Positions 1 to 64,000 of a stretch of DNA of 64,000 nt are shown here, piece by piece. The stretch lies in assembly GCA_011109175.1 (NCBI GenBank), contig RDEW01000002.1, positions 12,299 to 76,298 of the forward strand. Direction: 5' to 3'. The notes under the pieces were generated by a model that ran no database searches, was not told the origin of the DNA, and saw only the letters and a program-made list of their open reading frames with translations. Source of the stretch: Dicyema japonicum. Taxonomy: Eukaryota; Animalia; Dicyemida. A program made the translations under genes and the position numbers. Position 1 is the first letter of the stretch. Each line of letters opens with the position of its first letter.

Positions 1-265
1 ATGGACTCAGAGTCGTGGTTGACTGTGGTGGAATACCAGCTTTCACATAATTGAAAACAAAGCAGTTTATGAAGAATATTGTTGAGAGAAATGATGAAAA
101 AAACTAAAATGCTAAATTCAAAGACAAACGATGATTCTCATGAAATTGGGTAAATATGTCAACTTTTATAAAATTTATTATGAAATTGGGTTTAACAATA
201 TTTATTTTTATATATTTAATTTAATAATCAAACAGTTAAAAATAATATTTTTTTAAAAATCAGAA

Positions 266-484
266 CAAGGAACCTATGATTTGTCGACTTGAAAATTGAG
301 TAGTTCATTTCACATGAGGATTGCTGTCAATCGTCGGTTCTCGGCAGAAAGAGACTTAACAGGATAATTTAATTNCAAGGAACCTATCATTTGTCCACTT
401 GAAAATTGAGTAGTTCATTTCACATGAGGATTGCTGTCAATCGTCGGTTCTCGGCAGAAAGAGACTTAACAGGATAATTTAATT
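266..484. repeat. ~109-bp tandem duplication separated by a single N (probable contig-overlap artefact)
   Basis: 266-374 and 376-484 are near-identical and flank the N at 375. Confidence 0.8.
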
Positions 485-944
485 ATTCTTCAAAGCTCAA
501 AAGATTATTTTCTCTCGATGACTCCGTATTATACTCCTTGGTGGGATTCCAACTACAATGAGTCAGGATGAAGTTGTCTATGCAAAGACTGATCTCTTTG
601 TGAACGGACCATGTGAACTGAATATACTTAGTGAACTATTGTAACCTCTTTCTGGTAGCATCCTTAAAGCGATTGACAACAGGAAACCATCAAGACATTC
701 AAAGTCGATAGATGATCATAGAATCCTCCACTTAAGCGAACCAATGCTAATCATAGGTCATATACATTTTCTACATAACATCAAATTCATTTGCTTGCTC
801 TCGGAGGCATCCACTTTGGCTGTCCCTTTAATCATTGGATTCATTTATTTAAATTGACCAGGGAGCAATGAATCCCCCATCGTCGCAAAATAGACTAATT
901 ACCAGGTCAGTTTGAATTAATAAATCGCTGCTAAAATTTTAATA

Positions 945-1250
945 TCAAGAATTATTATCTCTACGAGGTCCTAAGGATTTGATTGGAGACGTGACTTTGT
1001 AACACAAAGAAATCTTATTACCATTAAACTGGATATCTTTAATACCCTTAACGGTGTACGACGGGATTGCTTCCTTGAAGCTTGCGTTCGCAGGGTACTT
1101 GAGATCTTTAAATTGATTTCCTTGTCGTATGACTCCGATAGCGCGAATCTCCATGCAACGGAGGCATACTTAACGGCTGGCGGTTTGTTTGTTGGTAGAG
1201 AGTAGAAACAGAAAAGTCCACATTCCTCGGGGTCCTCCGGACTTTTTTTA
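945..1250 (-). mobile_element. Degenerate LINE ORF2 C-terminal fragment
   Basis: PPAVKYASVAWRFALSES matches the LINE at 34470-35110 (APAVEYASVAWRFALSES), the LEYxxxxW-type motif found after the RT domain. Confidence 0.7.
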
Positions 1251-1254
1251 ATCA

Positions 1255-1745
1255 TTTAAATTAAAGAGATTTATTTTTTTTCGACATTCGGCAATGAACG
1301 GCATCATTAAGAGGGCATTAGAATCGGCTGGATTCCGTTGCCGAATCGCACCGACTGGTTTACTTGACAACGGAAGACGCCCTGACGGCATAACCTCCTT
1401 TCCTTTTGAGCGAGGGCGAAACCTTGTATGGGATGTGACCTGTGTCTGCTTTTTCGCCCCAAGCAAAAAAAATAATTCACTGGGCAGACCTTCTTCTCAT
1501 GCAGAGGAAGTAAAAAATCCTAAATATTCAGATATCAGCGACAGGTACATTTTCGCACCTGTCGCGATTGAAACTTCGGGGAACTTTGGCCCTAAAACGC
1601 TGAAGTTCCTGAACCATTTGGGAAAACTACTAACTGACAAAACTGGTGATCTTCGTGAGACGAGATGGCTCAAGGAGAGGCTCTCGTTGGCTGTTGTCCG
1701 TGGAAATAGCTTGTGCATCTCCCAACAGCTGAATTAAAATTAAAA
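1255..1745 (+). mobile_element. CRE-type non-LTR retrotransposon 3' end (restriction-like endonuclease)
   Basis: ORF 1294-1737 has RPDG...LVWDVTC...PVAIETSG...LSLAVVRGNS, the PD-(D/E)xK RLE signature of CRE elements, followed by an A-rich tail. Confidence 0.85.
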
Positions 1746-2957
1746 TTAACTATTCTTTTTCCTTTTTCCTTATAATAAAATATATAACAACTTGAATTTT
1801 TTTTACTAATAATCACCTGTTTTATGATTTGTCACTATGGAGCAGAGTCCGGTGGATTTGGAAGAAACTTGATGACACAGAGAGTGTTTGGGATCTCGTG
1901 AAGTACATCAGATGAATCAGAAGATAGATATCATCTATAAGTTTAAAATAATATCTCAAAGGTTAATAAGAAGAATGTTCAAGTTATCCAACTGAATAAA
2001 CATCTTCTAATATGCAGGTGTAAGATGAACTCGATGAGTAATTAGAAAGCTACGTACTGATGAGTCAATTACATCATCTTCACGAGGTTCTATTAAAATA
2101 GTCCTTTTGAGTACCCCGTAAGGATGTCAGTTGACACATTAGTCCAACGTGAAAAATCGCCTATAAACGGGCATACAGGGAGTTCATCGGTATCCGAAAG
2201 AAACTTTGGTAAATAATTTCCGACTCCGAAATGGGGAAAATTCCCTAATATTGAGGTTTTCTCCAAAAATGAAGGTCTTCTTAAAAAGCGAAATAAAAAA
2301 TTGTGAAAAATTACTTTTATAATAAAAATTGCTATAATTTGTATTAAAAACAAAATGAATCATCAGTAGGGCCATTTAAATGCCAATGATTTTTTAGATT
2401 TTTATTTTTTTGATGAATAAATCTGCCATTTTCATTTTTTGGTAGTGAATGCACAATATCTGCTGTAAATCTGTATAGTTTAAGAACATTGTCATGAGTT
2501 TTTTGTTTGATTACATAAGAATGCTTGTGAGAGCACGTGTCATATAATTTATCACTTCATAGTCTAAGTGTCTCGCTGCTATCTTCAATGTTAAGATTAT
2601 CATAAAATGTCTCTAAATTTTATGAATAATTAAGCTGGTGCCGTGTAGCTACCTGAAGATTTCTCTTCCTTCTTAATAATGACGTCAACGGATCACCGTA
2701 TTCAGGAGACGTCCAATGCCTCTATCTCTTTATTCCACCGGGAGGTTATTCCGTTACTTGTCGACGAGTTCTGGCTTCAACCTCAGCTTNNNNNNNNNNN
2801 NNNNNNNNNNNNNNNNNNNNNNNNNNNNNNNNNNNNNNNNNNNNNNNNNNNNNNNNNNNNNNTACCATAACCACAAATTTATTTCACTTTAATAAAAATT
2901 TTATTATTTTAAATTCAATTAAGTTTATTAAGACTTTGTATTAACATTTTATTTTTC

Positions 2958-3140
2958 ACTGGAGTATAGGAGGCAGAGCCCTGAGATGCCATATGGGCAG
3001 AGGGTTCAATTAGACAAAGCGCTCTCGGAGTTGTTTCAGCAACCAGAATCGAACCTGCCTGAGGAGGCTGGCGAACAGGCAGGCGAGGAAGGTTGTTGAT
3101 TAATAAATATATTAACTTTTTTATTGTTTATTAAATAAAG
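2958..3140 (+). repeat. Dispersed repeat (probable retroelement 3' end); inverted copy at ~39895-40075
   Basis: cactggagtatagg...gcgctctcggagttgtttcagcaaccagaatcgaacctgc recurs in reverse complement near 39950-40070. Confidence 0.7.
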
Positions 3141-3149
3141 TGNTTAACA

Positions 3150-3990
3150 AATCAGAGCTGATAAATGTCTCATATCCATACACCGACTTCCTCTTTATCA
3201 AAGAGTCTTTTAACTATCTGCTTCCTGGGATTCCGACTGTGCCAATTGATAAATTATATTTCCTCGGATAACCACTCATCGAAGAAGAACTCAAGAACCA
3301 TCTACTTTCCAAAAATGAAAAATTAACACGCCCTGCGAAAAGATTGTTATGTCTCGACTCTCACACATCCTTTTTCCTGATGAGAAACAACATCGGACTA
3401 CCCAAGCTTTTATATCTACTCCGATGTTCACCCTGCTACAAACAATACGACAGTCTACTTTTGATAGACAAATCTCTCAAACAAACTGTTGAGTCACTAA
3501 TTGACATCCGCTTCGACAATGTAAACTTCCCTCTGGATTTGGGGGTGTCGGTCTAAGATTGGCGCTGGAGGTTGCGTACCCGGCATATCTATCGTCTCTC
3601 TCAAGCTGCAACCATTTGACACGGCAAGTCCTTCATAACACTATTGGACTTCGCTGGAATGAGTCATTTGACGAAGCTTGTCGAAAATGGAACGAGTCCG
3701 GAGTCAAAATCCTTGAAGACACAACAAAGCAAAGTAATTGGGATAACATTGTCCTCCAAAATTTTGGAAGACCTTAAAAAAAGCAAATCAACTTCGTCTA
3801 TCTTGTTTAGTGTCAGCTTCGAATGGAGGGAGTGGAGAATGCCTTAATGCAATTCCTTGCCCAAACCTCAGGAGCTTTTTGGACGACGATTCTTTGAGGA
3901 TTTGAATACGACAAAGGCTGGGACTAAACGTTTGCCAGGAACACCGATGCCGATGTCCGTTCGGAAAGTCCCTATAGATTTGTATCAACA
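3150..3990 (+). mobile_element. Degenerate CRE-type retrotransposon (post-RT region and CCHC motif)
   Basis: LPKLLYLLRCSP, YPAYLSSL and LRIRQRLGLNVCQEHRCRC resemble CRE ORFs and the copy at 44690-45560; frameshifted. Confidence 0.75.
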
Positions 3991-4139
3991 TTGAAATAAC
4001 TAATCACTAGGGAAACTGGTCTATTCTTAAGAAACATGTCGAAATTATAATAAAAATTATATTTTAATTATATAATATTAATATATAATTAAATTATATA
4101 ATATTTAATTAGATAGTATATATGTATCAACGTATGTGA

Positions 4140-4980
4140 ATGCAACACAACAACGTTTAAAAACAATTATAAAATTTAGAGTTCTAAATTAAATCAAATA
4201 AAAGACGCTTTGACCGATTTTGACAAGTCTACCAAGAATTTCGTATGTACTCTTGAGAATTTTAACGGTCAACTAAAATCAATACAAGACTCATTTTCTT
4301 CTATCTATGACTGCGATTCGCTATCTCAATTTGATTGCAGTTGTAGTCGATTTAGCTTACTTTAGCCTATTCTGATGTTTTGTCGGCAACTGATCGGATT
4401 CTAAAGCACTATCAAGTAGTGAAGGATGTTAACAAATACGGCATAAACGAAGTGGGGTAATCTTAATTTTTCCGTTTTAGTTCCGAAATTGATGACGTAA
4501 TCAAAAAATTAGACGATGTAAACAACGCGAAGAAATTCTTCGCTACTAATCGACCTCAATCCATCGAATTTACGACTTCTGTATTTTTATAAACTTAAAA
4601 TAGACAATTCAATTTGATTCGCTTATTAAAAAACTAGAAATGGATTTTACAACTGTTCTGAACGAACAATTTAATATTTGTCCTTCTCTCTTTGAGACTA
4701 AAATGAATTCTGTAAGCAATCAGAGCACACCTTTAACGACTCGTAGCATTGTTACTCCAGCTCGTAAAATTGACCCACCTGGTGATTAAAAAGGCTGATT
4801 TGTAGGGAGACCAAATTTGGCGAATTATTACACAAAGTTAATAACCTATATCGACAAAATAAGACACATGTATTTTTGGATAAATGAAAATTTAATTTCA
4901 AACTTAAATCACTTTATTGACATTTTTATATCCTCTAGAACTGATTTTCTGGCTTTGGCAATTAAACGCTCTCAAGGAGG
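4140..4980 (+). CDS. EXOC7: Exocyst complex component 7 (Exo70), 5' part; runs into the N gap
   Basis: Splicing out introns 4155-4179 (25 nt), 4340-4365 (26), 4457-4480 (24), 4581-4603 (23) and 4782-4805 (24) gives an open frame: MQHNNSSKLNQIKDALTDFDKSTKNFVCTLENFNGQLKSIQDSF...TDRILKHYQV...AKKFFATNRPQSIEF...YFWINEN...FIDIFISSRTDFLALAIK. This aligns by eye to the Exo70 N-terminus (IRDSLEKSDQLTKNMVSILSSF; LDHVISYYHV; AVEYFQDNSPDSPEL). The start codon is tentative. Confidence 0.75.
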
Positions 4981-5496
4981 NNNNNNNNNNNNNNNNNNNN
5001 NNNNNNNNNNNNNNNNNNNNNNNNNNNNNNNNNNNNNNNNNNNNNNNNNNNNNNNNNNNNNNNNNNNNNNNNNNNNNNNNNNNNNNNNNNNNNNNNNNNN
5101 NNNNNNNNNNNNNNNNNNNNNNNNNNNNNNNNNNNNNNNNNNNNNNNNNNNNNNNNNNNNNNNNNNNNNNNNNNNNNNNNNNNNNNNNNNNNNNNNNNNN
5201 NNNNNNNNNNNNNNNNNNNNNNNNNNNNNNNNNNNNNNNNNNNNNNNNNNNNNNNNNNNNNNNNNNNNNNNNNNNNNNNNNNNNNNNNNNNNNNNNNNNN
5301 NNNNNNNNNNNNNNNNNNNNNNNNNNNNNNNNNNNNNNNNNNNNNNNNNNNNNNNNNNNNNNNNNNNNNNNNNNNNNNNNNNNNNNNNNNNNNNNNNNNN
5401 NNNNNNNNNNNNNNNNNNNNNNNNNNNNNNNNNNNNNNNNNNNNNNNNNNNNNNNNNNNNNNNNNNNNNNNNNNNNNNNNNNNNNNNNNNNNNNNN
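4981..5496. other. Scaffold gap (N run); other gaps at 2790-2861 and 8101-8280, single Ns at 375, 3143 and 13684
   Basis: Runs of n in the sequence. Confidence 1.
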
Positions 5497-5519
5497 TGTT
5501 CACAGATTGCTTTAAAAAA

Positions 5520-6350
5520 TATTAAGAATATTTAAAAACCATTGGAATTTACAAATTGTATTAATTTAGAAATAAAATATCTTAAAAATTAATTAATTAA
5601 ATTTACGTTTCGGAATGCTTCTAGTGCAAATTTCAAGAGAAATCTTAGAAAACATAAAAAAATAAAGGAAATGATGAAAGAGGCAAACATCTTAAGACGG
5701 GAAAGAGACCGTCTAGCGAAAACAGCCAGAAATTTTATTTTTGACGAAGAAGGAATTCTCTATATGTGCAAAGGCTACAAATTAAGATTCTATTGTGTTA
5801 AAGATATTAATTGAAACTCAAAACCATAGAAGTAATTAAATCGTTTAGATTAATTTTAGGCTGAGATCGTCTTTTCTCTAAATTAAAAACTAAACTATAA
5901 GTCTGAAATCGCTGGAATAATACGAAAGTGCGTTTTTGTCAATCAAAACGTCTCTTGTCGACAAAACCACTGATTACTCCCTTAATCGCGATGGGTCTTA
6001 GAGATCGCTATATTGACGATCTTATATATCTCAGGAGATACTCTTCTATAAACAACTCCTTTTCTTGGGTATCAAATTTTGTTTCTTATTAAAGATTGAT
6101 TCCTTCTCAAAATATGCAATGATCGAACTCGCAAAAAGTAAGACATCTCTGGAAATAAAATGATTGTTATACAACCTGATTTATATTGCCTTTAATTCTT
6201 CAAACCGATAACGGAAAAGTTCACATGGAAGAATTGTGCCAAAAGTTCTCCTCTATAAAGCATTTAAGAATAGAAGAGCTTTGAGCAAGCTAACTAATTC
6301 TCTTATATTTTTTGCTGCATATGCGGGGCTATAAATATTATGGCTCTCGT
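5520..6350 (+). mobile_element. Degenerate Ginger/KRBA2-like integrase transposon
   Basis: Fragments LITPLIAMGLRDRYIDDLIYLRRY and FSKYA resemble the start of the rve integrase core; related to 57690-58600. Confidence 0.55.
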
Positions 6351-6779
6351 GAAAGTGCTAATAATAATTGGGGGTTATATTGATAAGTGAAATATCATTG
6401 GAGAGTTGTAGAAATTGTACTGAGACAACACCTATCGGCGAAAATTTGAATAACTTTATTGTAGTTCTCTATCTGTATAAAAAATCATATTTTCTGCAAC
6501 GTGATAAATTTGGAAATATTGGGTCAGCTGTAATAATTTTTGGGACCTCGAACAGTGAATTAAATTTTTTTAATAATAACAACACCAGAGATCTGAACTT
6601 GGCCCAATGCTCATCCCTCTACCACACAAGCACGTATTGGCCGAGTGACTGGATATTCGCAGTCAGATGGTTACGGATACTTCAACAAGACCAAGAACAT
6701 TAAATGGATTCATCATAATAATTAACAGCATTAACTTTTTTAATTTATATCAATTTATTAAAGAAAAAAGAAATATATA

Positions 6780-6905
6780 GCGGCCGCATCTCTTCCCCTA
6801 GCAGCGCTCACGGGGGTCATCTGATCGTGTAGAAATCCGATTCCCTAGACGACTCAAAAATTCCAGCGTCGCAGGCGCAAGGGAACCAGACGTCTCAATG
6901 GCGAG
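6780..6905 (-). mobile_element. CRE 3' fragment
   Basis: Minus strand reads AIETSGSLAPATLEFLSRLG; near-identical to 23100-23200. Confidence 0.7.
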
Positions 6906-7059
6906 TGGACAAACTTTGGTTGGTCAATTGACTAAACTAACTTAAAGACAATATGACAACCTATTTACATTTTTAATCTAAAAGTTTCCTATATGGATCA
7001 TTAAAAAACTTTATAAAGTATTAATCTTGGTCTTTTATGTTAGTGACTCTTTAATGTTC

Positions 7060-7240
7060 TCAACCAATTTCGTCATAAGTACCGGTCAATTCATGATAGT
7101 TCCGGGTTCGAATCTCGCTGCTTTACATTCCGGCTGAAGGTTGCACTAAGATTCCTTGATTTGAATACTTAATTGTACAACCTGATTGTCACAAAGACTC
7201 ACACACAACAAAAAGAAAAATAGGTTAAAAACATTCTTTC
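7060..7240 (+). mobile_element. tRNA-derived SINE family 1, diverged copy
   Basis: B-box gggttcgaatctcgctgct, with body and A-rich tail similar to 48420-48629. Confidence 0.6.
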
Positions 7241-7419
7241 CTTTTAATCATTAGATATAAGTGTTTTTACTCTAATAAATTGTCCTTATTGTTCTATAAA
7301 TATTATGGTTCTCATAAAAACTGCTGTGTTTTTAATATTAGTCTCGCTCAACTTGTAGAGGATGCTCCCGAATAAGAAAATTCACCTGCGTATTAATATT
7401 ATTCGTATCTTTGTTAAAT

Positions 7420-10140
7420 TGTGCCCCTTTGGTAATGGCAATCACCACTTCAAAACAATCTCAACAAAACCGTCTGAGATTGTCCTCAGGAACCTCCCCT
7501 TTTGGGTGAAGAAGGACGACCTCTTGGACTACCTTCAGGAGATGGCTCCCTCAGTTACGAAAGTTATCCGAATGACCAGAGGATCGCAGGCCATGCAAGA
7601 ACTAACAAGTACGAAGCTGCTCCTCTTCCTGGCTAGCGAAGGAAAAGTTATCAGGAAGTATTACAAAAGAACTAAAGGAAATAATAACAAGACTGAAGAA
7701 CTAAGCGGCATACTTGGGGTGGATATACGCAGTATGGTGGACCTGGCCATGGAGAGCTCGGCCACCAACAAGAAAATTGAAAAGAAACTTGAAGATAGTG
7801 GTGGTGAACGCCCGATCCCTAAAGAAGAGGCGTCATGACTTGGCACTACTACTATTGTCCACCAAGATTGACATCCTGGTGGTCAACGAGACCAAGGTGA
7901 AAAAGACCACACCGCAATGCTACAGGGATATAATTCTATAGAAATTCCATGGGTCGAAGGTGCAGAAGCTGGTACTGGAACCACGTTGTTCTACAGTGAT
8001 GTTCTACAAATACGTGAGCCAAAAATTATTATGAATACACACTGTGAATTTGTTTCCGTCGGGTGAGATGCTGTGGCCGTTGAATACACGTCGTGGAATG
8101 NNNNNNNNNNNNNNNNNNNNNNNNNNNNNNNNNNNNNNNNNNNNNNNNNNNNNNNNNNNNNNNNNNNNNNNNNNNNNNNNNNNNNNNNNNNNNNNNNNNN
8201 NNNNNNNNNNNNNNNNNNNNNNNNNNNNNNNNNNNNNNNNNNNNNNNNNNNNNNNNNNNNNNNNNNNNNNNNNNNNNNNNGGACCGGGCTCTTTCCGACT
8301 GGATTTCCTGGATAACTCCCATGTGGCCACCTTTATAGAAGCGGTGAATGAGACCTGCCCCTTTGGTAATGACAATCACCATTTCAAGACAATCTCAACA
8401 AAACCGTCTGAGATTGTCCTCAGGAACTTCTCCTTCTGGGTGAAGGAGGACGACCTCTTGGACTACCTTCAGGAGATGGCTCCCTCAGTCACGAAGGTTA
8501 CCCGAATGACCAGAAGATCGCAGGCCATGCCATTGATCAATATGAAGTCGGAGGCTACATCACTAATACAATGTGGCTTCTACATCGGGACGAACAAGAT
8601 TTCTTGTGAATGGATGCGAAGAGGACTACCAATCTGCTACAGCTGTCAGCAAATCGGCCACTTTACATACCAGTGCACGGGAAAAAAATGCTTCCGTTGC
8701 GCGAGACAAACTCAGAAGATGTGTGGACTGGATAGACCGGATTGCATTGACCGGACAATTGAAGATAATCAAGAAAGCCATTGAAAAAGGAACAAGACTG
8801 TCTCAAGAACAATGTTTGAGGTAGAGGCAAGCAAACTAAACACCAAAGACCCCTCGTTCTGGAAGTTCTACAAAAGATTAATTGCCCAGAACATGAAGGA
8901 TACAAAAATCTCTTCGACCAAACCAGAAGGAGCATCGTGCTCTATGGAAGAAGCTCCAGCTATCTTTAAGAAACAAGGCTAACGCATCTGGACTTGACTA
9001 TCTAAGCATGAGATTGTTCAAGGAAGCCCAGAGGCTCTATTCCCATACTGAAGAATTTATTCAATGCAAGCATTCATCATGCTCATTTCCCAAAACGCTG
9101 GAAATCTTCTATTGTCAGAATGATACTGAACCGAGAAAATCGAGGAGGGACCCACTCAGCTATGGGCCAATAAGCCTCATCTGTTCGATCTCCAAGATTA
9201 TCAAACGAATTATCTTCAGAAAGCTTAACAACCACGTAGAAGAAAGTGGTTTCCTCCTCGCAGAACAATGTGACTTCAGACCTGGAAAATCATGCACGGA
9301 CTGTATCTACCAGATGCATTCAATGGTATTGAGAGGTCTGGAATCAAAGGACTAGTCAACCTGGTATGTTTGGATCTGTCCAAGGCTTTTGATAGTGTGT
9401 GGCACGAAGCCTCCTATCAAGGCTAGCAGCTGCTGATATTCAAAAAAACTTTTCATGTGGATAAAGGACTTCCTAAAAGGACGGACTTCCCAAGTACGTG
9501 TAGGAGCAAATATGTCAAAAGATATCATACTGAAGAAGGGAGTTACACAGGGTTCTGTCTTGAGCCCACTTCTGTTCAACATATTCTTGTCAGATTTCTC
9601 AACTCCACCGGATATGAACACCAGATTATTGATATACGCTGATGATATTCTGATCACGGATACATCCGGGAAATCAACTCTCTCAAAAAAGAATCATGTC
9701 ATTCATTGGACAAGTACAGGACTGGTGCACCAAAAGAGGGATGAGATTGTCCACTGAGAAATCCAGCTTTCAAAAGTCAGTCGCCTAAGAAGGTATCAGA
9801 CGCAGCCTTACTCACTAGAGATTTTTAAAGTAAACTCACTACGCTACCTCGGAATAGTAATCGACGGTAAAGGTTTTTTCATGGAGGACATTAGACGAAG
9901 AAGGAAGAATGCGGTTCAAGCACTTTTATGTACTGGAAACCTTTTTGTTCATTTTCATGAGAATCATTCTACCGAAGCTGCTATATGGATGCAAAACATG
10001 GATTTTCTCTTGCCAAAGAGAAAGAATTATGTTACTCATGGAAAAAACCATAAGGTCGACAATAAAGTTGGCTTTGGGGAAAAGGCTTTCTGATGTTCTC
10101 AGTACTGGAGAAGACAAGATTAGAGCCAGATATCGAATCT
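7420..10140 (+). mobile_element. LINE family A (I/Jockey-like): rearranged ORF1 gag with CCHC knuckles, APE endonuclease and RT
   Basis: CYSCQQIGHFTYQC knuckle; VNARSLKKRRH...ILVVNETK (APE); QCDFRPGKS, DLSKAFDSV, GVTQGSVLSPLLF and IYADD (RT). Near-identical to 49690-52450. Confidence 0.9.
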
Positions 10141-10199
10141 TTGGTCAAAAAACATCAGTCACAGGGATCCCATTGTTATTTAATTTTTTATTATAGATT

Positions 10200-10401
10200 T
10201 ATACTAAGATACCAACTTAACATCGAGTATATACTTTTTTTGTTTTATTTGATTATTAACAATGAATTCATTTTAGATAATTAACTAATTTTACTTAGAA
10301 TTGTCTGTTCTAAATAAAAAAGTTTTAAGGGGTCGATTAAATAATAGGGGGGTCGAAAAAAGTCAAGGGGTCGACGAGCAAAAAAAGGTTGAGAACCCCT
10401 G
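10200..10401 (+). mobile_element. Right end of a Buster-type hAT transposon
   Basis: TIR aggttgagaacccctg at 10386-10401, ggggtcga subterminal repeats, and flanking 8-mer atttaaag fitting the NNNTANNN target pattern. Confidence 0.75.
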
Positions 10402-11575
10402 ATTTAAAGTATCAAATTAAATTTAAAATAATCGGCTTGATATTTCTGTCCTATTGTAACAAATTTTTAACTAAATTATACAGTACCTAAAAATAAGCCT
10501 TCCGATTCAAAAAAGCTAAACACAGAAGCACTTTACACGAATAAATGTATCCACAAATAAAAAACAATTGAATATTGTTCCAATTGATTTCTTCAGAAAT
10601 TTTGCAACAGACGTAACGGAAGCATTTCTACTCGCAAACATTCCACTCTATAAATTGAGGAATCGAGCAATTATCAACTTAATCAAAAGTATTGGGCATT
10701 CACTTCCTTCAGAGTTTACTTGCTGCAATATGTAGAATTTTTAGTTCAAAAAAAGATATTCAAAATAATTAATTTATTTTCAAATAAAAAAGTTAGTTTG
10801 AATAATTTAATTTTTAAGGTTTTTTGATTGTGGACGAATTTTATGTTGGGATAAAAAATTTGTTAATTTTCTAGTAGATTGTATAAAAATTGATTCCTCT
10901 CCGCTTAAGGGTGTTTCTTACTATGCTACAAACCTGCCAAATGTTATTCAAATATGCACTTCTTTAGAAGGACATTAAAAGAGCGAAAGAATGTTTATTT
11001 AAAAGACAACTTCATGAAGATCTAACGACGAAAATACCACAATATTCACCTTTATTACATTTGCTTGATGATTTAGAATCGACCAATTTTTACTATAAAT
11101 AAAGCATGGAAAAGTTATGTCGCGAACGTTTTTTTTCGTGACAAAGCGTGAGATAATTAGAGGTGTGCTCCAAAATTTTGAAGTCTGCTTATTCTCGTCA
11201 ATTCTGAAACAATCTGATGATATTTGTCATATTTTTTCTAACTCCCCTAATGAATATTGCAAGTAGATTTTATCGACTTAAAAAGGTATTTCCTATGGTT
11301 TAATTTTGTAGATTTAAAACCTGTAATGATTCATTTTCTTGGTTACTCACTGTTATTGACGTGTATTTAAAATTCTCTTATAATCTTGTTATCGTAGAAC
11401 AGGAGGATGGATCAGAATATAAAGTTCATAAATAAAGACTTTAAAAATTGAGATAAATAAAGGAAATTAAATTTTTTTATTAAATAAATTGGGTTTTATT
11501 TAAAAAAATCAAAAAAAATAAAAAAAGACAAAGAGCTTAATGACATAGATCAAAGAATCTGTAACCGCATAGGGA
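10402..11575 (+). repeat. Internally deleted duplicate of 40529-42365 (CGGBP1-like hAT plus Ginger-like remnants)
   Basis: High identity to 40529-41245 and 41890-42365, joined at aaagcat|ggaaaagttatg. Confidence 0.85.
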
Positions 11576-11639
11576 ATTTGTGTCTATCATTTTGCTGTAT
11601 GGGTTAAATCAGATCAGTTCTGAGAAAACACACATGAGA

Positions 11640-11899
11640 GGTAGCTTTCATCAAATTTTCTATTATAAATTTTTAATTATAAAAAACTTTTTGTTTGAAA
11701 ATTTTATAAAATCTAATATTCAATTATTGTTTCTCATTAAAAGTCTATAAAATTGACTAATTGACAAACTAACCCAAAACAAAATCAAGATATAAGCGAG
11801 GATGTTTAATATATTTTAATAATTAAAAACTGTATTAAATAATTCATAATAAAGTTCACGAAACCATGGTGTTCCTCGGAAGCCAGGTTGGGACCACTG
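11640..11899 (+). mobile_element. hAT MITE right end
   Basis: ggttgggaccactg (reverse complement cagtggtcccaacc) ends at 11899 and is followed by atctagat (NNNTANNN). The left boundary is approximate. Confidence 0.5.
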
Positions 11900-12297
11900 A
11901 TCTAGATATTCAAACTATGCTCTCAATAATCTCAAAATTTCTCTCCGAAATCATGAAAAATGATACCAAGTAACAGATAAACCAAGCCTTTATGAATATA
12001 ATTTCTCACTTGAACAACAATATTAATATAAACGAAAGCAAAAATAAAATATCTTATATAACAAAGATTTTACTAGAACTCTTAGTAATCGTTAAGAAAT
12101 TCTTCAACATCCCTAATCTCCTTTGGGGTATTACTGGTCAATACCTCAAGCCCGTCATCAGTTATTAAAATAATCTTCAATTCGAATTCCAATCCCCTTG
12201 TACTTCTCATTCACAAAACAACAATTTTTGTCCAAATATAAATTTACATGTTTCTCATAGCAAATACCAGGTTCAACTGGAACTACAAATCCCGACT

Positions 12298-12888
12298 TCA
12301 AGGGCAATATAGTAACAAGAAAAGTATGATTTTCTGGTTACTATATAATGGTTTAATATTTTTTGTAGAGGAAAGTATGATTTTTTTGTTACTAGTTGAT
12401 GGTTTAATATTATTTGTAGAGGAAAGTATGATTTTCTCGTTACTATTTGCTGGTTTAATATTATTTGTGGAGGAAAGTATGATTTTCCGGTTACTAGGTG
12501 ATGGTTTAATATTATTTGTAGAGGAAAGTATGATTTTCTTGTTACTACGTGATGGTTTAAACATTATTTGTAGAGGAAAGTTTAATTTTCTTGTTAATAT
12601 ATGATGGTTTAATATTTGGAATTGTCATTTTTTGGGTAGACAGTTTAGTTTTATTTTCTGTTTTGATAATTATTCGCTGGACTGTCGTATCTGTAGAATT
12701 CAAACAGTATCGTCCTAAAATAAATAAGTACAACAACCAATAGAACTAAATTTGATAGTATCTCTATTATTAATTATTTTGGTCCTTAAACAAGAAATAG
12801 TGAGAGAAACATCTGAAGAAAATTTTTTAAATATAGTTTGACATTCATAGTCACGATTTTCTCGAATCAATTGTTGATCAAGTGTAAT
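12298..12888 (-). pseudogene. Truncated paralog of the repeat-stalk LAMP-like gene at 29355-30476
   Basis: Reverse complement matches ~29800-30340, including the 23-nt intron and the 51-nt repeats. Signal peptide and TM segment are missing. Confidence 0.75.
12310..12615 (-). repeat. 51-bp coding tandem repeat, ~6 units (IKPxxSNxKIILSSTNN)
   Basis: A 17-aa period is visible in both ORF-track translations. Confidence 0.95.
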
Positions 12889-12909
12889 CGGTATTTTATG
12901 GATGGAAAT

Positions 12910-13680
12910 ATGTTAAAAGATGTCTTGTTTGTTCAGGCCACATTGAAGATCGCAGTGTCGGGTTACAAACAATAATAAGTCGTGTGTGAATTGTGGTTCA
13001 TCCACCCACTTTGCCAATTATGGAAGATGCCCCAAGGCTGTTGAAGCTAACATTGCGAAGAAAAACAAAATTGACCAAAAAAGGAAAGAATCGAATGGAA
13101 AATTATTTCTAAAACGAGAAAATGCCCATAATGGAGAAAGTGAAGTTTCCAAAATTGGAACGAATAAGAAATTAAAGTCAGAGTTTAGAATGTATGGGCA
13201 GACTGGCTGGAATACGACATATAATAAGAAACCTTCTAAAAAAGAAACAGTAGAAGCTTCAACACAGAGAAGAGAGTGGTGCTCTTAAGAAGAGAGGGCA
13301 GCCACCGAAAAAACCAGAAGTAGTCAGGATAACCCTGATTAATGCCCGTTCTCTTCGGAAACGGGCCTCAGTGCTGGTTGCTATAGCCAGCACGATCCAG
13401 ATGGAAGTTCTAATTATAAACGAAACTAAATTGAAGCACATGGATTGGATTTAGCATCTGAAATTGATGACGAATACGAAAGAAAAACGAGAAGAATCGG
13501 TGATTATTACATTGCTTGTGGAAACTCGCATTGTAATTGGGGCTTTTTACGGAGAAGAGACATACGGTGTCTCATGAGAGTGCCCCGATATAGACGACCC
13601 CAAATCTTGGCTTTCCTCTTTAGTTAATGGCTCTTACCTTGTTTAGTTAGTTGGGGTTTTGCGAATAAATCATGTTATCT
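12910..13680 (+). mobile_element. LINE fragment: ORF1 zinc knuckle and start of APE
   Basis: CVNCGSSTHFANYGRC and LINARSLRKR...EVLIINETKL. Confidence 0.7.
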
Positions 13681-13689
13681 GTTNGATGT

Positions 13690-14118
13690 TGTACAATATA
13701 TGCTTTGATAATACAATATAGATCTGAAGATCGTTATGCACAATTAGATGGAAGAGGTTTGAATATAATTTAATTTAGCTAATGACTGTAATCCATCTAA
13801 CGATCCAAATACTCCAATTTGGTATTTTATGAATGGAAATCGACTCAAGGCTATATTAAGTGGGATTATTGAAATCGATGTTTATAATGATAAAAAGAGA
13901 AATTTGAATAACGAAGCGGTTAAAAAAAGTCGTCAAAAGACAAAAATGGCAGACGATGCCTTAAAATTTGAGTTGCAGCGAGTTCAGGTTACATTAATGT
14001 AATATCCTGTTAGGCCCAATTGGATAAAGCAACTGAAGATCTTGAGAAGGCCAAGATTAAAAGACACGTGGTTAAGGAATTCTACTTTAATCTTATTGGG
14101 AACCATTATAACCCTTAA
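13690..14118 (+). CDS. Chimeric spliced ORF: LAMP-like exons fused in frame to a C/EBP-like bZIP domain (5' end lost at the N at 13684)
   Basis: Introns 13757-13778 (22 nt, phase 1) and 13988-14013 (26 nt, phase 0) give TIYALIIQYRSEDRYAQLDGRANDCNPSNDPNTPIWYFMNGNRLKAILSGIIEIDVYNDK-KRNLNNEAVKKSRQKTKMADDALKFELQRVQAQLDKATEDLEKAKIKRHVVKEFYFNLIGNHYNP*. Confidence 0.6.
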
Positions 14119-14571
14119 TATTTAATTTATACGATTTTTTTAATATTTGTATTAAGACTTTTCTCTTGAATAGGGTAGCTAGAAGCTAGCATCCCAACCA
14201 GTAAACCATGCATATTTGGAAGTTACTTGATAAAGAGAGGCTTCATTTCCGAAAATACGATATTAAAATGGGACATGGATAGGAGTTTGATTTTTAACAC
14301 AACAGCATGCTATGAGAGTGGAACAATAACAATAGATATGTGTTACGTCACACATGATTACATGTGATGAACATAAGCGAACATACGATGTCTGATTATA
14401 ACCTCTGTTAATTACTTTTAGGTTTTTTCTAGGATAAATTATTCCGGGTTTTGAAGCGAATAACATTTTAATAACTTATTTTTTCGGAGAGTCTTTAAGT
14501 CGCTCTCTTAGTTTGCATCAAAATTCTTATCCGTACAGCTTATAAAAAATCCTCAAAGTTTTTTAATTCCA

Positions 14572-14640
14572 AGCAGGGCGGGATTCGAACCCAGATTCTT
14601 CGTACACACAACGCTTCCTTAGTTCACAACCTAGGTTTTC
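14572..14640 (-). mobile_element. tRNA-like SINE head fragment
   Basis: Minus strand has gggttcgaatcccgcc (B-box/T-arm) but no complete cloverleaf. Confidence 0.45.
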
Positions 14641-15199
14641 TTATATATCTTGAGTCAATCCATGGTCGTGGAAATCAGAGACATGATCTTTTATCCATCA
14701 TGAAGCAAAGTTGACGTTTTATGTTTTAGAGGTGACCAGAATTGGACAATATATTCATTGACCAGAATTGATTAGACTTTCGTTAAATGAGAGTTTTTAC
14801 ATCGAAAATGCCTAGAAAATTCTGCTTTTTCTAAAAAATTAAAAACGAATTTCCTCGAGTTGTCCGTTACTGGTCTCATCGCTTCCAGAAGTATCAAAAA
14901 ACTTTTGTAAAATTTTTTTCAGGGCGGATCGAGATTCGTCGCTATTTTGATTTATTCCCATATGGGTTCATAGATTTATTTGCAGAAAAGCATGGCATTT
15001 ATTAGTTAAAATTACTAAATTCTAATTTAGATCCCGGAGATTACACTCACAACAGCGACATAACCAATAGAACTGATCTCTACGATTCCTCGTGACTCAT
15101 GATAAACAATATAAATAAAAAACGTATTCGATGTTGATTTTATCAAAGAACTTTAAAATTCAAAAAAAAGTATAGGAATGAAGTTAATCGATATGGTAA

Positions 15200-16560
15200 T
15201 TTTGACATGACTACTAAACAAAAACATATTCACATCAGTTCTATTCACTGGCGAAAAAATTAATGGTACGTACGAATGATAAAACTGCGAATGTTATTAA
15301 TGTTACGAATACTAAAGAGCTGAAAAAAACAGTCGCGCAAGGACAAAGTAACGGCCGCACTCTATTTTTCAACATGAGGTCCTATTGGATTTTTCTGGAA
15401 TTTTTTCTTGTTTTGTCTTCACTTCTGGTCTTTGCCGATATGCATAAGAATGTTTGGAATGTCTGAAGTGATAATATTATTAAGAAAATCTGTGTCAGCT
15501 TGAAGTCTCATATTGTTAAAGATATCTTTCTCAGATTCAACGTATTCTGTGTAAATTTGGGCCATTATCAAAGTTACATATCAAAGAGTTTTTGTGGTTG
15601 GAATAAAGAATTTTCGAATCGAGAAGAAATAGCGTTAGCAGATAAATATCTAATTCAATTCGGACGTATCTGCGACTATACGGGAAAAAGATATTCTCAA
15701 GTTACGCAAAAACAACTTTGCAGGACTTATTGTTGTAAAACTAATACGAAAAATAAATCAACTAGGGACGAAGTTAAGATACTGAGTTGACAGGACAGAG
15801 AGTGAAGTTTTATCCAAAATATTTTCTTTGATCAGGACGCGTAATACACAGATTGGCGTTCTTTGGGCATGTTGTCCGCTTTGATATCCTGGAATGAACC
15901 ATCATGCGGAGCAATATTACTTGAAAAAGAAAACTTGGTTGACCAGCACTCGCTGGCTATCCACGGTAGAAGACGTCACGTAAAAGCCTATATTAAAGCT
16001 ACTCCAAATTGCGACAGATCGGGGAGAGTGGAGAAAATTGGCTCATGAGATCTCCAAAATAACATTACATAAAAGATAATTCGGAAAGAAATTGGAAGGA
16101 CAAAGTTTCAAAATCGATAATAGTAACCCGTCTTTTTAAAAAAGATATAAAAAAACTTGTGTGTTCTAGGAAGTGAGTACTTCAAACAAGCTATTTTCTA
16201 CCCGATGGAAAAAATTCCTTCTGTTTTCAAGCATCATTCGAAAATATTCAAGGCGTTAATCCAATGGATTTAATTCTTGATGTAAGGAAAGAACATTTGA
16301 TGGATTTAATTAAATATCGTGAGACGAGGCTAAGAACCATAAATGAAGTAGTTACCATTTGGAAGTCAAATCAGCGATCAGAAGTAGTAGATCAAACGCC
16401 GGTACACGATTATATAAACATCTTTATGTTCACGGAGGGACCGGACGTCCTATCTCATGTCCTAAAGAAATTGTTCAATTCAAGTCTGTGTTTGGATTTA
16501 TTCCTTACGTGATCTATAGTGAGTGAAATAGTGAAAACGGTCACTAAGTCAGGAAAACAG
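15200..16560 (+). mobile_element. Degenerate RTE-like LINE 3' region plus a further RT fragment
   Basis: LAFFGHVVRFD, TRWLSTVEDV and IATDRGEWRKL resemble the RTE C-terminus; EGPDVLSHVLKKLFNSSL is an RT N-terminal motif. Boundaries are approximate. Confidence 0.55.
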
Positions 16561-16689
16561 AAGACCGTCTAAGCCAGAAGTTTCTTACCTTTTTTACACG
16601 TCTCCCAAAAAAATGTAAGCTTGAGCCTCCCTTTATATTCATTAAATAATACAAATATTATGTTTAGCAGAAATAATTATTTAACAAAA

Positions 16690-18060
16690 ATTTAATGAGA
16701 TAATTTTTTGATTCTTGACACAAAGTTTTTGAAATCTCATTGTCATTAGGTGAGTGCTACTCATAGCTCATTAAGCACTAACAAACGAGTTCAATATTTA
16801 GATTTCATTGCATCTATTGCAGAATTTCCAGTTTCGCATAAATATGAGGTAACAAATAACAACAAAACTTTCATTGCTTTTATCGACAAAATTTCATAAT
16901 ACTTACATCGGTTCAACCAAAAATGAATTAGTAGTTCTCTCAGATTTCTTTTTCAATAATGTATCACATGAAAAATCCATCAATTTTTTTTCAAAAGTTT
17001 TCAATGCAAATTCATTATCTTCAATAAATGGATTCTGCGTCCATCGAACGTTTTACAGTCGAGATCTTTAAAAAAGTGTGCAAAATGCTTCAAAAAAATC
17101 CAAATGTTAACCAAATATATTTTTGTTGGCTTGAAAATTGACTATGACACAAAAACTATTTGAGTGTGGCAACATGTAGATTTTCACAACTCATATTTTT
17201 GGGAACATGTAGATTTCCATTACTCATAAATTAATGATTTCTTTTACTTTGTCTTTATGAGTGAATGAATGTAGTTGTGGTCCTTGCATGGAGTTATTCA
17301 ATACACTCAATTTCCCAAAATGTCAACCAAGAGGGCATTTGACAATAAAATTATCATTCATGAACAATTTTGAATAATCAATGTCATTTTCATCTAGAAA
17401 ATCGGATCTTTGAGTACTAACACTCTTAGAATCACGTCCGCGGGAGATAGCCACCGACCTCACAATAATATAAAAGTGATGTATAATTTGCATCCAATTT
17501 TTCACACAACTTTGAAAAAAGCTTAGCTTTCAAAAGAACTGTGATTTATGTAGTTTTATAACTATTGTAATTTGTGTAAAAATTTTTTTATGATTTGGGC
17601 TCATTTTTTGAAACAAGTGCTGATCTGTGAAGCACGCAGTGCGTCCAGATAATTTCTGGTGCTAAGTATTTTACAAGAAATTTAAGATCAGATTTGTATC
17701 CTGACATTGACTGTACTCCGTCTGTACAAAATCTAACACAATTAATACATTTTATGTTGATCTCTTCAAGAAATGTTTCCTTAGTAATCGAACTCTAATT
17801 TTCTTTTTAAAAGATCTTCAGGACTTGTGGACATTTTCAGAATGAGTCGTTTCAAAACGTCTTCTTAATTTGCATGGCCTCATACTATCAGCTGCAAGTG
17901 TTTTGAACAAAAGAAACAGTATTTCAAAGGAAATCAACAATAATACGTGTGAATCCTAACAATAAGTAGGACGGACAATATTTTCTTGTCTTTGGAGTCT
18001 AATTGATTATATTAAATTATTTTGACTATTTGAGCAACCATCAAAATCTTCACTATTCGT
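16690..18060 (-). mobile_element. Degenerate Buster/GTF2IRD2-like hAT transposase
   Basis: Minus strand fragments RKYCPSYLLLGF, PCKLRRRFETTH and RWLSPADVILRV. Confidence 0.55.
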
Positions 18061-18179
18061 CAATTTTCTTTTACAACCACTCATGAATTTATCCATGCTG
18101 TTGAACTAATTTAGAGTTAATTGAATTTTGAAAAAAAATATAATATTTAAATTAATAATTATTATTTTTATATAATCAC

Positions 18180-19300
18180 AGTTTTTATATGTTGCAGTCA
18201 GTTTTTGTGATTTTAGCCTCCAACATCTCTCGAATTCTCTACGAATGCTCCGCCAGTGAACCAACAGCGTTTATAAAGTGTCTTCTTTCATTTCTGCAGA
18301 GGAGTTCTATCAGAGTGCACTTTTTTTAATACCGATATGAATTCTTGAACCAACCTCTCTCTGACTGGATTTCTTAGCTCATTGCACATACGTAGGAAGC
18401 CCAGGCCATTTCTCACCGTCGTCTTCTCTGAAAGCAGAATGGTGACGGATGTGGAGTCTGATCCTATGTGCCTCATGATCTTCCGTCTGAGAGAATTTAC
18501 ACGCTACATCCTCGTAAAAGGAATGGCGAATCTCCAAGCAAAACAGACATATTCAATCGTCGGCGAAATAACTTGAAGATGTACTTTGAGTTTATGTAAT
18601 CAGTCAATTAATGAAGTGACTAAGAATATCAATCAATCATGAATTGACTAAAATGATTCAGTCACTTCGTGTCTATTTTGAATATAATTGAAAGGATTAT
18701 CTTAAACGTTTGTGTCAGATATTTGAAGAAACTAACTTATTCCTCCCGCACCAATTAGATTTTTCCTCCAGGATGGTCGTTTAAGGAGTTTTACTCCCTG
18801 TTAATCTCAGAGGTTCTGAAGGCCATTGACGAACCTAGTATGCCTGCATATAAAGTAATTTACCAGAATTATGACTCTTTAGGTGATCTCACTATTAACA
18901 GGATGGACTAAATACTGAGCTCTATGGGATTCCCATGATAAGTGAGATCCAATTTGAACTGAAACAAATGACTCTCTTGTCATTAAGCATTTTTTTGGTT
19001 AAGAAATTCTTTTTGTATCATTGAAACCTCGTGGCAAAACTAAAAATACTATACTGTCGGGTAACTCCGAATTTCTGTTCTATTCTGTTCAGTGAGTTAA
19101 AATAGAAAAAAATATAATCAGCTAAGGTGATGATCTGGATCGCAAAGTAATGCTCGAAGCCTGCGAAGAAATGGACATCGAACCGTATTCCATAACGGAG
19201 TGGAATCTTCTCGTATCTCTGGTAATTTATAAGGTATATAGAAGGAGCTGTTTGTAGGTTGGCTAACACCACAAATTATTGTTATCGTTCATGTAGAATT
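18180..19300 (-). mobile_element. Old degenerate LINE ORF2
   Basis: QVISPTIEYVCFAWRFAIP is homologous to the AVEYASVAWRFA motif of the other LINEs; many stop codons. Confidence 0.55.
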
Positions 19301-19551
19301 ATTTCAAAAGTTAACTAGAACCAATAACTTTCTTGGCAGCTTTCAGGACTATGGAATAACTTTCCAGGAAAGAAAGAGATATTGACATTGACAGTCATTC
19401 TCACGTGTTGAGAAATACCGGAAGTAGACGGTGGCGAGACATTCGCCGTTTCTTGGATCTGAATAGAGTTTTTGAATGATCATTAGAATAAGCATTCTTT
19501 TCATCGATGCTTTGACTTGGTTTTTCGCATATTTGGCTAAAGTCATTGATC

Positions 19552-19650
19552 AAACATCATCAGTGGAGATTCACTGCGGAACTGGATAGTCAAAAGGACA
19601 TACACACAAGAAAAAGAAAAAAACAAAGAAGTGAAGAGCATTCCTTGGTT
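19552..19650 (+). repeat. 3' body/tail of SINE family 1
   Basis: catcagtggagattcactgcggaactggat...aagaaaaagaaaaaaacaaagaagtgaagagcattcc matches the reverse complement of 48420-48515. Confidence 0.65.
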
Positions 19651-19879
19651 CTCCCTCTACGATTAGTTATAATAACTGTTCTTTACTTAAATAAAGTGTG
19701 TGTTCTGCACAAGCGAAAACCTAGACATCTTACGTGCTTATGGCAACGTGGTAGTGCTTAATTATATTATATTATTACACAAGTACTGCAGTTGTTTAGT
19801 CAGTGATTTTAAAATTTTTAAAGTAATTTATTTAAAAATTTTTTTAAATTTTGATTCAATTATTTAAAATTTTATACAA

Positions 19880-21780
19880 TTAGGAAAACGGTAGCTTGGT
19901 TCAACAAGGGCGCGTCGTGTTGTTGCAGTTCCTGGTGGCGCCAACTGTGGAGTTTGTCACAGAAAAAAAATGATCATTTGCTCACCCCAATCAAAGAAGA
20001 ATGTCTTTCTTGGACGGATCTCTCTGCATTACACATTTGACATGTTAAGAATGCTCTTATTAATCTCTGGAGACATCAAACCTAATCAGGGACAAGTGAA
20101 AACTCTTACCATTATTCAACTCAACATAAATGGATTGAGAGGAAAGATATTCGAAGTCAGAACATTTTTGAAATACGACGTCGACATGTGCCTCCTACAA
20201 GAGACGAAACTGACACACTCTTCCCCCTCTAACACTTCCGGGATACACGTTTATCAGAAAAGATCGCCAGTTTGTCCGTGGAGGAGGAGTCATTAATCTC
20301 GTGAAAAGTGAGATCGGGCACACAATAACGCCTTCGTATTATGATCCTCCATCTCTAATTGAATAAATTGGGATCTCCATTCGAACAAACATGGGAAATA
20401 TTACAATTGTGAACATGTACATTCCCCTACCAGCTCCTGTACAAAGGAATTTACCTTTTCAATGGATATGTTACATCAAAATAACATATGCTGATATGTT
20501 ACGACCACAATGCGAATCACCCAAGTTAGTAAAAAAGCCAAATTGCTGATGCCAGAGGAAATATCTTTCTATACTGGACAATTTTCTAATCCTTAACGAC
20601 TATCGGATGATCACAAGAACAACATATAGAGCTCATGACAACACGACTTCACCTGATTTGACCCTCGCCTCCCCTAATATTGATTTGCTAAACAACTGGT
20701 CTGTGATTTCTTATTTTCATTCCGATGAAGGGCACTCTGAAGGAAGGCGAAAGATTTTCTTATAATACGGAAACGTTGCTGGATAGCGAAATAAAAAAAA
20801 TCTCTAAAAAAAAAGCAAATGGACGAATGAGAAAAATCACCTGCGCTTTTAGCAAACAGAAATCCCAGTCAATCATGCGGAAAACTCGCTCAAAAATCAA
20901 AAAAACCTAAGAAGAAAAACAATCCTTATTTCAGCAAAAAGAACTTGATTGAATGATGATGTACTACGCTCAGAACAGCGAATTGCCTTATAAAATGTGC
21001 GAGGGTCCCTTTTATCATTGATAAAACCAAGATGTCGTCATGATCATGTATCGTTTTCACCAGCGGAGGTTGAAAATGCCATAAAATCCCAAAAACCAAC
21101 TTGCTCAAGCGGAGTAGATAAACTTTATATGATTGTTATCAAAAAAATTGGATTCTGGGCACTCACAACCCAAACACAAATATACAACATATCCATAAAT
21201 AGAAACACAATTCCAACATTGTGGAAATTGGCCCACATCCATCCAGTTCAGAACCTGGAAGACCTAAAAGAGTCCCCTTCTTATCGACCAATATCCCTAT
21301 TGTCAGAAATTTTTGAGAAAATGGTTTTGGAAAGCATCTTCCCAAAATTACCTAAAGAATCCTTCCATCAAGGATTTAAGAAAGGCCTATCTACAATTAC
21401 GCACTTGCAAAGCCTCACAAACTTTACTATGGCAGGATTTTAGTCAAAGCCTAGGCACCTCAAAATTTATTTTTCTCGGTTGACATCCGTAGGGCTTTTG
21501 ACTAGGTCCCCAGAAAAATCTTAAAAAAGAAGATCTAACGCTCAGAAATCTCCACCATCATCAAAAGATGGCTCGGGAACTTTCTTACGTCGAATAGAAG
21601 GAAATCAAGTTATTCCAACGAACTGTTTTTGAATGGTGAACTAATCCCACACAAAAACAAGCTAAGATTCTGGAAGTAACGCTAGACACCCTCGTGACCT
21701 TCAGCACACATATGTCTAACGTAATCAGTGCTTCGGCAAGAAAGCTTAACTTGGTGAATATTAAAAAAATCAAAGAACTA
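19880..21780 (+). mobile_element. LINE family B: 2A-like peptide, APE endonuclease and RT (degenerate)
   Basis: MLLLISGDIKPNQGQ precedes QLNINGLRGK...CLLQETKL; further motifs are SSGVDKL, SYRPISLLS, HQGFKKGLST and ILEVTLDTLVTF. Confidence 0.85.
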
Positions 21781-21821
21781 TTATTTCAAAAAGGGAAACG
21801 AGTAAATTAATATTAACCATT

Positions 21822-22989
21822 CTAAAGCATTGGAATATTTTCGAATGGTTCTACTATATTTCTTCGACGTTTGATGTAGATAACCCAAGTGACCCCAATA
21901 ATCATAAGTACCACTATAGTGATGGAAATTACCAGGAATTTATAATTATGTGAAACACGGAACATTTTCTTTCTTTTACTTTCAAAACATCCAGAATCTA
22001 AATTTACCATAATGCAAACCATTTCCAATGAAATTTAAATTCATATCATTCCGAAAAAATTGAGTTTTTAATGGTGAAAATCTAGCGCGAAGTTTAGGGA
22101 AATTAATTTTAAAATTTTACAGTTAAAGTAATTTCCTACGTCGACATAACTCGGATTATAGGATACCATGTCCAAATATTTTTGCTTTTGATAAAAGTAA
22201 TTTTCGAAATATAATATTTATTTTGTTTTAATTTAAAAATAAAAAATATTTCAAAATTGTCTTGATTTATATGCACCTTAATTCCATCGTTTTCAATATC
22301 AATTTTTGGACTTTGACATTCTTTAAAAAAATATTTAATTGTCCTCTATGATCAACTTTTAAATTTTACATATTCACTAATGTAGTCGATTTCAATATTT
22401 CCAATTAATATAGCCTTGAGTCGATTTCTATCCATAAAATACCAAATTGGAGTATATGGATCGTTAGATGGATTACAGTCATTAGCTAGATTAAATTATA
22501 TTCAAACCTTTCCATCTATATGTGAATAAAGAGATTTAGTTCTATATTCTATTATCAAAGAATATATTGAGACAGAATAGTCATTTCCCAAACTGATGGA
22601 AGTATCTCCACATCTGTAATATTCTCCATTTTTGATTTCTGTGATGTTTTTTGTATTTATGTAGGTTTTATTATCTTTGATGATTTAAAATAAATTACTA
22701 GAGTTTAATTTAATTTTCAATATTATGCTATAAATTTTTTAGATGGTTGAATGAAAAGTTCGATAGTTAAATTATTTTTCTTGAATTGATGCTTGGGAGA
22801 AAAATCGTAAGTATTAATTTTGATTCTGAATTCATCACAAATTCTCTACAATTGCAAATTATAAAATACATTCTCATGGATATTTTCAAAAAGCCATCTC
22901 CATATAATTTCATACCATGTATACCAATGTTAGTTGCATTATTTGATGAAAAACAAAAATATTAACAATATATTGAATGAACACGTCAT
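21822..22989 (-). pseudogene. LAMP-like type A membrane protein, copy 1 (frameshifted)
   Basis: Hydrophobic N-terminus, two Cys-flanked domains, 22-nt phase-1 intron at 21998-22019 (FIGN|DSGC), TM segment FLVISITIVVLMIIGVTWVIYI and a basic stop-transfer motif. Homologous to 38377-39612 and 43322-44551. Confidence 0.65.
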
Positions 22990-23099
22990 ATAGATTTTTT
23001 AGGTCACCTTTTAATGAATTTAGTTTAATATATATTAATAAATTTTGTCATTATTTTTAATTAAAATAAATCATATTCTTAAATATTTGATTCTAATTT

Positions 23100-23330
23100 G
23101 TATTACCGCCGTTGAGACGTCTGGTTCCCTAGCGCCTGCGACGCTGGAATTCTTGAATCGTCTAGGAATTGGAACGTTACACGAACAGGAGTCCTTCGTA
23201 AGCGCTGCTGGTCATTTGAGCGAAACTCGCTCGCCATTCTGAGAGAAAATAGCCACGCAATAATAACAACATGCCACGCAGTCAGGGCAGCCGCTATATA
23301 ACTGTTTATTCTTTTTTTTCTTAATAAAAT
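23100..23330 (+). mobile_element. CRE 3' fragment
   Basis: AVETSGSLAPATLEFLNRLG. Confidence 0.7.
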
Positions 23331-23384
23331 TTAATTTGTATCATAATAACCATGAAATCACGAGAAAGAGATAAAAGTTATCGT

Positions 23385-23670
23385 CTAATTAAGTGATCCC
23401 GGTGTCCATACTAGTCCTTTTCCTGTGGTTAGTTTTGAAGACCTGGATTAATCTCCACAGCGGGGAAGGTTTCTTCTCATATCTCGGGCAGGCGTCCATA
23501 TATAGTTTGATGTGAGGCCAGAGGAAATGGTCAGGGGACTTTGCCATCTTGAAGAAGTCCCGGTGACGTTCCGTAAGGTATTCCATGATTGGGGCCGTTT
23601 AGTGTTCTTCGTACCAACGAAGTGGACGTCGTTTTCGAAACTGGGATCACCTAAGAGGTTCGGTTCCTTA
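23385..23670. mobile_element. Two short LINE 3'-end fragments in opposite orientations
   Basis: Both end in gggatcac(t/c)taa, like the LINE ends at ~35110, ~35605 and ~45955. Confidence 0.45.
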
Positions 23671-23762
23671 AATGTTATATATAAATATTAATTAAATATT
23701 AATTTAATTGTAAACCAGAATTTGAACCAAATTAAATAAAAATTAGTAAATAATTAAACAAA

Positions 23763-26419
23763 TTATCTCATCCTCTTGAAAAGATCTTCACGTCCATTTT
23801 GCAAATCAGTAATAACCGAAAAGTCGGCAAGTGAAGACAAATCACCAAAGTCAGTGGCTCCTTTAGCAATCTGCCTCAAAGCCCGTCTAATAATCTTCCC
23901 AGAGCGGGTCTTTGGCAACGACTTAGCCATCTGGACATACTCAGGGCAGGCAAAAGGCCCAATAGTACTACGAACTAGCATATCAACACCCACAACCTCC
24001 TGTCTTGATCTCCTGGATTAACTCTGGTGTCAATTCTTCATTCTAAAGGTCTCTTAAAAAGTCACCTGGTGGAGAGTAACAAAACAGTAGACACACTCCC
24101 CTTTTATGTCGTGTGGGGCAGTCACAGCTGCTGCTTCGACGACACTGGAATGCTGCACAAGGACAGCCTCTATCTCTGCAGTGCTTAGAAGATGCCCAGA
24201 GACATTCAACATATCGTCTATCCGTCCTGTTATCCAGTAATATCCGTCATCGTCTCTATGAGCTCCTATGACGTTATTGATGGTGTCAAACCGTCCCCAG
24301 TGATATAATAGCCAGGAAACCGGTCAAAATAGGTACTCTTGAATCGCTCATAGTTCCCGAATATATTCCTCATCATTCCGGGCCAGGGTTGTTTTATGGC
24401 CTAAAAAATCAAAGGAATCACTCACCAAATATCCGTCGGCCTTTCCCTCCAATTCTTGTCCTTCATCGTTAAGAATAGCGGGGACGACACCGAAAAACGG
24501 TAAGGTCTACAATATTGACACGTGGGTTACAGCTGAGCCAGGTTTTGTGTTGAAACAAGGAAAAGGAGTCAAAATTTGTCCCCCCTAAGGTTCAGTCTGC
24601 CAAAATACAGTTTCCGTCTGCCAGTAAGTGTCCACAATAGCACAGCGTGAATTCCCCACTGTTTTATGATACCACTTCCACACGTCTGGGTTAATGGGCT
24701 CTCCAGCAGTGCCGATCACTCTGAGGGACTCACGTGTGCTACTACTGGCAATAAGATAGTCAATTACTTCAAAACATAATCATCCCCGTAGGCCATCAGG
24801 GACCTAATGGCTGTGGGAGCTGTGTAGAACTGATTCACGTTATACTTGTCGCAGATCTTCCAGAACCTACTGGGATCAGGGTACGTCATCACTCCCTCAA
24901 ACTATGACATCATCACAAAGTACACCAAAACAGAAGTAGCACAGTTAAGAAGAGGACCATAACAGATGTAACTGTGTCCTGTAACCCATCCAAGGTCAGC
25001 AGTGCACCAGTAAATATCATCTGGGTGGTAGTCGAAGACATATTTGAACGTAGTGGCCACATACAGCATATAACCACCGATTGTGTGAAGAATCGCCTTA
25101 GGAACGCCGGTGGATCCACTAATGATCACTTTATGTGTGGAATACCTTGTATGTAGCATAAAGAGGGGATCTTCTGCATCAAGCCAAATGGGGTCACATG
25201 CAGAGTTTGCTTGGGACATTGCATCCTTCCAGAAGACATCAGTTCCCGGATTAATTTTGTACTGAAATTACAAATTCCACAAACAGTAGAGTTAGAACCA
25301 CATGACTCAGATGATTGTAAATGTTCTTTGATAATGACTTTATCAACGGAAAATCCCCTAAAATAACACTTCAAAGGGAACTTTTCACTATAAATCTGGA
25401 GAGCCTCGTCTAATATGCTTTTTAAGTTTATTACTTTATTTCCCCGCCAAAAACCGTCTAAAAAATATTAATTATTTTGTAATAATAAAAATAAATAATT
25501 AAATTATTAGAGAAATAATTAGAAAATTTAAAAAACAATAAAATTAACTTTTAACTAATTTATAATTAGTTTAGACAATAAAATACATAAATTATCGATA
25601 TTGTGACGAACCTGCGATTATGACCAATTTTGGTTTTGCACTTAAAAATCTGACGCAAAGGGAGTTAGCCGAAAACCGGCAAACTAACAGTAAAGCAGTC
25701 AAACTTACAATTATTGAGTGTACAACGCCAATTCTAGCACACGCCAACATGGCCACTATCAGTTCTGGGATCATGGGCATGTAGAGCGAAACGACATCTC
25801 CTTTCTTTAACCCTAAAAGTTTGAGTCATTCAAAAATGCCGTTAAATCGCAGAAAAATCAAAAATATCTAACCCATTGATTTCATAACGTTGGCCATCTT
25901 GCAAACACGTGTGTGCAACTCACTATACGAGAGCTTGGAGGAGTCTTTGGGGTCATTCCCTTCCCTTAAGTCAAATTTTATTATAAACCAGTAAAATACT
26001 GTTTTATCACCGTTTCCATTTAGAATGTGCCTGTCCAGGCAGTTATAGGTCATGTTTGTCTGGGCTCCTTTGAACCAGCTTATTAAAATAGGGCCGTTTT
26101 GGGCGTCGAAATTCCATTCAGCTTTGCAATTGGGATAGAATGTGTTCCAATAAAATTGGTCGGCTATTTTTGACCAGAATTTGGCCGGTTCTGCTACGGA
26201 TTCTTCGTACATTTGCCTGTATTCCTCCATTGAAGTCAAGTAGCTCTTATCCATCACGTATTTTGAGGGATAATAAATCTCATGTTCTGCATGCTTGATG
26301 GATCCGTCGTGAGAAGTTCTGACGAATACTGAGGGAGAAGGTCTCATCATACTAGAACTAAATAAGTTTGTTCTCGCGCAACAACGAAATTGCAAAATTG
26401 TTTTTGAATGATTGAACAT
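23763..26419 (-). CDS. ACSS2: Acetyl-CoA synthetase (ACSS2-like), apparently intact, 15 introns
   Basis: The spliced frame contains [70 protein letters not shown] and [12 protein letters not shown]. Thirteen introns are 22-27 nt; the others are 60 nt (25813-25872) and 154 nt (25458-25611). Confidence 0.95.
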
Positions 26420-26599
26420 TAAATAATAAACGAAAATCAGCGCTTAATTTCAAAAATATTATTGTTTTTTAAATTAATTTTAAAATAATCTAATTTAATA
26501 ACTTTTTTTTTGAAAAAATAATATCAATTTATTAACAAAATGATAAGGACAAAACATTATTTAGCTCCCTCTCAGAATTGCGAGCGAAATTCGCACAAA

Positions 26600-27830
26600 C
26601 AGCCAGCGGCGTTCGCGGAGATCTCCAGTGCTTGAGGTGATCCGGTTTCCAAGACGTCGAAAAACTCTAGTGTTAAAGTTTTTAATTTTAAAAAAATTAC
26701 TGAAAATTAAAACAATAAAATTTTATTCAAGTTGCATGCCTCGTTGTGATTCTAGTGGTCGATATACAAGACTCACTATCAAACAAAAAGTGCAAATATT
26801 GCGTTATACTGACGACAACAACTTATTATCATGACAAAGAATTGCTGATAAATTTTCCTTTCTTGTTTAAAGTGAACATTTTCCGAGGACAGTTAACAAC
26901 GCTATCTTAAAGAGTCGTGAGTAAATTTTGGAACAATTTCAAAATAAAAATTCCTCAACAAAAACAGTCAAAAAGTTAAATTCCTATAGCTTGTTGAGTG
27001 GATGGATTCTATGGAAGCAAAAGGTATTCTTAATGTTTTTAAATTTTAAGGTGCATTGTTGAACAATGCATTAATATCCAGTAAAGCAGAATTCTTCGCT
27101 AAGCAACTTTCTCTTGACTATTTCAAAAACTCTTATGGATTTTTTTCCAAATTTAAGAAAAGGAATGGATTTTGCTGAGGAAATTACATTGACAAATTCA
27201 CACTGAGAAAAGTGTCGATATTGAGAAGTTTCTCAAAGAATTTCAAGAAATTTCAAAGTCATATACCTGCGATTGATTTATAACCTGGATGAAACAGGGA
27301 TTTTTTACAAGTTTATTCCATCCAGACGTATTTGCAAGACTCCGTTCGGAAGAAGATATAAGAACTTTAAGGATAGAGTATCTTTTATGTTATGCACAAA
27401 TATGTCTGGAAATCATAAATTAGAGCCTTAATTGATTGGAAAATCAAAAATGCCAAAATGTTTCAAAAATATGATTATCGATGTTCTGTTTCGTATTACA
27501 GTTCAAAAGATCGTGGATGACCGGATTATTTTTTATTAACTGGATGATAAATTTCGATAACCTTTTGAGAAAAGAGAGGAAATCAATTTTGCTCCTTATA
27601 GATAATTGTCCTTCTCATTGCTTGTCATCGAATTTGGAAAAAATTAAAATAATGTTTTTCTAAAAATGCTACAGGATTATTACAGCCAATAGATTTGGGA
27701 ATTATTAAAACATTCAAAGTCCACTTTAATAGACACAAATTGTAGTATCTTACTGGATTATTGAAAAAAAAAACATGCCAGTTTATGAATCAAATAAAAA
27801 TTTGATTTGTACACATAAAGTCAGATAAAT
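26600..27830 (+). mobile_element. Tigger/pogo (CENP-B-like) transposase, degenerate
   Basis: RLTIKQKVQIL (psq HTH), YNLDETGIFYK, KDRVSFMLCTNMSG, SWMT, LLLIDNCPSH and LQPIDLGIIK. Confidence 0.85.
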
Positions 27831-27849
27831 AAGTAATTTTAATCAAATT

Positions 27850-28440
27850 AATTAGATGATCCCAGTTCCCCTTTTGTTTTGTAATCATCGAAGAATCATA
27901 CCGCTTTTTGGAAGTATCTTCGCTTGTATCTACACGGAAAGTAGATGGGATGTGGATATCTAAGGAAAGGCCGTTCTATTTGGATGGAGGTTTTCCATTC
28001 AAGTTTGAGGTTAGGATTGATTTCGGAGTCAAACACATTTTTTGTAAGTAAACTCCTCGAGAGAGAAAAAGTCTTACGTCTTTCGAGAATCAATAAAAAT
28101 CATCGCCATGTTCATATTGGGGATGGAGTAATAAAGCCGGTGATTTGTAGTAGAACTACCAAGTCGGGAGCCATGTTGGAATAATTGTGACAAATGTCGG
28201 GTTTAATCTTCCCTTCAAATGAAGAAAACGGTTGCTAACTGGAGAGTGATGATCATAAGCGGACACTCCCTGAGATTCGTTAGATGTATCTGATGTGAAG
28301 TCACGAGAAATTAAAGAAAAAGAAAACTAAGAAGGTAATTCAGGGCACTCTCAGCAACCACTTTATCTTCGCTCGGTGTTTTTCACGGAGTCTCAAAAGC
28401 TTCCATTAGGCCAGAGGAATTTATTTCAAAAGATAATAAA
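27850..28440 (-). mobile_element. Degenerate LINE endonuclease region; partial duplicate at 32390-32720
   Basis: 27880-28210 is near-identical to 32390-32720; the PTF...MAPDLVV segment resembles the end of APE. Confidence 0.45.
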
Positions 28441-29354
28441 TGCCACGTGTTAGGCCATCAGAAATAACATCAACTAGTAAACATGGTTGCAAAAGCAGAA
28501 AAACCTTCCAATATCACATACTAGTCTATCCAGAACCAATGGAAGGGGAAGAAAAACGTCCATCCCTTGCAATTGTCAACCAAGGAAAGTAGATGGCTTG
28601 AATACTCTAGTGAAACGAAGAAAGAGACTTATTTACTTTAATAGATATATCCCAACCAATAAGATTTTTGTGATCCTAACCACAAGTAACATTGTAATTA
28701 GTAAAAAATGGTGTGATACATCAAAAATTAATACTTTTGTATAAAAAATTAAAAATATACAGATAATACTTGATTATTATTAATAATTGAATCAAGGTCA
28801 TAATAATGGAGATTCGTTTAACGCAACGTCAATTTTCTCGGCGTGGACTTGATCCAAAATACAAGGACTCTACTGAAGGAATACGGGGATCAACTAATGG
28901 TGTCGACTTTCGTTATTTTATTTCTATTGCCTTTATTTTCGACAGAAACATAGGTCTCATGCAATGTATAGCTGTCATTTATAGGTTGTTCAATCTATAA
29001 GGTAAGAGTTGCAATTAAATGGTCTCTTCCTTTTGTGTTTAATGGAACTTTCCACCATACTGCTTTACTGCAATTCATTTTCGAATCCTGAACTTTATTA
29101 AGTTATTTAACATACAAAAAAAAATAGGTGTCCGCTAATCCCAGCCTCCTTAAGCAGCCGTCTCAATTTTTCTCGGTGTTCCTCCCAAGAACTGACTTGT
29201 TTTCTTTATGAACGAGACACTTTTCGGAATAAGGTACATAATTAAAATTTAAACATTTTTATCCATCATTTGAGATATTTTTAATAAATTTTATTAATTT
29301 AATAATAATTTAATATTTATAAAATAACCTATAAAAAATAAAGATAACCTATAA

Positions 29355-30476
29355 ATGACTTTATCACTGTGTGGATATGAATTATTAATTATTTTAATAA
29401 GTCCTGTAATTCCATATCAAATGGTTTATACTAATGTTGAGTTAAATCATTTAAATAACTACAACATTGCATGTATGACTAAACGTGTAAATCCCTGGAA
29501 TGCTCGAAATAAAGCACTTTTAAGTGCACACATAGATGTAACATATGTGAAAGATTATAAAGTTTGTAATTTTTATTAATATTAGAATATGAATTTCGTA
29601 TTTAATGAGGAAAATTCAAACTTATATAGAATTGAATTAAATGATAAAATTGTTCTAATTTTATCATCACATGATATTAATTTATATTTTACGTTCATTT
29701 TGAAACCTGGAAAGATTTATTTACTTGCAAAAATAGAACTATCGATTAGTAACTATTTTATTAATTATCAGATCATTCTGATGTTCACACAATTACACTT
29801 GATCAACAATTGATTCCAGAAAATCATGACTATGAATGTCAAACTATATTTAAAAATTTTTCTTCAGATGTTTCTCTCACTATTTCTTGTTTAAGGACCA
29901 AAATAATCAATAATAGAGATACTATCAAATTTAGTTCTATTGGTTGTTGTACTTATTTATTTTAGGACGATACTGTTTGAATTCTACAGATAAGACAGTC
30001 TATCGAATTATTATCAAAACAGAAAATAAAACTAAACTGTCTACCCAAAAAATGACAATTCCAAATATTAAACCATCATATAGTAACCGGAAAATTAAAC
30101 TTACCTCTACAGATAATATTAAACCATCATATAGTAACAGGAAAACATACTTTCCTCTACAAAAAATATTAAACCATTATATAGTAACCAGAAAATCATA
30201 CATTCCACTACAAATAATATTAAACCAGCATATAGTAACAAGAAAATCATACATTCCTCTACAAAATAATATTAAACCAGCATATAGTAACAAGAAAATC
30301 ATACATTCCTCTACAAATAATATTAAACCATTATATAGTAACAGAAAGTAATAATATCCATTCTTTACTGTGTCGTTGATTTCCTGGCTTTGGTCTTGAT
30401 AATCATAGTAATTGTTTTATACCATAGAAGAGATCAATTTAGGTTATTAACAAAAACTAATTCATTGTCTGGTTAA
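29355..30476 (+). CDS. LAMP-like type B protein: signal peptide, one LAMP-like domain, 17-aa repeat stalk and an out-of-frame TM/tail
   Basis: Introns 29562-29585 (24 nt), 29749-29771 (23) and 29943-29965 (23) join the ORF-track pieces into one frame ending at TAA 30349-30351. A TM segment VIISILYCVVDFLALVLIIIVIVLY and tail HRRDQFRLLTKTNSLSG* follow in the -1 frame. Confidence 0.7.
30067..30348 (+). repeat. 51-bp coding tandem repeat, 5.5 units
   Basis: Units start at 30067, 30118, 30168, 30219, 30271 and 30322 (lengths 51, 50, 51, 52, 51). Confidence 0.95.
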
Positions 30477-30739
30477 CTTATTATTAATATGGGAATTTTT
30501 GGTTTGTTTGATGTTAAATGATATATTTTATAGTCTCTTGTATAATTTTTTGATGAGTCGACATTTATTTTTTGTGTTTTAATGACATATAAAGTTGACC
30601 TATTTAGAATTTGAATTAATTTGCTGGATAATCATTAAGACTTAGTTTTAATACAACAAATGACATTTGTCACATAATAGAGAATGATATTACTATGAAT
30701 GAAGTAGATCATCTCTATAATTAGTATGCGTTTTTACGT

Positions 30740-31700
30740 AGGAATCCACAAATCTATTTTTCCACTATTTGCTTTATTGGGGCAAGGATCCCGTCTATTC
30801 TCAGTCTCAAGACGACGTTTAGGCTAGGGCTAACTTTATGGCAGATCTTCAAGACTTATCTAGTCCTATAATATCCTTTCTTTCTTTATGGATAGATACC
30901 ATGCTTCGCACCCATACAAAGCTTTTGTAGGATTAATTTATAAAAATGAAGAGAAAGGTCTTCGCACTGATGGTTAGCTTGATGTTCTCCAGAAATGAGC
31001 CTTCCTGGTCGACTACTACATCCAGCAATCGAAGCGAACGAACTCTTGGAATTCCTAGCGTATAAGGTTGTATGTGACGGATTTGTATACGGCAGATTTC
31101 CATATAGTTTGACGTCTCTGTTGAGTGTTTCATCCCTCTCCGGACACACTGGTCTTGCACTTGTCAATAAATATCCTGAGTCTTCTCTCGGAGAGCGACA
31201 ACCTCCCTGACATATCCATGATTAGTATGTCATCCGCGTATATTAATAGTTAGTGTTAGGGTCCGAAGGAGTTGGGAAGTCTGATAAGATGTTGAACAAT
31301 AGGGGGCTATAGACAGATCCCTGCGGAACATTCCTCTTTAGTAAAACTTCTCCGGATACATTTCCTCCAAGCGCACTTGAGAAATCCTTCCCGTTCGGAA
31401 GTACCTTAGCCATTTGAGAAGTTATTTTGGAACAGCCACAAGCCTTGACAAGAGGGTTTCATGCCAGACTCTATCGAAGGCCTTGGATAGGTCCACGTAT
31501 ACCATGCTTACTTTTTTCTCGAGTATCGATTTTCAGTACTTCCAAATGCATTTAATGGAAGCAATCCGTACAAGATTTTCCGGGCCTATCCATCCTCGAA
31601 GGTTCCTTGTGTGATAGTTTTGGTAGTCTTCCAAGTAGTAGATTTCCTATATTATGGAATGATAGATTCCTTTAAAGTTCTTGTAGTCAAAAAATTACTA
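30740..31700 (-). mobile_element. LINE family A-related RT fragment
   Basis: Minus strand has LIYADDILI, GVPQGSV and KLYGNLPY, paralogous to 9540-10090. Confidence 0.75.
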
Positions 31701-33029
31701 TGAACTTTTAAGTTTTTTTAACTGAAAGTACTTTTAAAAGAAATATTCATCACTGCACATATTATTTATTTGGAACTTTGGGGTCACCAAAAAAAAGTTC
31801 AAATATAGTCAAACAGTTCGGTGATTTCAGTCCCCGCAATAAGCACAGTAGTTATCCATTATATCATGCTTTCTTGGAAAAGCGCTTTATTTTGGTTGAA
31901 CAAAAGATCGATTGGGGAGAGATCTCTAAAAAACCGAGTTTCTTTAGCTCGGAAAAATAGAAAGAAGCGGCATTCTACTTTTTTCACATTATAGGTAATG
32001 ACTCTGACGTTCATGTGTGTCTTGAGAAAGTCTTGAATAATATTCTTTTCAGCTAGACAGATCTTTTAGTTAGGATTTCTCTGTTTCCTAATGAATTAGG
32101 ATCCTGATGATACCCTTATGAAGCTTAATGAAACTCAAATCCACTTTTCGAATGTCTTATCAAGCGAGTAATGAATGAGTCTGGTTGTCAATTCCTTGTC
32201 AACATTTTTTCAATCAGATCAGATTATCTTTGTAGTTCTTTAATCTCTTGAGTTCTTACATCCGTGTCAAGTCATCACTCTATTGATCATGGGAAATAAT
32301 GTAGGAAACAGATGGCAATAAAAATACAGTACAGGAGGAACTATCAAATGTGGTAGAGATTCTTTTATAGTACAGGAGGAACTATCAAAATAATCATCGA
32401 AGAATCATACCGCTTTTTGGAAGTATCTTAGCTTTGTATCTACATGGAAAAGTAGATGGGATGTGGATATTAAGGAAAGGCCGTTCCATTCGGATGAAGG
32501 TTTTCCATTCAAGTTTGAGGTTAGGATGGATTTCGGAGTCAATAACATTTTTTGTAAGTAAAGTCCTCGAGAGAGAGAGTCTAACGTCTTTCGAGAATCA
32601 ATAAAAAGTCATCGCCATGTTCATATTGGGGATTGGAGTATTAAAGCCGGTGATTTGTGGTAGAACTACCAAGTCGGGAGCCATGTTGGAATAATTGTGA
32701 CAAATGTCGGGTTTAATCTTCATAAAAACTAACTCCTCTAACACTTTTGGAGTAAACATGTCAGAGATAACGGTGAGTTTGTAACTTATTCGTCCTTAGT
32801 AAATCTATTAGAATATTTATTTATTAAAACCAAAAATCAATGAAAAATTGAATAACTACATAGCCGTCAGGTGATTCCGGCCGCCTCGACTAGCTATCTC
32901 ATTCTTGCTAGGTGTTTTCCCGAGTTCCAACGCATTTCCGGATTGGGAGGGGGTTTCTAACTTTTTAGAAGATTTAATGAAAATATTAGAAATATAAAAA
33001 AAAAGCAAATGGGAATTGAATTTTATTTC

Positions 33030-34235
33030 GATAAAATTTAATACTTCATTATTTAAAACAGAATTCCTTTGACTGATGTTTTTTGACCAAGGATTCGATA
33101 TCTGGCTCTATTTGTGTTATTTTTAAACGAATATCTCTCTAATGGACACATCCAATCTGTTTCGTTCTTTATTTACAATTCGACGTAGAATGCTAAATCC
33201 GCATTCAACACAGTATGATGTCGGAAAATAGAGCAGCAATTGTGCTATTCCTGTCCACAATTTTGGATAACTCTCACTTTCATATTTTGCCAAAAAATAA
33301 CAGGTGATTGTGAATCATTATAATATAGTTTTAATTCTCGATTGAATTTTAACATAATTAATTCCTCTTGAATATTTCCTTTTTGTTTTTCTGGATTAAT
33401 CAGACAAAAACGGATTAATCATCCAAGATGAAATTTCTAATTCAAGAATATCTTGGAATTGAAGAATCAAATATATGACTTTCGTCAATTTGAAGCGAAA
33501 AAATAGTATTTTTAAGCCTTTCACAAAAAATATGTTCAACAATATCTGCCATTTCGTCAATCCTGCGGCGAATTGAATCATTGCTAATTGGTACGGAATT
33601 TAAAATTTCATCGAGATTTAAACCCATAAGATCTGATAGAATCACTGATAGATCGTTTGATGAGATTTTTACCAGAAACATGAGAACTCTCATTTTTGGC
33701 AATAATCATTGCAATTTTATAGGATGCAATTAGTCCTAAATATAATTTAAAATTACTACAACTATTGTTTCTTTACTAATATTTGTAAAAACAGTGTCAA
33801 TCGTTTTTTGCTTACGAAAAGAATCCTTTAATTCTTCAAAATACTCAAATGGTTTATTTTTTTTATCCGAATGTATTCTCCTAAAATGATCCAACAATTT
33901 GGACAGTTTCATTGCATCATTTGATTGATAATGACTTATTAGACAGTAATAATATGGTCTATTATCAAAATAATTTTTTATAAATCAAAATGCCAAATAT
34001 TCATTTTTATATTGACGAATTTTTAATGTAGAAAAAAGACTCATACAAGAACAAAAACAAGCATGGTAATTTTAAAAATTTTAAAGAACAAAGGTTTACC
34101 ACTTTAAAAATAAACTAACTTAATTTAAATTGAAAAAGATTAAATATATTAAATTTATTTTCGACCCCCTTACGATCGATCTGGATTGATTTTAGACCCC
34201 TGGGGGTCGAATCGACCCCAGGTTGAGAACCCCTG
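33030..34235 (-). mobile_element. Buster-type hAT transposon: 5' TIR plus degenerate transposase
   Basis: TIR at 34220-34235 with flank atttaaaa. Motifs SNDSIRRRIDEMAD...FSLQIDES and the dimerisation motif YPKLW...FPTSYCVECGFS. Confidence 0.85.
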
Positions 34236-34469
34236 ATTTAAAATATTTTTTTTCGTAATAAAGTCAAATTTAGTTATTTTCATAGATGATAAGTTACCCA
34301 ATAACTATTTTTAAAATTATTGATTATATTCTGAAATTTGCCGATTCCCAAATTTGCCGCAAAAAATGCTGGAACCAAAAATGGCATATTTGTGAGAGTT
34401 TACTGTATATATTATTGCTAGTTCTTTTATATATTTATCACACTCTCCACTATTGGATTGTTGGCAATC

Positions 34470-35190
34470 GACTTACGATTTCTGCAACCAAGTCCATCTG
34501 TTCCACTTTCACTTCGGACCGTCGTTCTAAGGATGAACCGAGTATCTTTATTGGTCCCACTCGGATTCCAGTGACAAGGTCCCCCACTGTCCTTGGAGTC
34601 AAGGACGACAGTCTACTCAATTTTAACTCCCACGCAGATGACATGATTACCAGGGGCCTCCAGAAAGTTAACGTTTTACGCGCCCTTGTCCGGAGGACCA
34701 CGAGGAACATCGACTTTTCCGTTTCTACCCTCTACCAACAAACAATCGCGCCTGCCGTTGAGTATGCTTCCGTTGCATGGAGATTCGCGCTATCGGAGTC
34801 TATCGTCCAATGAGTCAACTCGATACACCAGAAAACAATCAATATGCTTTTTCCACGTAATGGATCAACAGTCGACCCACTACTCATGGAACTAAGATCC
34901 GTAGTCGTGGCTCCGGATTTCTTCGCGTCTGTGAGGAAGATGGAAATCCGCTTCGCCTGATCCTTTCCATGGCAAGAGAAAACCGATTGGATAAGAAATT
35001 CCCCTCCCCGATCGGATTCCTCTGCAAGACCGAGAGAAGGCTCTTCCGGAAAGTATTGGGGATGATGGAAGATCACAGACGTCGATTGGCACAATTGATT
35101 GCGAGGACTGGGATCACCTAACTGTTTGACTCTTTTGTCTTTCTTTATCGGTGTTCCCGGGGATATTAAAATAAATAAAAATAAAAAATA
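34470..35190 (+). mobile_element. LINE ORF2 C-terminus with 3' UTR and A-rich tail
   Basis: VLGVKDDSLLNFNSH...LYQQTIAPAVEYASVAW; ends ...cccggggatattaaaataaataaaaat. Confidence 0.75.
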
Positions 35191-35199
35191 TATTCATCG

Positions 35200-35615
35200 A
35201 TAAACCGTTCCAACATGGTTTCAAAAAGGATCGGTCCACAACGAGCTCTCTCACATCCCTGACTAACTTTATTCGCTCTGGATTTCTGTGCAAACCAAGA
35301 CACCAGAAACTGTGTTATGCTCACTGGACGTCGCAAAGCTTTTGACTCTGTGCCGAGGAAGAACTTAACATTGAAAATCTACCAATCAGATATCCCTGAA
35401 AACCTCAAACGCTGGCTAATAAACTTCTTTAACAGACGAAGAGGTAGAGTGTGCATATCAAATCACCGACGCCCATGGAGAAACTAATCGAAAAAACAAA
35501 AATGGACACCAATGCCAAAAAAAAAGTGCTCGTCTACAACGAACTTGTGTAGGCTCAAGGGATCAACACCGAGCAAAGATAAGAGCCTTGATCCAATTCG
35601 TCGGGATCACTTAGT
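35200..35615 (+). mobile_element. LINE RT fragment
   Basis: QHGFKKDRSTT...SLTNFIRSG and a degenerate AFDSV; ends gggatcacttag. Confidence 0.6.
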
Positions 35616-35679
35616 TTAGTTTTTTCGGTTTAACAGTAGTCTTTGGAATAATTTAATTAAAAACTTCATTCGACCTAGT

Positions 35680-35900
35680 AGCTCATGTGGTGCTATGTGG
35701 CTAATTAATTGAAGATCTATGTTTGCTTTGTCTTATCCTTCTCTACCCTTTCCTACTAGATTAGCTTTATGTGATCCACCTGTCTTAGGTGACTCCCAGT
35801 GCCAGACTGGCACGAAAAATAATCAGTTGCTCTTTCCCTTTCTATTGGTAAGGTGTCCACAACTGCAAGGAATTGAGGTCTTTTATTTTTTATGCAGGTT
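35680..35900 (+). mobile_element. SINE-like family 2, diverged partial copy
   Basis: Shares gtggctaatt...tgtgatccacctg..taggtg...cccagtg with 46078-46404 and 55497-55825. Confidence 0.65.
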
Positions 35901-36039
35901 CCAGATAATGTTATCAGTAAAAATATTCCATAAAAAAATTATAAAATCAATACTGTCTACTTTTTCCATAAAGCCAATTTTTATTTTCTAGGTCACTCAA
36001 TGCAAAATATGATTTTTACACGATTCGGTAAAACTTCCA

Positions 36040-38130
36040 GCTTGCTCTTGCCGATATTGATAAGGAGGCGATCTATGCAGCACAGGCGTACTCGATACCT
36101 TGTAGAACAAAGTGTTTGTATAGAAGCTCTAACGATAGGCGGGAGGATACTGGAGAGTAGTTGAATGCCTTGAGAATTCCAATTTTCTTTTGGATCATCG
36201 CGGTTGCTAGGTCCACTTGATGGGTAAATGTGAGTAGGGGATCCAGCATGACTCCAAGAATTGAAAGGGTCTTCTTAATGGGAAGCGGGGAGTCATACAA
36301 TGTTATTCGTGGTGTTGTCCGTAATTCTTTTCGTGCTGAGGTAAACGTCATTACATTTGACTTTCCTGGTGATATATTCAGACGGTTCTTCAGTAACCAA
36401 AGACCCATCTGGTTTAGTAGGTCTTGCACGAATCGTGTCGCCTCGATTCTTCGATGTTTCACTGAGACCACGAGATCATCCATATACGATAGAAGAATTG
36501 TGTTTTTGGTGGTTGGGAAAGGTAGGTCAATGATGAACATGTTGAAGAGCATTGGAGACAACGGTGATCCTCGTGGAACTCCATTTGGAGGTATCGCGGT
36601 TTTGATTTTTGGTTGTTGCCACCACTTGGCCCATTCGACTGTTAATGAAGTTACCCAACCATGACTTAAATTTTGTGTGGATCGACGTGGTAAAATTTTT
36701 TGTTGTAAGGATCTTCCGGGATATTGAGTCAAGAGCCTTCTCCACATCCACTGAGACCAGCACGGTTCTCTCGTGTGGATTTTAAGTATTCAGACCGTCA
36801 GAAATGAATTGAACCAGTTTTGTTAGATGAGTTGTTGTTGAGTGTCCTTCGCGGAATCCGTGTAGAAAAAATGATAGAGTTATGAAAGGACGGATCTTGA
36901 GAAAACCAGTTTTTCTAAACTCGTGATAAGGCGCAGATGAGATGGATACCGGGCAATTTGTGGTTTGTTTTTTTCAGGATAGGGTGTATCAGAGATTTCT
37001 TCCATATTGACAAAATTTGTCTCGTTTATTGAGAGGTTGAAGACTTGTGTTATTGCGGCCGTCGTGGAAGGACCCAGGTGTTTCAGTTCGAGAATGGAGA
37101 TGTCATCTGAACCGCGGGACGACGAGTTATTCATTTTCCTGATTACTGAGTGCACCATTGAATGGTCGAAGAAAGTTATGTTGGGACATTTATTCCTTCG
37201 ACCATTTCCAGAACGAATATCCAGGTCTTTTGAATATGGTTTATGACTAAAATTTACATAGTACTTCATAATGTCATTGGGAGTTGGATTTGGCTCTCGA
37301 TGTCCAATTAAATGTGGAGAGCACTTCTTGAGCCTCCTTATCGATTTCCATAATACAGTGGGGGAAGTATTATTTGTAGATTTCTGAGCAAGGCTTCCCA
37401 ACGTTATTTGTTGTGTTTTGTGATGTTCCGTGTGATTTCTTTGTTCAGTTTTGATATTTTCAGTTACGTCCACTGATTGTCTTTCGAAATTCTTCAGTTT
37501 ATTTCTCGTTTGGATTAGATCTCGCGTTTCAGCATCAATTGGGTGTGTTGGGCGTTGAGGACGACCCATCGGAATGCATCTTTTGCGAGCTTGGAGTATA
37601 ATATCGTTGAGGTATTTGAGAGCAGCGTCGATAGATCCGAAATTCACTACCCTGAAGGCCTGGAGGTTTAGTTCTGTAAAATGTGTGAAGGCGGGCCATA
37701 TTGCCTTTGAGAAGTTCACATTGGTTCTCAAAGTGTTCATTAACTTATGTTTTTGTGGATCCTCATGAAGATCGGGTTATGGTCAGTATGTAAGTCGTAT
37801 ATAACATCCCATGAAATAACAGCCGCAAAAGAAGGAGCAGCGAAAGAAATGTCTGATAAAGTAAGGGAGTCGCGTCCTTGTGTGTTTACTTGGATTATTG
37901 AGAATGATCAAGTCGTCAAAAATGTGTTTTCTCGAGAGTGCTTTTAAGAATAATAATGTTATGACAAAGTCCACTTTATGGTCTGCAGGCATCGAGCACG
38001 TAATGGAAGTTATCTCTCAAGATTGTGATCCCAGTGTTCAAAAAGAGCCATCTCGTCTTTCTTGCATCACCCTTCCGGAGTCTGCAAGCTGCACGATTAA
38101 CCTGGTTAATTAGATTTGAGGGGCAACCAA
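36040..38130 (-). mobile_element. LINE family B-like ORF2 (APE plus RT), frameshifted
   Basis: SSRGSDDISILELK, VDVEKALDSI, GVPRGSPLSPMLF, SYMDD and ILGVMLDPLLTF. Confidence 0.9.
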
Positions 38131-38376
38131 AGAGATCTTAATAATTTTATTTTTAGATTCACATCACATCCTCAGACTGATTATGTAAAATACCACGTTA
38201 AACCAAACTTATATGTGATTACTATCATGTGTCCAGGACATTTTGGTCCATTTTAGTAAGAAACAAAGTAGAGTTTAAATAAACATAACTTGACTATTCA
38301 ACGCTATAAATTAAATTTTCTATTGTTATAAATTAAACCTCATATTCCCAAACATGTCAAACATTTTTAATTAAAA

Positions 38377-39612
38377 TTAAATTGGCATATATTCAGACAA
38401 CTTTGTATGCCTAAAAAGATTGATTACAGCTCCAATAAGTCCAATAATCATGAATACTACCACAATGAGGGTAATTTCTATTATTTTAGAATTTTTTGAA
38501 ATAAAAGAATTATCGTTTCCTTGAATTATTTTAAAATCTTTTGAAAGAGTGAAAAAATTTTTTCTTCTATGCATAACTTTCGAAACACTCAGAATCTAAA
38601 TTTACTATAAATGTCACCATTCCAATGAAATTAAAATTCGAATCATTCCGATAAAACTGAGCTTTTAATGATGAAAATTTAGCTCGAATTTTAGGGAGAT
38701 GTATATAAAACACTTTACAATTAAAGTAAGTTCCGATATCGATATAATTTGGATGATTATTATACCATGTTCCAACATTTTGGCTTCTGAAGCTAAAATT
38801 AATTTCCGATATATAATATTTATTTTGTTTTAATTTTAAAATAAAAAATATTTCAATCCGGTCTATCTGTAAATGTATTTTAATTTTATCGTTTTCAAAA
38901 TCAATTTTTGGAGTTTGACATTCATGTGAAATATGTTGATATGTCCGCTATAATCAAATTTAAAATATTACAAATTTATCAATGTAAAAATCGATTTCAA
39001 TTTTACCACTTAATATTGCGAAGAGTCGATTTCCATCCATAAAATACCAAATTGGAGTATCTGGATCGTTAGATGGATTACAGTCATTAGCTAGATTAAA
39101 TTATAAAAAAAACCTCTTCCACTTATAAGAGTATTACAGGACTAGCTCCATATTGTATTATCAAAGAATATATTGTGACAGAGTAGTCATTTCCCAAACT
39201 GATGGAATTATTTCCACATCTGTAATATTCACCATTTTTGATTTCTGTGATTTTTTTTGTATTTGTGTAGATTCTATTATCTTTGATGATTTAAAATTAA
39301 ATTACTGGAATTTAATCTAATTTTCATTATTATGTTATAGAATTTTTTAGAAGGTTGAATAAAAAATTCGAAATTTAAATTATGTTTCACGGTGTGATAC
39401 TCGAATGATAAATCGTAAGAATCAATTTTGATTCTGAATACATCAATTATTCTCTATAATTGTGAATTATAAGATACATTCTCATGGATATTCGTCAAAA
39501 AACAATCTCCATACAATTTCATACCATGTAGATCAAACTTAGCTGACATTTTTGTGATGAAAGACAAAAATATTAACAACATAAAAATATTGAATGAACA
39601 CGTCATATACAT
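38377..39612 (-). pseudogene. LAMP-like type A membrane protein, copy 2
   Basis: After the 24-nt intron at 38948-38971, a ~100-codon open exon reads RTYQHISHECQ...IGTYFNCKVFYIHLPKIRAKFSSLKAQFY. TM segment IIEITLIVVVFMIIGLIGAVINLF and C-terminal EYMPI*. Several 1-2 nt indels. Confidence 0.7.
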
Positions 39613-40169
39613 AATTTAGGTCACCATTTAATGAATTTAGTTTTAATATATATTAATAAATTTTGTTATTATTTTTAATTAAAATAAAATCATACTCTTA
39701 AATATTTGATTTTATATAATTATTAGGGCAACATAAGTAAAAAACTCAATTTCAATTCAGAGTTAAACTTTAGTCAAAAATAATGATTCATTTAAAAAAA
39801 TGTCAAAAAAAGTTTTCTATATAAAGTTTTTAGGTCATAGAATCAACTTTTTAGATTTTCAGTCAATTTTTAAATAAAAATTTAAAATCGTAGCCACTTT
39901 ATTTAATCAACAATAAAAAGTTAATATTTAATATCAACAGCCTTCCTCTCTTGCCTGTTTGCCAACCTTCTCATGCAGGTTCGATTCTGGTTGCTGAAAC
40001 AACTCCGAGAGCGCCTTTTCCAATTGAGCCCTCTCCCATATGGCATCTCCGGCTCTGACTCTTATACTCCAGTGTCAGGCTATTTAGGGTTCGCTTTAAT
40101 ACTGTTCACTGTTGATAGGGCTGGAGTTCCTATCTATGCCTAAATAAAAATTTAAATAATGTAATTATA

Positions 40170-40526
40170 TCATAATTTAAAGTCCAGCGGATATGATCGA
40201 GTGGCTGTTACCTCTGACTACTGCAGGGATATCCTTTGGAAAAGCCACTCGGTTTCCCGACGCTCCCTCGAGGCTTTGGTCAATAGACACCCAAGTGCTC
40301 TAAGGAAAGAGACCGTCTTGGGGCCAAAGACTCCGCTCGTCTCGACGACCACTGGCTGTACATGGAAACGGTTTAGGAGGCTGCTGTATTTTTTATTTTT
40401 GAGTTTTCATATAAACGGGCGGCCTCTCCCGCTTTCATTGCCGACCTCAAAAGTTTCGACTGGAAAAGCTGTCAGTACAGGCAGCATCCCAAATTAAGCA
40501 TTTGCCCCGAGAGAAGGGGAAGACAG
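40170..40526 (-). mobile_element. CRE 3' end
   Basis: Minus strand LIWDAACTDSF...VVVETSGVFGPKT...EWLFQRIS..VVRGNS. Confidence 0.8.
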
Positions 40527-40689
40527 TAATTTAAAGTATCAAATTAAATTTAAAATAATCGGCTTGATATTTCTGTCCTATTGTAACAAATTTTTAACTA
40601 AATTATACAGTACCTAAAAATAAGCTTTCCGATTCAAAAAAGCTAAACACAGAAGCACTCTTCACGAATAAATGTATTCACAAATAAAA

Positions 40690-41490
40690 AACAATTGAAT
40701 ATTGTTCTAATTGATTTCTTCAGAAATTTTGCAACAGACGTAACGGAATCATTTCTGCTCGCAAACATTCCACTCTATAAATTGAGGAATCGAGCAATTA
40801 TCAACTTAATCGAAAGTATTGGGCATCCACTTCCTTCAGAGTTTGCTTGCGCATCCATATGTAGAAATTTTAGCTCAACAAAGATATCCAAATAATTAAT
40901 TTAATTTCAAATAAGAAAGTTAGTTTGAATAATTTAATTTTTAAGGTTTTTTTGATTGTGGACGAAATTGATGTGGGATAAAAAATTTGTTAATTGTCTA
41001 GTAGATTGTATAACAATTGATTCCTTTCCGCTGAAGGCTGTTTCTTACTATGCCTGCAAATCTGTTAAATGTTATTCAAATATGCACACCTTAGAATGAG
41101 ATTCTTTGCTTATTAAAAGAGCAAAAGAATGTTTATTTAATGGACAACTTCATGAAGATCTAACGACGATAATACCATAATATTCACCTTTATTACATTT
41201 GCTTGATGATTTAGAATCGACCAATTTTACTATAAATAAAGCATACATTTATTTGAAAAAATTGGATATAAAAGAAGACGTATGTGGAATAAAAAATAAT
41301 ATTAACAATAGAATGTATTCTAATGATTTCACAAAAATAATGAATTTCGATGATTATTCCATTTCACCTTTAGATTATTCTTTGTTGATTGAATGTCAGG
41401 CTACATCGTGCGCAGTGGAACGATCATTTTCGATTTTTAATAAAATCTTATCCAAGAATAGGAATTATAAAGCCTATAATTTAAAATAAT
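40690..41490 (+). mobile_element. CGGBP1-like hAT transposase remnant
   Basis: FLLANIPLYKLRN...LPSE at the N-terminus and ATSCAVERSFS at the C-terminus. Confidence 0.7.
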
Positions 41491-41679
41491 ACTTAATTGT
41501 GAATAAATGATGAATAAAATTACTTTAAATTTTCATAAGTGTAGTTTATATATGAAAATAAAGCTGTAACTAGTATTTTTTAGGTGAATTTTTAAAATAA
41601 TAAGATCAAGTAAATCGACTTTTTAAGGACAATTTTTATTTTTTAAGTCAATAAATATGTTCCCTAATCATTATATTTA

Positions 41680-42365
41680 TTTTGTCCAATATTTTAGGTT
41701 AATGACATTGATCGCTTTAAAAAACGAAGGTTCAGCAAAAAAGCAGAATTATTTATATTACTCGATGGATCTTTATATCTTAAGGAGTAATTTAATAACT
41801 ACAAGCTCGTTATAACGTTTGATGATGATGCTCTTATGACTTTGCTTGCAGAAGACTTACATCGGCAAGCCCATTGCGGACAAAACATTTTGGAAAAGTT
41901 ATGTCGCGAACGTTTTTTCGTGATAAAGCGTGAGATAATTAGAGGTGTGGTCCAAAATTGTGAAGTCTGCTTATTCTCGTCAATTCTGAAACAATCTGAT
42001 GATATTTGTCATATTTTTTCTAACTCCCCGAATGAATATTGCAAGTAGATTTTATCGACTTAAAAAGGTATTTCCTATTGTTTAATTTTGAGATTTAAAA
42101 GCTGTAATGATTCATTTTCTTGGTTACTCACTGTTATTGACGTGTATTTAAAATTCTCTTATAATCTTGTTATCGTAGAACAGGAGGATGGATCAGAATA
42201 TAAAGTTCATAAATAAAGACTTAAAAATTGAGATAAATAAAGGAAATTAAATTTTTTTATTAAAAAATTGGGTTATTTAAAAAAATTAAAAAAATAAAAG
42301 AAGACAAAGAGCTTAATGACATTGATCAAAGAATCTGTAACCGTATAGGGAATTAATGTCTATCT
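41680..42365 (+). mobile_element. Ginger/KRBA2-like integrase remnant
   Basis: HHCC zinc motif LHRQAHCG...VVQNCEVC. Confidence 0.65.
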
Positions 42366-43321
42366 GAAGAACAGCGGCCGTAGGCCGCATAGGGAATTTG
42401 TGTCTATCAAGGATGTAGTTTCATGCGAGATTTATAATAATGTTCTATCTATGTTAGTTATTTCTCATGATATACTTATTATTTCTCTATTTAAGTTGTT
42501 TTGTAACTTTTATTAGTAGAAAATATAATTATTTAATTTATTAATTAAGAATATAAAAAGTTAACACGTTGCTGGTTAAAAAAAGAAAGAATATAATACT
42601 TAAATTTACTAATTTAAAAAACGCTTTAAATTAAATTAACAGTCTCCCCAAAAAAACCGTAAACACAGGTCATCTCTGAAGATATGTGCCAGATACATTA
42701 GTGCGATTTTTGAACCTCGAATAAGATTTTCGATAATTCCGTCAACATTGCACATTTTTCCTTCTAACAATAAGGGAATTGGCATACGAGGAATTATCCC
42801 GTAAGCAAGCTTTAGAGCAAAATTTCGCGTTTTCTCAATTATTATGGCTCTCGTGAAAGTGCTAATAATAATAATTATAAGTATGTTGTGGTTAATTAAA
42901 TTAAAGGGGCAAACAAAAAGATCTTAAAAATTTATTTATCTCTTTAAACGTCTTGTGATCAAGACATTCTATGCAGTCATAGATATTTTGTTTCTGCTTT
43001 ACTGTCTCACTGCAGTATTTGAGATCAAACATATTTGTTTTCCAATCTAGGCGGTTAGAGCTAACTAGACTTAATTGATTTTTTAGTTGCGAAATTATTT
43101 TTTCTGTAATGCGAATTATTTTTTAGATTAATACCACGTTAAACCAAATCTACTTATCATGTGATTCCTATCATGTGTCGAGGACATTTTGGTCCATTTT
43201 AGTTGAAACAAAGTAGAGTTTAAATAAACTTAACTTTACTATTCAACGCTATAATTAAATTTTCTATTGTTATAAATTAAACCCTCATATTCCCAAACAT
43301 GTCAAACATTTTTAATTAAAA

Positions 43322-44551
43322 TTAAATTGGCATATATTCAGACAACTTTGTATGCCTTAGAAGATTGATTACAGCTCCAATAATCCAATAATCATGAGTA
43401 CTACCACAATGAGGGTAATTTCTATTATTTTAGAATTTTTTGAAATAAAAGAATTATCGTTTCCTTGAATTATTTTAAAATCTTTTGAAAGAGTGAAAAA
43501 ATTTTTTCTTCTATCTGCATAACTTTCGAAACACTCAGAATCTAAATTTACTATAAATGTTACCATTCCAATGAAATTGAAATTCGAATCATTCCGATAA
43601 AACTGAGCTTTTAACGATGAAAATTTAGCTCGAATTTTAGGGAGATAAATATAAAACTCTTTACAATTAAAGTAAGTTCCGATATCGATATAATTTGGAT
43701 GATTATTATACCATGTTCCAACATTTTGGCTTCTGAAGCTAAAATTAATTTCCGATATATATAATATTTATTTTGTTTTAATTTTAAAATAAAAAATATT
43801 TCAATCCGGCCTATCTGTAGATGTATTTTAATTTTATCGTTTTCAAAATCAATTTTTGGAGTTAGACATTCATGTGAAAAATGTTGATATGTCCGCTATA
43901 ATCAAATTTAAAGTTTTACAAATTCATTAATGTGAAAATTAATTTCAATTTTACCACTTAATATAGCGAAAAGTCGATTTCTATTCATAAAATACCAAAT
44001 TGGACTATTTGGTCGTTAGATAAATTACAGTCATTAGCTTAATTAAATTCTATAAAAACCTCTTCCATTATATTTGCATAAAAAGGACTAGCTCCATATT
44101 GTATTATCAAAGAATATATTGTGACAGAGTAGTCATTTCCCAAACTGATTTTAGTATCTCCACATCTGTAGTATTCTCCATTTTTGATTTCTGTGATTTT
44201 TTTCGTATTTGTGTAGGTTTTATTATCTTTGATGATTTAAATTAAATTACTGGAGTTTAATCTAATTTTCATTGTTATGTATAGAATTCTTAGAAGGTTG
44301 AAAACCTCGAAAATTAAATTGTGTTTAGTGTTTTCATACTTCAATTTATTTTTGAGAGTACAATAATTGATTCTGAATACATCACTTTTTATCTATAATT
44401 GTAAATTATATAAGACATTCTCATGGATATTCGTCAAAACACAATCTCCATACAATTTCATACTATTTAGATCAACCTTAGCAGCAATTTTTGTGATGGA
44501 AGACAAAAATATTAACAACATAAAATTATTGAATGAACACGTCATATACAT
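43322..44551 (-). pseudogene. LAMP-like type A membrane protein, copy 3
   Basis: MYMTCSFNNFMLLIFLSSITKIAA signal-like start, GEYYRCGDTKISLGNDYSVTIYSLIIQY and C-terminal EYMPI*. Contains an internal stop and 1-nt indels. Duplicated with flanks (~42900-44650 versus ~38115-39720). Confidence 0.7.
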
Positions 44552-44669
44552 AATTTAGGTCACCTATTGATAATTTAGTTTTAATATAAATTAATAAATT
44601 TTGTATTATTTTTAATTAAAATAAAATCATACTCTTAAATATTTGATTTTACATCATTATATTTATTTA

Positions 44670-45560
44670 TTTATTTTTTTTTTTTTTAAATGAAGAAATT
44701 TTATTATAAAATGAATAAAAATTAAATTAAGGCATCTGAATGGCCATGCTATTTCCCCTAACAATAGCCAGCGAGATACGTTCTCGAAACCAACCAGTCT
44801 CTCGCGGATCCTTGGTCACAGCTTGAATCATGGAGCCGATCTTACGAACCAACTCATCTGCTTGGGGCCAAGGATTCCTGACGTTTCCACCGCGAATGGA
44901 ACAAAAAGATACTCCTCCGAAATTCTCTGGTACTTCCTCCTCTTTCGTTCCTCGCCCTGCTTCGAAGCATGTCCTGGGTCTGAAGCAGAAGCAACCAAAT
45001 TAGACGGGGAATAAGTATCAACACACGTCGCGTCCCAGATCAGGTTTCGTCCGTTGGCGAATGGAAAAGTCATCATCCCATCAGGGCGTTTTCCATCGTT
45101 TCGGGAAAGACCAGCAGGTTCTAACAGGCAATGGTGTCCAGCAGAGGCAAGGGAATTCTTTAATGTCATGTTAAGACAGGAGTGCCTGGGGAAACGACCC
45201 GCACTCATCTTGCATGACAAGGGATGATAACCAAAAGGATCGATCCAACGTCCACAGCGGCATTTTCTTTCGGCACACAATTTAAGACCAAGACGAAGCG
45301 AGGTAGCTATTCTCAGCCTCATCATCCAACAGGTTTCCAATTTCGGCAGATGGAAAAGCGTTCATCCAGGCCCCCGTCGAGTGACAACTGGCTGTTTTGA
45401 GGCAGGCAAGCCTTCTTACATCCTCCGTCTTTTCAAGGGACTCTTTCTTCTTTTCGAAGACACAAAACAAATAGGACTTTTGCTTATCACAATTGAGCGG
45501 AGCATTTAGGTACAAATTCATCCATTCATCCCAGGCTCCCGACGATTTATTTTGTCCAAT
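44670..45560 (-). mobile_element. CRE retrotransposon 3' part with poly(A) tail
   Basis: CRCG..IDPFGYHPLSC, RPDG, LIWDATCVDT, FAVETSG and ISLAIVRGNS; T run at ~44675-44687. Confidence 0.9.
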
Positions 45561-46077
45561 ATTTTATGTCTTTATGATTGTTCAAATCAATCTATATGTT
45601 GTTAGCATAATTATTCCATAAATAAAAATTATAAAATCAATATTGTCTACTTTTTCCGTAAAGCCAATTATTATTTTCTAGGTCACTCAATATAAAATTT
45701 TGATTTTTACACTGAAAAAAATATTTTTAGAAGCCGACGTTTTAGCCATGTTTTGGCCATGTCTTCGACGACTTAAGCTTGACGTGTGGGTTATCCAATA
45801 CTCCAAAGAGGACATTATGAAGGCTTTTTAAGTTGACTCTTTCAATTAAATTATCAATTTATAATTCTAATTAGTATGGTAATTTTTATAGAAGTTCAAA
45901 TTTAATTTAAATTATTAATCACGAAAAAAGGATAAGAGTTATTGTTAAATTAAGTGATCCCATTATCCATATTTGTTTTTTTCTGTTGTTTGTTTTTGAG
46001 TCCTGTATTTATGTTCATAACGGGGAACGTTTTTTGTAGTATCTCGGCAGACGTCCAGATATAGTTTGAGTTCTTTA

Positions 46078-46404
46078 AGAGCCATGTGGCGCCATGTAGT
46101 GCTTCGTGGCTAATTGGCTGAAGTTTCTGTTTGTTCGTCCGTTCCTCCTCTCTTTTCCTATAAGAGTGGTGTCATGTGATCCACCTGTTTAGGTGGCGCC
46201 CAGTGTCTGTCCGGCACGAAAAAGGATCATTTGCTCTCCCCACTTCACTGAAGGGGTTTCCACAACTGCAAATATGGACGTCTTACCCATTATGTTGATT
46301 CCGGATGGACTCTGTTTCTGTAGAAGTGGAAACTGGATACACTTAATTAGTTGTTTACTTTAACTTCTCTTTTTTGGTGTATTCGAGGTTAATAAATAAT
46401 AATA
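46078..46404 (+). mobile_element. SINE-like family 2, best copy
   Basis: A-box-like tggctaattgg, internal hairpin ccacct-gttt-aggtgg and tail ...cgaggttaataaataata; inverted copy at 55497-55825. Confidence 0.65.
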
Positions 46405-47279
46405 GTTTCTCATCCAACGCGGCTTTTATGTGGGCGGGATGATTTGGGCAATAGAAATTGGAGCGGGTGATTTATATCCCTCTCATAAAAACCGTAATTG
46501 TTTTGTACTGTTGGGAGTTGCAGTTCATGCATTAGGAAGCAAACTCAGTTACATTTTGTCAGTTAATGTCTTCAAGTGATAAGTGGATTAGTTTTTATAG
46601 TTTCCCAAGATTGCTAATAGTAGTAGTTGTCAAGGACGTTGATTTTTTGTTTGTTCGTTCAGGACAGAGTCATTCCTTTTGACGCAGAGGAATAAATGAG
46701 AGATGGCTCAATGAATTGTTTGTACAATAATTTCAATGCAAGAAAAGGGGTCTTAATGGCACTAAAAATAGATTCGATTATCCCTAGCCCTCTTACCAGC
46801 TTCCGGAGATGCCGTCGACATTAGAAGAAAAAGACATGTGTGTAGAAGGTGATCCTCAAGATGTATGTGCTTTCTGGAGTTATTGAGGATAGTCATAGAT
46901 ATGAACTGGTTTGTTAGTGACGGCCCTCTTTAATATGTTGGCTGTGATTTTAACCAGGAAGGGTGTTAGCATTGAAATCTCTACACAGATAGATTTCCGA
47001 GGTTGTTTAGCTTGGATAGGTTTAGTGAGAATCCTTTTGGGCAAGAAGACGGAAGGGGACGTAGATGTTTTTATTATTGACAGTTCCGAATCCGCTTGTA
47101 ATGGGAATTCCAGATATTTCTGTAGGCCCATCGTTTATTGTAGTTGTGCAGAGATGTCCGTAAATCGAATGTTATAGGGTTCCCCGACCATTAACGTAAC
47201 TCTTCCGAGCAATAGCGTAACTTTCACGACCACTAGCATCACAATCTAGTCGTTAACATGGGATAAGGATATATGTCAC

Positions 47280-49480
47280 GAACGCTACGCGTTACATAAT
47301 GCTCGAATTTACAATTTCAAGCATTTTTTAAAAAAACTTTACACATGTTTTTCTTATTTATTATATTTAAAATTAAAAAATTCTAATTTAAATATTTTTT
47401 GGAAGGCGCAACAGTTTTTAAATTTTAAATAACATAATACAGGTGTGTGTTATTAAGTTAAGCTGATGGCTCGGTGTTTCGTTAAAACAACCCCGGAATA
47501 TCATGATATAATGAAAATATTGGAACAGAAAGAGATCGATCTAATGACAAGACAAAAAAAATACCGATTAACTCAAAAATCAAAGAATTTTTATCTATCA
47601 ATGGGAGATTATACCTTAAAGACACTAATGGAAACCACAAAACTGTCATCTCTTCTGATAATCATGAAGAGATAGAATTAGTTGCCTCGCAAATTCATCA
47701 ATTGACCCATTGTGGACACAACACATTGGAACAATATTGCAATGAAAGATTTTTTTTTCGTAAAAAAATTATTCGAAAAGTGGTGTCAGAATGTGACATT
47801 TGTCGTTTTTCGACTTCCTGAAGCAAATGGATCCTGAAAATCACATTATAGCTCTCAGCTGAATGAAAGATTTCAAATAGACCTAGTAGATCCAAAAGGT
47901 TAGACTTTGTTATTAAATAAATTCAAGGTTAGATAAAAAAATGAATCTTTCAAATGGCTTCTCACTGTAATTGATATATATTCTAAATATGCCTTCACAA
48001 GAAATATGAAAAATAAGAGTGGATATGAAGTGGCCGAAAATCTAAAAGAATTTTTTGGATTATGGACCATTCCGATTCTTACAATCGGATATTGGGACAG
48101 AATTTAAAAATTCCCATGTAAGAGCATAATGTGACCGCTTCAACGTCCAACAAATTCATAGTAGGCCTAACAATCCAAGGAGTCAAGGGATTATCGAACG
48201 CTTCAATAAAAAAATCACAAGATCACTATCCAAGATGATGTCCAAAAATAAAGTGTTGGACTAAAAACATAAGGAAGCAGTTTATTATTATAATCTGTGT
48301 ACCCATGCATAATAATAAAGCCTTTTCACGAGAGCCATAGTATTTTATAGCTCCGCATAGGCAGGACACACCCTTTATTTAAGTAAAGAACAGTTAATTT
48401 TAACTAATCGTAGAACAAAGGAATGATCTTCACTTCTTTTTTTTCTTTTTCTTGTATGAGTGTCCTTTCTAGACAATCCAGTTCCGCAGTGAGTATTCAC
48501 TGATGACGGCGTCTCTCGTCAAACAATTTCTGCATCGTGTATGCGTGGACCTTCCACCAGGTGAACAGCAGCGGGATTCGAACCCGTAGCCTAAGCCACT
48601 TAAGCCCGACAACTAACCACTGTGTACCCATGCATCTACAGGTTAGTTTTAATTAAAATATTTTTGAGGCAATGCTCCATTTTACAAGATCGAGGAATTA
48701 ATGGATTCAACAGTATCTTATGTGAAAACACAGTAGTCGATGAGATTAATACAGATATAGGTTGTTTCAATGAGATTAATATGATTTTTCAGATTATGAA
48801 GGATCACTAAATGATGAAAATTGCGATGACAATCATGCTTCCAATCAAGAAGGGCAAAACGGTTTTCTTTTAGATAATATTGATTTAGAAGAAACGTCGT
48901 TTCAATTTGAATTCAATCCACCAAAAATGGATTCAGCATATTTAAGAAAATAAATAAAAAATGGGTGTACATCAATGAAATATTCATTTAAATCTGGTGA
49001 TAAGGTAATTCTAATTAACGTCAAAAATAAATATTTTAACGAGTCTCCATATGGTGAAAGTGTAACAATTACCAATATTTTTCATATAATATTGTCGAAA
49101 AACAGATGTCCGATGGAAATAAAAAAACACATATGAAACGCATCAAAAAAATAATTAAAGATGAATAATTTTTACATGATCTTATTTTTAAATTAATTAA
49201 AAAAACTTTTTTCACAACATCTTTGTGAAGAAACGTTTGCAGCTCTGGGAAATACCCAATAAACTTCATTCTAAAATCGGCCAGATTAATCTCGAGTTTT
49301 TTAGTTTGGGCTTAACGCTAAAACTCTGGCAGAAGCGTTTAGAAATGTTTTTATATATAGTAAAAAAAATAAATTGTTAACAAAATTATTTTTTATATAG
49401 TTATATTTAAAGCAAGTTCTTAATTGTAACAAATTATAAAATTTCATAAAAAATTCTTACTATAAGACTAATTTGGTCAA
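47280..49480 (+). mobile_element. Ginger/KRBA2-like integrase transposon, degenerate, interrupted by a SINE
   Basis: HQLTHCGHNTLE, ERFQIDLVD, WLLTVIDIYSKYA, LQSDIG.EFKN and PRSQGIIERFN. Confidence 0.8.
48420..48629 (-). mobile_element. tRNA-derived SINE family 1, best copy
   Basis: Minus strand gggtacacagtggttag (A-box-like) and cgggttcgaatcccg (T-arm/B-box), followed by a non-tRNA body and A-rich tail. Confidence 0.75.
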
Positions 49481-49689
49481 ATTATATAGGTTGTGGAAAT
49501 CGAACAACAAAGGTTCTGTATATCGTCGAATTTTACCATGGTTCAAAAAACTAACACGAAGAGATCTGTGGTAAATCACAAAAGTGAAAAGCTCTACTCG
49601 TCCTCCGGAAAGTGCTACTGCTGAATCATTCTCTTTAGAGAACAAGACTCCGCATAAGGCAGAACTGTTAAACCTGAGCGGATGTCATT

Positions 49690-52450
49690 ACAAAACACGA
49701 TCCCAAGGAAATGTCCAAATATACGGATGAACTAATGAAATCTGATCATTCAGAGAACAAGACTATATTAATTAGAGTGAATTCTACTATGAATGCGATT
49801 ACGATCGCAAACGTTTTACAATACTATGACCAATACGGATCTATGAGGATGAGCCACAGAGGACCGGGCTCTTTCCGACTGGATTTCCTGGATAACTCCC
49901 ATGTGGCCACCTTTATAGAAGCGGTGAATGAGACCTGCCCCTTTGGTAATGACAATCACCATTTCAAGACAATCTCAACAAAACCGTCTGAGATTGTCCT
50001 CAGGAACTTCTCCTTCTGGGTGAAGGAGGACGACCTCTTGGACTACCTTCAGGAGATGGCTCCCTCAGTCACGAAGGTTACCCGAATGACCAGAGGATCG
50101 CAGGCCATGCCATTGATCAATATGAAGTCGGAGGCTACATCACTAATACGATGTGGCTTCTACATCGAGACGAACAAGATTTCTTGTGAATGGATGCGAA
50201 GAGGATCTCCAATCTGCTACAGCTGTCAGCAAATCGGCCACTTTGCATAGCAGTGCACGGGAAAAAATGCTTCCGTTGCGCGGAGAACACGACACCATTA
50301 AGTGTGATGCGGATCCAACTCTTGAATGAAAATGTGTTAACTGCGGGTCAACAAGACACGCGCAAGATACGAAGGATGCCTGTATTCATGGAGGCCAGAC
50401 GAAAGTTAAACTCCGAATCGACAACAGGAACCGAAACAGACGGATATTATAACCAGGAATTGTACGAAGAACTAACAAGTACGAAGTTGCTCCTTTTCCA
50501 CAAGAGTCTCAGGGGCTATTACAAAAGAACTAAAGGAAATATATCAAGAGTGCAGGAACTAAGCAGAATACTCGGGGTGATTTACGAGTATGGTGGACCT
50601 GGCCATGGAGAGCCCGGGCCACCAACAAGAAAATTGAAAAGAAACTTGAAGATAGTGCTGGTGAACGCCCGATCTCTAAAGAAGAGGCGTCATGATCTGG
50701 CACTACTACTATCGTCCACCAAGATTGACATCCTGGTGGTCAACGAGACCAAGGTGAAAAAGACCAACACCACAATGACATCCTGGTGGTCAACGAGACC
50801 ACAATGCTACTGGGATACAATTCTATAGAAATTCCATGGGTCGAAGGTGCAGAAGCTGGTACTGGAACCACATTGTTCTACAGTGAAGTTCTACAGATAC
50901 ATGAGCCAAAAATTATTATGAATACACACTGTGAATTTGTTTCCGTCGAGTGAGATGGTGTGGCCGTTGGATACACGTGGTGGAATGTATTCAAAAACCT
51001 TAGAAGGTGCTCCACAGAAATTGAAAATTCTATCAAGAAACGATATGTCTATCCTAATGGGTGATCTAAATGCCAAGAACATTAAATATGGGTGCTCGGT
51101 ACTAATGATGATGGAATCAGACTAAGAAAATTGAGTAATAAAACTGGCTTTGAGATTTTGATCGGAAAAACCGAATCATTACTCGCACTACGTTGGAGAC
51201 ATGCTTGGGGTATTCCTGGAGGATCGAGAAGGAGGATCGTGCTCTATGGAAGAAGCTCTAGCTATCTTTAAGAAACAAGGCTAACGCACCTGGACTTGAC
51301 CATCTAAGCATGAGATTGTTCAAGGAAGCCCCAGAGGCTCTATTTCCCATACTGAAGAATTTATTCAATGCAAGCATTCATCATGGTCATGTCCCAAAAC
51401 GCTGAAAATCTTCTATTGTCAGAATGATACTGAAACCGGGAAAATCGAGGAGGGACCCACTCAGCTATGGGCCAATAAGCCTCATCTGTTCGATCTCCAA
51501 GATTATCAAACGAATTATCCTCAGAAAGCTTAACAACCACGTAGAAGAAAGTGGTTTCCTCCTCGCAGAACAATGTGGCTTCAGACCAGGAAAATCATGC
51601 ACGGACTTCATCCACCAGATGCATTCAATGGTATTAAGAGGTCTGGAATTCAAAGGACTAGTCAACCTGGTATGTTTGGATCTGTCCAAGGCTTTTGATA
51701 GTGTGTGGCACGAAGTTCTGTCTTGAGCTCACTTCTGTTCAACATATTCTTGTCAGACTTTCCAACTCAACCGGATATGAACACCAGATTATTGATGTAC
51801 GCTGATGATATTCTGATACGGATACATCCGGGAAATAAACTCTCTCAAAAAAGAATCAGAATCATTCATTGGACAAGTACATGATTGGTGCACCAAAAGA
51901 GGGATGAGACTGTCCACTGAGAAGTCCAGCTCTCTAAGAATCAGTCGCCTAAGGAGGCATCAGACGCAGCCTTACTCACTAGAGATTTCTAAAGTAAATT
52001 CACTACGCTACCTCGGGATAGTAATCGACGGGAAAGGTTTTTTCATGGAGGACATTAGACGAAGAAGGAAGAAGGCGGTTCAAGCACTTTTATGTACTAG
52101 AAAGTTGTTTGTAAGCCTGGAAACCTTTTTGTTCATTTTCATGAGAATCATTCTACCGAAGCTGCTATATGGATGCAAAACATGGATTTTCTCTTGCCAA
52201 AGAGAAAGAATTATGTTACTCATGGAATAAACCATAAGGTCGACAATAAAGTTGGCTTTGGGGAAAAGGCTTTTTGATGTTCTCAGTACTGGAGAAGACA
52301 AGATTCTAACACCGGTCAAAAATATTGTAGAGAAAAGAATCGATGGGATCCGACGATAGAAGGAGACCAAATGGAGACGGGGTGCATCGGAAGTGTCCAG
52401 GCCGCATAGGCGGACACGTTTAAATATATTTTTTTTGGATAGCGCCTGTG
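49690..52450 (+). mobile_element. LINE family A, longest copy (ORF1 gag, APE, RT, 3' end), defective
   Basis: ORF1 from 49711 with CCHC knuckles, then VNARSLKKRR, DLSKAFDSV and MYADD. Starts identical to 8281 onward. Confidence 0.9.
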
Positions 52451-52739
52451 ACAATATATATTTGATAAAATCATTATGAGGTTGGATTTTCAGTATCCTA
52501 ACTACAAAGACGAGGAAGAGCTATTTCAGGTTCTTTTAGCTATATTCTTGTAGAGCTATCAGAACCAGAAATTGCATCAAAAACTTATCGGATCTTCAAT
52601 GACTAATTTTTATGGAATCTTGTAAAAATCTTTGTTATGTCTTTGATAATGCCTTTATTCATCATTTTAAGGACAATCTCAATGTCCCATTTGACCCTTA
52701 CTCGTTATTTCTCAATCCAATCGAGAATAAAATTTGTTT

Positions 52740-53005
52740 TTACCTTCAAAAAAATTAGCTACGCTATAGGTCGGGAAAGTTACATTAATGGTTGAGAAAT
52801 CTTATATCTCTTATAATTATGAAGAGACCCCACCAAAACGGATATATCAGTCCAAGCGGATGCAGTGGTATCTCCCGGAAAAGCGTAGTAGGTGATGAGA
52901 GAGTATGTCTGATTTGAAGTAAAATCAGGTCAATGTTCTGTTCTTTTATTAAAGACCGCAGTTCAAGTATTTTGTTTTTGATTCCGTTGAAATTTATCTG
53001 CAAAA
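52740..53005 (-). mobile_element. LINE family B APE fragment
   Basis: QINFNGIKNKILELRSLIKEQNIDLILLQ. Confidence 0.7.
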
Positions 53006-53582
53006 TTTAATAAATTAAATAATAATACACTTCACTTGATCTTCAATTTTTTCTAATGTATGACAACATCTATAATTTATTTAGTCACGATTTTTTAAGT
53101 TATTTATAAGCGGCATCATACACTCGCATCGGGCAGCAGAAAGCATGGCACGCCCTTGACTGGAAAACCATTTTGTTCTTATGCATTAAGAATTCCAGAG
53201 ACGTGGAGAAATTTTATTTCCATGAACCCAAGCTCTATAACATTGAATATTCTTTGCTGATTAGCTTAAATATCAATGATATTAGTCCATGTGTTAAATG
53301 GATCAACAAGGCCCAGTGTAAGAAACGTATAAATCGATGTACTGGTCATAGATAGCCTTTAGGATATGATGATTTCCCCTCTTCCATAGCCCTCAGAGGC
53401 ATTTTAGAGCATTGATCTCGCATTCTTTCAAAAACTTTCGACATGTAGACAGAAGCACATGCCCATATGGTGAATTATTCCCAGAAATTCCAAATAATAA
53501 TAGACTACCAAATCCACAAATTTAATCCTCATAATAAAACAATTTTAATTCATTATACGTATTTAATTACCAAATAGTAATA

Positions 53583-55314
53583 TTAAGATGCCTTAATGGT
53601 ATATGACTTCACTTTCAAAACCTCCTCCACGTTAAACTCAACATCAACTCCATCAGGCATATTCACAGCGCTCACAGTAACTCCACTCAGGCACCCAAAA
53701 GACTCGAAAGTCACTGCCACGGGAAAAAATTGCCGGGAGACTCCATCAGCAGTAAACTCAAGCAGTCCATTCGGCTGAGAACTGGACACAGACATTATCC
53801 TCCACTCTAATAACCCACGTGACTTATTCACAGAGTACTCCCCAGTCTCACATTGACTCACACGAACAGAAGAAGGATTACTAAATCATCAGTCAAAGAC
53901 AATAAACCAAAGAGGCACAGTCAGTAGGAGATCATACAGGTCAAGCGGTAGCTGAAGGTTATATTCCAAGCTCACAGTGCATCCACCTGAAGAAATGGGG
54001 GAGGGCCAACACTGAACTACAAAAAACAGTAAAGTTAAGCAAAAACCAGAGAGAGGGAGTTTTGTTTGATCCTTGGTAGCACAGTGCCACCTTAAGAGGG
54101 AGGCGTCAGAATTGAGAGGAAACTCCTGCCTGGTATCCGCCAACTCCAGAGTCCTCTCTCTGGTAAACACACTCTTGTTGATTCGGGGGTGAGTCTCGAA
54201 GGAGATTCCCTCTCCCCCTTTAAGGGTAACAGAACAACGTGCCATTTCAGACTTGAGGACACGCACAGACAGAGATCCTGAAATCTTGAATTCAACCAAG
54301 CCCATATCACAATCAGCTTCCACCTCGATTGCCTCGTTTATCAATACGACCAATCTAACATGTTTTTCAACGTAAATACGGTTTTCCGTGAACTACTGCA
54401 GTACTTTGGGATGGAACTGTAAACTCGTGGGAAGAATGATCACCCTTTTCTAAAATTCACCCGTCACTCATACCCTCGCTCATAAGTTGGGCCATAAACT
54501 CGCTTTCCTTGTTTGCAACGGTCAGCTTCAGGGAATTTGGAATAGGAATAGAAGGGTTCGACTGTCTCGGTCTGTTTATCGGTCTATTGTAGACTTCGGG
54601 GACGATCTGGGCTTCTGATGGTCGTCTACTAGACTCAAATGCCGGTTTCTTGATGTTTCCGAGTTTGCTGATGAGTTTACTAGTCACCATATCAACGAGG
54701 GTATTATCATGGTGATGTTTCTCATAGGATTCAAGTATTTTGGCCTGAGTGATCCGTCTGGACTCCTGTTTGATGGTCTTCCTGGCTTGTTTCTCCTTGG
54801 CAGTCTTCTCCAAGTTGTACAGGTTCTCATCCATACTTTCCATTTCTATATATCGTTGCACTTGGCTCAGGGTCACATTCTCTCTGTAGCCTTGAGTCAC
54901 CACCTCGTCGAAAGCAAAAATAAGATCAAATGTTTGGTCATACACGGTGGCCTCCTTCAGTTCAGAGCAGTATTCCGTAACCTATGATATTAATTGAGAG
55001 GACTGACCACTCTCACGAAAAGTCGGAGACAGGCGATGTCTTCAATTATATTACTTGATTTGTTTGTGATGACGAGGACATATAATTCCTCCAATGGCTG
55101 ATAAACGTATCGGATTCCCCCAATCTCCTCGATTGTGTAGTTGTCGGAGAGAACCTTTGGAAAAGCAGCCAAAAGTCCCTCAATGCTCGATCTTTCAATA
55201 TCCACGAATTGTCGGGATAGTATTTCTAAGATATATTTGGTTGAGTTACCCTTTCCTTTCTTGTTGAGGACAGCAGCAGCTATGACTACCTGATATAATT
55301 ACAAAATCAACCAT
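53583..55314 (-). CDS. ARCN1: Coatomer subunit delta, apparently intact, 7 introns
   Basis: Introns 55290-55311 (22 nt), 55226-55249 (24), 54982-55007 (26), 54450-54473 (24), 54393-54417 (25, less certain), 54017-54046 (30) and 53881-53907 (27). Spliced start [38 protein letters not shown]; also FDLIFAFDEVV, THPRINK and CWPS. Confidence 0.93.
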
Positions 55315-55496
55315 TAACAGCACACGTCTACTCGATTTTAAAAATTGTTTTATTATTTAATTGATTTTAATATTTGACTTGTTTTATTATTAAAAATTCA
55401 TCTTTTTTATTTTGTTGTAATTTAATAGTTTTTGAGTCTAAATTAAAAATTCAGTCTTAATTTGTTGTTAAAAATTTTACCATTCCGTGTTGATAT

Positions 55497-55825
55497 TTAT
55501 TTATTTATTAACCCCGGATACTCCGAGAAAGAAGTTAAAGTAAACAACTAATTAAGTGCATCCAGTTTCCACTTTTACAGAAAGAGTCCATCCGGAATCA
55601 GCATAAAGGGTAAAAGACGTCCATAGTTGCAGCTATGGAGACCCCTCCCGTGGAGTGGGAGAGAGCAAATGATCCTTTTTATTCTGACCTGACACTGGGC
55701 GCCACCTAGACAGGTGGATCACATGACGCCACTCTAATAGGAATGAGAAAGAAGGAACAGACGAACAAAACAGAAACTTCAACTAATTAGCCACGAAGCA
55801 CCGCATGGCGATACGCGGCTATTTA
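55497..55825 (-). mobile_element. SINE-like family 2 copy immediately upstream of delta-COP
   Basis: Reverse complement aligns along 46078-46404. Confidence 0.7.
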
Positions 55826-56689
55826 AATTCCCTATTAACTAACTGAATCTACTTGATGCCGTGGGTTCGAATCCGAAACATGTACTTTTCACCGATGGTC
55901 AATCTCGCCCACCAGACCCTCCCGTGAGGTGAAGAGTTCCTTTGAAACGACAAAGTTATTATAATTATTAAGACTCTTCCGCCTAAGTATTAAGTTATTT
56001 CAGCGATGGTAGGGCTAATATTGAAAATGGAAGATAGTGGACCTACATCTTAACCTCTCTTCTGAAGCGGAAGACTGTAATGGACTATTAAAGGATGGAT
56101 ATGGTCGGCACAAGCAATTGTTCTCACTTGGGTTCCTTCCTTTATTAATTAGTTTTGAATATTTGCACTGGTTTTCCAGAAATTGTAAGCCTATCGTTAA
56201 TAAATATAGAAGCCACTAAAAACAAAGATATCTGATTTAGCAAGATACACGGTATGGACAAATATAGAAAGTAAGGAACCGATTCTCACTTATAGTTTTG
56301 GCACCCTGACAAAATCCATTGGTATAGATTACCATTATGAAAGTTCTTCCACCGCAGAATGAGCTCCTTCCTTGGATTAATAAGTAATGAATGTTTATGC
56401 TTAGCTCACTAAAGATTGTAAGCCTCGGAGTTAATAAACGAATAATATAAAATATAAAGCTCAAAGAATACAGGCAAATTTATTAAATTGAAACATAACA
56501 ATGAGGATTCCTTCCAGGAATATCCTGTCTTGAGAGTAAATACAGTCCGACCTCTAATTGGGGCACGTAATGCCCAAAAATCAGGTTCCCCAAAACAGAA
56601 GTTTCAAAAATAGCCCAATAAATAAACTAAATAATATTATTTTTAAAGTAATCAGATATTTTCTCTCCATTTTTATTTTCTATTCCTAC

Positions 56690-57618
56690 CGTCACTTTCT
56701 TTCTGAATTCATAAAAATCATGAAGATAGTCTGGAATTAAAATTTTGCCTCTAGGTTTTCCATATTGATGGTTCACAGTCTATATCCTCATAGAGATATG
56801 TATCATTATTTTCTTCAATTTCACGTGATGGAGATTGTTTAAAGCCACGTGTTGATTCATCAGTTTTCACAAATGATTTTCGTGCTGCAAATTTGGCAAA
56901 AAGAGCAGTTTCGTTATAATTAAAAATATTCTCCTTTGCATAATGTCCAAATTTAATTTTTAATTATAATAAAAATGAAAGCATCTCCTAACCACGAGGT
57001 AGAGTCACAGAGTACTCCCCAGTCTCACATTGACTCACACGAGTCACCTTACAATGCTTTGAATTTTAATTCATGCCTCTCCTAATTTATCTAACCATCC
57101 ATTTGAAGCTTTAAAATTGTTTAGCCCATTCTCGAAGAACCAGTTAGTGAAATTTTTTTAAATGAGTTCCAGAAACTGGAACAATCTGCTCAATTAATCG
57201 CTAAAAAATATCCATGACTTTTTCGTCCAACCTGTTTTTATTTTCACTTTTAAATATAGATACAAATGTTAACGAATTATTTGAACTTGAATAAAGGATC
57301 CCTCTTTCGATAAATAAGCCACTTTCAGAATGTTCCTTTTTTAAGAGTATCTGCAATCTTCAATTTTGTTTCACGATTTAAAGGCATTATAATCGACACA
57401 AAAAATTTGAAATGAAACGTGACTTTTAAAATATTTATTTTAAAATCGGTTAAATAAAATCAAATAATTAATTTTATATAATAAAAAATTAATGCCCCAG
57501 ATAGAGGTGCTAAATTTAGTTGATTTTCGTAGAAAATTTATAGAGCGTCCCAAAACGGAGTTTTCCCAAAAAAGAATTTCCCCACGTCGGAGGTGCGCCT
57601 CAAATAGAGGTCGCACTG
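56690..57618 (-). mobile_element. Tigger/pogo transposon remnant with 5' TIR
   Basis: TA-cagtgcgacctctatttgagg end at 57618; FKASNGWL and IFNYNETALFAK. Confidence 0.75.
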
Positions 57619-57689
57619 TACCTCATGTACATGGATGTGTTGAGAACAATAAACCCTTTTCTAAACCCTAAATTAAGATCTACGACATT

Positions 57690-58600
57690 TGCAACCCGAC
57701 ACATGATAAGTATAAAAATAAATTCTTTTTTTTCAAAAATCAAGTTTTTATTATTTTTAATCTTGAGAAATGCACATTTTCTATAATATTTCCATCTTCT
57801 TCGTGTATTGTGAAATTTTCATTCTCCCCACAAATAACGATGTACTTTGTTACATTCAATTGCTCATATAGCGGGAATTTTCTATCTTGCTTGTTGGCAT
57901 CTGCGTCATGACGACGAAAAACACAATCTCCGATTTTTATCTCCTTTTCGTCAAATTTTCACCGTCTTCTTTTAGACATATTTTCTCCACAACTCTGTAG
58001 ATTCTTTTATGCCTTTTCCCTTGCAATAGTAAGGTTGTCTTATGACTCTGGATTTTGCGGGTAGGTTGAACCCATAAAATATAAAATGGAATCTGTGAGT
58101 ATTCGTCATTTATGTAAGAATACCTACGCTAGTCAATAAGATCGGCTAGGTATCTGTCACGATGTCTTTTTTCAATATTGGCGTAATTGGAGGTTTAGTC
58201 GACATCATTCTTTTGGCTTGGCAAAAGATGCACTTATTTTATTACTTCTTGAACCTCTTTTCTCGTAAAATTGTGTATTTTCTTTTTTAAAAGACTATAT
58301 AAACTGTCTCTACCTAAATGACCATAATTGTGTTACCTCAATCGCTAGTTACCTCAATCGTTAGAAACTTTAATTCTGTACAATCAGACGTAAAAATCTT
58401 ATCTTGAATCCATATTTTCACGTAATATTGTTTTTTATTCTCAAATTCAAAAGATTCAGACAATTTATTGAGCCTATATTTTTGCCTTTTAGGAATTTGA
58501 GGACAATCAAAATTCTTTTTTAAATTTTTTATTATTTTCATTTCGTGGAGCAAAAACTCAGGTAACTCATTTTATCGCGTGGAGTGGATTATATTTTTTT
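57690..58600 (-). mobile_element. Ginger-like integrase remnant
   Basis: CIFCQAKRMMSTKPPITPI...DRYLADLID. Confidence 0.6.
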
Positions 58601-58667
58601 TAAATAAAACTAGTATTTTTTAAAAATATATAAAATTGATTTCATTATCTCATTATCATGTAAATTA

Positions 58668-60263
58668 CAGTACGACCCCACCCCAATAGAAATGATCCCC
58701 AAAAATAGAAAGTGCCCCAAATATAGAGGGTATATAATTCTTCATATTAAAACTATTATTTGTAGTTATTTTGAACCCAGTATTATACTTATTTCTTAGA
58801 ATTTTTGAAATTTTAATTCTGAATTCATTGTATTCTTTTAGCCCATTCAGGGCAAGTATTGAATAAAGAAGTTTCGAGATTATTTATTATTATTATTGAA
58901 TCTTTTAAACATAACCCTTCAATCTCATTAATTCCATTGTACAAAGTCCCATTATCTTCAATTCCGTTTATTTAAAGTTCCATTAACCCTGAAACATGTT
59001 TATCAATTAATTCAGATGCTTTTTTGAATTAATTTCACGAACATATGTTCTCTTCGTTTATTTTCATCTAATAATTGACAATCGTCGTTGTTGTTGCTCG
59101 ACTCCAAGCTTCTCTTACAAATGCAATTATTTGCGTCATATTAATCTTCAATAGGGTCGATTCCTTAACATCGTCAAGAGATATCACTTCATAAAGAACG
59201 TTGTTATAATATGTCTTGAAAGAGTTTATGATCCCCATATCTAAAGGTTGAAGAAGTGCTTTGTATATTTAGGAAATTTAAGAAATGATAAGTTTGAATA
59301 TTCTTGGCACGGTTATCCATTAGAATCAAAATTTTTCTGTTTTTTTGTACCATTTCAAAGTTGATTTTTGTAACCATTTATCAAAAATATCAGTCGTCAT
59401 CCAAGCATTTTTGACGCTGTGTACAAAATCTAAAAATAACCTAATAAAATATACCCCAAAATCCTCAGTTTGTATATTTTAAGCATCTTGGTAATTTAAA
59501 TTTTCCGATAACAAGGAGCTTTAATTTCTCACCTTCAAAACTGCAGCATAAAAGAACTGAAACTTGTTCTTTGCTTTTAGTTTTACCAAAACAATTATCA
59601 TTTGAAGAGACAAATGATTTACATGTATTTTTTTAACAAAAAGAAATCCTTGACTTTATTTCTGTCACATGAGTTCTTTTACCCGAAATTACTTTGAACA
59701 ATAATTCATGGCGCTTTTAAATCGATCTAACCATCCATTTGATGCTTTTAAATCATTGAAGTCAAGATTTGCTGCAATTATTTTGCAATAGTTTAGACGA
59801 GAAATCCTAAAAAAATACCATCCTCTCTAAAATTTTTGAAGACCTCAAATATTAATCGATCAATTCGGATAGAAAAATCTGATTCGAACCTCTTAGATGA
59901 GAGTTCATCAGAGCATACTTGTGTTTTTGAAACCACTTTATCGATTTCCTTTTTAATTCGTGAGACTGTTCCTTTTCCAATATTTTATAATTTACAAATT
60001 TTTCTTTCTGACATATTTTCTTTCATTAAAGAACTGGAAATCTTCTGTTTCAGGTGGCTTCGCAGGCATGCTTAAAAATATTTTAAAATTTTAATATTAT
60101 CGATTAAAAAAGTGTTCCAATAAGCGGGGTTTTGTATTTTAAATTTAGGCTTCCTATTGGTCAAAAAATGTAAAAATCATTCAAAATAATATTTATTAAA
60201 AAAATCGCCCCCAAAACAGAGGGTGCCCCAAAGCCGGGGTTTTATTGGGGCGGGGTCGTACTG
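58668..60263 (-). mobile_element. Full-length Tigger/pogo transposon (1596 bp) with decayed transposase
   Basis: 21-bp TIRs cagtacgacccc(a/g)ccccaata with one mismatch and TA on both sides (58666-58667, 60264-60265). FKASNGWLDRFK and LQPLDMGIIN-like motifs on the minus strand. Confidence 0.9.
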
Positions 60264-60789
60264 TAATATGTTTTATTCTAAAATGTGAAGTACGGTCCGG
60301 AAAATGGCGGCTCCGTCAAATGGACGCCGACAATATTTATTTTCAAAATCGGTTAAATAAAATCATATATTAATTTTATATGATAAAAAAATTAATTCCC
60401 AAATAGAGGTGCTAAATTTAATTGATTTGTCATACTTTTTAAATCACAGACACCGAAAGCCAGGCAGCGACAATGACTACTAGGGGGAAGTACTGGGAAT
60501 TGAAAGAATGCTTGACTCATCGCCTAAACTCCGACAATGTCCGCGCGTCAAGCAGTGATGATGATTTCTTCGGGGAAGTTATTGACTGGGTAGCTAATAA
60601 CTTTATTTGTAGAGTGTAGTTATGGTGCGTGCAGAACACAAAGAAAATTTTCTCCCCTTTCTCGTATCTCATTGGATATCTCTGCGTTTGCCTTAACAAG
60701 CAATCATTTGACAAAAAATTCTTGCAAGTATCAATCCAATTGTAGAAGTGAATGGTACAAAAGGATAACTAAATAAGCATTCAATCATT

Positions 60790-61127
60790 ATACTTACCCA
60801 TGTCTAAGCAAATGAAATACTCTGCGAAGTTCAAACTGTAAGTTCTAAACGTTTCAGAAGAAACTATCAACTGTGCTGCCTCAAGAAAGTTTGGCGTAAA
60901 TGAGAAACTAGTAAGAGATTGGAAACGCAATGCAAACACAGCTAGCAGTCTTACCAAGAATTTTAACACATTTCGTAAATAAATTTCGCATATTTCTGGT
61001 TGAATTTTAAAGTCTAAGATAATGAAACAATTGAGCTCGACTTATACAATGGATATTACATAAAATTTCCGTCGTATTTTAGGGGTCGACTTATACAACA
61101 AGTCGAGTTAGACACCGGCAAATACGG
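60790..61127 (+). mobile_element. Internally deleted pogo element (Brinker-type DNA-binding domain plus right TIR)
   Basis: YSAKFKL...AASRKFGVNEKLVRDWK; tcgacttataca subterminal repeats; ends aaatacgg-TA. Confidence 0.7.
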
Positions 61128-61447
61128 TACTTTAACGATTATAATTTTTGGTTGCTTACTAATGAGGCTATTGTTTGAAATTCATTTTTTTTAATTTTTC
61201 TAACTATCCTCCGCTTGTTTTAAAATTCAGTAATTTTTTCAGAAAAAATGTGGCAGGTTCGAAATTTGTTAGATAAGAATGTATTTTGATCGATTTGATG
61301 GTGGATTCGAAAGGATTATTTATTTGCAAAAAAAATAGACTGTGGAAATTTAATTATTATTATTTTTAAATAATATTTATATTTATTTTTTATTTTAAAA
61401 TATAAAGTAATATTTTTACTAAAATAAATTTACGTTATCGTTAGTCA

Positions 61448-64000
61448 ATGAGTGGTGGTGATTTTATTAAACGAATGTACATTATAAAATTAACATTTAT
61501 CTAGTAAATCTATCAAGTTCGACTTTGTTAACGACGATGAAATTAATCGTTCATCGTTCTCCGAAATCTATGAAACGAATCTCTTCGATGACAACGGATG
61601 CATTGAACATGGTTGGCTGATGGGAAATTGGTAGTATCTCTGTTAATCTCTACTAGGGATGTTACAGCAGTTCTCAAATATGTAAAACGTGTCACAATGA
61701 ATCAAGCAAGTGTCCGGGTCATTTTGGATCCTTAAAACCAGCACTTCCCCTACTAAACGCTGGCTTCACTAAGCACGTGATGGATATTCTACGTGCAGTA
61801 TGCAAGGTAGGTTGCTTCTTTCTGACTGTAGAACTGTGGACATCTCCTGCTAAGCAATCGAATGGCTAAGGCTCACTTTCGTTCGATGAGAAATAACCCA
61901 GACTTATCATCCAAGAAACTACAGAGGAAGAAGATACTTGAAGTTTGCAAGAACAATGTAATCTGCCAGAATTGTTTGGCCTACAATGGTTGGTATCTCC
62001 CTTATAGTTTAGGAAAAGTGAAGAAGGGAACTCCTATCACTACTATACACGAACAGTTCAAGTCTGCCAAATTGAACTCCTCATATGATTACTATAACCA
62101 CGTCCGTTACGTGGATGCTGCAAAGGATATGGGGTTGATTAGTGCGTCATCTCTAATGACGGATATTAGCATGGATCCTGTTCACGTGCTAAATATTTTT
62201 AAACTCGTGTCCTCAAAGGTGGGTTTATGCTTATTTCAGGATTTTTCTGTGCTCTCTTCCAATTCTATTTCCCGCCCTGAGAGCTTGCTCTATAGAACGC
62301 TTCCGGTTCCACCTATGTGCATTCGACCATCTGTAAATTCAGTACAGGGAGACAGGTATGAGAATTGTGCACGTGTTTAGTCGTGAAGATGATATAACCG
62401 TCAAGCTATTGCATATTTTGGCATTAAATGAGCATTTTAAACTGGCAAATTGTACTTTTAACGAACATATGGTTGGCTTGTTTGATAACTTGATAGAAAC
62501 GTTACGCCGCCATGTTGTATGAGTGTCTTTTGATGATCAACGATCAACGGAAATTTATCTGGTCTTCCTAGACAATTCAAGGTTAGGTATGGTTTTTTAT
62601 TCTAGCCTGACAAAGCGGTGCGATCATACTTTTCTAGGCTGAAGGGAAAGCATGCGAGATTTAGGGGGAATTTGTCTGGAAAGCGGGTGAATTTCACTGG
62701 GAGGACAGTAATATCTCCTGATCCATATTTGGGGATTGATCAGGTTATACCATTCATTATTCATAGGTCTCCATACCTTTGCATATGGCTATGATATTAA
62801 CCTACCCTGTATTCGTCACAGAGAACAGAGAAGAACATTCAGCAACTGAGAGAGCTGGTTAAAAGAGGTCCTAAAAACTACCCAGGTGCTTCCATGATTC
62901 TTAGAAATAAGTCACGCTCAATGTACTTGTTATATTGATTTTTAAAGAAATTTGAACTTTGGAGACTGCAATCAAAGGGCTAGGGAACTTAAAGTAGGTG
63001 ATAGAGTATGTCGCCATTTGACGGAAGGGGACATTGTGCTATTTAACAGACAACCATCTCTTCATAGAGAAAGCATTCAGGCATTCTATGTTCGACCTTA
63101 TCTAATGAATCTAATTAGGTTAACATTGGGACGACGAGGACACTCAGGTTCAATGAGTGCTGTTGTACTCCCTTTAATGCTGACTTTGATGGAGACGAAA
63201 TGAACATCCATGTGCCTCAGACTGAACAGGCAAGGATAGAGTCCATCGTTCTTATGGCTGTTAGTTTTTTACATCACCTTTTTAGTCTACAAAGAACATG
63301 ATCTCCCACAAATGTGGAGAACCACTCACGGCAGGAATACAGGACTTTATTAGTGGTAGGAAGTTCACTTATTTAAAGGAATGCATCTCCTTACAAGGAA
63401 GGATGTGTTTCTGACAGAAGTTCAAATGCTTAGGCTTATCTACTCCATGAAATACAACTATGAGTCTCAACTGTTTAATCGTCCTCTTCCCGAGCCAGCT
63501 ATAATTAAAGTATTTTAAAATTGGCTATTTAGCCTGCACTTTTGTGGACTGGCAAGCAGATTGTCTCCTATTTACTAAAATTCCCTCCCATCGCCGGAGA
63601 AGGCGAAAGAATGTCGCTGAATCTTCAAGGAAAGGGGAAAACTTACTCGAAAAGTGGGGAGGAATTCTGTTTTAATGATTCATGTAACCACATTTCTAAT
63701 ATCAGACTTTTATATTGACGATGGTGACATAATAGCTGGTTCTTTTGACAAAAACTCTTTGGGGTCGGGCTCAAAGTCTAATATCTTCTATTTCATTTCC
63801 CGTAATTTTGGACCCAAGACAACGGTGGATTATATCAGTCGAGTTTGCAGACTGGCAATTAACTATCTAAGTTTGTTTTATTGCATTAATCTTAGTGATG
63901 AACGTGGGGTTCACAGTAACCATGTCGGATGTGATACTCACTACGAAAGGGGAGGTAATCAAGAAGGAGTTGTTCGACACTCAGTTATTTTACGATGTTA
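61448..64000 (+). pseudogene. POLR3A: RNA polymerase III largest subunit (RPC1), 5' part, with three frameshifts
   Basis: Sixteen introns of 21-29 nt. CKTC...[38 protein letters not shown] and [29 protein letters not shown] (NADFDGD at 63176-63196) are Pol III-type. Lesions: -1 nt near 61613 and 7-nt duplications at 62535-62548 and 62818-62831. Gene identity is secure; pseudogene status is not. Confidence 0.85.

Follow-up and report, generated by a model that had tools for sequence, protein, structure and literature searches.

Dicyema japonicum is an octopus parasite, and the DNA analysed here is a 64-kb stretch of its genome assembly (C112:12299-76298), hereafter the window; positions are counted within the window unless another coordinate system is given. 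The published assembly comprises 67.5 Mb in 377 scaffolds and was generated with Platanus, Falcon, SSPACE, GapCloser and HaploMerger (PMC6736024).

Within the window, a fragment of a LAMP-like gene is joined in frame to a bZIP domain (Table 1). After removal of two GT-AG introns the forward frame contains no stop between 13687 and its terminating TAA (14116-14118), and a single uninterrupted exon (13779-13987) spans the LAMP/bZIP join. A first-pass annotation of the sequence had described a LAMP frame running into the bZIP segment across a 26-nt intron, with neither stop nor frameshift in the visible spliced codons; translation and the GT-AG borders bear out both observations. Only two ATGs, at 13672 and 13829, are in frame. 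The latter lies inside LAMP exon B and opens an ORF of 87 codons, which is the length of the parental bZIP protein described below; its product would carry a 21-aa LAMP-derived head where the parent has a 21-aa head of its own. The spliced model was queried exon by exon, and a protein word search of public predicted proteins with the stop-free 77-aa frame 13769-13999 returned no match.

Table 1. Features at and around the LAMP/bZIP join (window coordinates unless a contig is named).
Feature	Position	Strand	Description
Flank P	11590-12306	+	87% to C375:12692-13409; also 93% to C375:63470-63642
Type B LAMP-like fragment, putative filler	12325-12888	-	564 bp; repeat-stalk part only; 93% to window 30353-29792
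LINE-derived repeat	12902-13692	+	~790 bp; young, high-copy; copies share the tail end, then diverge
First in-frame ATG	13672-13674	+	inside repeat tail; in-frame stop before it, at 13666; 132-codon spliced ORF
Exon A remnant, LAMP-like (type A)	13693-13756	+	3' part: 21 codons + 1 base
LAMP-like intron, retained	13757-13778	+	22 nt, GT-AG, phase 1; conserved in paralogues
Exon B, LAMP-like, nearly complete	13779-13896	+	paralogue exon ends 1-3 nt later at GT donor
Junction microhomology TAAAAA	13891-13896	+	common to LAMP exon end and parental bZIP exon 2 start
bZIP exon 2: basic region and zipper start	13891-13987	+	bZIP_2 32.6 bits; 98% identity to C168:131831-132070
bZIP intron	13988-14013	+	26 nt, GT-AG, phase 0; also in parental gene and C7 copy
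bZIP exon 3: zipper remainder, C-terminal tail, TAA	14014-14118	+	CACGTG at 14065-14070
Flank Q, ancestral 3' flank of the bZIP locus	14119-16485	+	C168 (to 14654), C375:14560-15514, C375:63656-65900
Other LAMP-like loci in the window	21800-22660, 38377-39300, 43690-44220	-	
Other LAMP-like locus in the window	29355-30476	+	

The 3' half encodes a bZIP_2-type domain

A profile search, which the first-pass annotation had named as a check on its bZIP call, supported it: the exon 13781-13987 matched Pfam bZIP_2 (PF07716) at 32.6 bits (E 8.3e-8), above the curated cut-off of 22.3, and in a six-frame scan of the whole genome the domain scored 32.9 bits, ranking fourth among the genome's bZIP_2 matches. 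The N-x7-R signature is formed by an Asn at 13907-13909 and an Arg at 13931-13933, within the basic region NNEAVKKSR. A leucine occupies R+10 of the canonical register, followed by Val, Ala and Ala at R+17, +24 and +31. Because the heptad leucines (13973, 14020 and 14041) fall instead at the other core position, R+14, +21 and +28, the zipper is short and atypical. Thus, the leucines spaced by seven that had been noticed originally are present, but outside the canonical R+10/+17/+24/+31 register. The description of the domain as C/EBP-like is best put more broadly. Its N-x7-R signature and its bZIP_2 match hold; the closest solved structure was NFIL3, at an E value of only 0.19, and C/EBP was absent among the matches listed. 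We therefore read the domain as bZIP_2-type.

The bZIP segment is a duplicate of an intact gene

Searching the genome DNA with the window bZIP sequence identified three further copies, on C168, C7 and C375. The parental locus, which the earlier annotation had proposed to look for, was found at C168:131831-132070. It is a complete three-exon bZIP gene that encodes 87 aa and is 98% identical to the window copy. Its first exon consists of 20 codons and two bases (MPARIPVCMHIQNNKEYIEY) and is followed by a 23-nt intron; exon 2 begins T AAA AAG AGA and leads, as in the window, through a 26-nt intron into exon 3.

The remaining two copies are in poorer condition. The C7 copy (within C7:23792-26998) is 91% identical, has many non-synonymous changes and a replaced 3' end, and its first intron ends in TG rather than AG (minus strand 1707-1730 of that interval); it looks decayed. 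On either side of a single N at position 1947 of the same interval, some 150 nt including exon 1 occur twice without having been merged, a scaffolding artefact. At C375:14399 the copy is dead: an upstream block, Y, abuts the middle of exon 2, and the sequence has one 1-nt and one 34-nt deletion. The genome thus contains a small duplicated bZIP family, in which the parent is intact, the window copy is fused and at least two others have decayed. Exon 3 of the window copy contains a palindrome, CACGTG, that the parent and the dead C375 copy also carry; in the C7 copy it has become CACCTG.

The surroundings of these copies point to how the locus was once organised. The sister locus (C375:12692-15514) has flanks P (window 11590-12306) and Q (window 13935-15093) in common with the window, and between them lies Y, a block of 990 bp. 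The same block precedes the bZIP gene in C168, C7 and C146. Outside C168 and C7, the exon 1 region is reduced to remnants, at C146 and C2. From the position of Y upstream of the gene at those three loci, and from P and Q at the borders of the sister locus, we derive the ancestral arrangement: P came first, followed by Y and the 5' region, then by the three exons in order, and last by Q. The window bZIP therefore lies in its own old locus, and the LAMP pieces are incoming filler.

At another of the segmental duplicates (C375:63656-65900), P abuts Q at the equivalent of 14236 and the bZIP gene has been deleted. A 260-nt block (window 14641-14900) differs from this copy at only 1-2 positions, and the two copies are otherwise about 9% apart; a near-identical block of this kind suggests gene conversion among the segmental duplicates. 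In three copies of flank Q, the minus strand at 14573-14600 resembles a tRNA 3' end (GGGTTCGAATCCCGCC), a stretch that is absent from the C168 copy; ARAGORN and Rfam scans returned no gene there.

The 5' half is a fragment of an expanded LAMP-like family

With the two LAMP exons as a tblastn query we found three paralogues on the minus strand of the window and, genome-wide, at least 102 candidate loci, at least 40 of which were scored. The family clusters on C112, C168 and C375. Among the matches listed, the fragment 13693-13896 is closest to C375:55928-56129, at 93% identity overall (98% in exon B and about 80% in exon A). Compared with this paralogue, the LAMP homology runs to 13896 rather than stopping at 13894 as first annotated. 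The fragment amounts to about 59 codons, the last 21 of exon A plus exon B; paralogues carry exon A at least 30 codons further upstream, and these are missing from the window copy. The annotation had also singled it out as the only copy with the phase-1 intron in register. That holds within the window but not genome-wide, where 9 of the 11 nearest paralogues share the register. One patch of exon A, equivalent to 13717-13746, is strongly divergent between copies that are otherwise 85-93% identical.

The name 'LAMP-like' is reasonable but not proven on this sequence evidence. Pfam searches of the fragment and of single paralogue exons gave no LAMP match. A genome scan with the Lamp2-like luminal profile PF01299 gave six sub-threshold matches of 15-19 bits (best 19.3, against a cut-off of 27.2), and the same profile had no matches in control genomes. 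Two of the six (C1:846975 and C374:140701) lie no more than about 100 nt downstream of exon B matches and therefore fall in the next exon of family members; in these two loci the exon after exon B matches PF01299 positions 49-108, below threshold. In addition, the paralogue at 38377-38574 on the minus strand ends in a transmembrane helix, a short tail and a C-terminal YMPI, a Y-x-x-hydrophobic motif of the kind found in LAMPs. The window fragment itself (13693-13896) has no signal peptide, no membrane anchor and no Y-x-x-hydrophobic tail.

Neither bZIP nor LAMP is mentioned in the two dicyemid genome papers, and a literature search found no paper pairing dicyemids with LAMP. The expansion of the LAMP-like family may be related to endocytic feeding; with 100 or more loci in a species that takes up its food in this way, the family is perhaps a more interesting lead than the fusion.

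A repeat and a LAMP-B fragment lie upstream of the fusion

Upstream of 13693 there are no LAMP 5' exons and no LAMP promoter, no signal peptide, and no bZIP promoter or bZIP exon 1. Instead, the LAMP fragment directly follows a LINE-derived repeat that contains the end of a gag-like CCHC (zinc-knuckle) ORF, the start of an endonuclease, an AATAAA at 13664-13669 and a (TGTTATC)n tail. The genome has at least 173 candidate copies of this repeat, of which 81 were scored; many are 97-100% identical, and the window repeat is 99-100% identical to other copies. It is non-autonomous, and it appears to be active currently or to have been so very recently. The first 433 nt of the repeat also form tandem arrays, for example at C334:1316237-1317399.

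This arrangement disposes of two earlier suggestions. The single N at 13684 had been thought to obscure the upstream join, but it lies within the repeat tail and hides no LAMP exons. The idea that a LAMP 5' end sits behind the N or upstream of the repeat was ruled out, as the tail extends to 13692 and what lies beyond the repeat is a LAMP-B fragment on the opposite strand. The proposal of a secreted bZIP effector had depended on a signal peptide in a missing 5' end. No signal peptide was found there, since the sequence upstream of 13693 is repeat tail and then minus-strand LAMP-B, and the secreted-effector idea is unsupported.

The two genes are joined at exon borders through a short overlap

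The window sequence becomes homologous to the parent at 13891, exactly where parental exon 2 starts, and the exon end of the nearest LAMP paralogue reads ...GAT AAA AAA/GT. The LAMP and bZIP homologies overlap by 6 nt, TAAAAA, and both breakpoints fall within a few bases of exon borders. Because the two homologies overlap in TAAAAA, the join would be microhomology-mediated. A true exon-exon join would read ...AAAAAA+TAAAAAG, which is 7 nt longer than the sequence observed and out of frame. Because 7 nt of this join are missing and the 22-nt and 26-nt introns are both retained, we read the fusion as a DNA-level event and not as a retrocopy.

The bZIP protein was constrained and the fusion is young

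Over 66 codons, the window copy and its parent are 100% identical in protein, with five synonymous differences (13915, 13921, 13927, 13960 and 14034) and no non-synonymous difference at 36.7 synonymous and 161.3 non-synonymous sites (P = 2e-4). We considered whether the 98% identity stems from a recent conversion by the parent, and rejected this: the 5/36.7 synonymous divergence is close to that of the flanks, and the window copy shares its flanks with another locus.

We then polarised the changes with the other copies of the locus. Changes unique to the window numbered 1-2 in 227 nt of coding sequence and intron, both synonymous, versus 16 in 478 nt of flanks (Poisson P = 0.019). For the coding positions that the window copy and the dead sister copy have in common, there were 0 events on the window side versus 9 on the sister side, compared with 16 versus 21 in the flanks (Fisher P = 0.018); as the flanks are a mosaic with near-identical blocks and gene conversion, such rate comparisons are indicative rather than exact. 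At the flank rate about five non-synonymous changes would be expected on the branch of the window copy, and none was seen, which argues for selection on this copy. By this indicative comparison, the bZIP protein was kept by selection through most of the copy's independent history.

LAMP exon B and the adjoining intron contain no window-unique changes in 139 nt (P = 0.0095 if they were as old as the branch), and, judged by sequence divergence, the LAMP piece and the repeat are young. If the fused copy has been dead since the fusion, zero changes at approximately 300 free sites would, by rate arithmetic, make the fusion younger than about 30% of the branch. Because youth alone explains the lack of changes, the intact frame does not separate a gene that is still working from one that has just been broken. 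As a fallback, the first-pass annotation had offered a chance in-frame junction of two dead fragments. The chance junction fits, but the bZIP half was not long dead, given zero non-synonymous changes where about five were expected.

Origin of the fusion

We favour, at somewhat better than even confidence, a real and very young fusion at the DNA level, in which a functional bZIP paralogue was beheaded and left in frame by chance; the result would be a freshly disabled gene and not a new one. The bZIP locus, arranged as P, Y, gene and Q, was duplicated, and the window contains one duplicate, whose protein remained under purifying selection after the duplication. In the proposed sequence of events, Y, the 5' region, exon 1 and intron 1 would then have been lost in a complex rearrangement that put filler in their place: the minus-strand LAMP-B fragment, the young LINE-derived repeat and 204 bp of a LAMP-A gene. 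The final join would have used 6-7 nt of microhomology (TAAAAA/G) to link the end of a LAMP exon to the start of bZIP exon 2, by either microhomology-mediated end joining or template switching, and would be in frame by accident. The resulting copy has none of the LAMP 5' exons, and hence no signal peptide, and no recognisable promoter of either parent.

The strongest competitor, which we nevertheless consider unlikely, is a working young chimeric gene that is transcribed through read-through from the repeat or from a cryptic promoter and whose variant protein pairs with the parental bZIP or competes with it. Translation would putatively start at ATG 13829 (87 aa) or 13672 (132 aa), and in either case the core basic region and the zipper would be retained. 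Much of the coding evidence fits such a gene: the spliced frame is open and in frame across the join with two GT-AG introns, the domain scores above the bZIP_2 curated cut-off, the protein is identical to that of the parent with synonymous differences only, coding evolution was slower than in the dead sister copy, and the ORF from 13829 has exactly the parent's 87 codons. The placement of both breakpoints at exon borders, for which we estimate a random chance of about 0.2%, could also hint at selection. However, the window copy has lost the parental promoter and exon 1, and with that exon the KEYIEYI extension of the basic region, and the LAMP promoter and 5' exons are absent. The AATAAA in the repeat tail would tend to terminate read-through transcripts, youth accounts equally well for the absence of changes, and an in-frame join has a 1 in 3 chance. 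Quite unlikely, on the same evidence, is the specific scenario in which microhomology joining precisely at exon borders gave a constrained bZIP paralogue a LAMP-derived head in place of its first exon, and this very young gene is live and makes an 87- or 132-aa bZIP variant that pairs or competes with its parent.

Very unlikely, in our assessment, is an assembly artefact, in which the LAMP/bZIP join would be a chimeric extension of a contig end near a scaffold join (the N at 13684 is at most 210 nt away). The assembly combined short reads with PacBio data and was gap-closed and haplotype-merged (PMC6736024), the C7 copy shows a single N flanked by an obvious duplicated overlap, and the LAMP-like and bZIP families are both multi-copy. 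Yet the overlap at the join, of 6-7 nt, is far shorter than assembler k-mers or read overlaps, and the LAMP fragment is identical to no other assembled copy among the matches listed (best 93% overall, exon A about 80%). Moreover, the N at 13684 is the last in the window, and the sequence from 13685 to the window end contains none.

An RNA-mediated origin, in which a chimeric or trans-spliced LAMP-bZIP transcript was reverse-transcribed by LINE machinery and inserted, could account for breakpoints a few nucleotides from a donor and an acceptor and for the LINE-derived repeat directly upstream, but we regard it as extremely unlikely, because the neighbouring 22-nt and 26-nt introns are retained, the exon-exon join would be out of frame with 7 nt of it missing, and the bZIP part stands in its ancestral locus, syntenic for flanks P and Q, with flank Q unprocessed; retroposition of a spliced chimeric RNA is rejected on the retained introns and the ancestral flank.

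On the preferred reading of a freshly disabled duplicate, the locus documents how segmental duplicates have been rearranged, with microhomology joins, filler DNA and the young LINE-derived repeat all taking part. Were the fusion live, it would show exon shuffling while still under way, and among introns of 22-26 nt. Were it expressed, it would offer a dated case of a gene born through fusion at exon borders, in an animal genome that is among the most reduced, and would add a new variant to a very small transcription-factor repertoire.

Comparison with known systems

The bZIP half resembles C/EBP, PAR and NFIL3-type bZIPs in its N-x7-R signature, with the Ala-Val and Ser-Arg typical of C/EBP, in the leucine at R+10 and in a bZIP_2 score over the curated cut-off. 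Parental exon 1 encodes a Tyr seven residues before the invariant Asn, as in C/EBP and PAR proteins. By contrast with these families, the parent is very small, at 87 aa, and its zipper is short, with leucine at 'a' and Val, Ala and Ala at 'd'. The window copy further departs from the extended basic region of the C/EBP type, as it lacks the N-terminal, Tyr-containing extension that parental exon 1 encodes.

With the LAMP family (PF01299; LAMP1, LAMP2 and CD68), the likeness lies in the helix and YMPI tail of the intact-looking paralogue at 38377-39300 on the minus strand and in the sub-threshold PF01299 matches of the exon after exon B at two loci. Unlike in that family, every exon scores below the Pfam cut-off, at least 102 candidate loci amount to a huge expansion, and the window fragment is reduced to about 59 luminal-domain codons, with no signal peptide, anchor or tail.

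Young chimeric genes and pseudogenes that arose by DNA rearrangement between duplicated segments have been catalogued in Drosophila and in plants. The fusion described here shares with them its retained introns, short microhomology at the junction, and a patchwork of gene fragments and a transposon within segmental duplications, in which one partner was recently duplicated. It differs in that its breakpoints both coincide with exon borders, although the introns of this genome are 22-26 nt long.

Follow-up and report, generated by a model that had tools for sequence, protein, structure and literature searches.

LAMPs are housekeeping lysosomal proteins that are usually encoded by one to a few gene copies. 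LAMP-1 and LAMP-2 (PF01299; 5GV0, 5GV3, 8ATH) are type I proteins with two luminal beta domains separated by a short Pro-containing hinge, N-glycan sequons, one transmembrane (TM) helix and a short tail that bears a tyrosine motif at its C-terminus; each luminal domain carries two disulfides, and its end is formed by a Cys-Cys loop roughly 37 residues long. The single-domain relatives (LAMP-3/DC-LAMP, 4AKM; CD68; LAMP5) have their LAMP domain next to the membrane, followed by a TM helix with a short tail, but their N-terminal parts are mucin-like, they have no second beta domain and they are low-copy. ATP6AP1/Ac45 (6XBW chain s, 8XLI chain c), a single-copy accessory subunit of the V-ATPase, has a LAMP-like luminal domain.

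The window analysed here (64,000 nucleotides of contig RDEW01000002.1) comes from Dicyema japonicum, a parasite of the octopus kidney that feeds solely via endocytosis. It contains three copies of a gene family with the general layout of LAMP-1/LAMP-2, including a predicted LAMP fold of the membrane-proximal domain. The family differs from LAMP-1/LAMP-2 as follows: each domain has one conserved Cys pair instead of two, sequence similarity lies under every curated threshold, sequons are fewer (5-9 per intact protein), the hinge spans no more than some 9 residues, an additional stalk of 20-45 residues precedes the TM helix, E-x-x-P-M-L replaces the Tyr motif in many members, domain 1 is not demonstrably a LAMP domain, and about 100 copies are found where one or two would be usual. 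No sequence similarity to ATP6AP1 was detected, and nothing hints at a V-ATPase role. The family is large and clustered and is rich in broken copies and mosaic tracts, which recalls the expanded, pseudogene-rich surface gene families of parasites such as VSG, var and msp2. The fold is unrelated, neither expression-site logic nor telomeric placement was seen, and the likeness is limited to the evolutionary mode. We consider it reasonably probable that the window loci are decayed members of a Dicyema-specific LAMP-fold family of about 100 genes, which evolves by duplication, conversion and decay.

Loci and gene structure

Three minus-strand paralogs were found where the first-pass annotation had placed them (Table 1), and alignment and self-BLAST agreed on this. 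Mean column identity in the paralog alignment (A1) was 89%, and DNA identity across the three was 81-92% (91.8% between 38189-39723 and 43130-44660; 83% and 81% between 21978-23095 of copy 1 and copies 2 and 3, respectively). The features described earlier were present: a signal-like N-terminus, a short Asn/Pro hinge after the domain-1 Cys, a TM helix and, in copies 2 and 3, a terminal Y-M-P-I. The tail of copy 1 ends with a motif of the E-N-I-P-M-L type.

Table 1. Family features in the window (boundaries of copies 1-3 projected from a 13-member alignment)
Feature	Position	Strand	Remark
Copy 1	21822..22971	-	Most decayed
Copy 1 exons	22870-22971, 22699-22845, 22508-22674, 22370-22485, 22020-22345, 21822-21997	-	
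Copy 1 introns	A 22846-22869, B 22675-22698, C 22486-22507, D 22346-22369, E 21998-22019	-	
Copy 2	38377..39582	-	Least damaged
Copy 2 exons	39478-39582, 39306-39453, 39114-39280, 38972-39090, 38618-38947, 38377-38595	-	
Copy 2 introns	A 39454-39477, B 39281-39305, C 39091-39113, D 38948-38971, E 38596-38617	-	Intron E equivalent in copy 3: 43542-43563
Copy 3	43322..44521	-	
Copy 3 exons	44417-44521, 44251-44392, 44060-44226, 43920-44037, 43564-43895, 43322-43541	-	
Copy 3 introns	A 44393-44416, B 44227-44250, C 44038-44059, D 43896-43919, E 43542-43563	-	
Conserved upstream block	39593..39630	-	Columns 60-105 of family alignment
Homogenised 3' tract, copies 2/3 (exon 5, intron E, exon 6, 3' flank)	38189..38960 (partner 43130-43910)	-	Divergence shift
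Stray family fragment (exon 3 end, intron C, exon 4)	13693..13894	+	84-90% DNA identity to the three copies

Every copy had been reported to contain indels. Five of these per copy, most of the apparent damage, were GT-AG introns of 22-25 nt; frame-breaking indels were left in all three copies after splicing. The five intron positions were constant across 25 family members (lengths 21-25 nt), and introns of D. japonicum are about 24 nt long. With the resulting six-exon model, intact proteins of 350-366 aa were obtained from 9 of the 25 members; the closing Cys of each luminal domain directly follows a 22-nt phase-1 intron. Intact genes of the family include those at C112:300322-301500, C375:11334-12386 and C33:4023-5101. 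An exhaustive search for GT..AG paths of 18-45 nt was rejected, as it "rescued" nearly anything: such a permissive search is uninformative in AT-rich DNA, so intron positions conserved across the paralogs were used instead. In D. japonicum, frame changes should be checked for introns of 21-25 nt before a gene is called broken.

The true start codon is likely to lie 30 nt downstream of the ATG proposed earlier, at 39582 in copy 2 and 44521 in copy 3; in copy 1 it has been lost, and the family start position reads ATA. The ATG proposed earlier falls inside the conserved upstream block, which all 13 close family members carry 10-50 nt ahead of the start codon and which may be a promoter or 5'UTR element.

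Residual lesions and assembly quality

After splicing, about 7 small frame-breaking indels were left in copy 1, 2-3 in copy 2 and 5-8 in copy 3, and no nonsense substitution was found in the approximately 350 codons of any window copy. Copy 1 has a -2 deletion near 22944 and -1 deletions near 22886, 22733, 22510, 22160 and 22111. Copy 2 has a -1 near 39138 with an in-frame TAA after it, a -1 near 38622, common to copy 3, and a -2 near 38570, which yields a TAG. Copy 3 has -4/-1/-1 at 44303-44281, -1 near 44068, -1 near 44013, +2 near 43763, -1 near 43568 (common to copy 2) and -1 near 43384, within the TM helix. If copies 2 and 3 keep intron E, its 22 nt offset the upstream 1-nt deletion and the frame stays open, with seven codons added ahead of the closing Cys; the copy-3 frame then continues through the stalk and the TM helix (ORF 43369-43566). 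Intron E may thus have been turned into coding sequence in these two copies. Because frame-breaking indels persist after splicing, all three copies are broken in the present assembly. Copies 1 and 3 are very likely to be pseudogenes, and copy 2 is a probable one.

The assembly was built by merging Illumina and PacBio RS II contigs and may carry single-base errors, a lesson for this window. The neighbouring ACS, described earlier as free of indels, has an apparent one-base loss: among the four ACS junctions examined, the T run 25672-25675, which adjoins a 25-nt intron (25684-25708), is one T too short, and an extra T restores the frame of a conserved motif. For both reasons copy 2 may really be intact. 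The damage could then be an artefact, its gaps of one or two bases being uncorrected errors of long-read consensus or of haplotype merging, with at least one copy, most plausibly copy 2, intact and expressed; all lesions are small indels, several adjoin A or T runs, none is a nonsense substitution, and retention of intron E would leave just two in copy 2. We regard this explanation as unlikely for the following reasons. Nine of 25 members are lesion-free over about 1.05 kb each, and if all family lesions are counted as errors, the mean is about one per gene and the Poisson chance of at least 7, as in copies 1 and 3, is below 1e-4. The lesion common to copies 2 and 3 must have been inherited or copied rather than arising as a random error, true nonsense codons occur in other members (L003, L008, L012, L058), and dN/dS among the window copies is 0.81-0.89, without third-position excess.

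For the 2-3 lesions of copy 2, the same Poisson arithmetic gives a chance of 0.08-0.26.

The family across the genome

In the D. japonicum genome (377 scaffolds, 67.5 Mb in total), at least 114 exon-5 and at least 132 domain-1 matches were counted, which bears out the amplification proposed earlier. Birth-and-death evolution, also proposed, agrees with the intact fraction of the 25 sampled members and with dN/dS values of 0.5-0.9. Judged from sequence searches, the family appears to comprise about 100 genes and to be Dicyema-specific. A full HMMER search of 1.84 billion representative proteins gave no relative, and a word-index protein search with the exon-5 alignment gave nothing. Two HMMER matches were judged spurious: both are long repeat proteins rich in Thr/Ala/Ser, and their similarity was scattered over many short stretches. 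Searches for terminal inverted repeats around the duplicated unit returned nothing beyond chance matches in AT-rich sequence and hence gave no hint of a transposon carrier.

Close and distant members alike show the conserved Cys pairs of the two luminal domains at spacings of 38 and 37 residues. One hydrophobic 19-mer is found near the C-terminus, followed by a tail of 13-16 residues. Y-x-P-hydrophobic C-termini were found in the six intact distant members and in L007, and Asn or Ser replaces the Tyr of this motif in L004 and L011.

For the published genome, sequences repeated more than 30 times were masked ahead of cDNA evidence mapping, and LAMP is mentioned neither in the genome paper nor in the supplements examined (Lu et al., 2019). 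The family may have been overlooked in the published annotation because of this masking.

Proposed relationship to LAMP proteins

The earlier LAMP reading stands for the membrane-proximal domain, on Pfam and fold searches; domain 1 is at most a putative LAMP domain. Out of 24,736 Pfam models, PF01299 (Lamp) was the top match in 15 of 20 members, each time sub-threshold, with single exons (about 75% of a domain) as queries. Exon-5 translations reached a best E of 1.7e-4, and 13.6-15.5 bits in two members, under the gathering score of 27.2 bits. A six-frame genome scan for PF01299 found nothing, and a profile of exon 5 gave one chance match only against PDB sequences.

The partial AlphaFold model of domain 2 gave the LAMP-type beta-prism expected from the first-pass annotation: LAMP-1/2/3 (4AKM among the top matches) and ATP6AP1 were ranked first by two aligners, in searches of 350,542 and 48,161 chains. 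The membrane-proximal domain is therefore predicted, from this model, to have a LAMP fold. The single TM helix and the short tail ending in a putative Y-x-x-hydrophobic signal were likewise found. For domain 1, folding rested on alignment A6, in which exon 3 is nearly without depth; hhalign of domain-1 exon 3 against domain-2 exon 5 gave a probability of 3.5%, and ESM Atlas look-alikes of both domains were generic beta proteins with scores of at most 0.85.

The family could instead be a lineage-specific beta-sandwich surface protein unrelated to LAMPs, with a resemblance that is convergent or too generic for common descent; the resemblance at issue consists of the fold class, one disulfide loop, the TM helix and the tyrosine tail. 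This is quite unlikely, given that the Lamp model recurs as best match among so many Pfam models, that the few known LAMP-fold entries top two different aligners, and that the overall architecture is LAMP-like as well.

Sequence exchange and proposed role

A gene-conversion-like tract was found in copies 2 and 3: their divergence is 12.7% 5' of intron D and 2.1% 3' thereof, with a maximum chi-square of 56 at the breakpoint (reached by 0 of 2000 permutations), and the 3' tract is recently homogenised. In all three copies, the nearest relative switches along the gene. It is very improbable that the broken copies are a silent archive from which gene conversion moves segments into a few expressed genes, producing the kind of variable surface coat known from the trypanosome VSG and Anaplasma msp2 systems: the mosaic tract, the switching relatives, the many pseudogenes beside intact genes and the high dN/dS would fit, but gene conversion is usual in any clustered family, intact genes are many and dispersed rather than confined to a single expression site, the predicted C-terminal sorting motif suggests endocytic traffic, and antibody-type adaptive immunity is not known in the cephalopod host.

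In the preferred reading, of a decaying LAMP-fold family, each gene (six exons, five introns of 21-25 nt) would encode a type I membrane glycoprotein of about 350 aa. Its signal peptide would be followed by two all-beta luminal domains, and a single Cys-Cys loop of 37-38 residues (bonding predicted) would close each of them. The remainder would consist of a short Asn/Pro hinge, the stalk, a single TM helix and a tail (13-16 residues) that ends with the Y-x-P-hydrophobic motif or the E-x-x-P-M-L variant. By analogy with LAMPs, intact members may be sorted by adaptor complexes to endocytic/lysosomal membranes or to the recycling surface of nutrient-absorbing cells, and may form a glycan coat there. 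The family would evolve by duplication, gene conversion and decay, with the 3' half of copies 2 and 3 homogenised recently.

More speculatively, and we think this doubtful, dicyemids may have swapped the usual one or two LAMP genes for about 100 fast-evolving, gene-converting LAMP-fold genes coating the endocytic surface, which is the sole feeding organ of the animal; broken copies would still act as donors, and the coat would be a diversifying system maintained by conversion, not a static lysosomal shield. The body of D. japonicum has about 30 cells, and its genome was predicted to hold 5,012 genes (Lu et al., 2019). A roughly hundred-fold LAMP-fold expansion would be remarkable for such an endocytosis-fed animal; the family would rank among the largest in its genome and would be a direct lead to the build of the parasite's absorbing surface.

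Elsewhere in the window, a tblastn search with exon 4 matched 13781-13885, inside the stray family fragment.

Paralogs and gene model

The DNA was clearly eukaryotic, AT-rich (GC 26-44% in 2-kb steps) and contained many transposons. The three minus-strand LAMP-like paralogs of the first-pass annotation were recovered by alignment (mean column identity 89%) and by self-BLAST: copies 2 and 3 were 91.8% identical over 1.5 kb (38189-39723 vs 43130-44660), and copy 1 matched copies 2 and 3 at 83% and 81%, respectively.

The Dicyema japonicum genome is known for introns <30 bp (Lu et al., 2019, PMC6736024), and GT-AG introns of 24, 60 and 25 nt were also seen at those junctions of the acetyl-CoA synthetase (ACS) gene adjoining copy 1 that were read. 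A family DNA search of the assembly (67,542,437 bases, 377 contigs) gave 53 matches, of which the 13 near-full-length ones were aligned. In 13/13 sequences, GT...AG flanked a 21-25 nt segment at five places. The segments are, on sequence criteria, introns (A-E), because they carry GT and AG, their length differs by single bases, the neighbouring exons are constant in length, and the five positions recur with GT and AG in 12 far more distant members (exon 5 approximately 33% identical). Five of the indels per copy that had been counted as damage are in fact these introns, at positions kept across the family. The six exons measure 105, 148, 168, 119, 331 and approximately 180-230 nt. Three close members were intact under this model (C112:300322-301500, C375:11334-12386 and C33:4023-5101, on contigs of the same assembly; 366, 358 and 350 aa), as were 6 of the 12 distant members (350 aa each), which validates it.

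Introns C and E are both approximately 22 nt long, in phase 1 and immediately ahead of a domain's closing Cys; the phase-1 boundary noticed earlier in domain 1 (membrane-distal) is thus a property of both domains. Introns were no more diverged than synonymous sites (p 0.02-0.23 vs pS 0.07-0.31; members L001-L015, all five introns), and such near-synonymous or stronger conservation suggests constraint on almost every intron base. In one distant member, L054 (C135:208094-211396), intron C was 35 nt long (21-23 nt in all others), apparently through an internal duplication of approximately 13 nt.

The start codon conserved in the family is 30 nt 3' of the ATG chosen in the first-pass annotation, which falls within a conserved block that all 13 close members share upstream of the gene. 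This block (columns 60-105 of the 13-member alignment, 10-50 nt before the start codon, with equivalents at copies 1 and 3) has a TGACGTG core and may be a promoter or 5'UTR element common to these genes.

Features of the window (64,000 nt)
Feature	Position	Strand	Description
Copy 1 lesions	near 22944, 22886, 22733, 22510, 22160, 22111	-	start codon ATA; -2 near 22944; -1 at each of the others
Copy 2 lesions	near 39138, 38622, 38570	-	-1 (then TAA); -1; -2 (makes TAG)
Copy 3 lesions, 5' part	44303-44281; near 44068, 44013	-	-4/-1/-1; -1; -1
Copy 3 lesions, 3' part	near 43763, 43568, 43384	-	+2; -1; -1
Intron E, copy 2	38596-38617	-	GT and AG present
Intron E, copy 3	43542-43563	-	GT and AG present
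ORF, copy 3	43369-43566	-	intron E retained
Upstream block, copy 2	39593-39630	-	conserved in 13/13 close members
ACS intron	25684-25708	-	25 nt, canonical ends
ACS T-run	25672-25675	-	one-base frame problem
Stray family fragment	13693-13894	+	end of exon 3, intron C, exon 4; similarity to family
Inverted duplication	12325-12888; 29792-30353		560 bp, 93%
Transposon-like segments	7422-11588; 40529-42364; 49861-52305		first vs other two, 85-98% identity

Residual lesions

Lesions in the window copies were scored against intact family members. The earlier description of all three copies as damaged holds for the assembly insofar as frame-breaking indels persist in each after splicing, and falls for the five introns per copy. 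No nonsense substitution in the proper frame was found in copies 1, 2 or 3; such substitutions occur in other members (L003, L008, L012 and L058).

The damage could be an assembly artefact: Platanus (Illumina) and Falcon (PacBio RS II) contigs were merged, and polishing is not mentioned in the methods text that was searched. The ACS gene had been cited as an indel-free control and fails as such. Following its 25-nt intron, twelve bases give the four-residue motif found there in PDB homologues, and the conserved residues that come next are shifted by one base and return to frame only if one T is added to the T-run. This looks like an assembly homopolymer error, or else a non-canonical 24-nt intron, and ACS is therefore no clean control. 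Against an artefact, 9 of 25 family members were lesion-free over approximately 1.05 kb each, and counting all family lesions as errors gave a mean of only about 1 per gene. By simple Poisson arithmetic with that mean, a count of at least seven, as in copies 1 and 3, would have a probability <1e-4, and one of two or three, as in copy 2, a probability of 0.26 to 0.08. Copies 1 and 3 are therefore almost certainly genuine pseudogenes, and the same is probable for copy 2; the window copies are presumably non-functional. The proposal that broken copies form an antigen archive was not supported by the data in this analysis.

One deletion, the -1 upstream of intron E, is common to copies 2 and 3. 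Because retention of the 22-nt intron after this deletion keeps the frame, introduces no stop and adds seven codons in both copies, intron E may have turned coding in their common ancestor. With intron E retained, the frame of copy 3 runs through the stalk and the transmembrane (TM) helix.

Family size and mosaic structure

The genome contains at least 114 matches to exon 5 and at least 132 to domain 1, which bears out the proposed amplification. Most matches were open and many were clustered on contigs C112, C1, C223, C24, C375 and C168. dN/dS (Nei-Gojobori) was 0.53-0.76 among intact members and 0.81-0.89 among the window copies.

Copies 2 and 3 are mosaics, differing from each other by 12.7% upstream of intron D and by 2.1% downstream (maximum chi-square 56, reached in 0/2000 permutations); an intact pair used for comparison had no such break (p 0.27). 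In its 5' half, copy 3 has its nearest relatives on contig C375; for exon 2 of copy 2, the nearest relative is copy 1. This break, with the switching of nearest relatives, is what gene conversion or recombination between paralogs characteristically leaves. The pattern fits birth-and-death evolution, which the first-pass annotation proposed, combined with conversion.

The family was not mentioned in the D. japonicum genome paper, in those of its supplements that were searched or in the stage-expression paper, and a full-text literature search on dicyemids and LAMP gave no mention of it either. To it the window contributes three decayed, mosaic members and a possible exonised intron, as well as a warning on assembly indels.

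Resemblance to LAMP

For LAMP searches and folding, the spliced model was taken exon by exon. Exon 5 (110 aa) covers about three quarters of domain 2 (membrane-proximal). Pfam PF01299 was the best family for exon 5 in 2/4 close copies (E 0.016-0.063) and was matched in 15/20 diverse members (best E 1.7e-4), every match being under the 27.2-bit cut-off. The AlphaFold model of exon 5 (20-sequence alignment) was all-beta, with mean pLDDT 61 (71-85 for residues 11-77). When it was compared with 350,542 PDB chains, the top Foldseek matches were LAMP-1 (5GV0), LAMP-3 (4AKM) and LAMP-2 (5GV3), with probability 0.98-1.0 and individually modest TM scores (0.47-0.56). Since the Foldseek ranking and Pfam agree specifically, each with modest scores, domain 2 is likely to have a LAMP fold. 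A profile of 20 exon-5 sequences did not find LAMP among PDB sequences, nor anything credible in a word-index protein search or in 1.84 billion representative proteins; the family therefore has no detectable relatives outside the D. japonicum genome.

In member L005, intron B (24 nt) is stop-free and exons 2 and 3 can be read through as 113 aa. This domain-1 piece had no match to Pfam Lamp and its predicted model was poor (pLDDT 55). Exon 3 and exon 5 profiles showed no similarity by hhalign. The matching lengths of the Cys loops (38 residues in domain 1, 37 in domain 2) and the same intron before each closing Cys argue for a duplicated domain.

Protein architecture and predicted role

Intact members have a hydrophobic N-terminus, a nine-residue Asn/Pro hinge, 5-9 N-x-S/T sequons, a stalk of variable length, a single predicted TM helix and a tail of 13-16 residues; four Cys, one pair in each domain, are conserved family-wide. 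A Y-x-P-hydrophobic motif lies at the C-terminus, or one residue away from it, in L007, in window copies 2 and 3 and in the distant members that are intact; this fits the Y-x-x-hydrophobic adaptor-binding signal of LAMPs. In L004, L011 and copy 1 the Tyr is replaced by Asn or Ser, and the ending would resemble an acidic dileucine-type signal. Intact members would be glycosylated type I proteins, whose tyrosine motif may direct them to endocytic or lysosomal membranes in the peripheral cells. In D. japonicum, all nutrient uptake takes place in the peripheral cells and is endocytic (Lu et al., 2019, PMC6736024).

Repeats around the copies

The duplicated unit was the gene with 100-200 bp per side and no larger segment, and terminal inverted repeats were absent around it. 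One of the recurring transposon-like segments lies between copies 2 and 3, whose spacer therefore consists largely of inserted repeats. The stray exon-3/4 fragment is adjoined by one arm of the inverted duplication, which contains a tandem repeat region.
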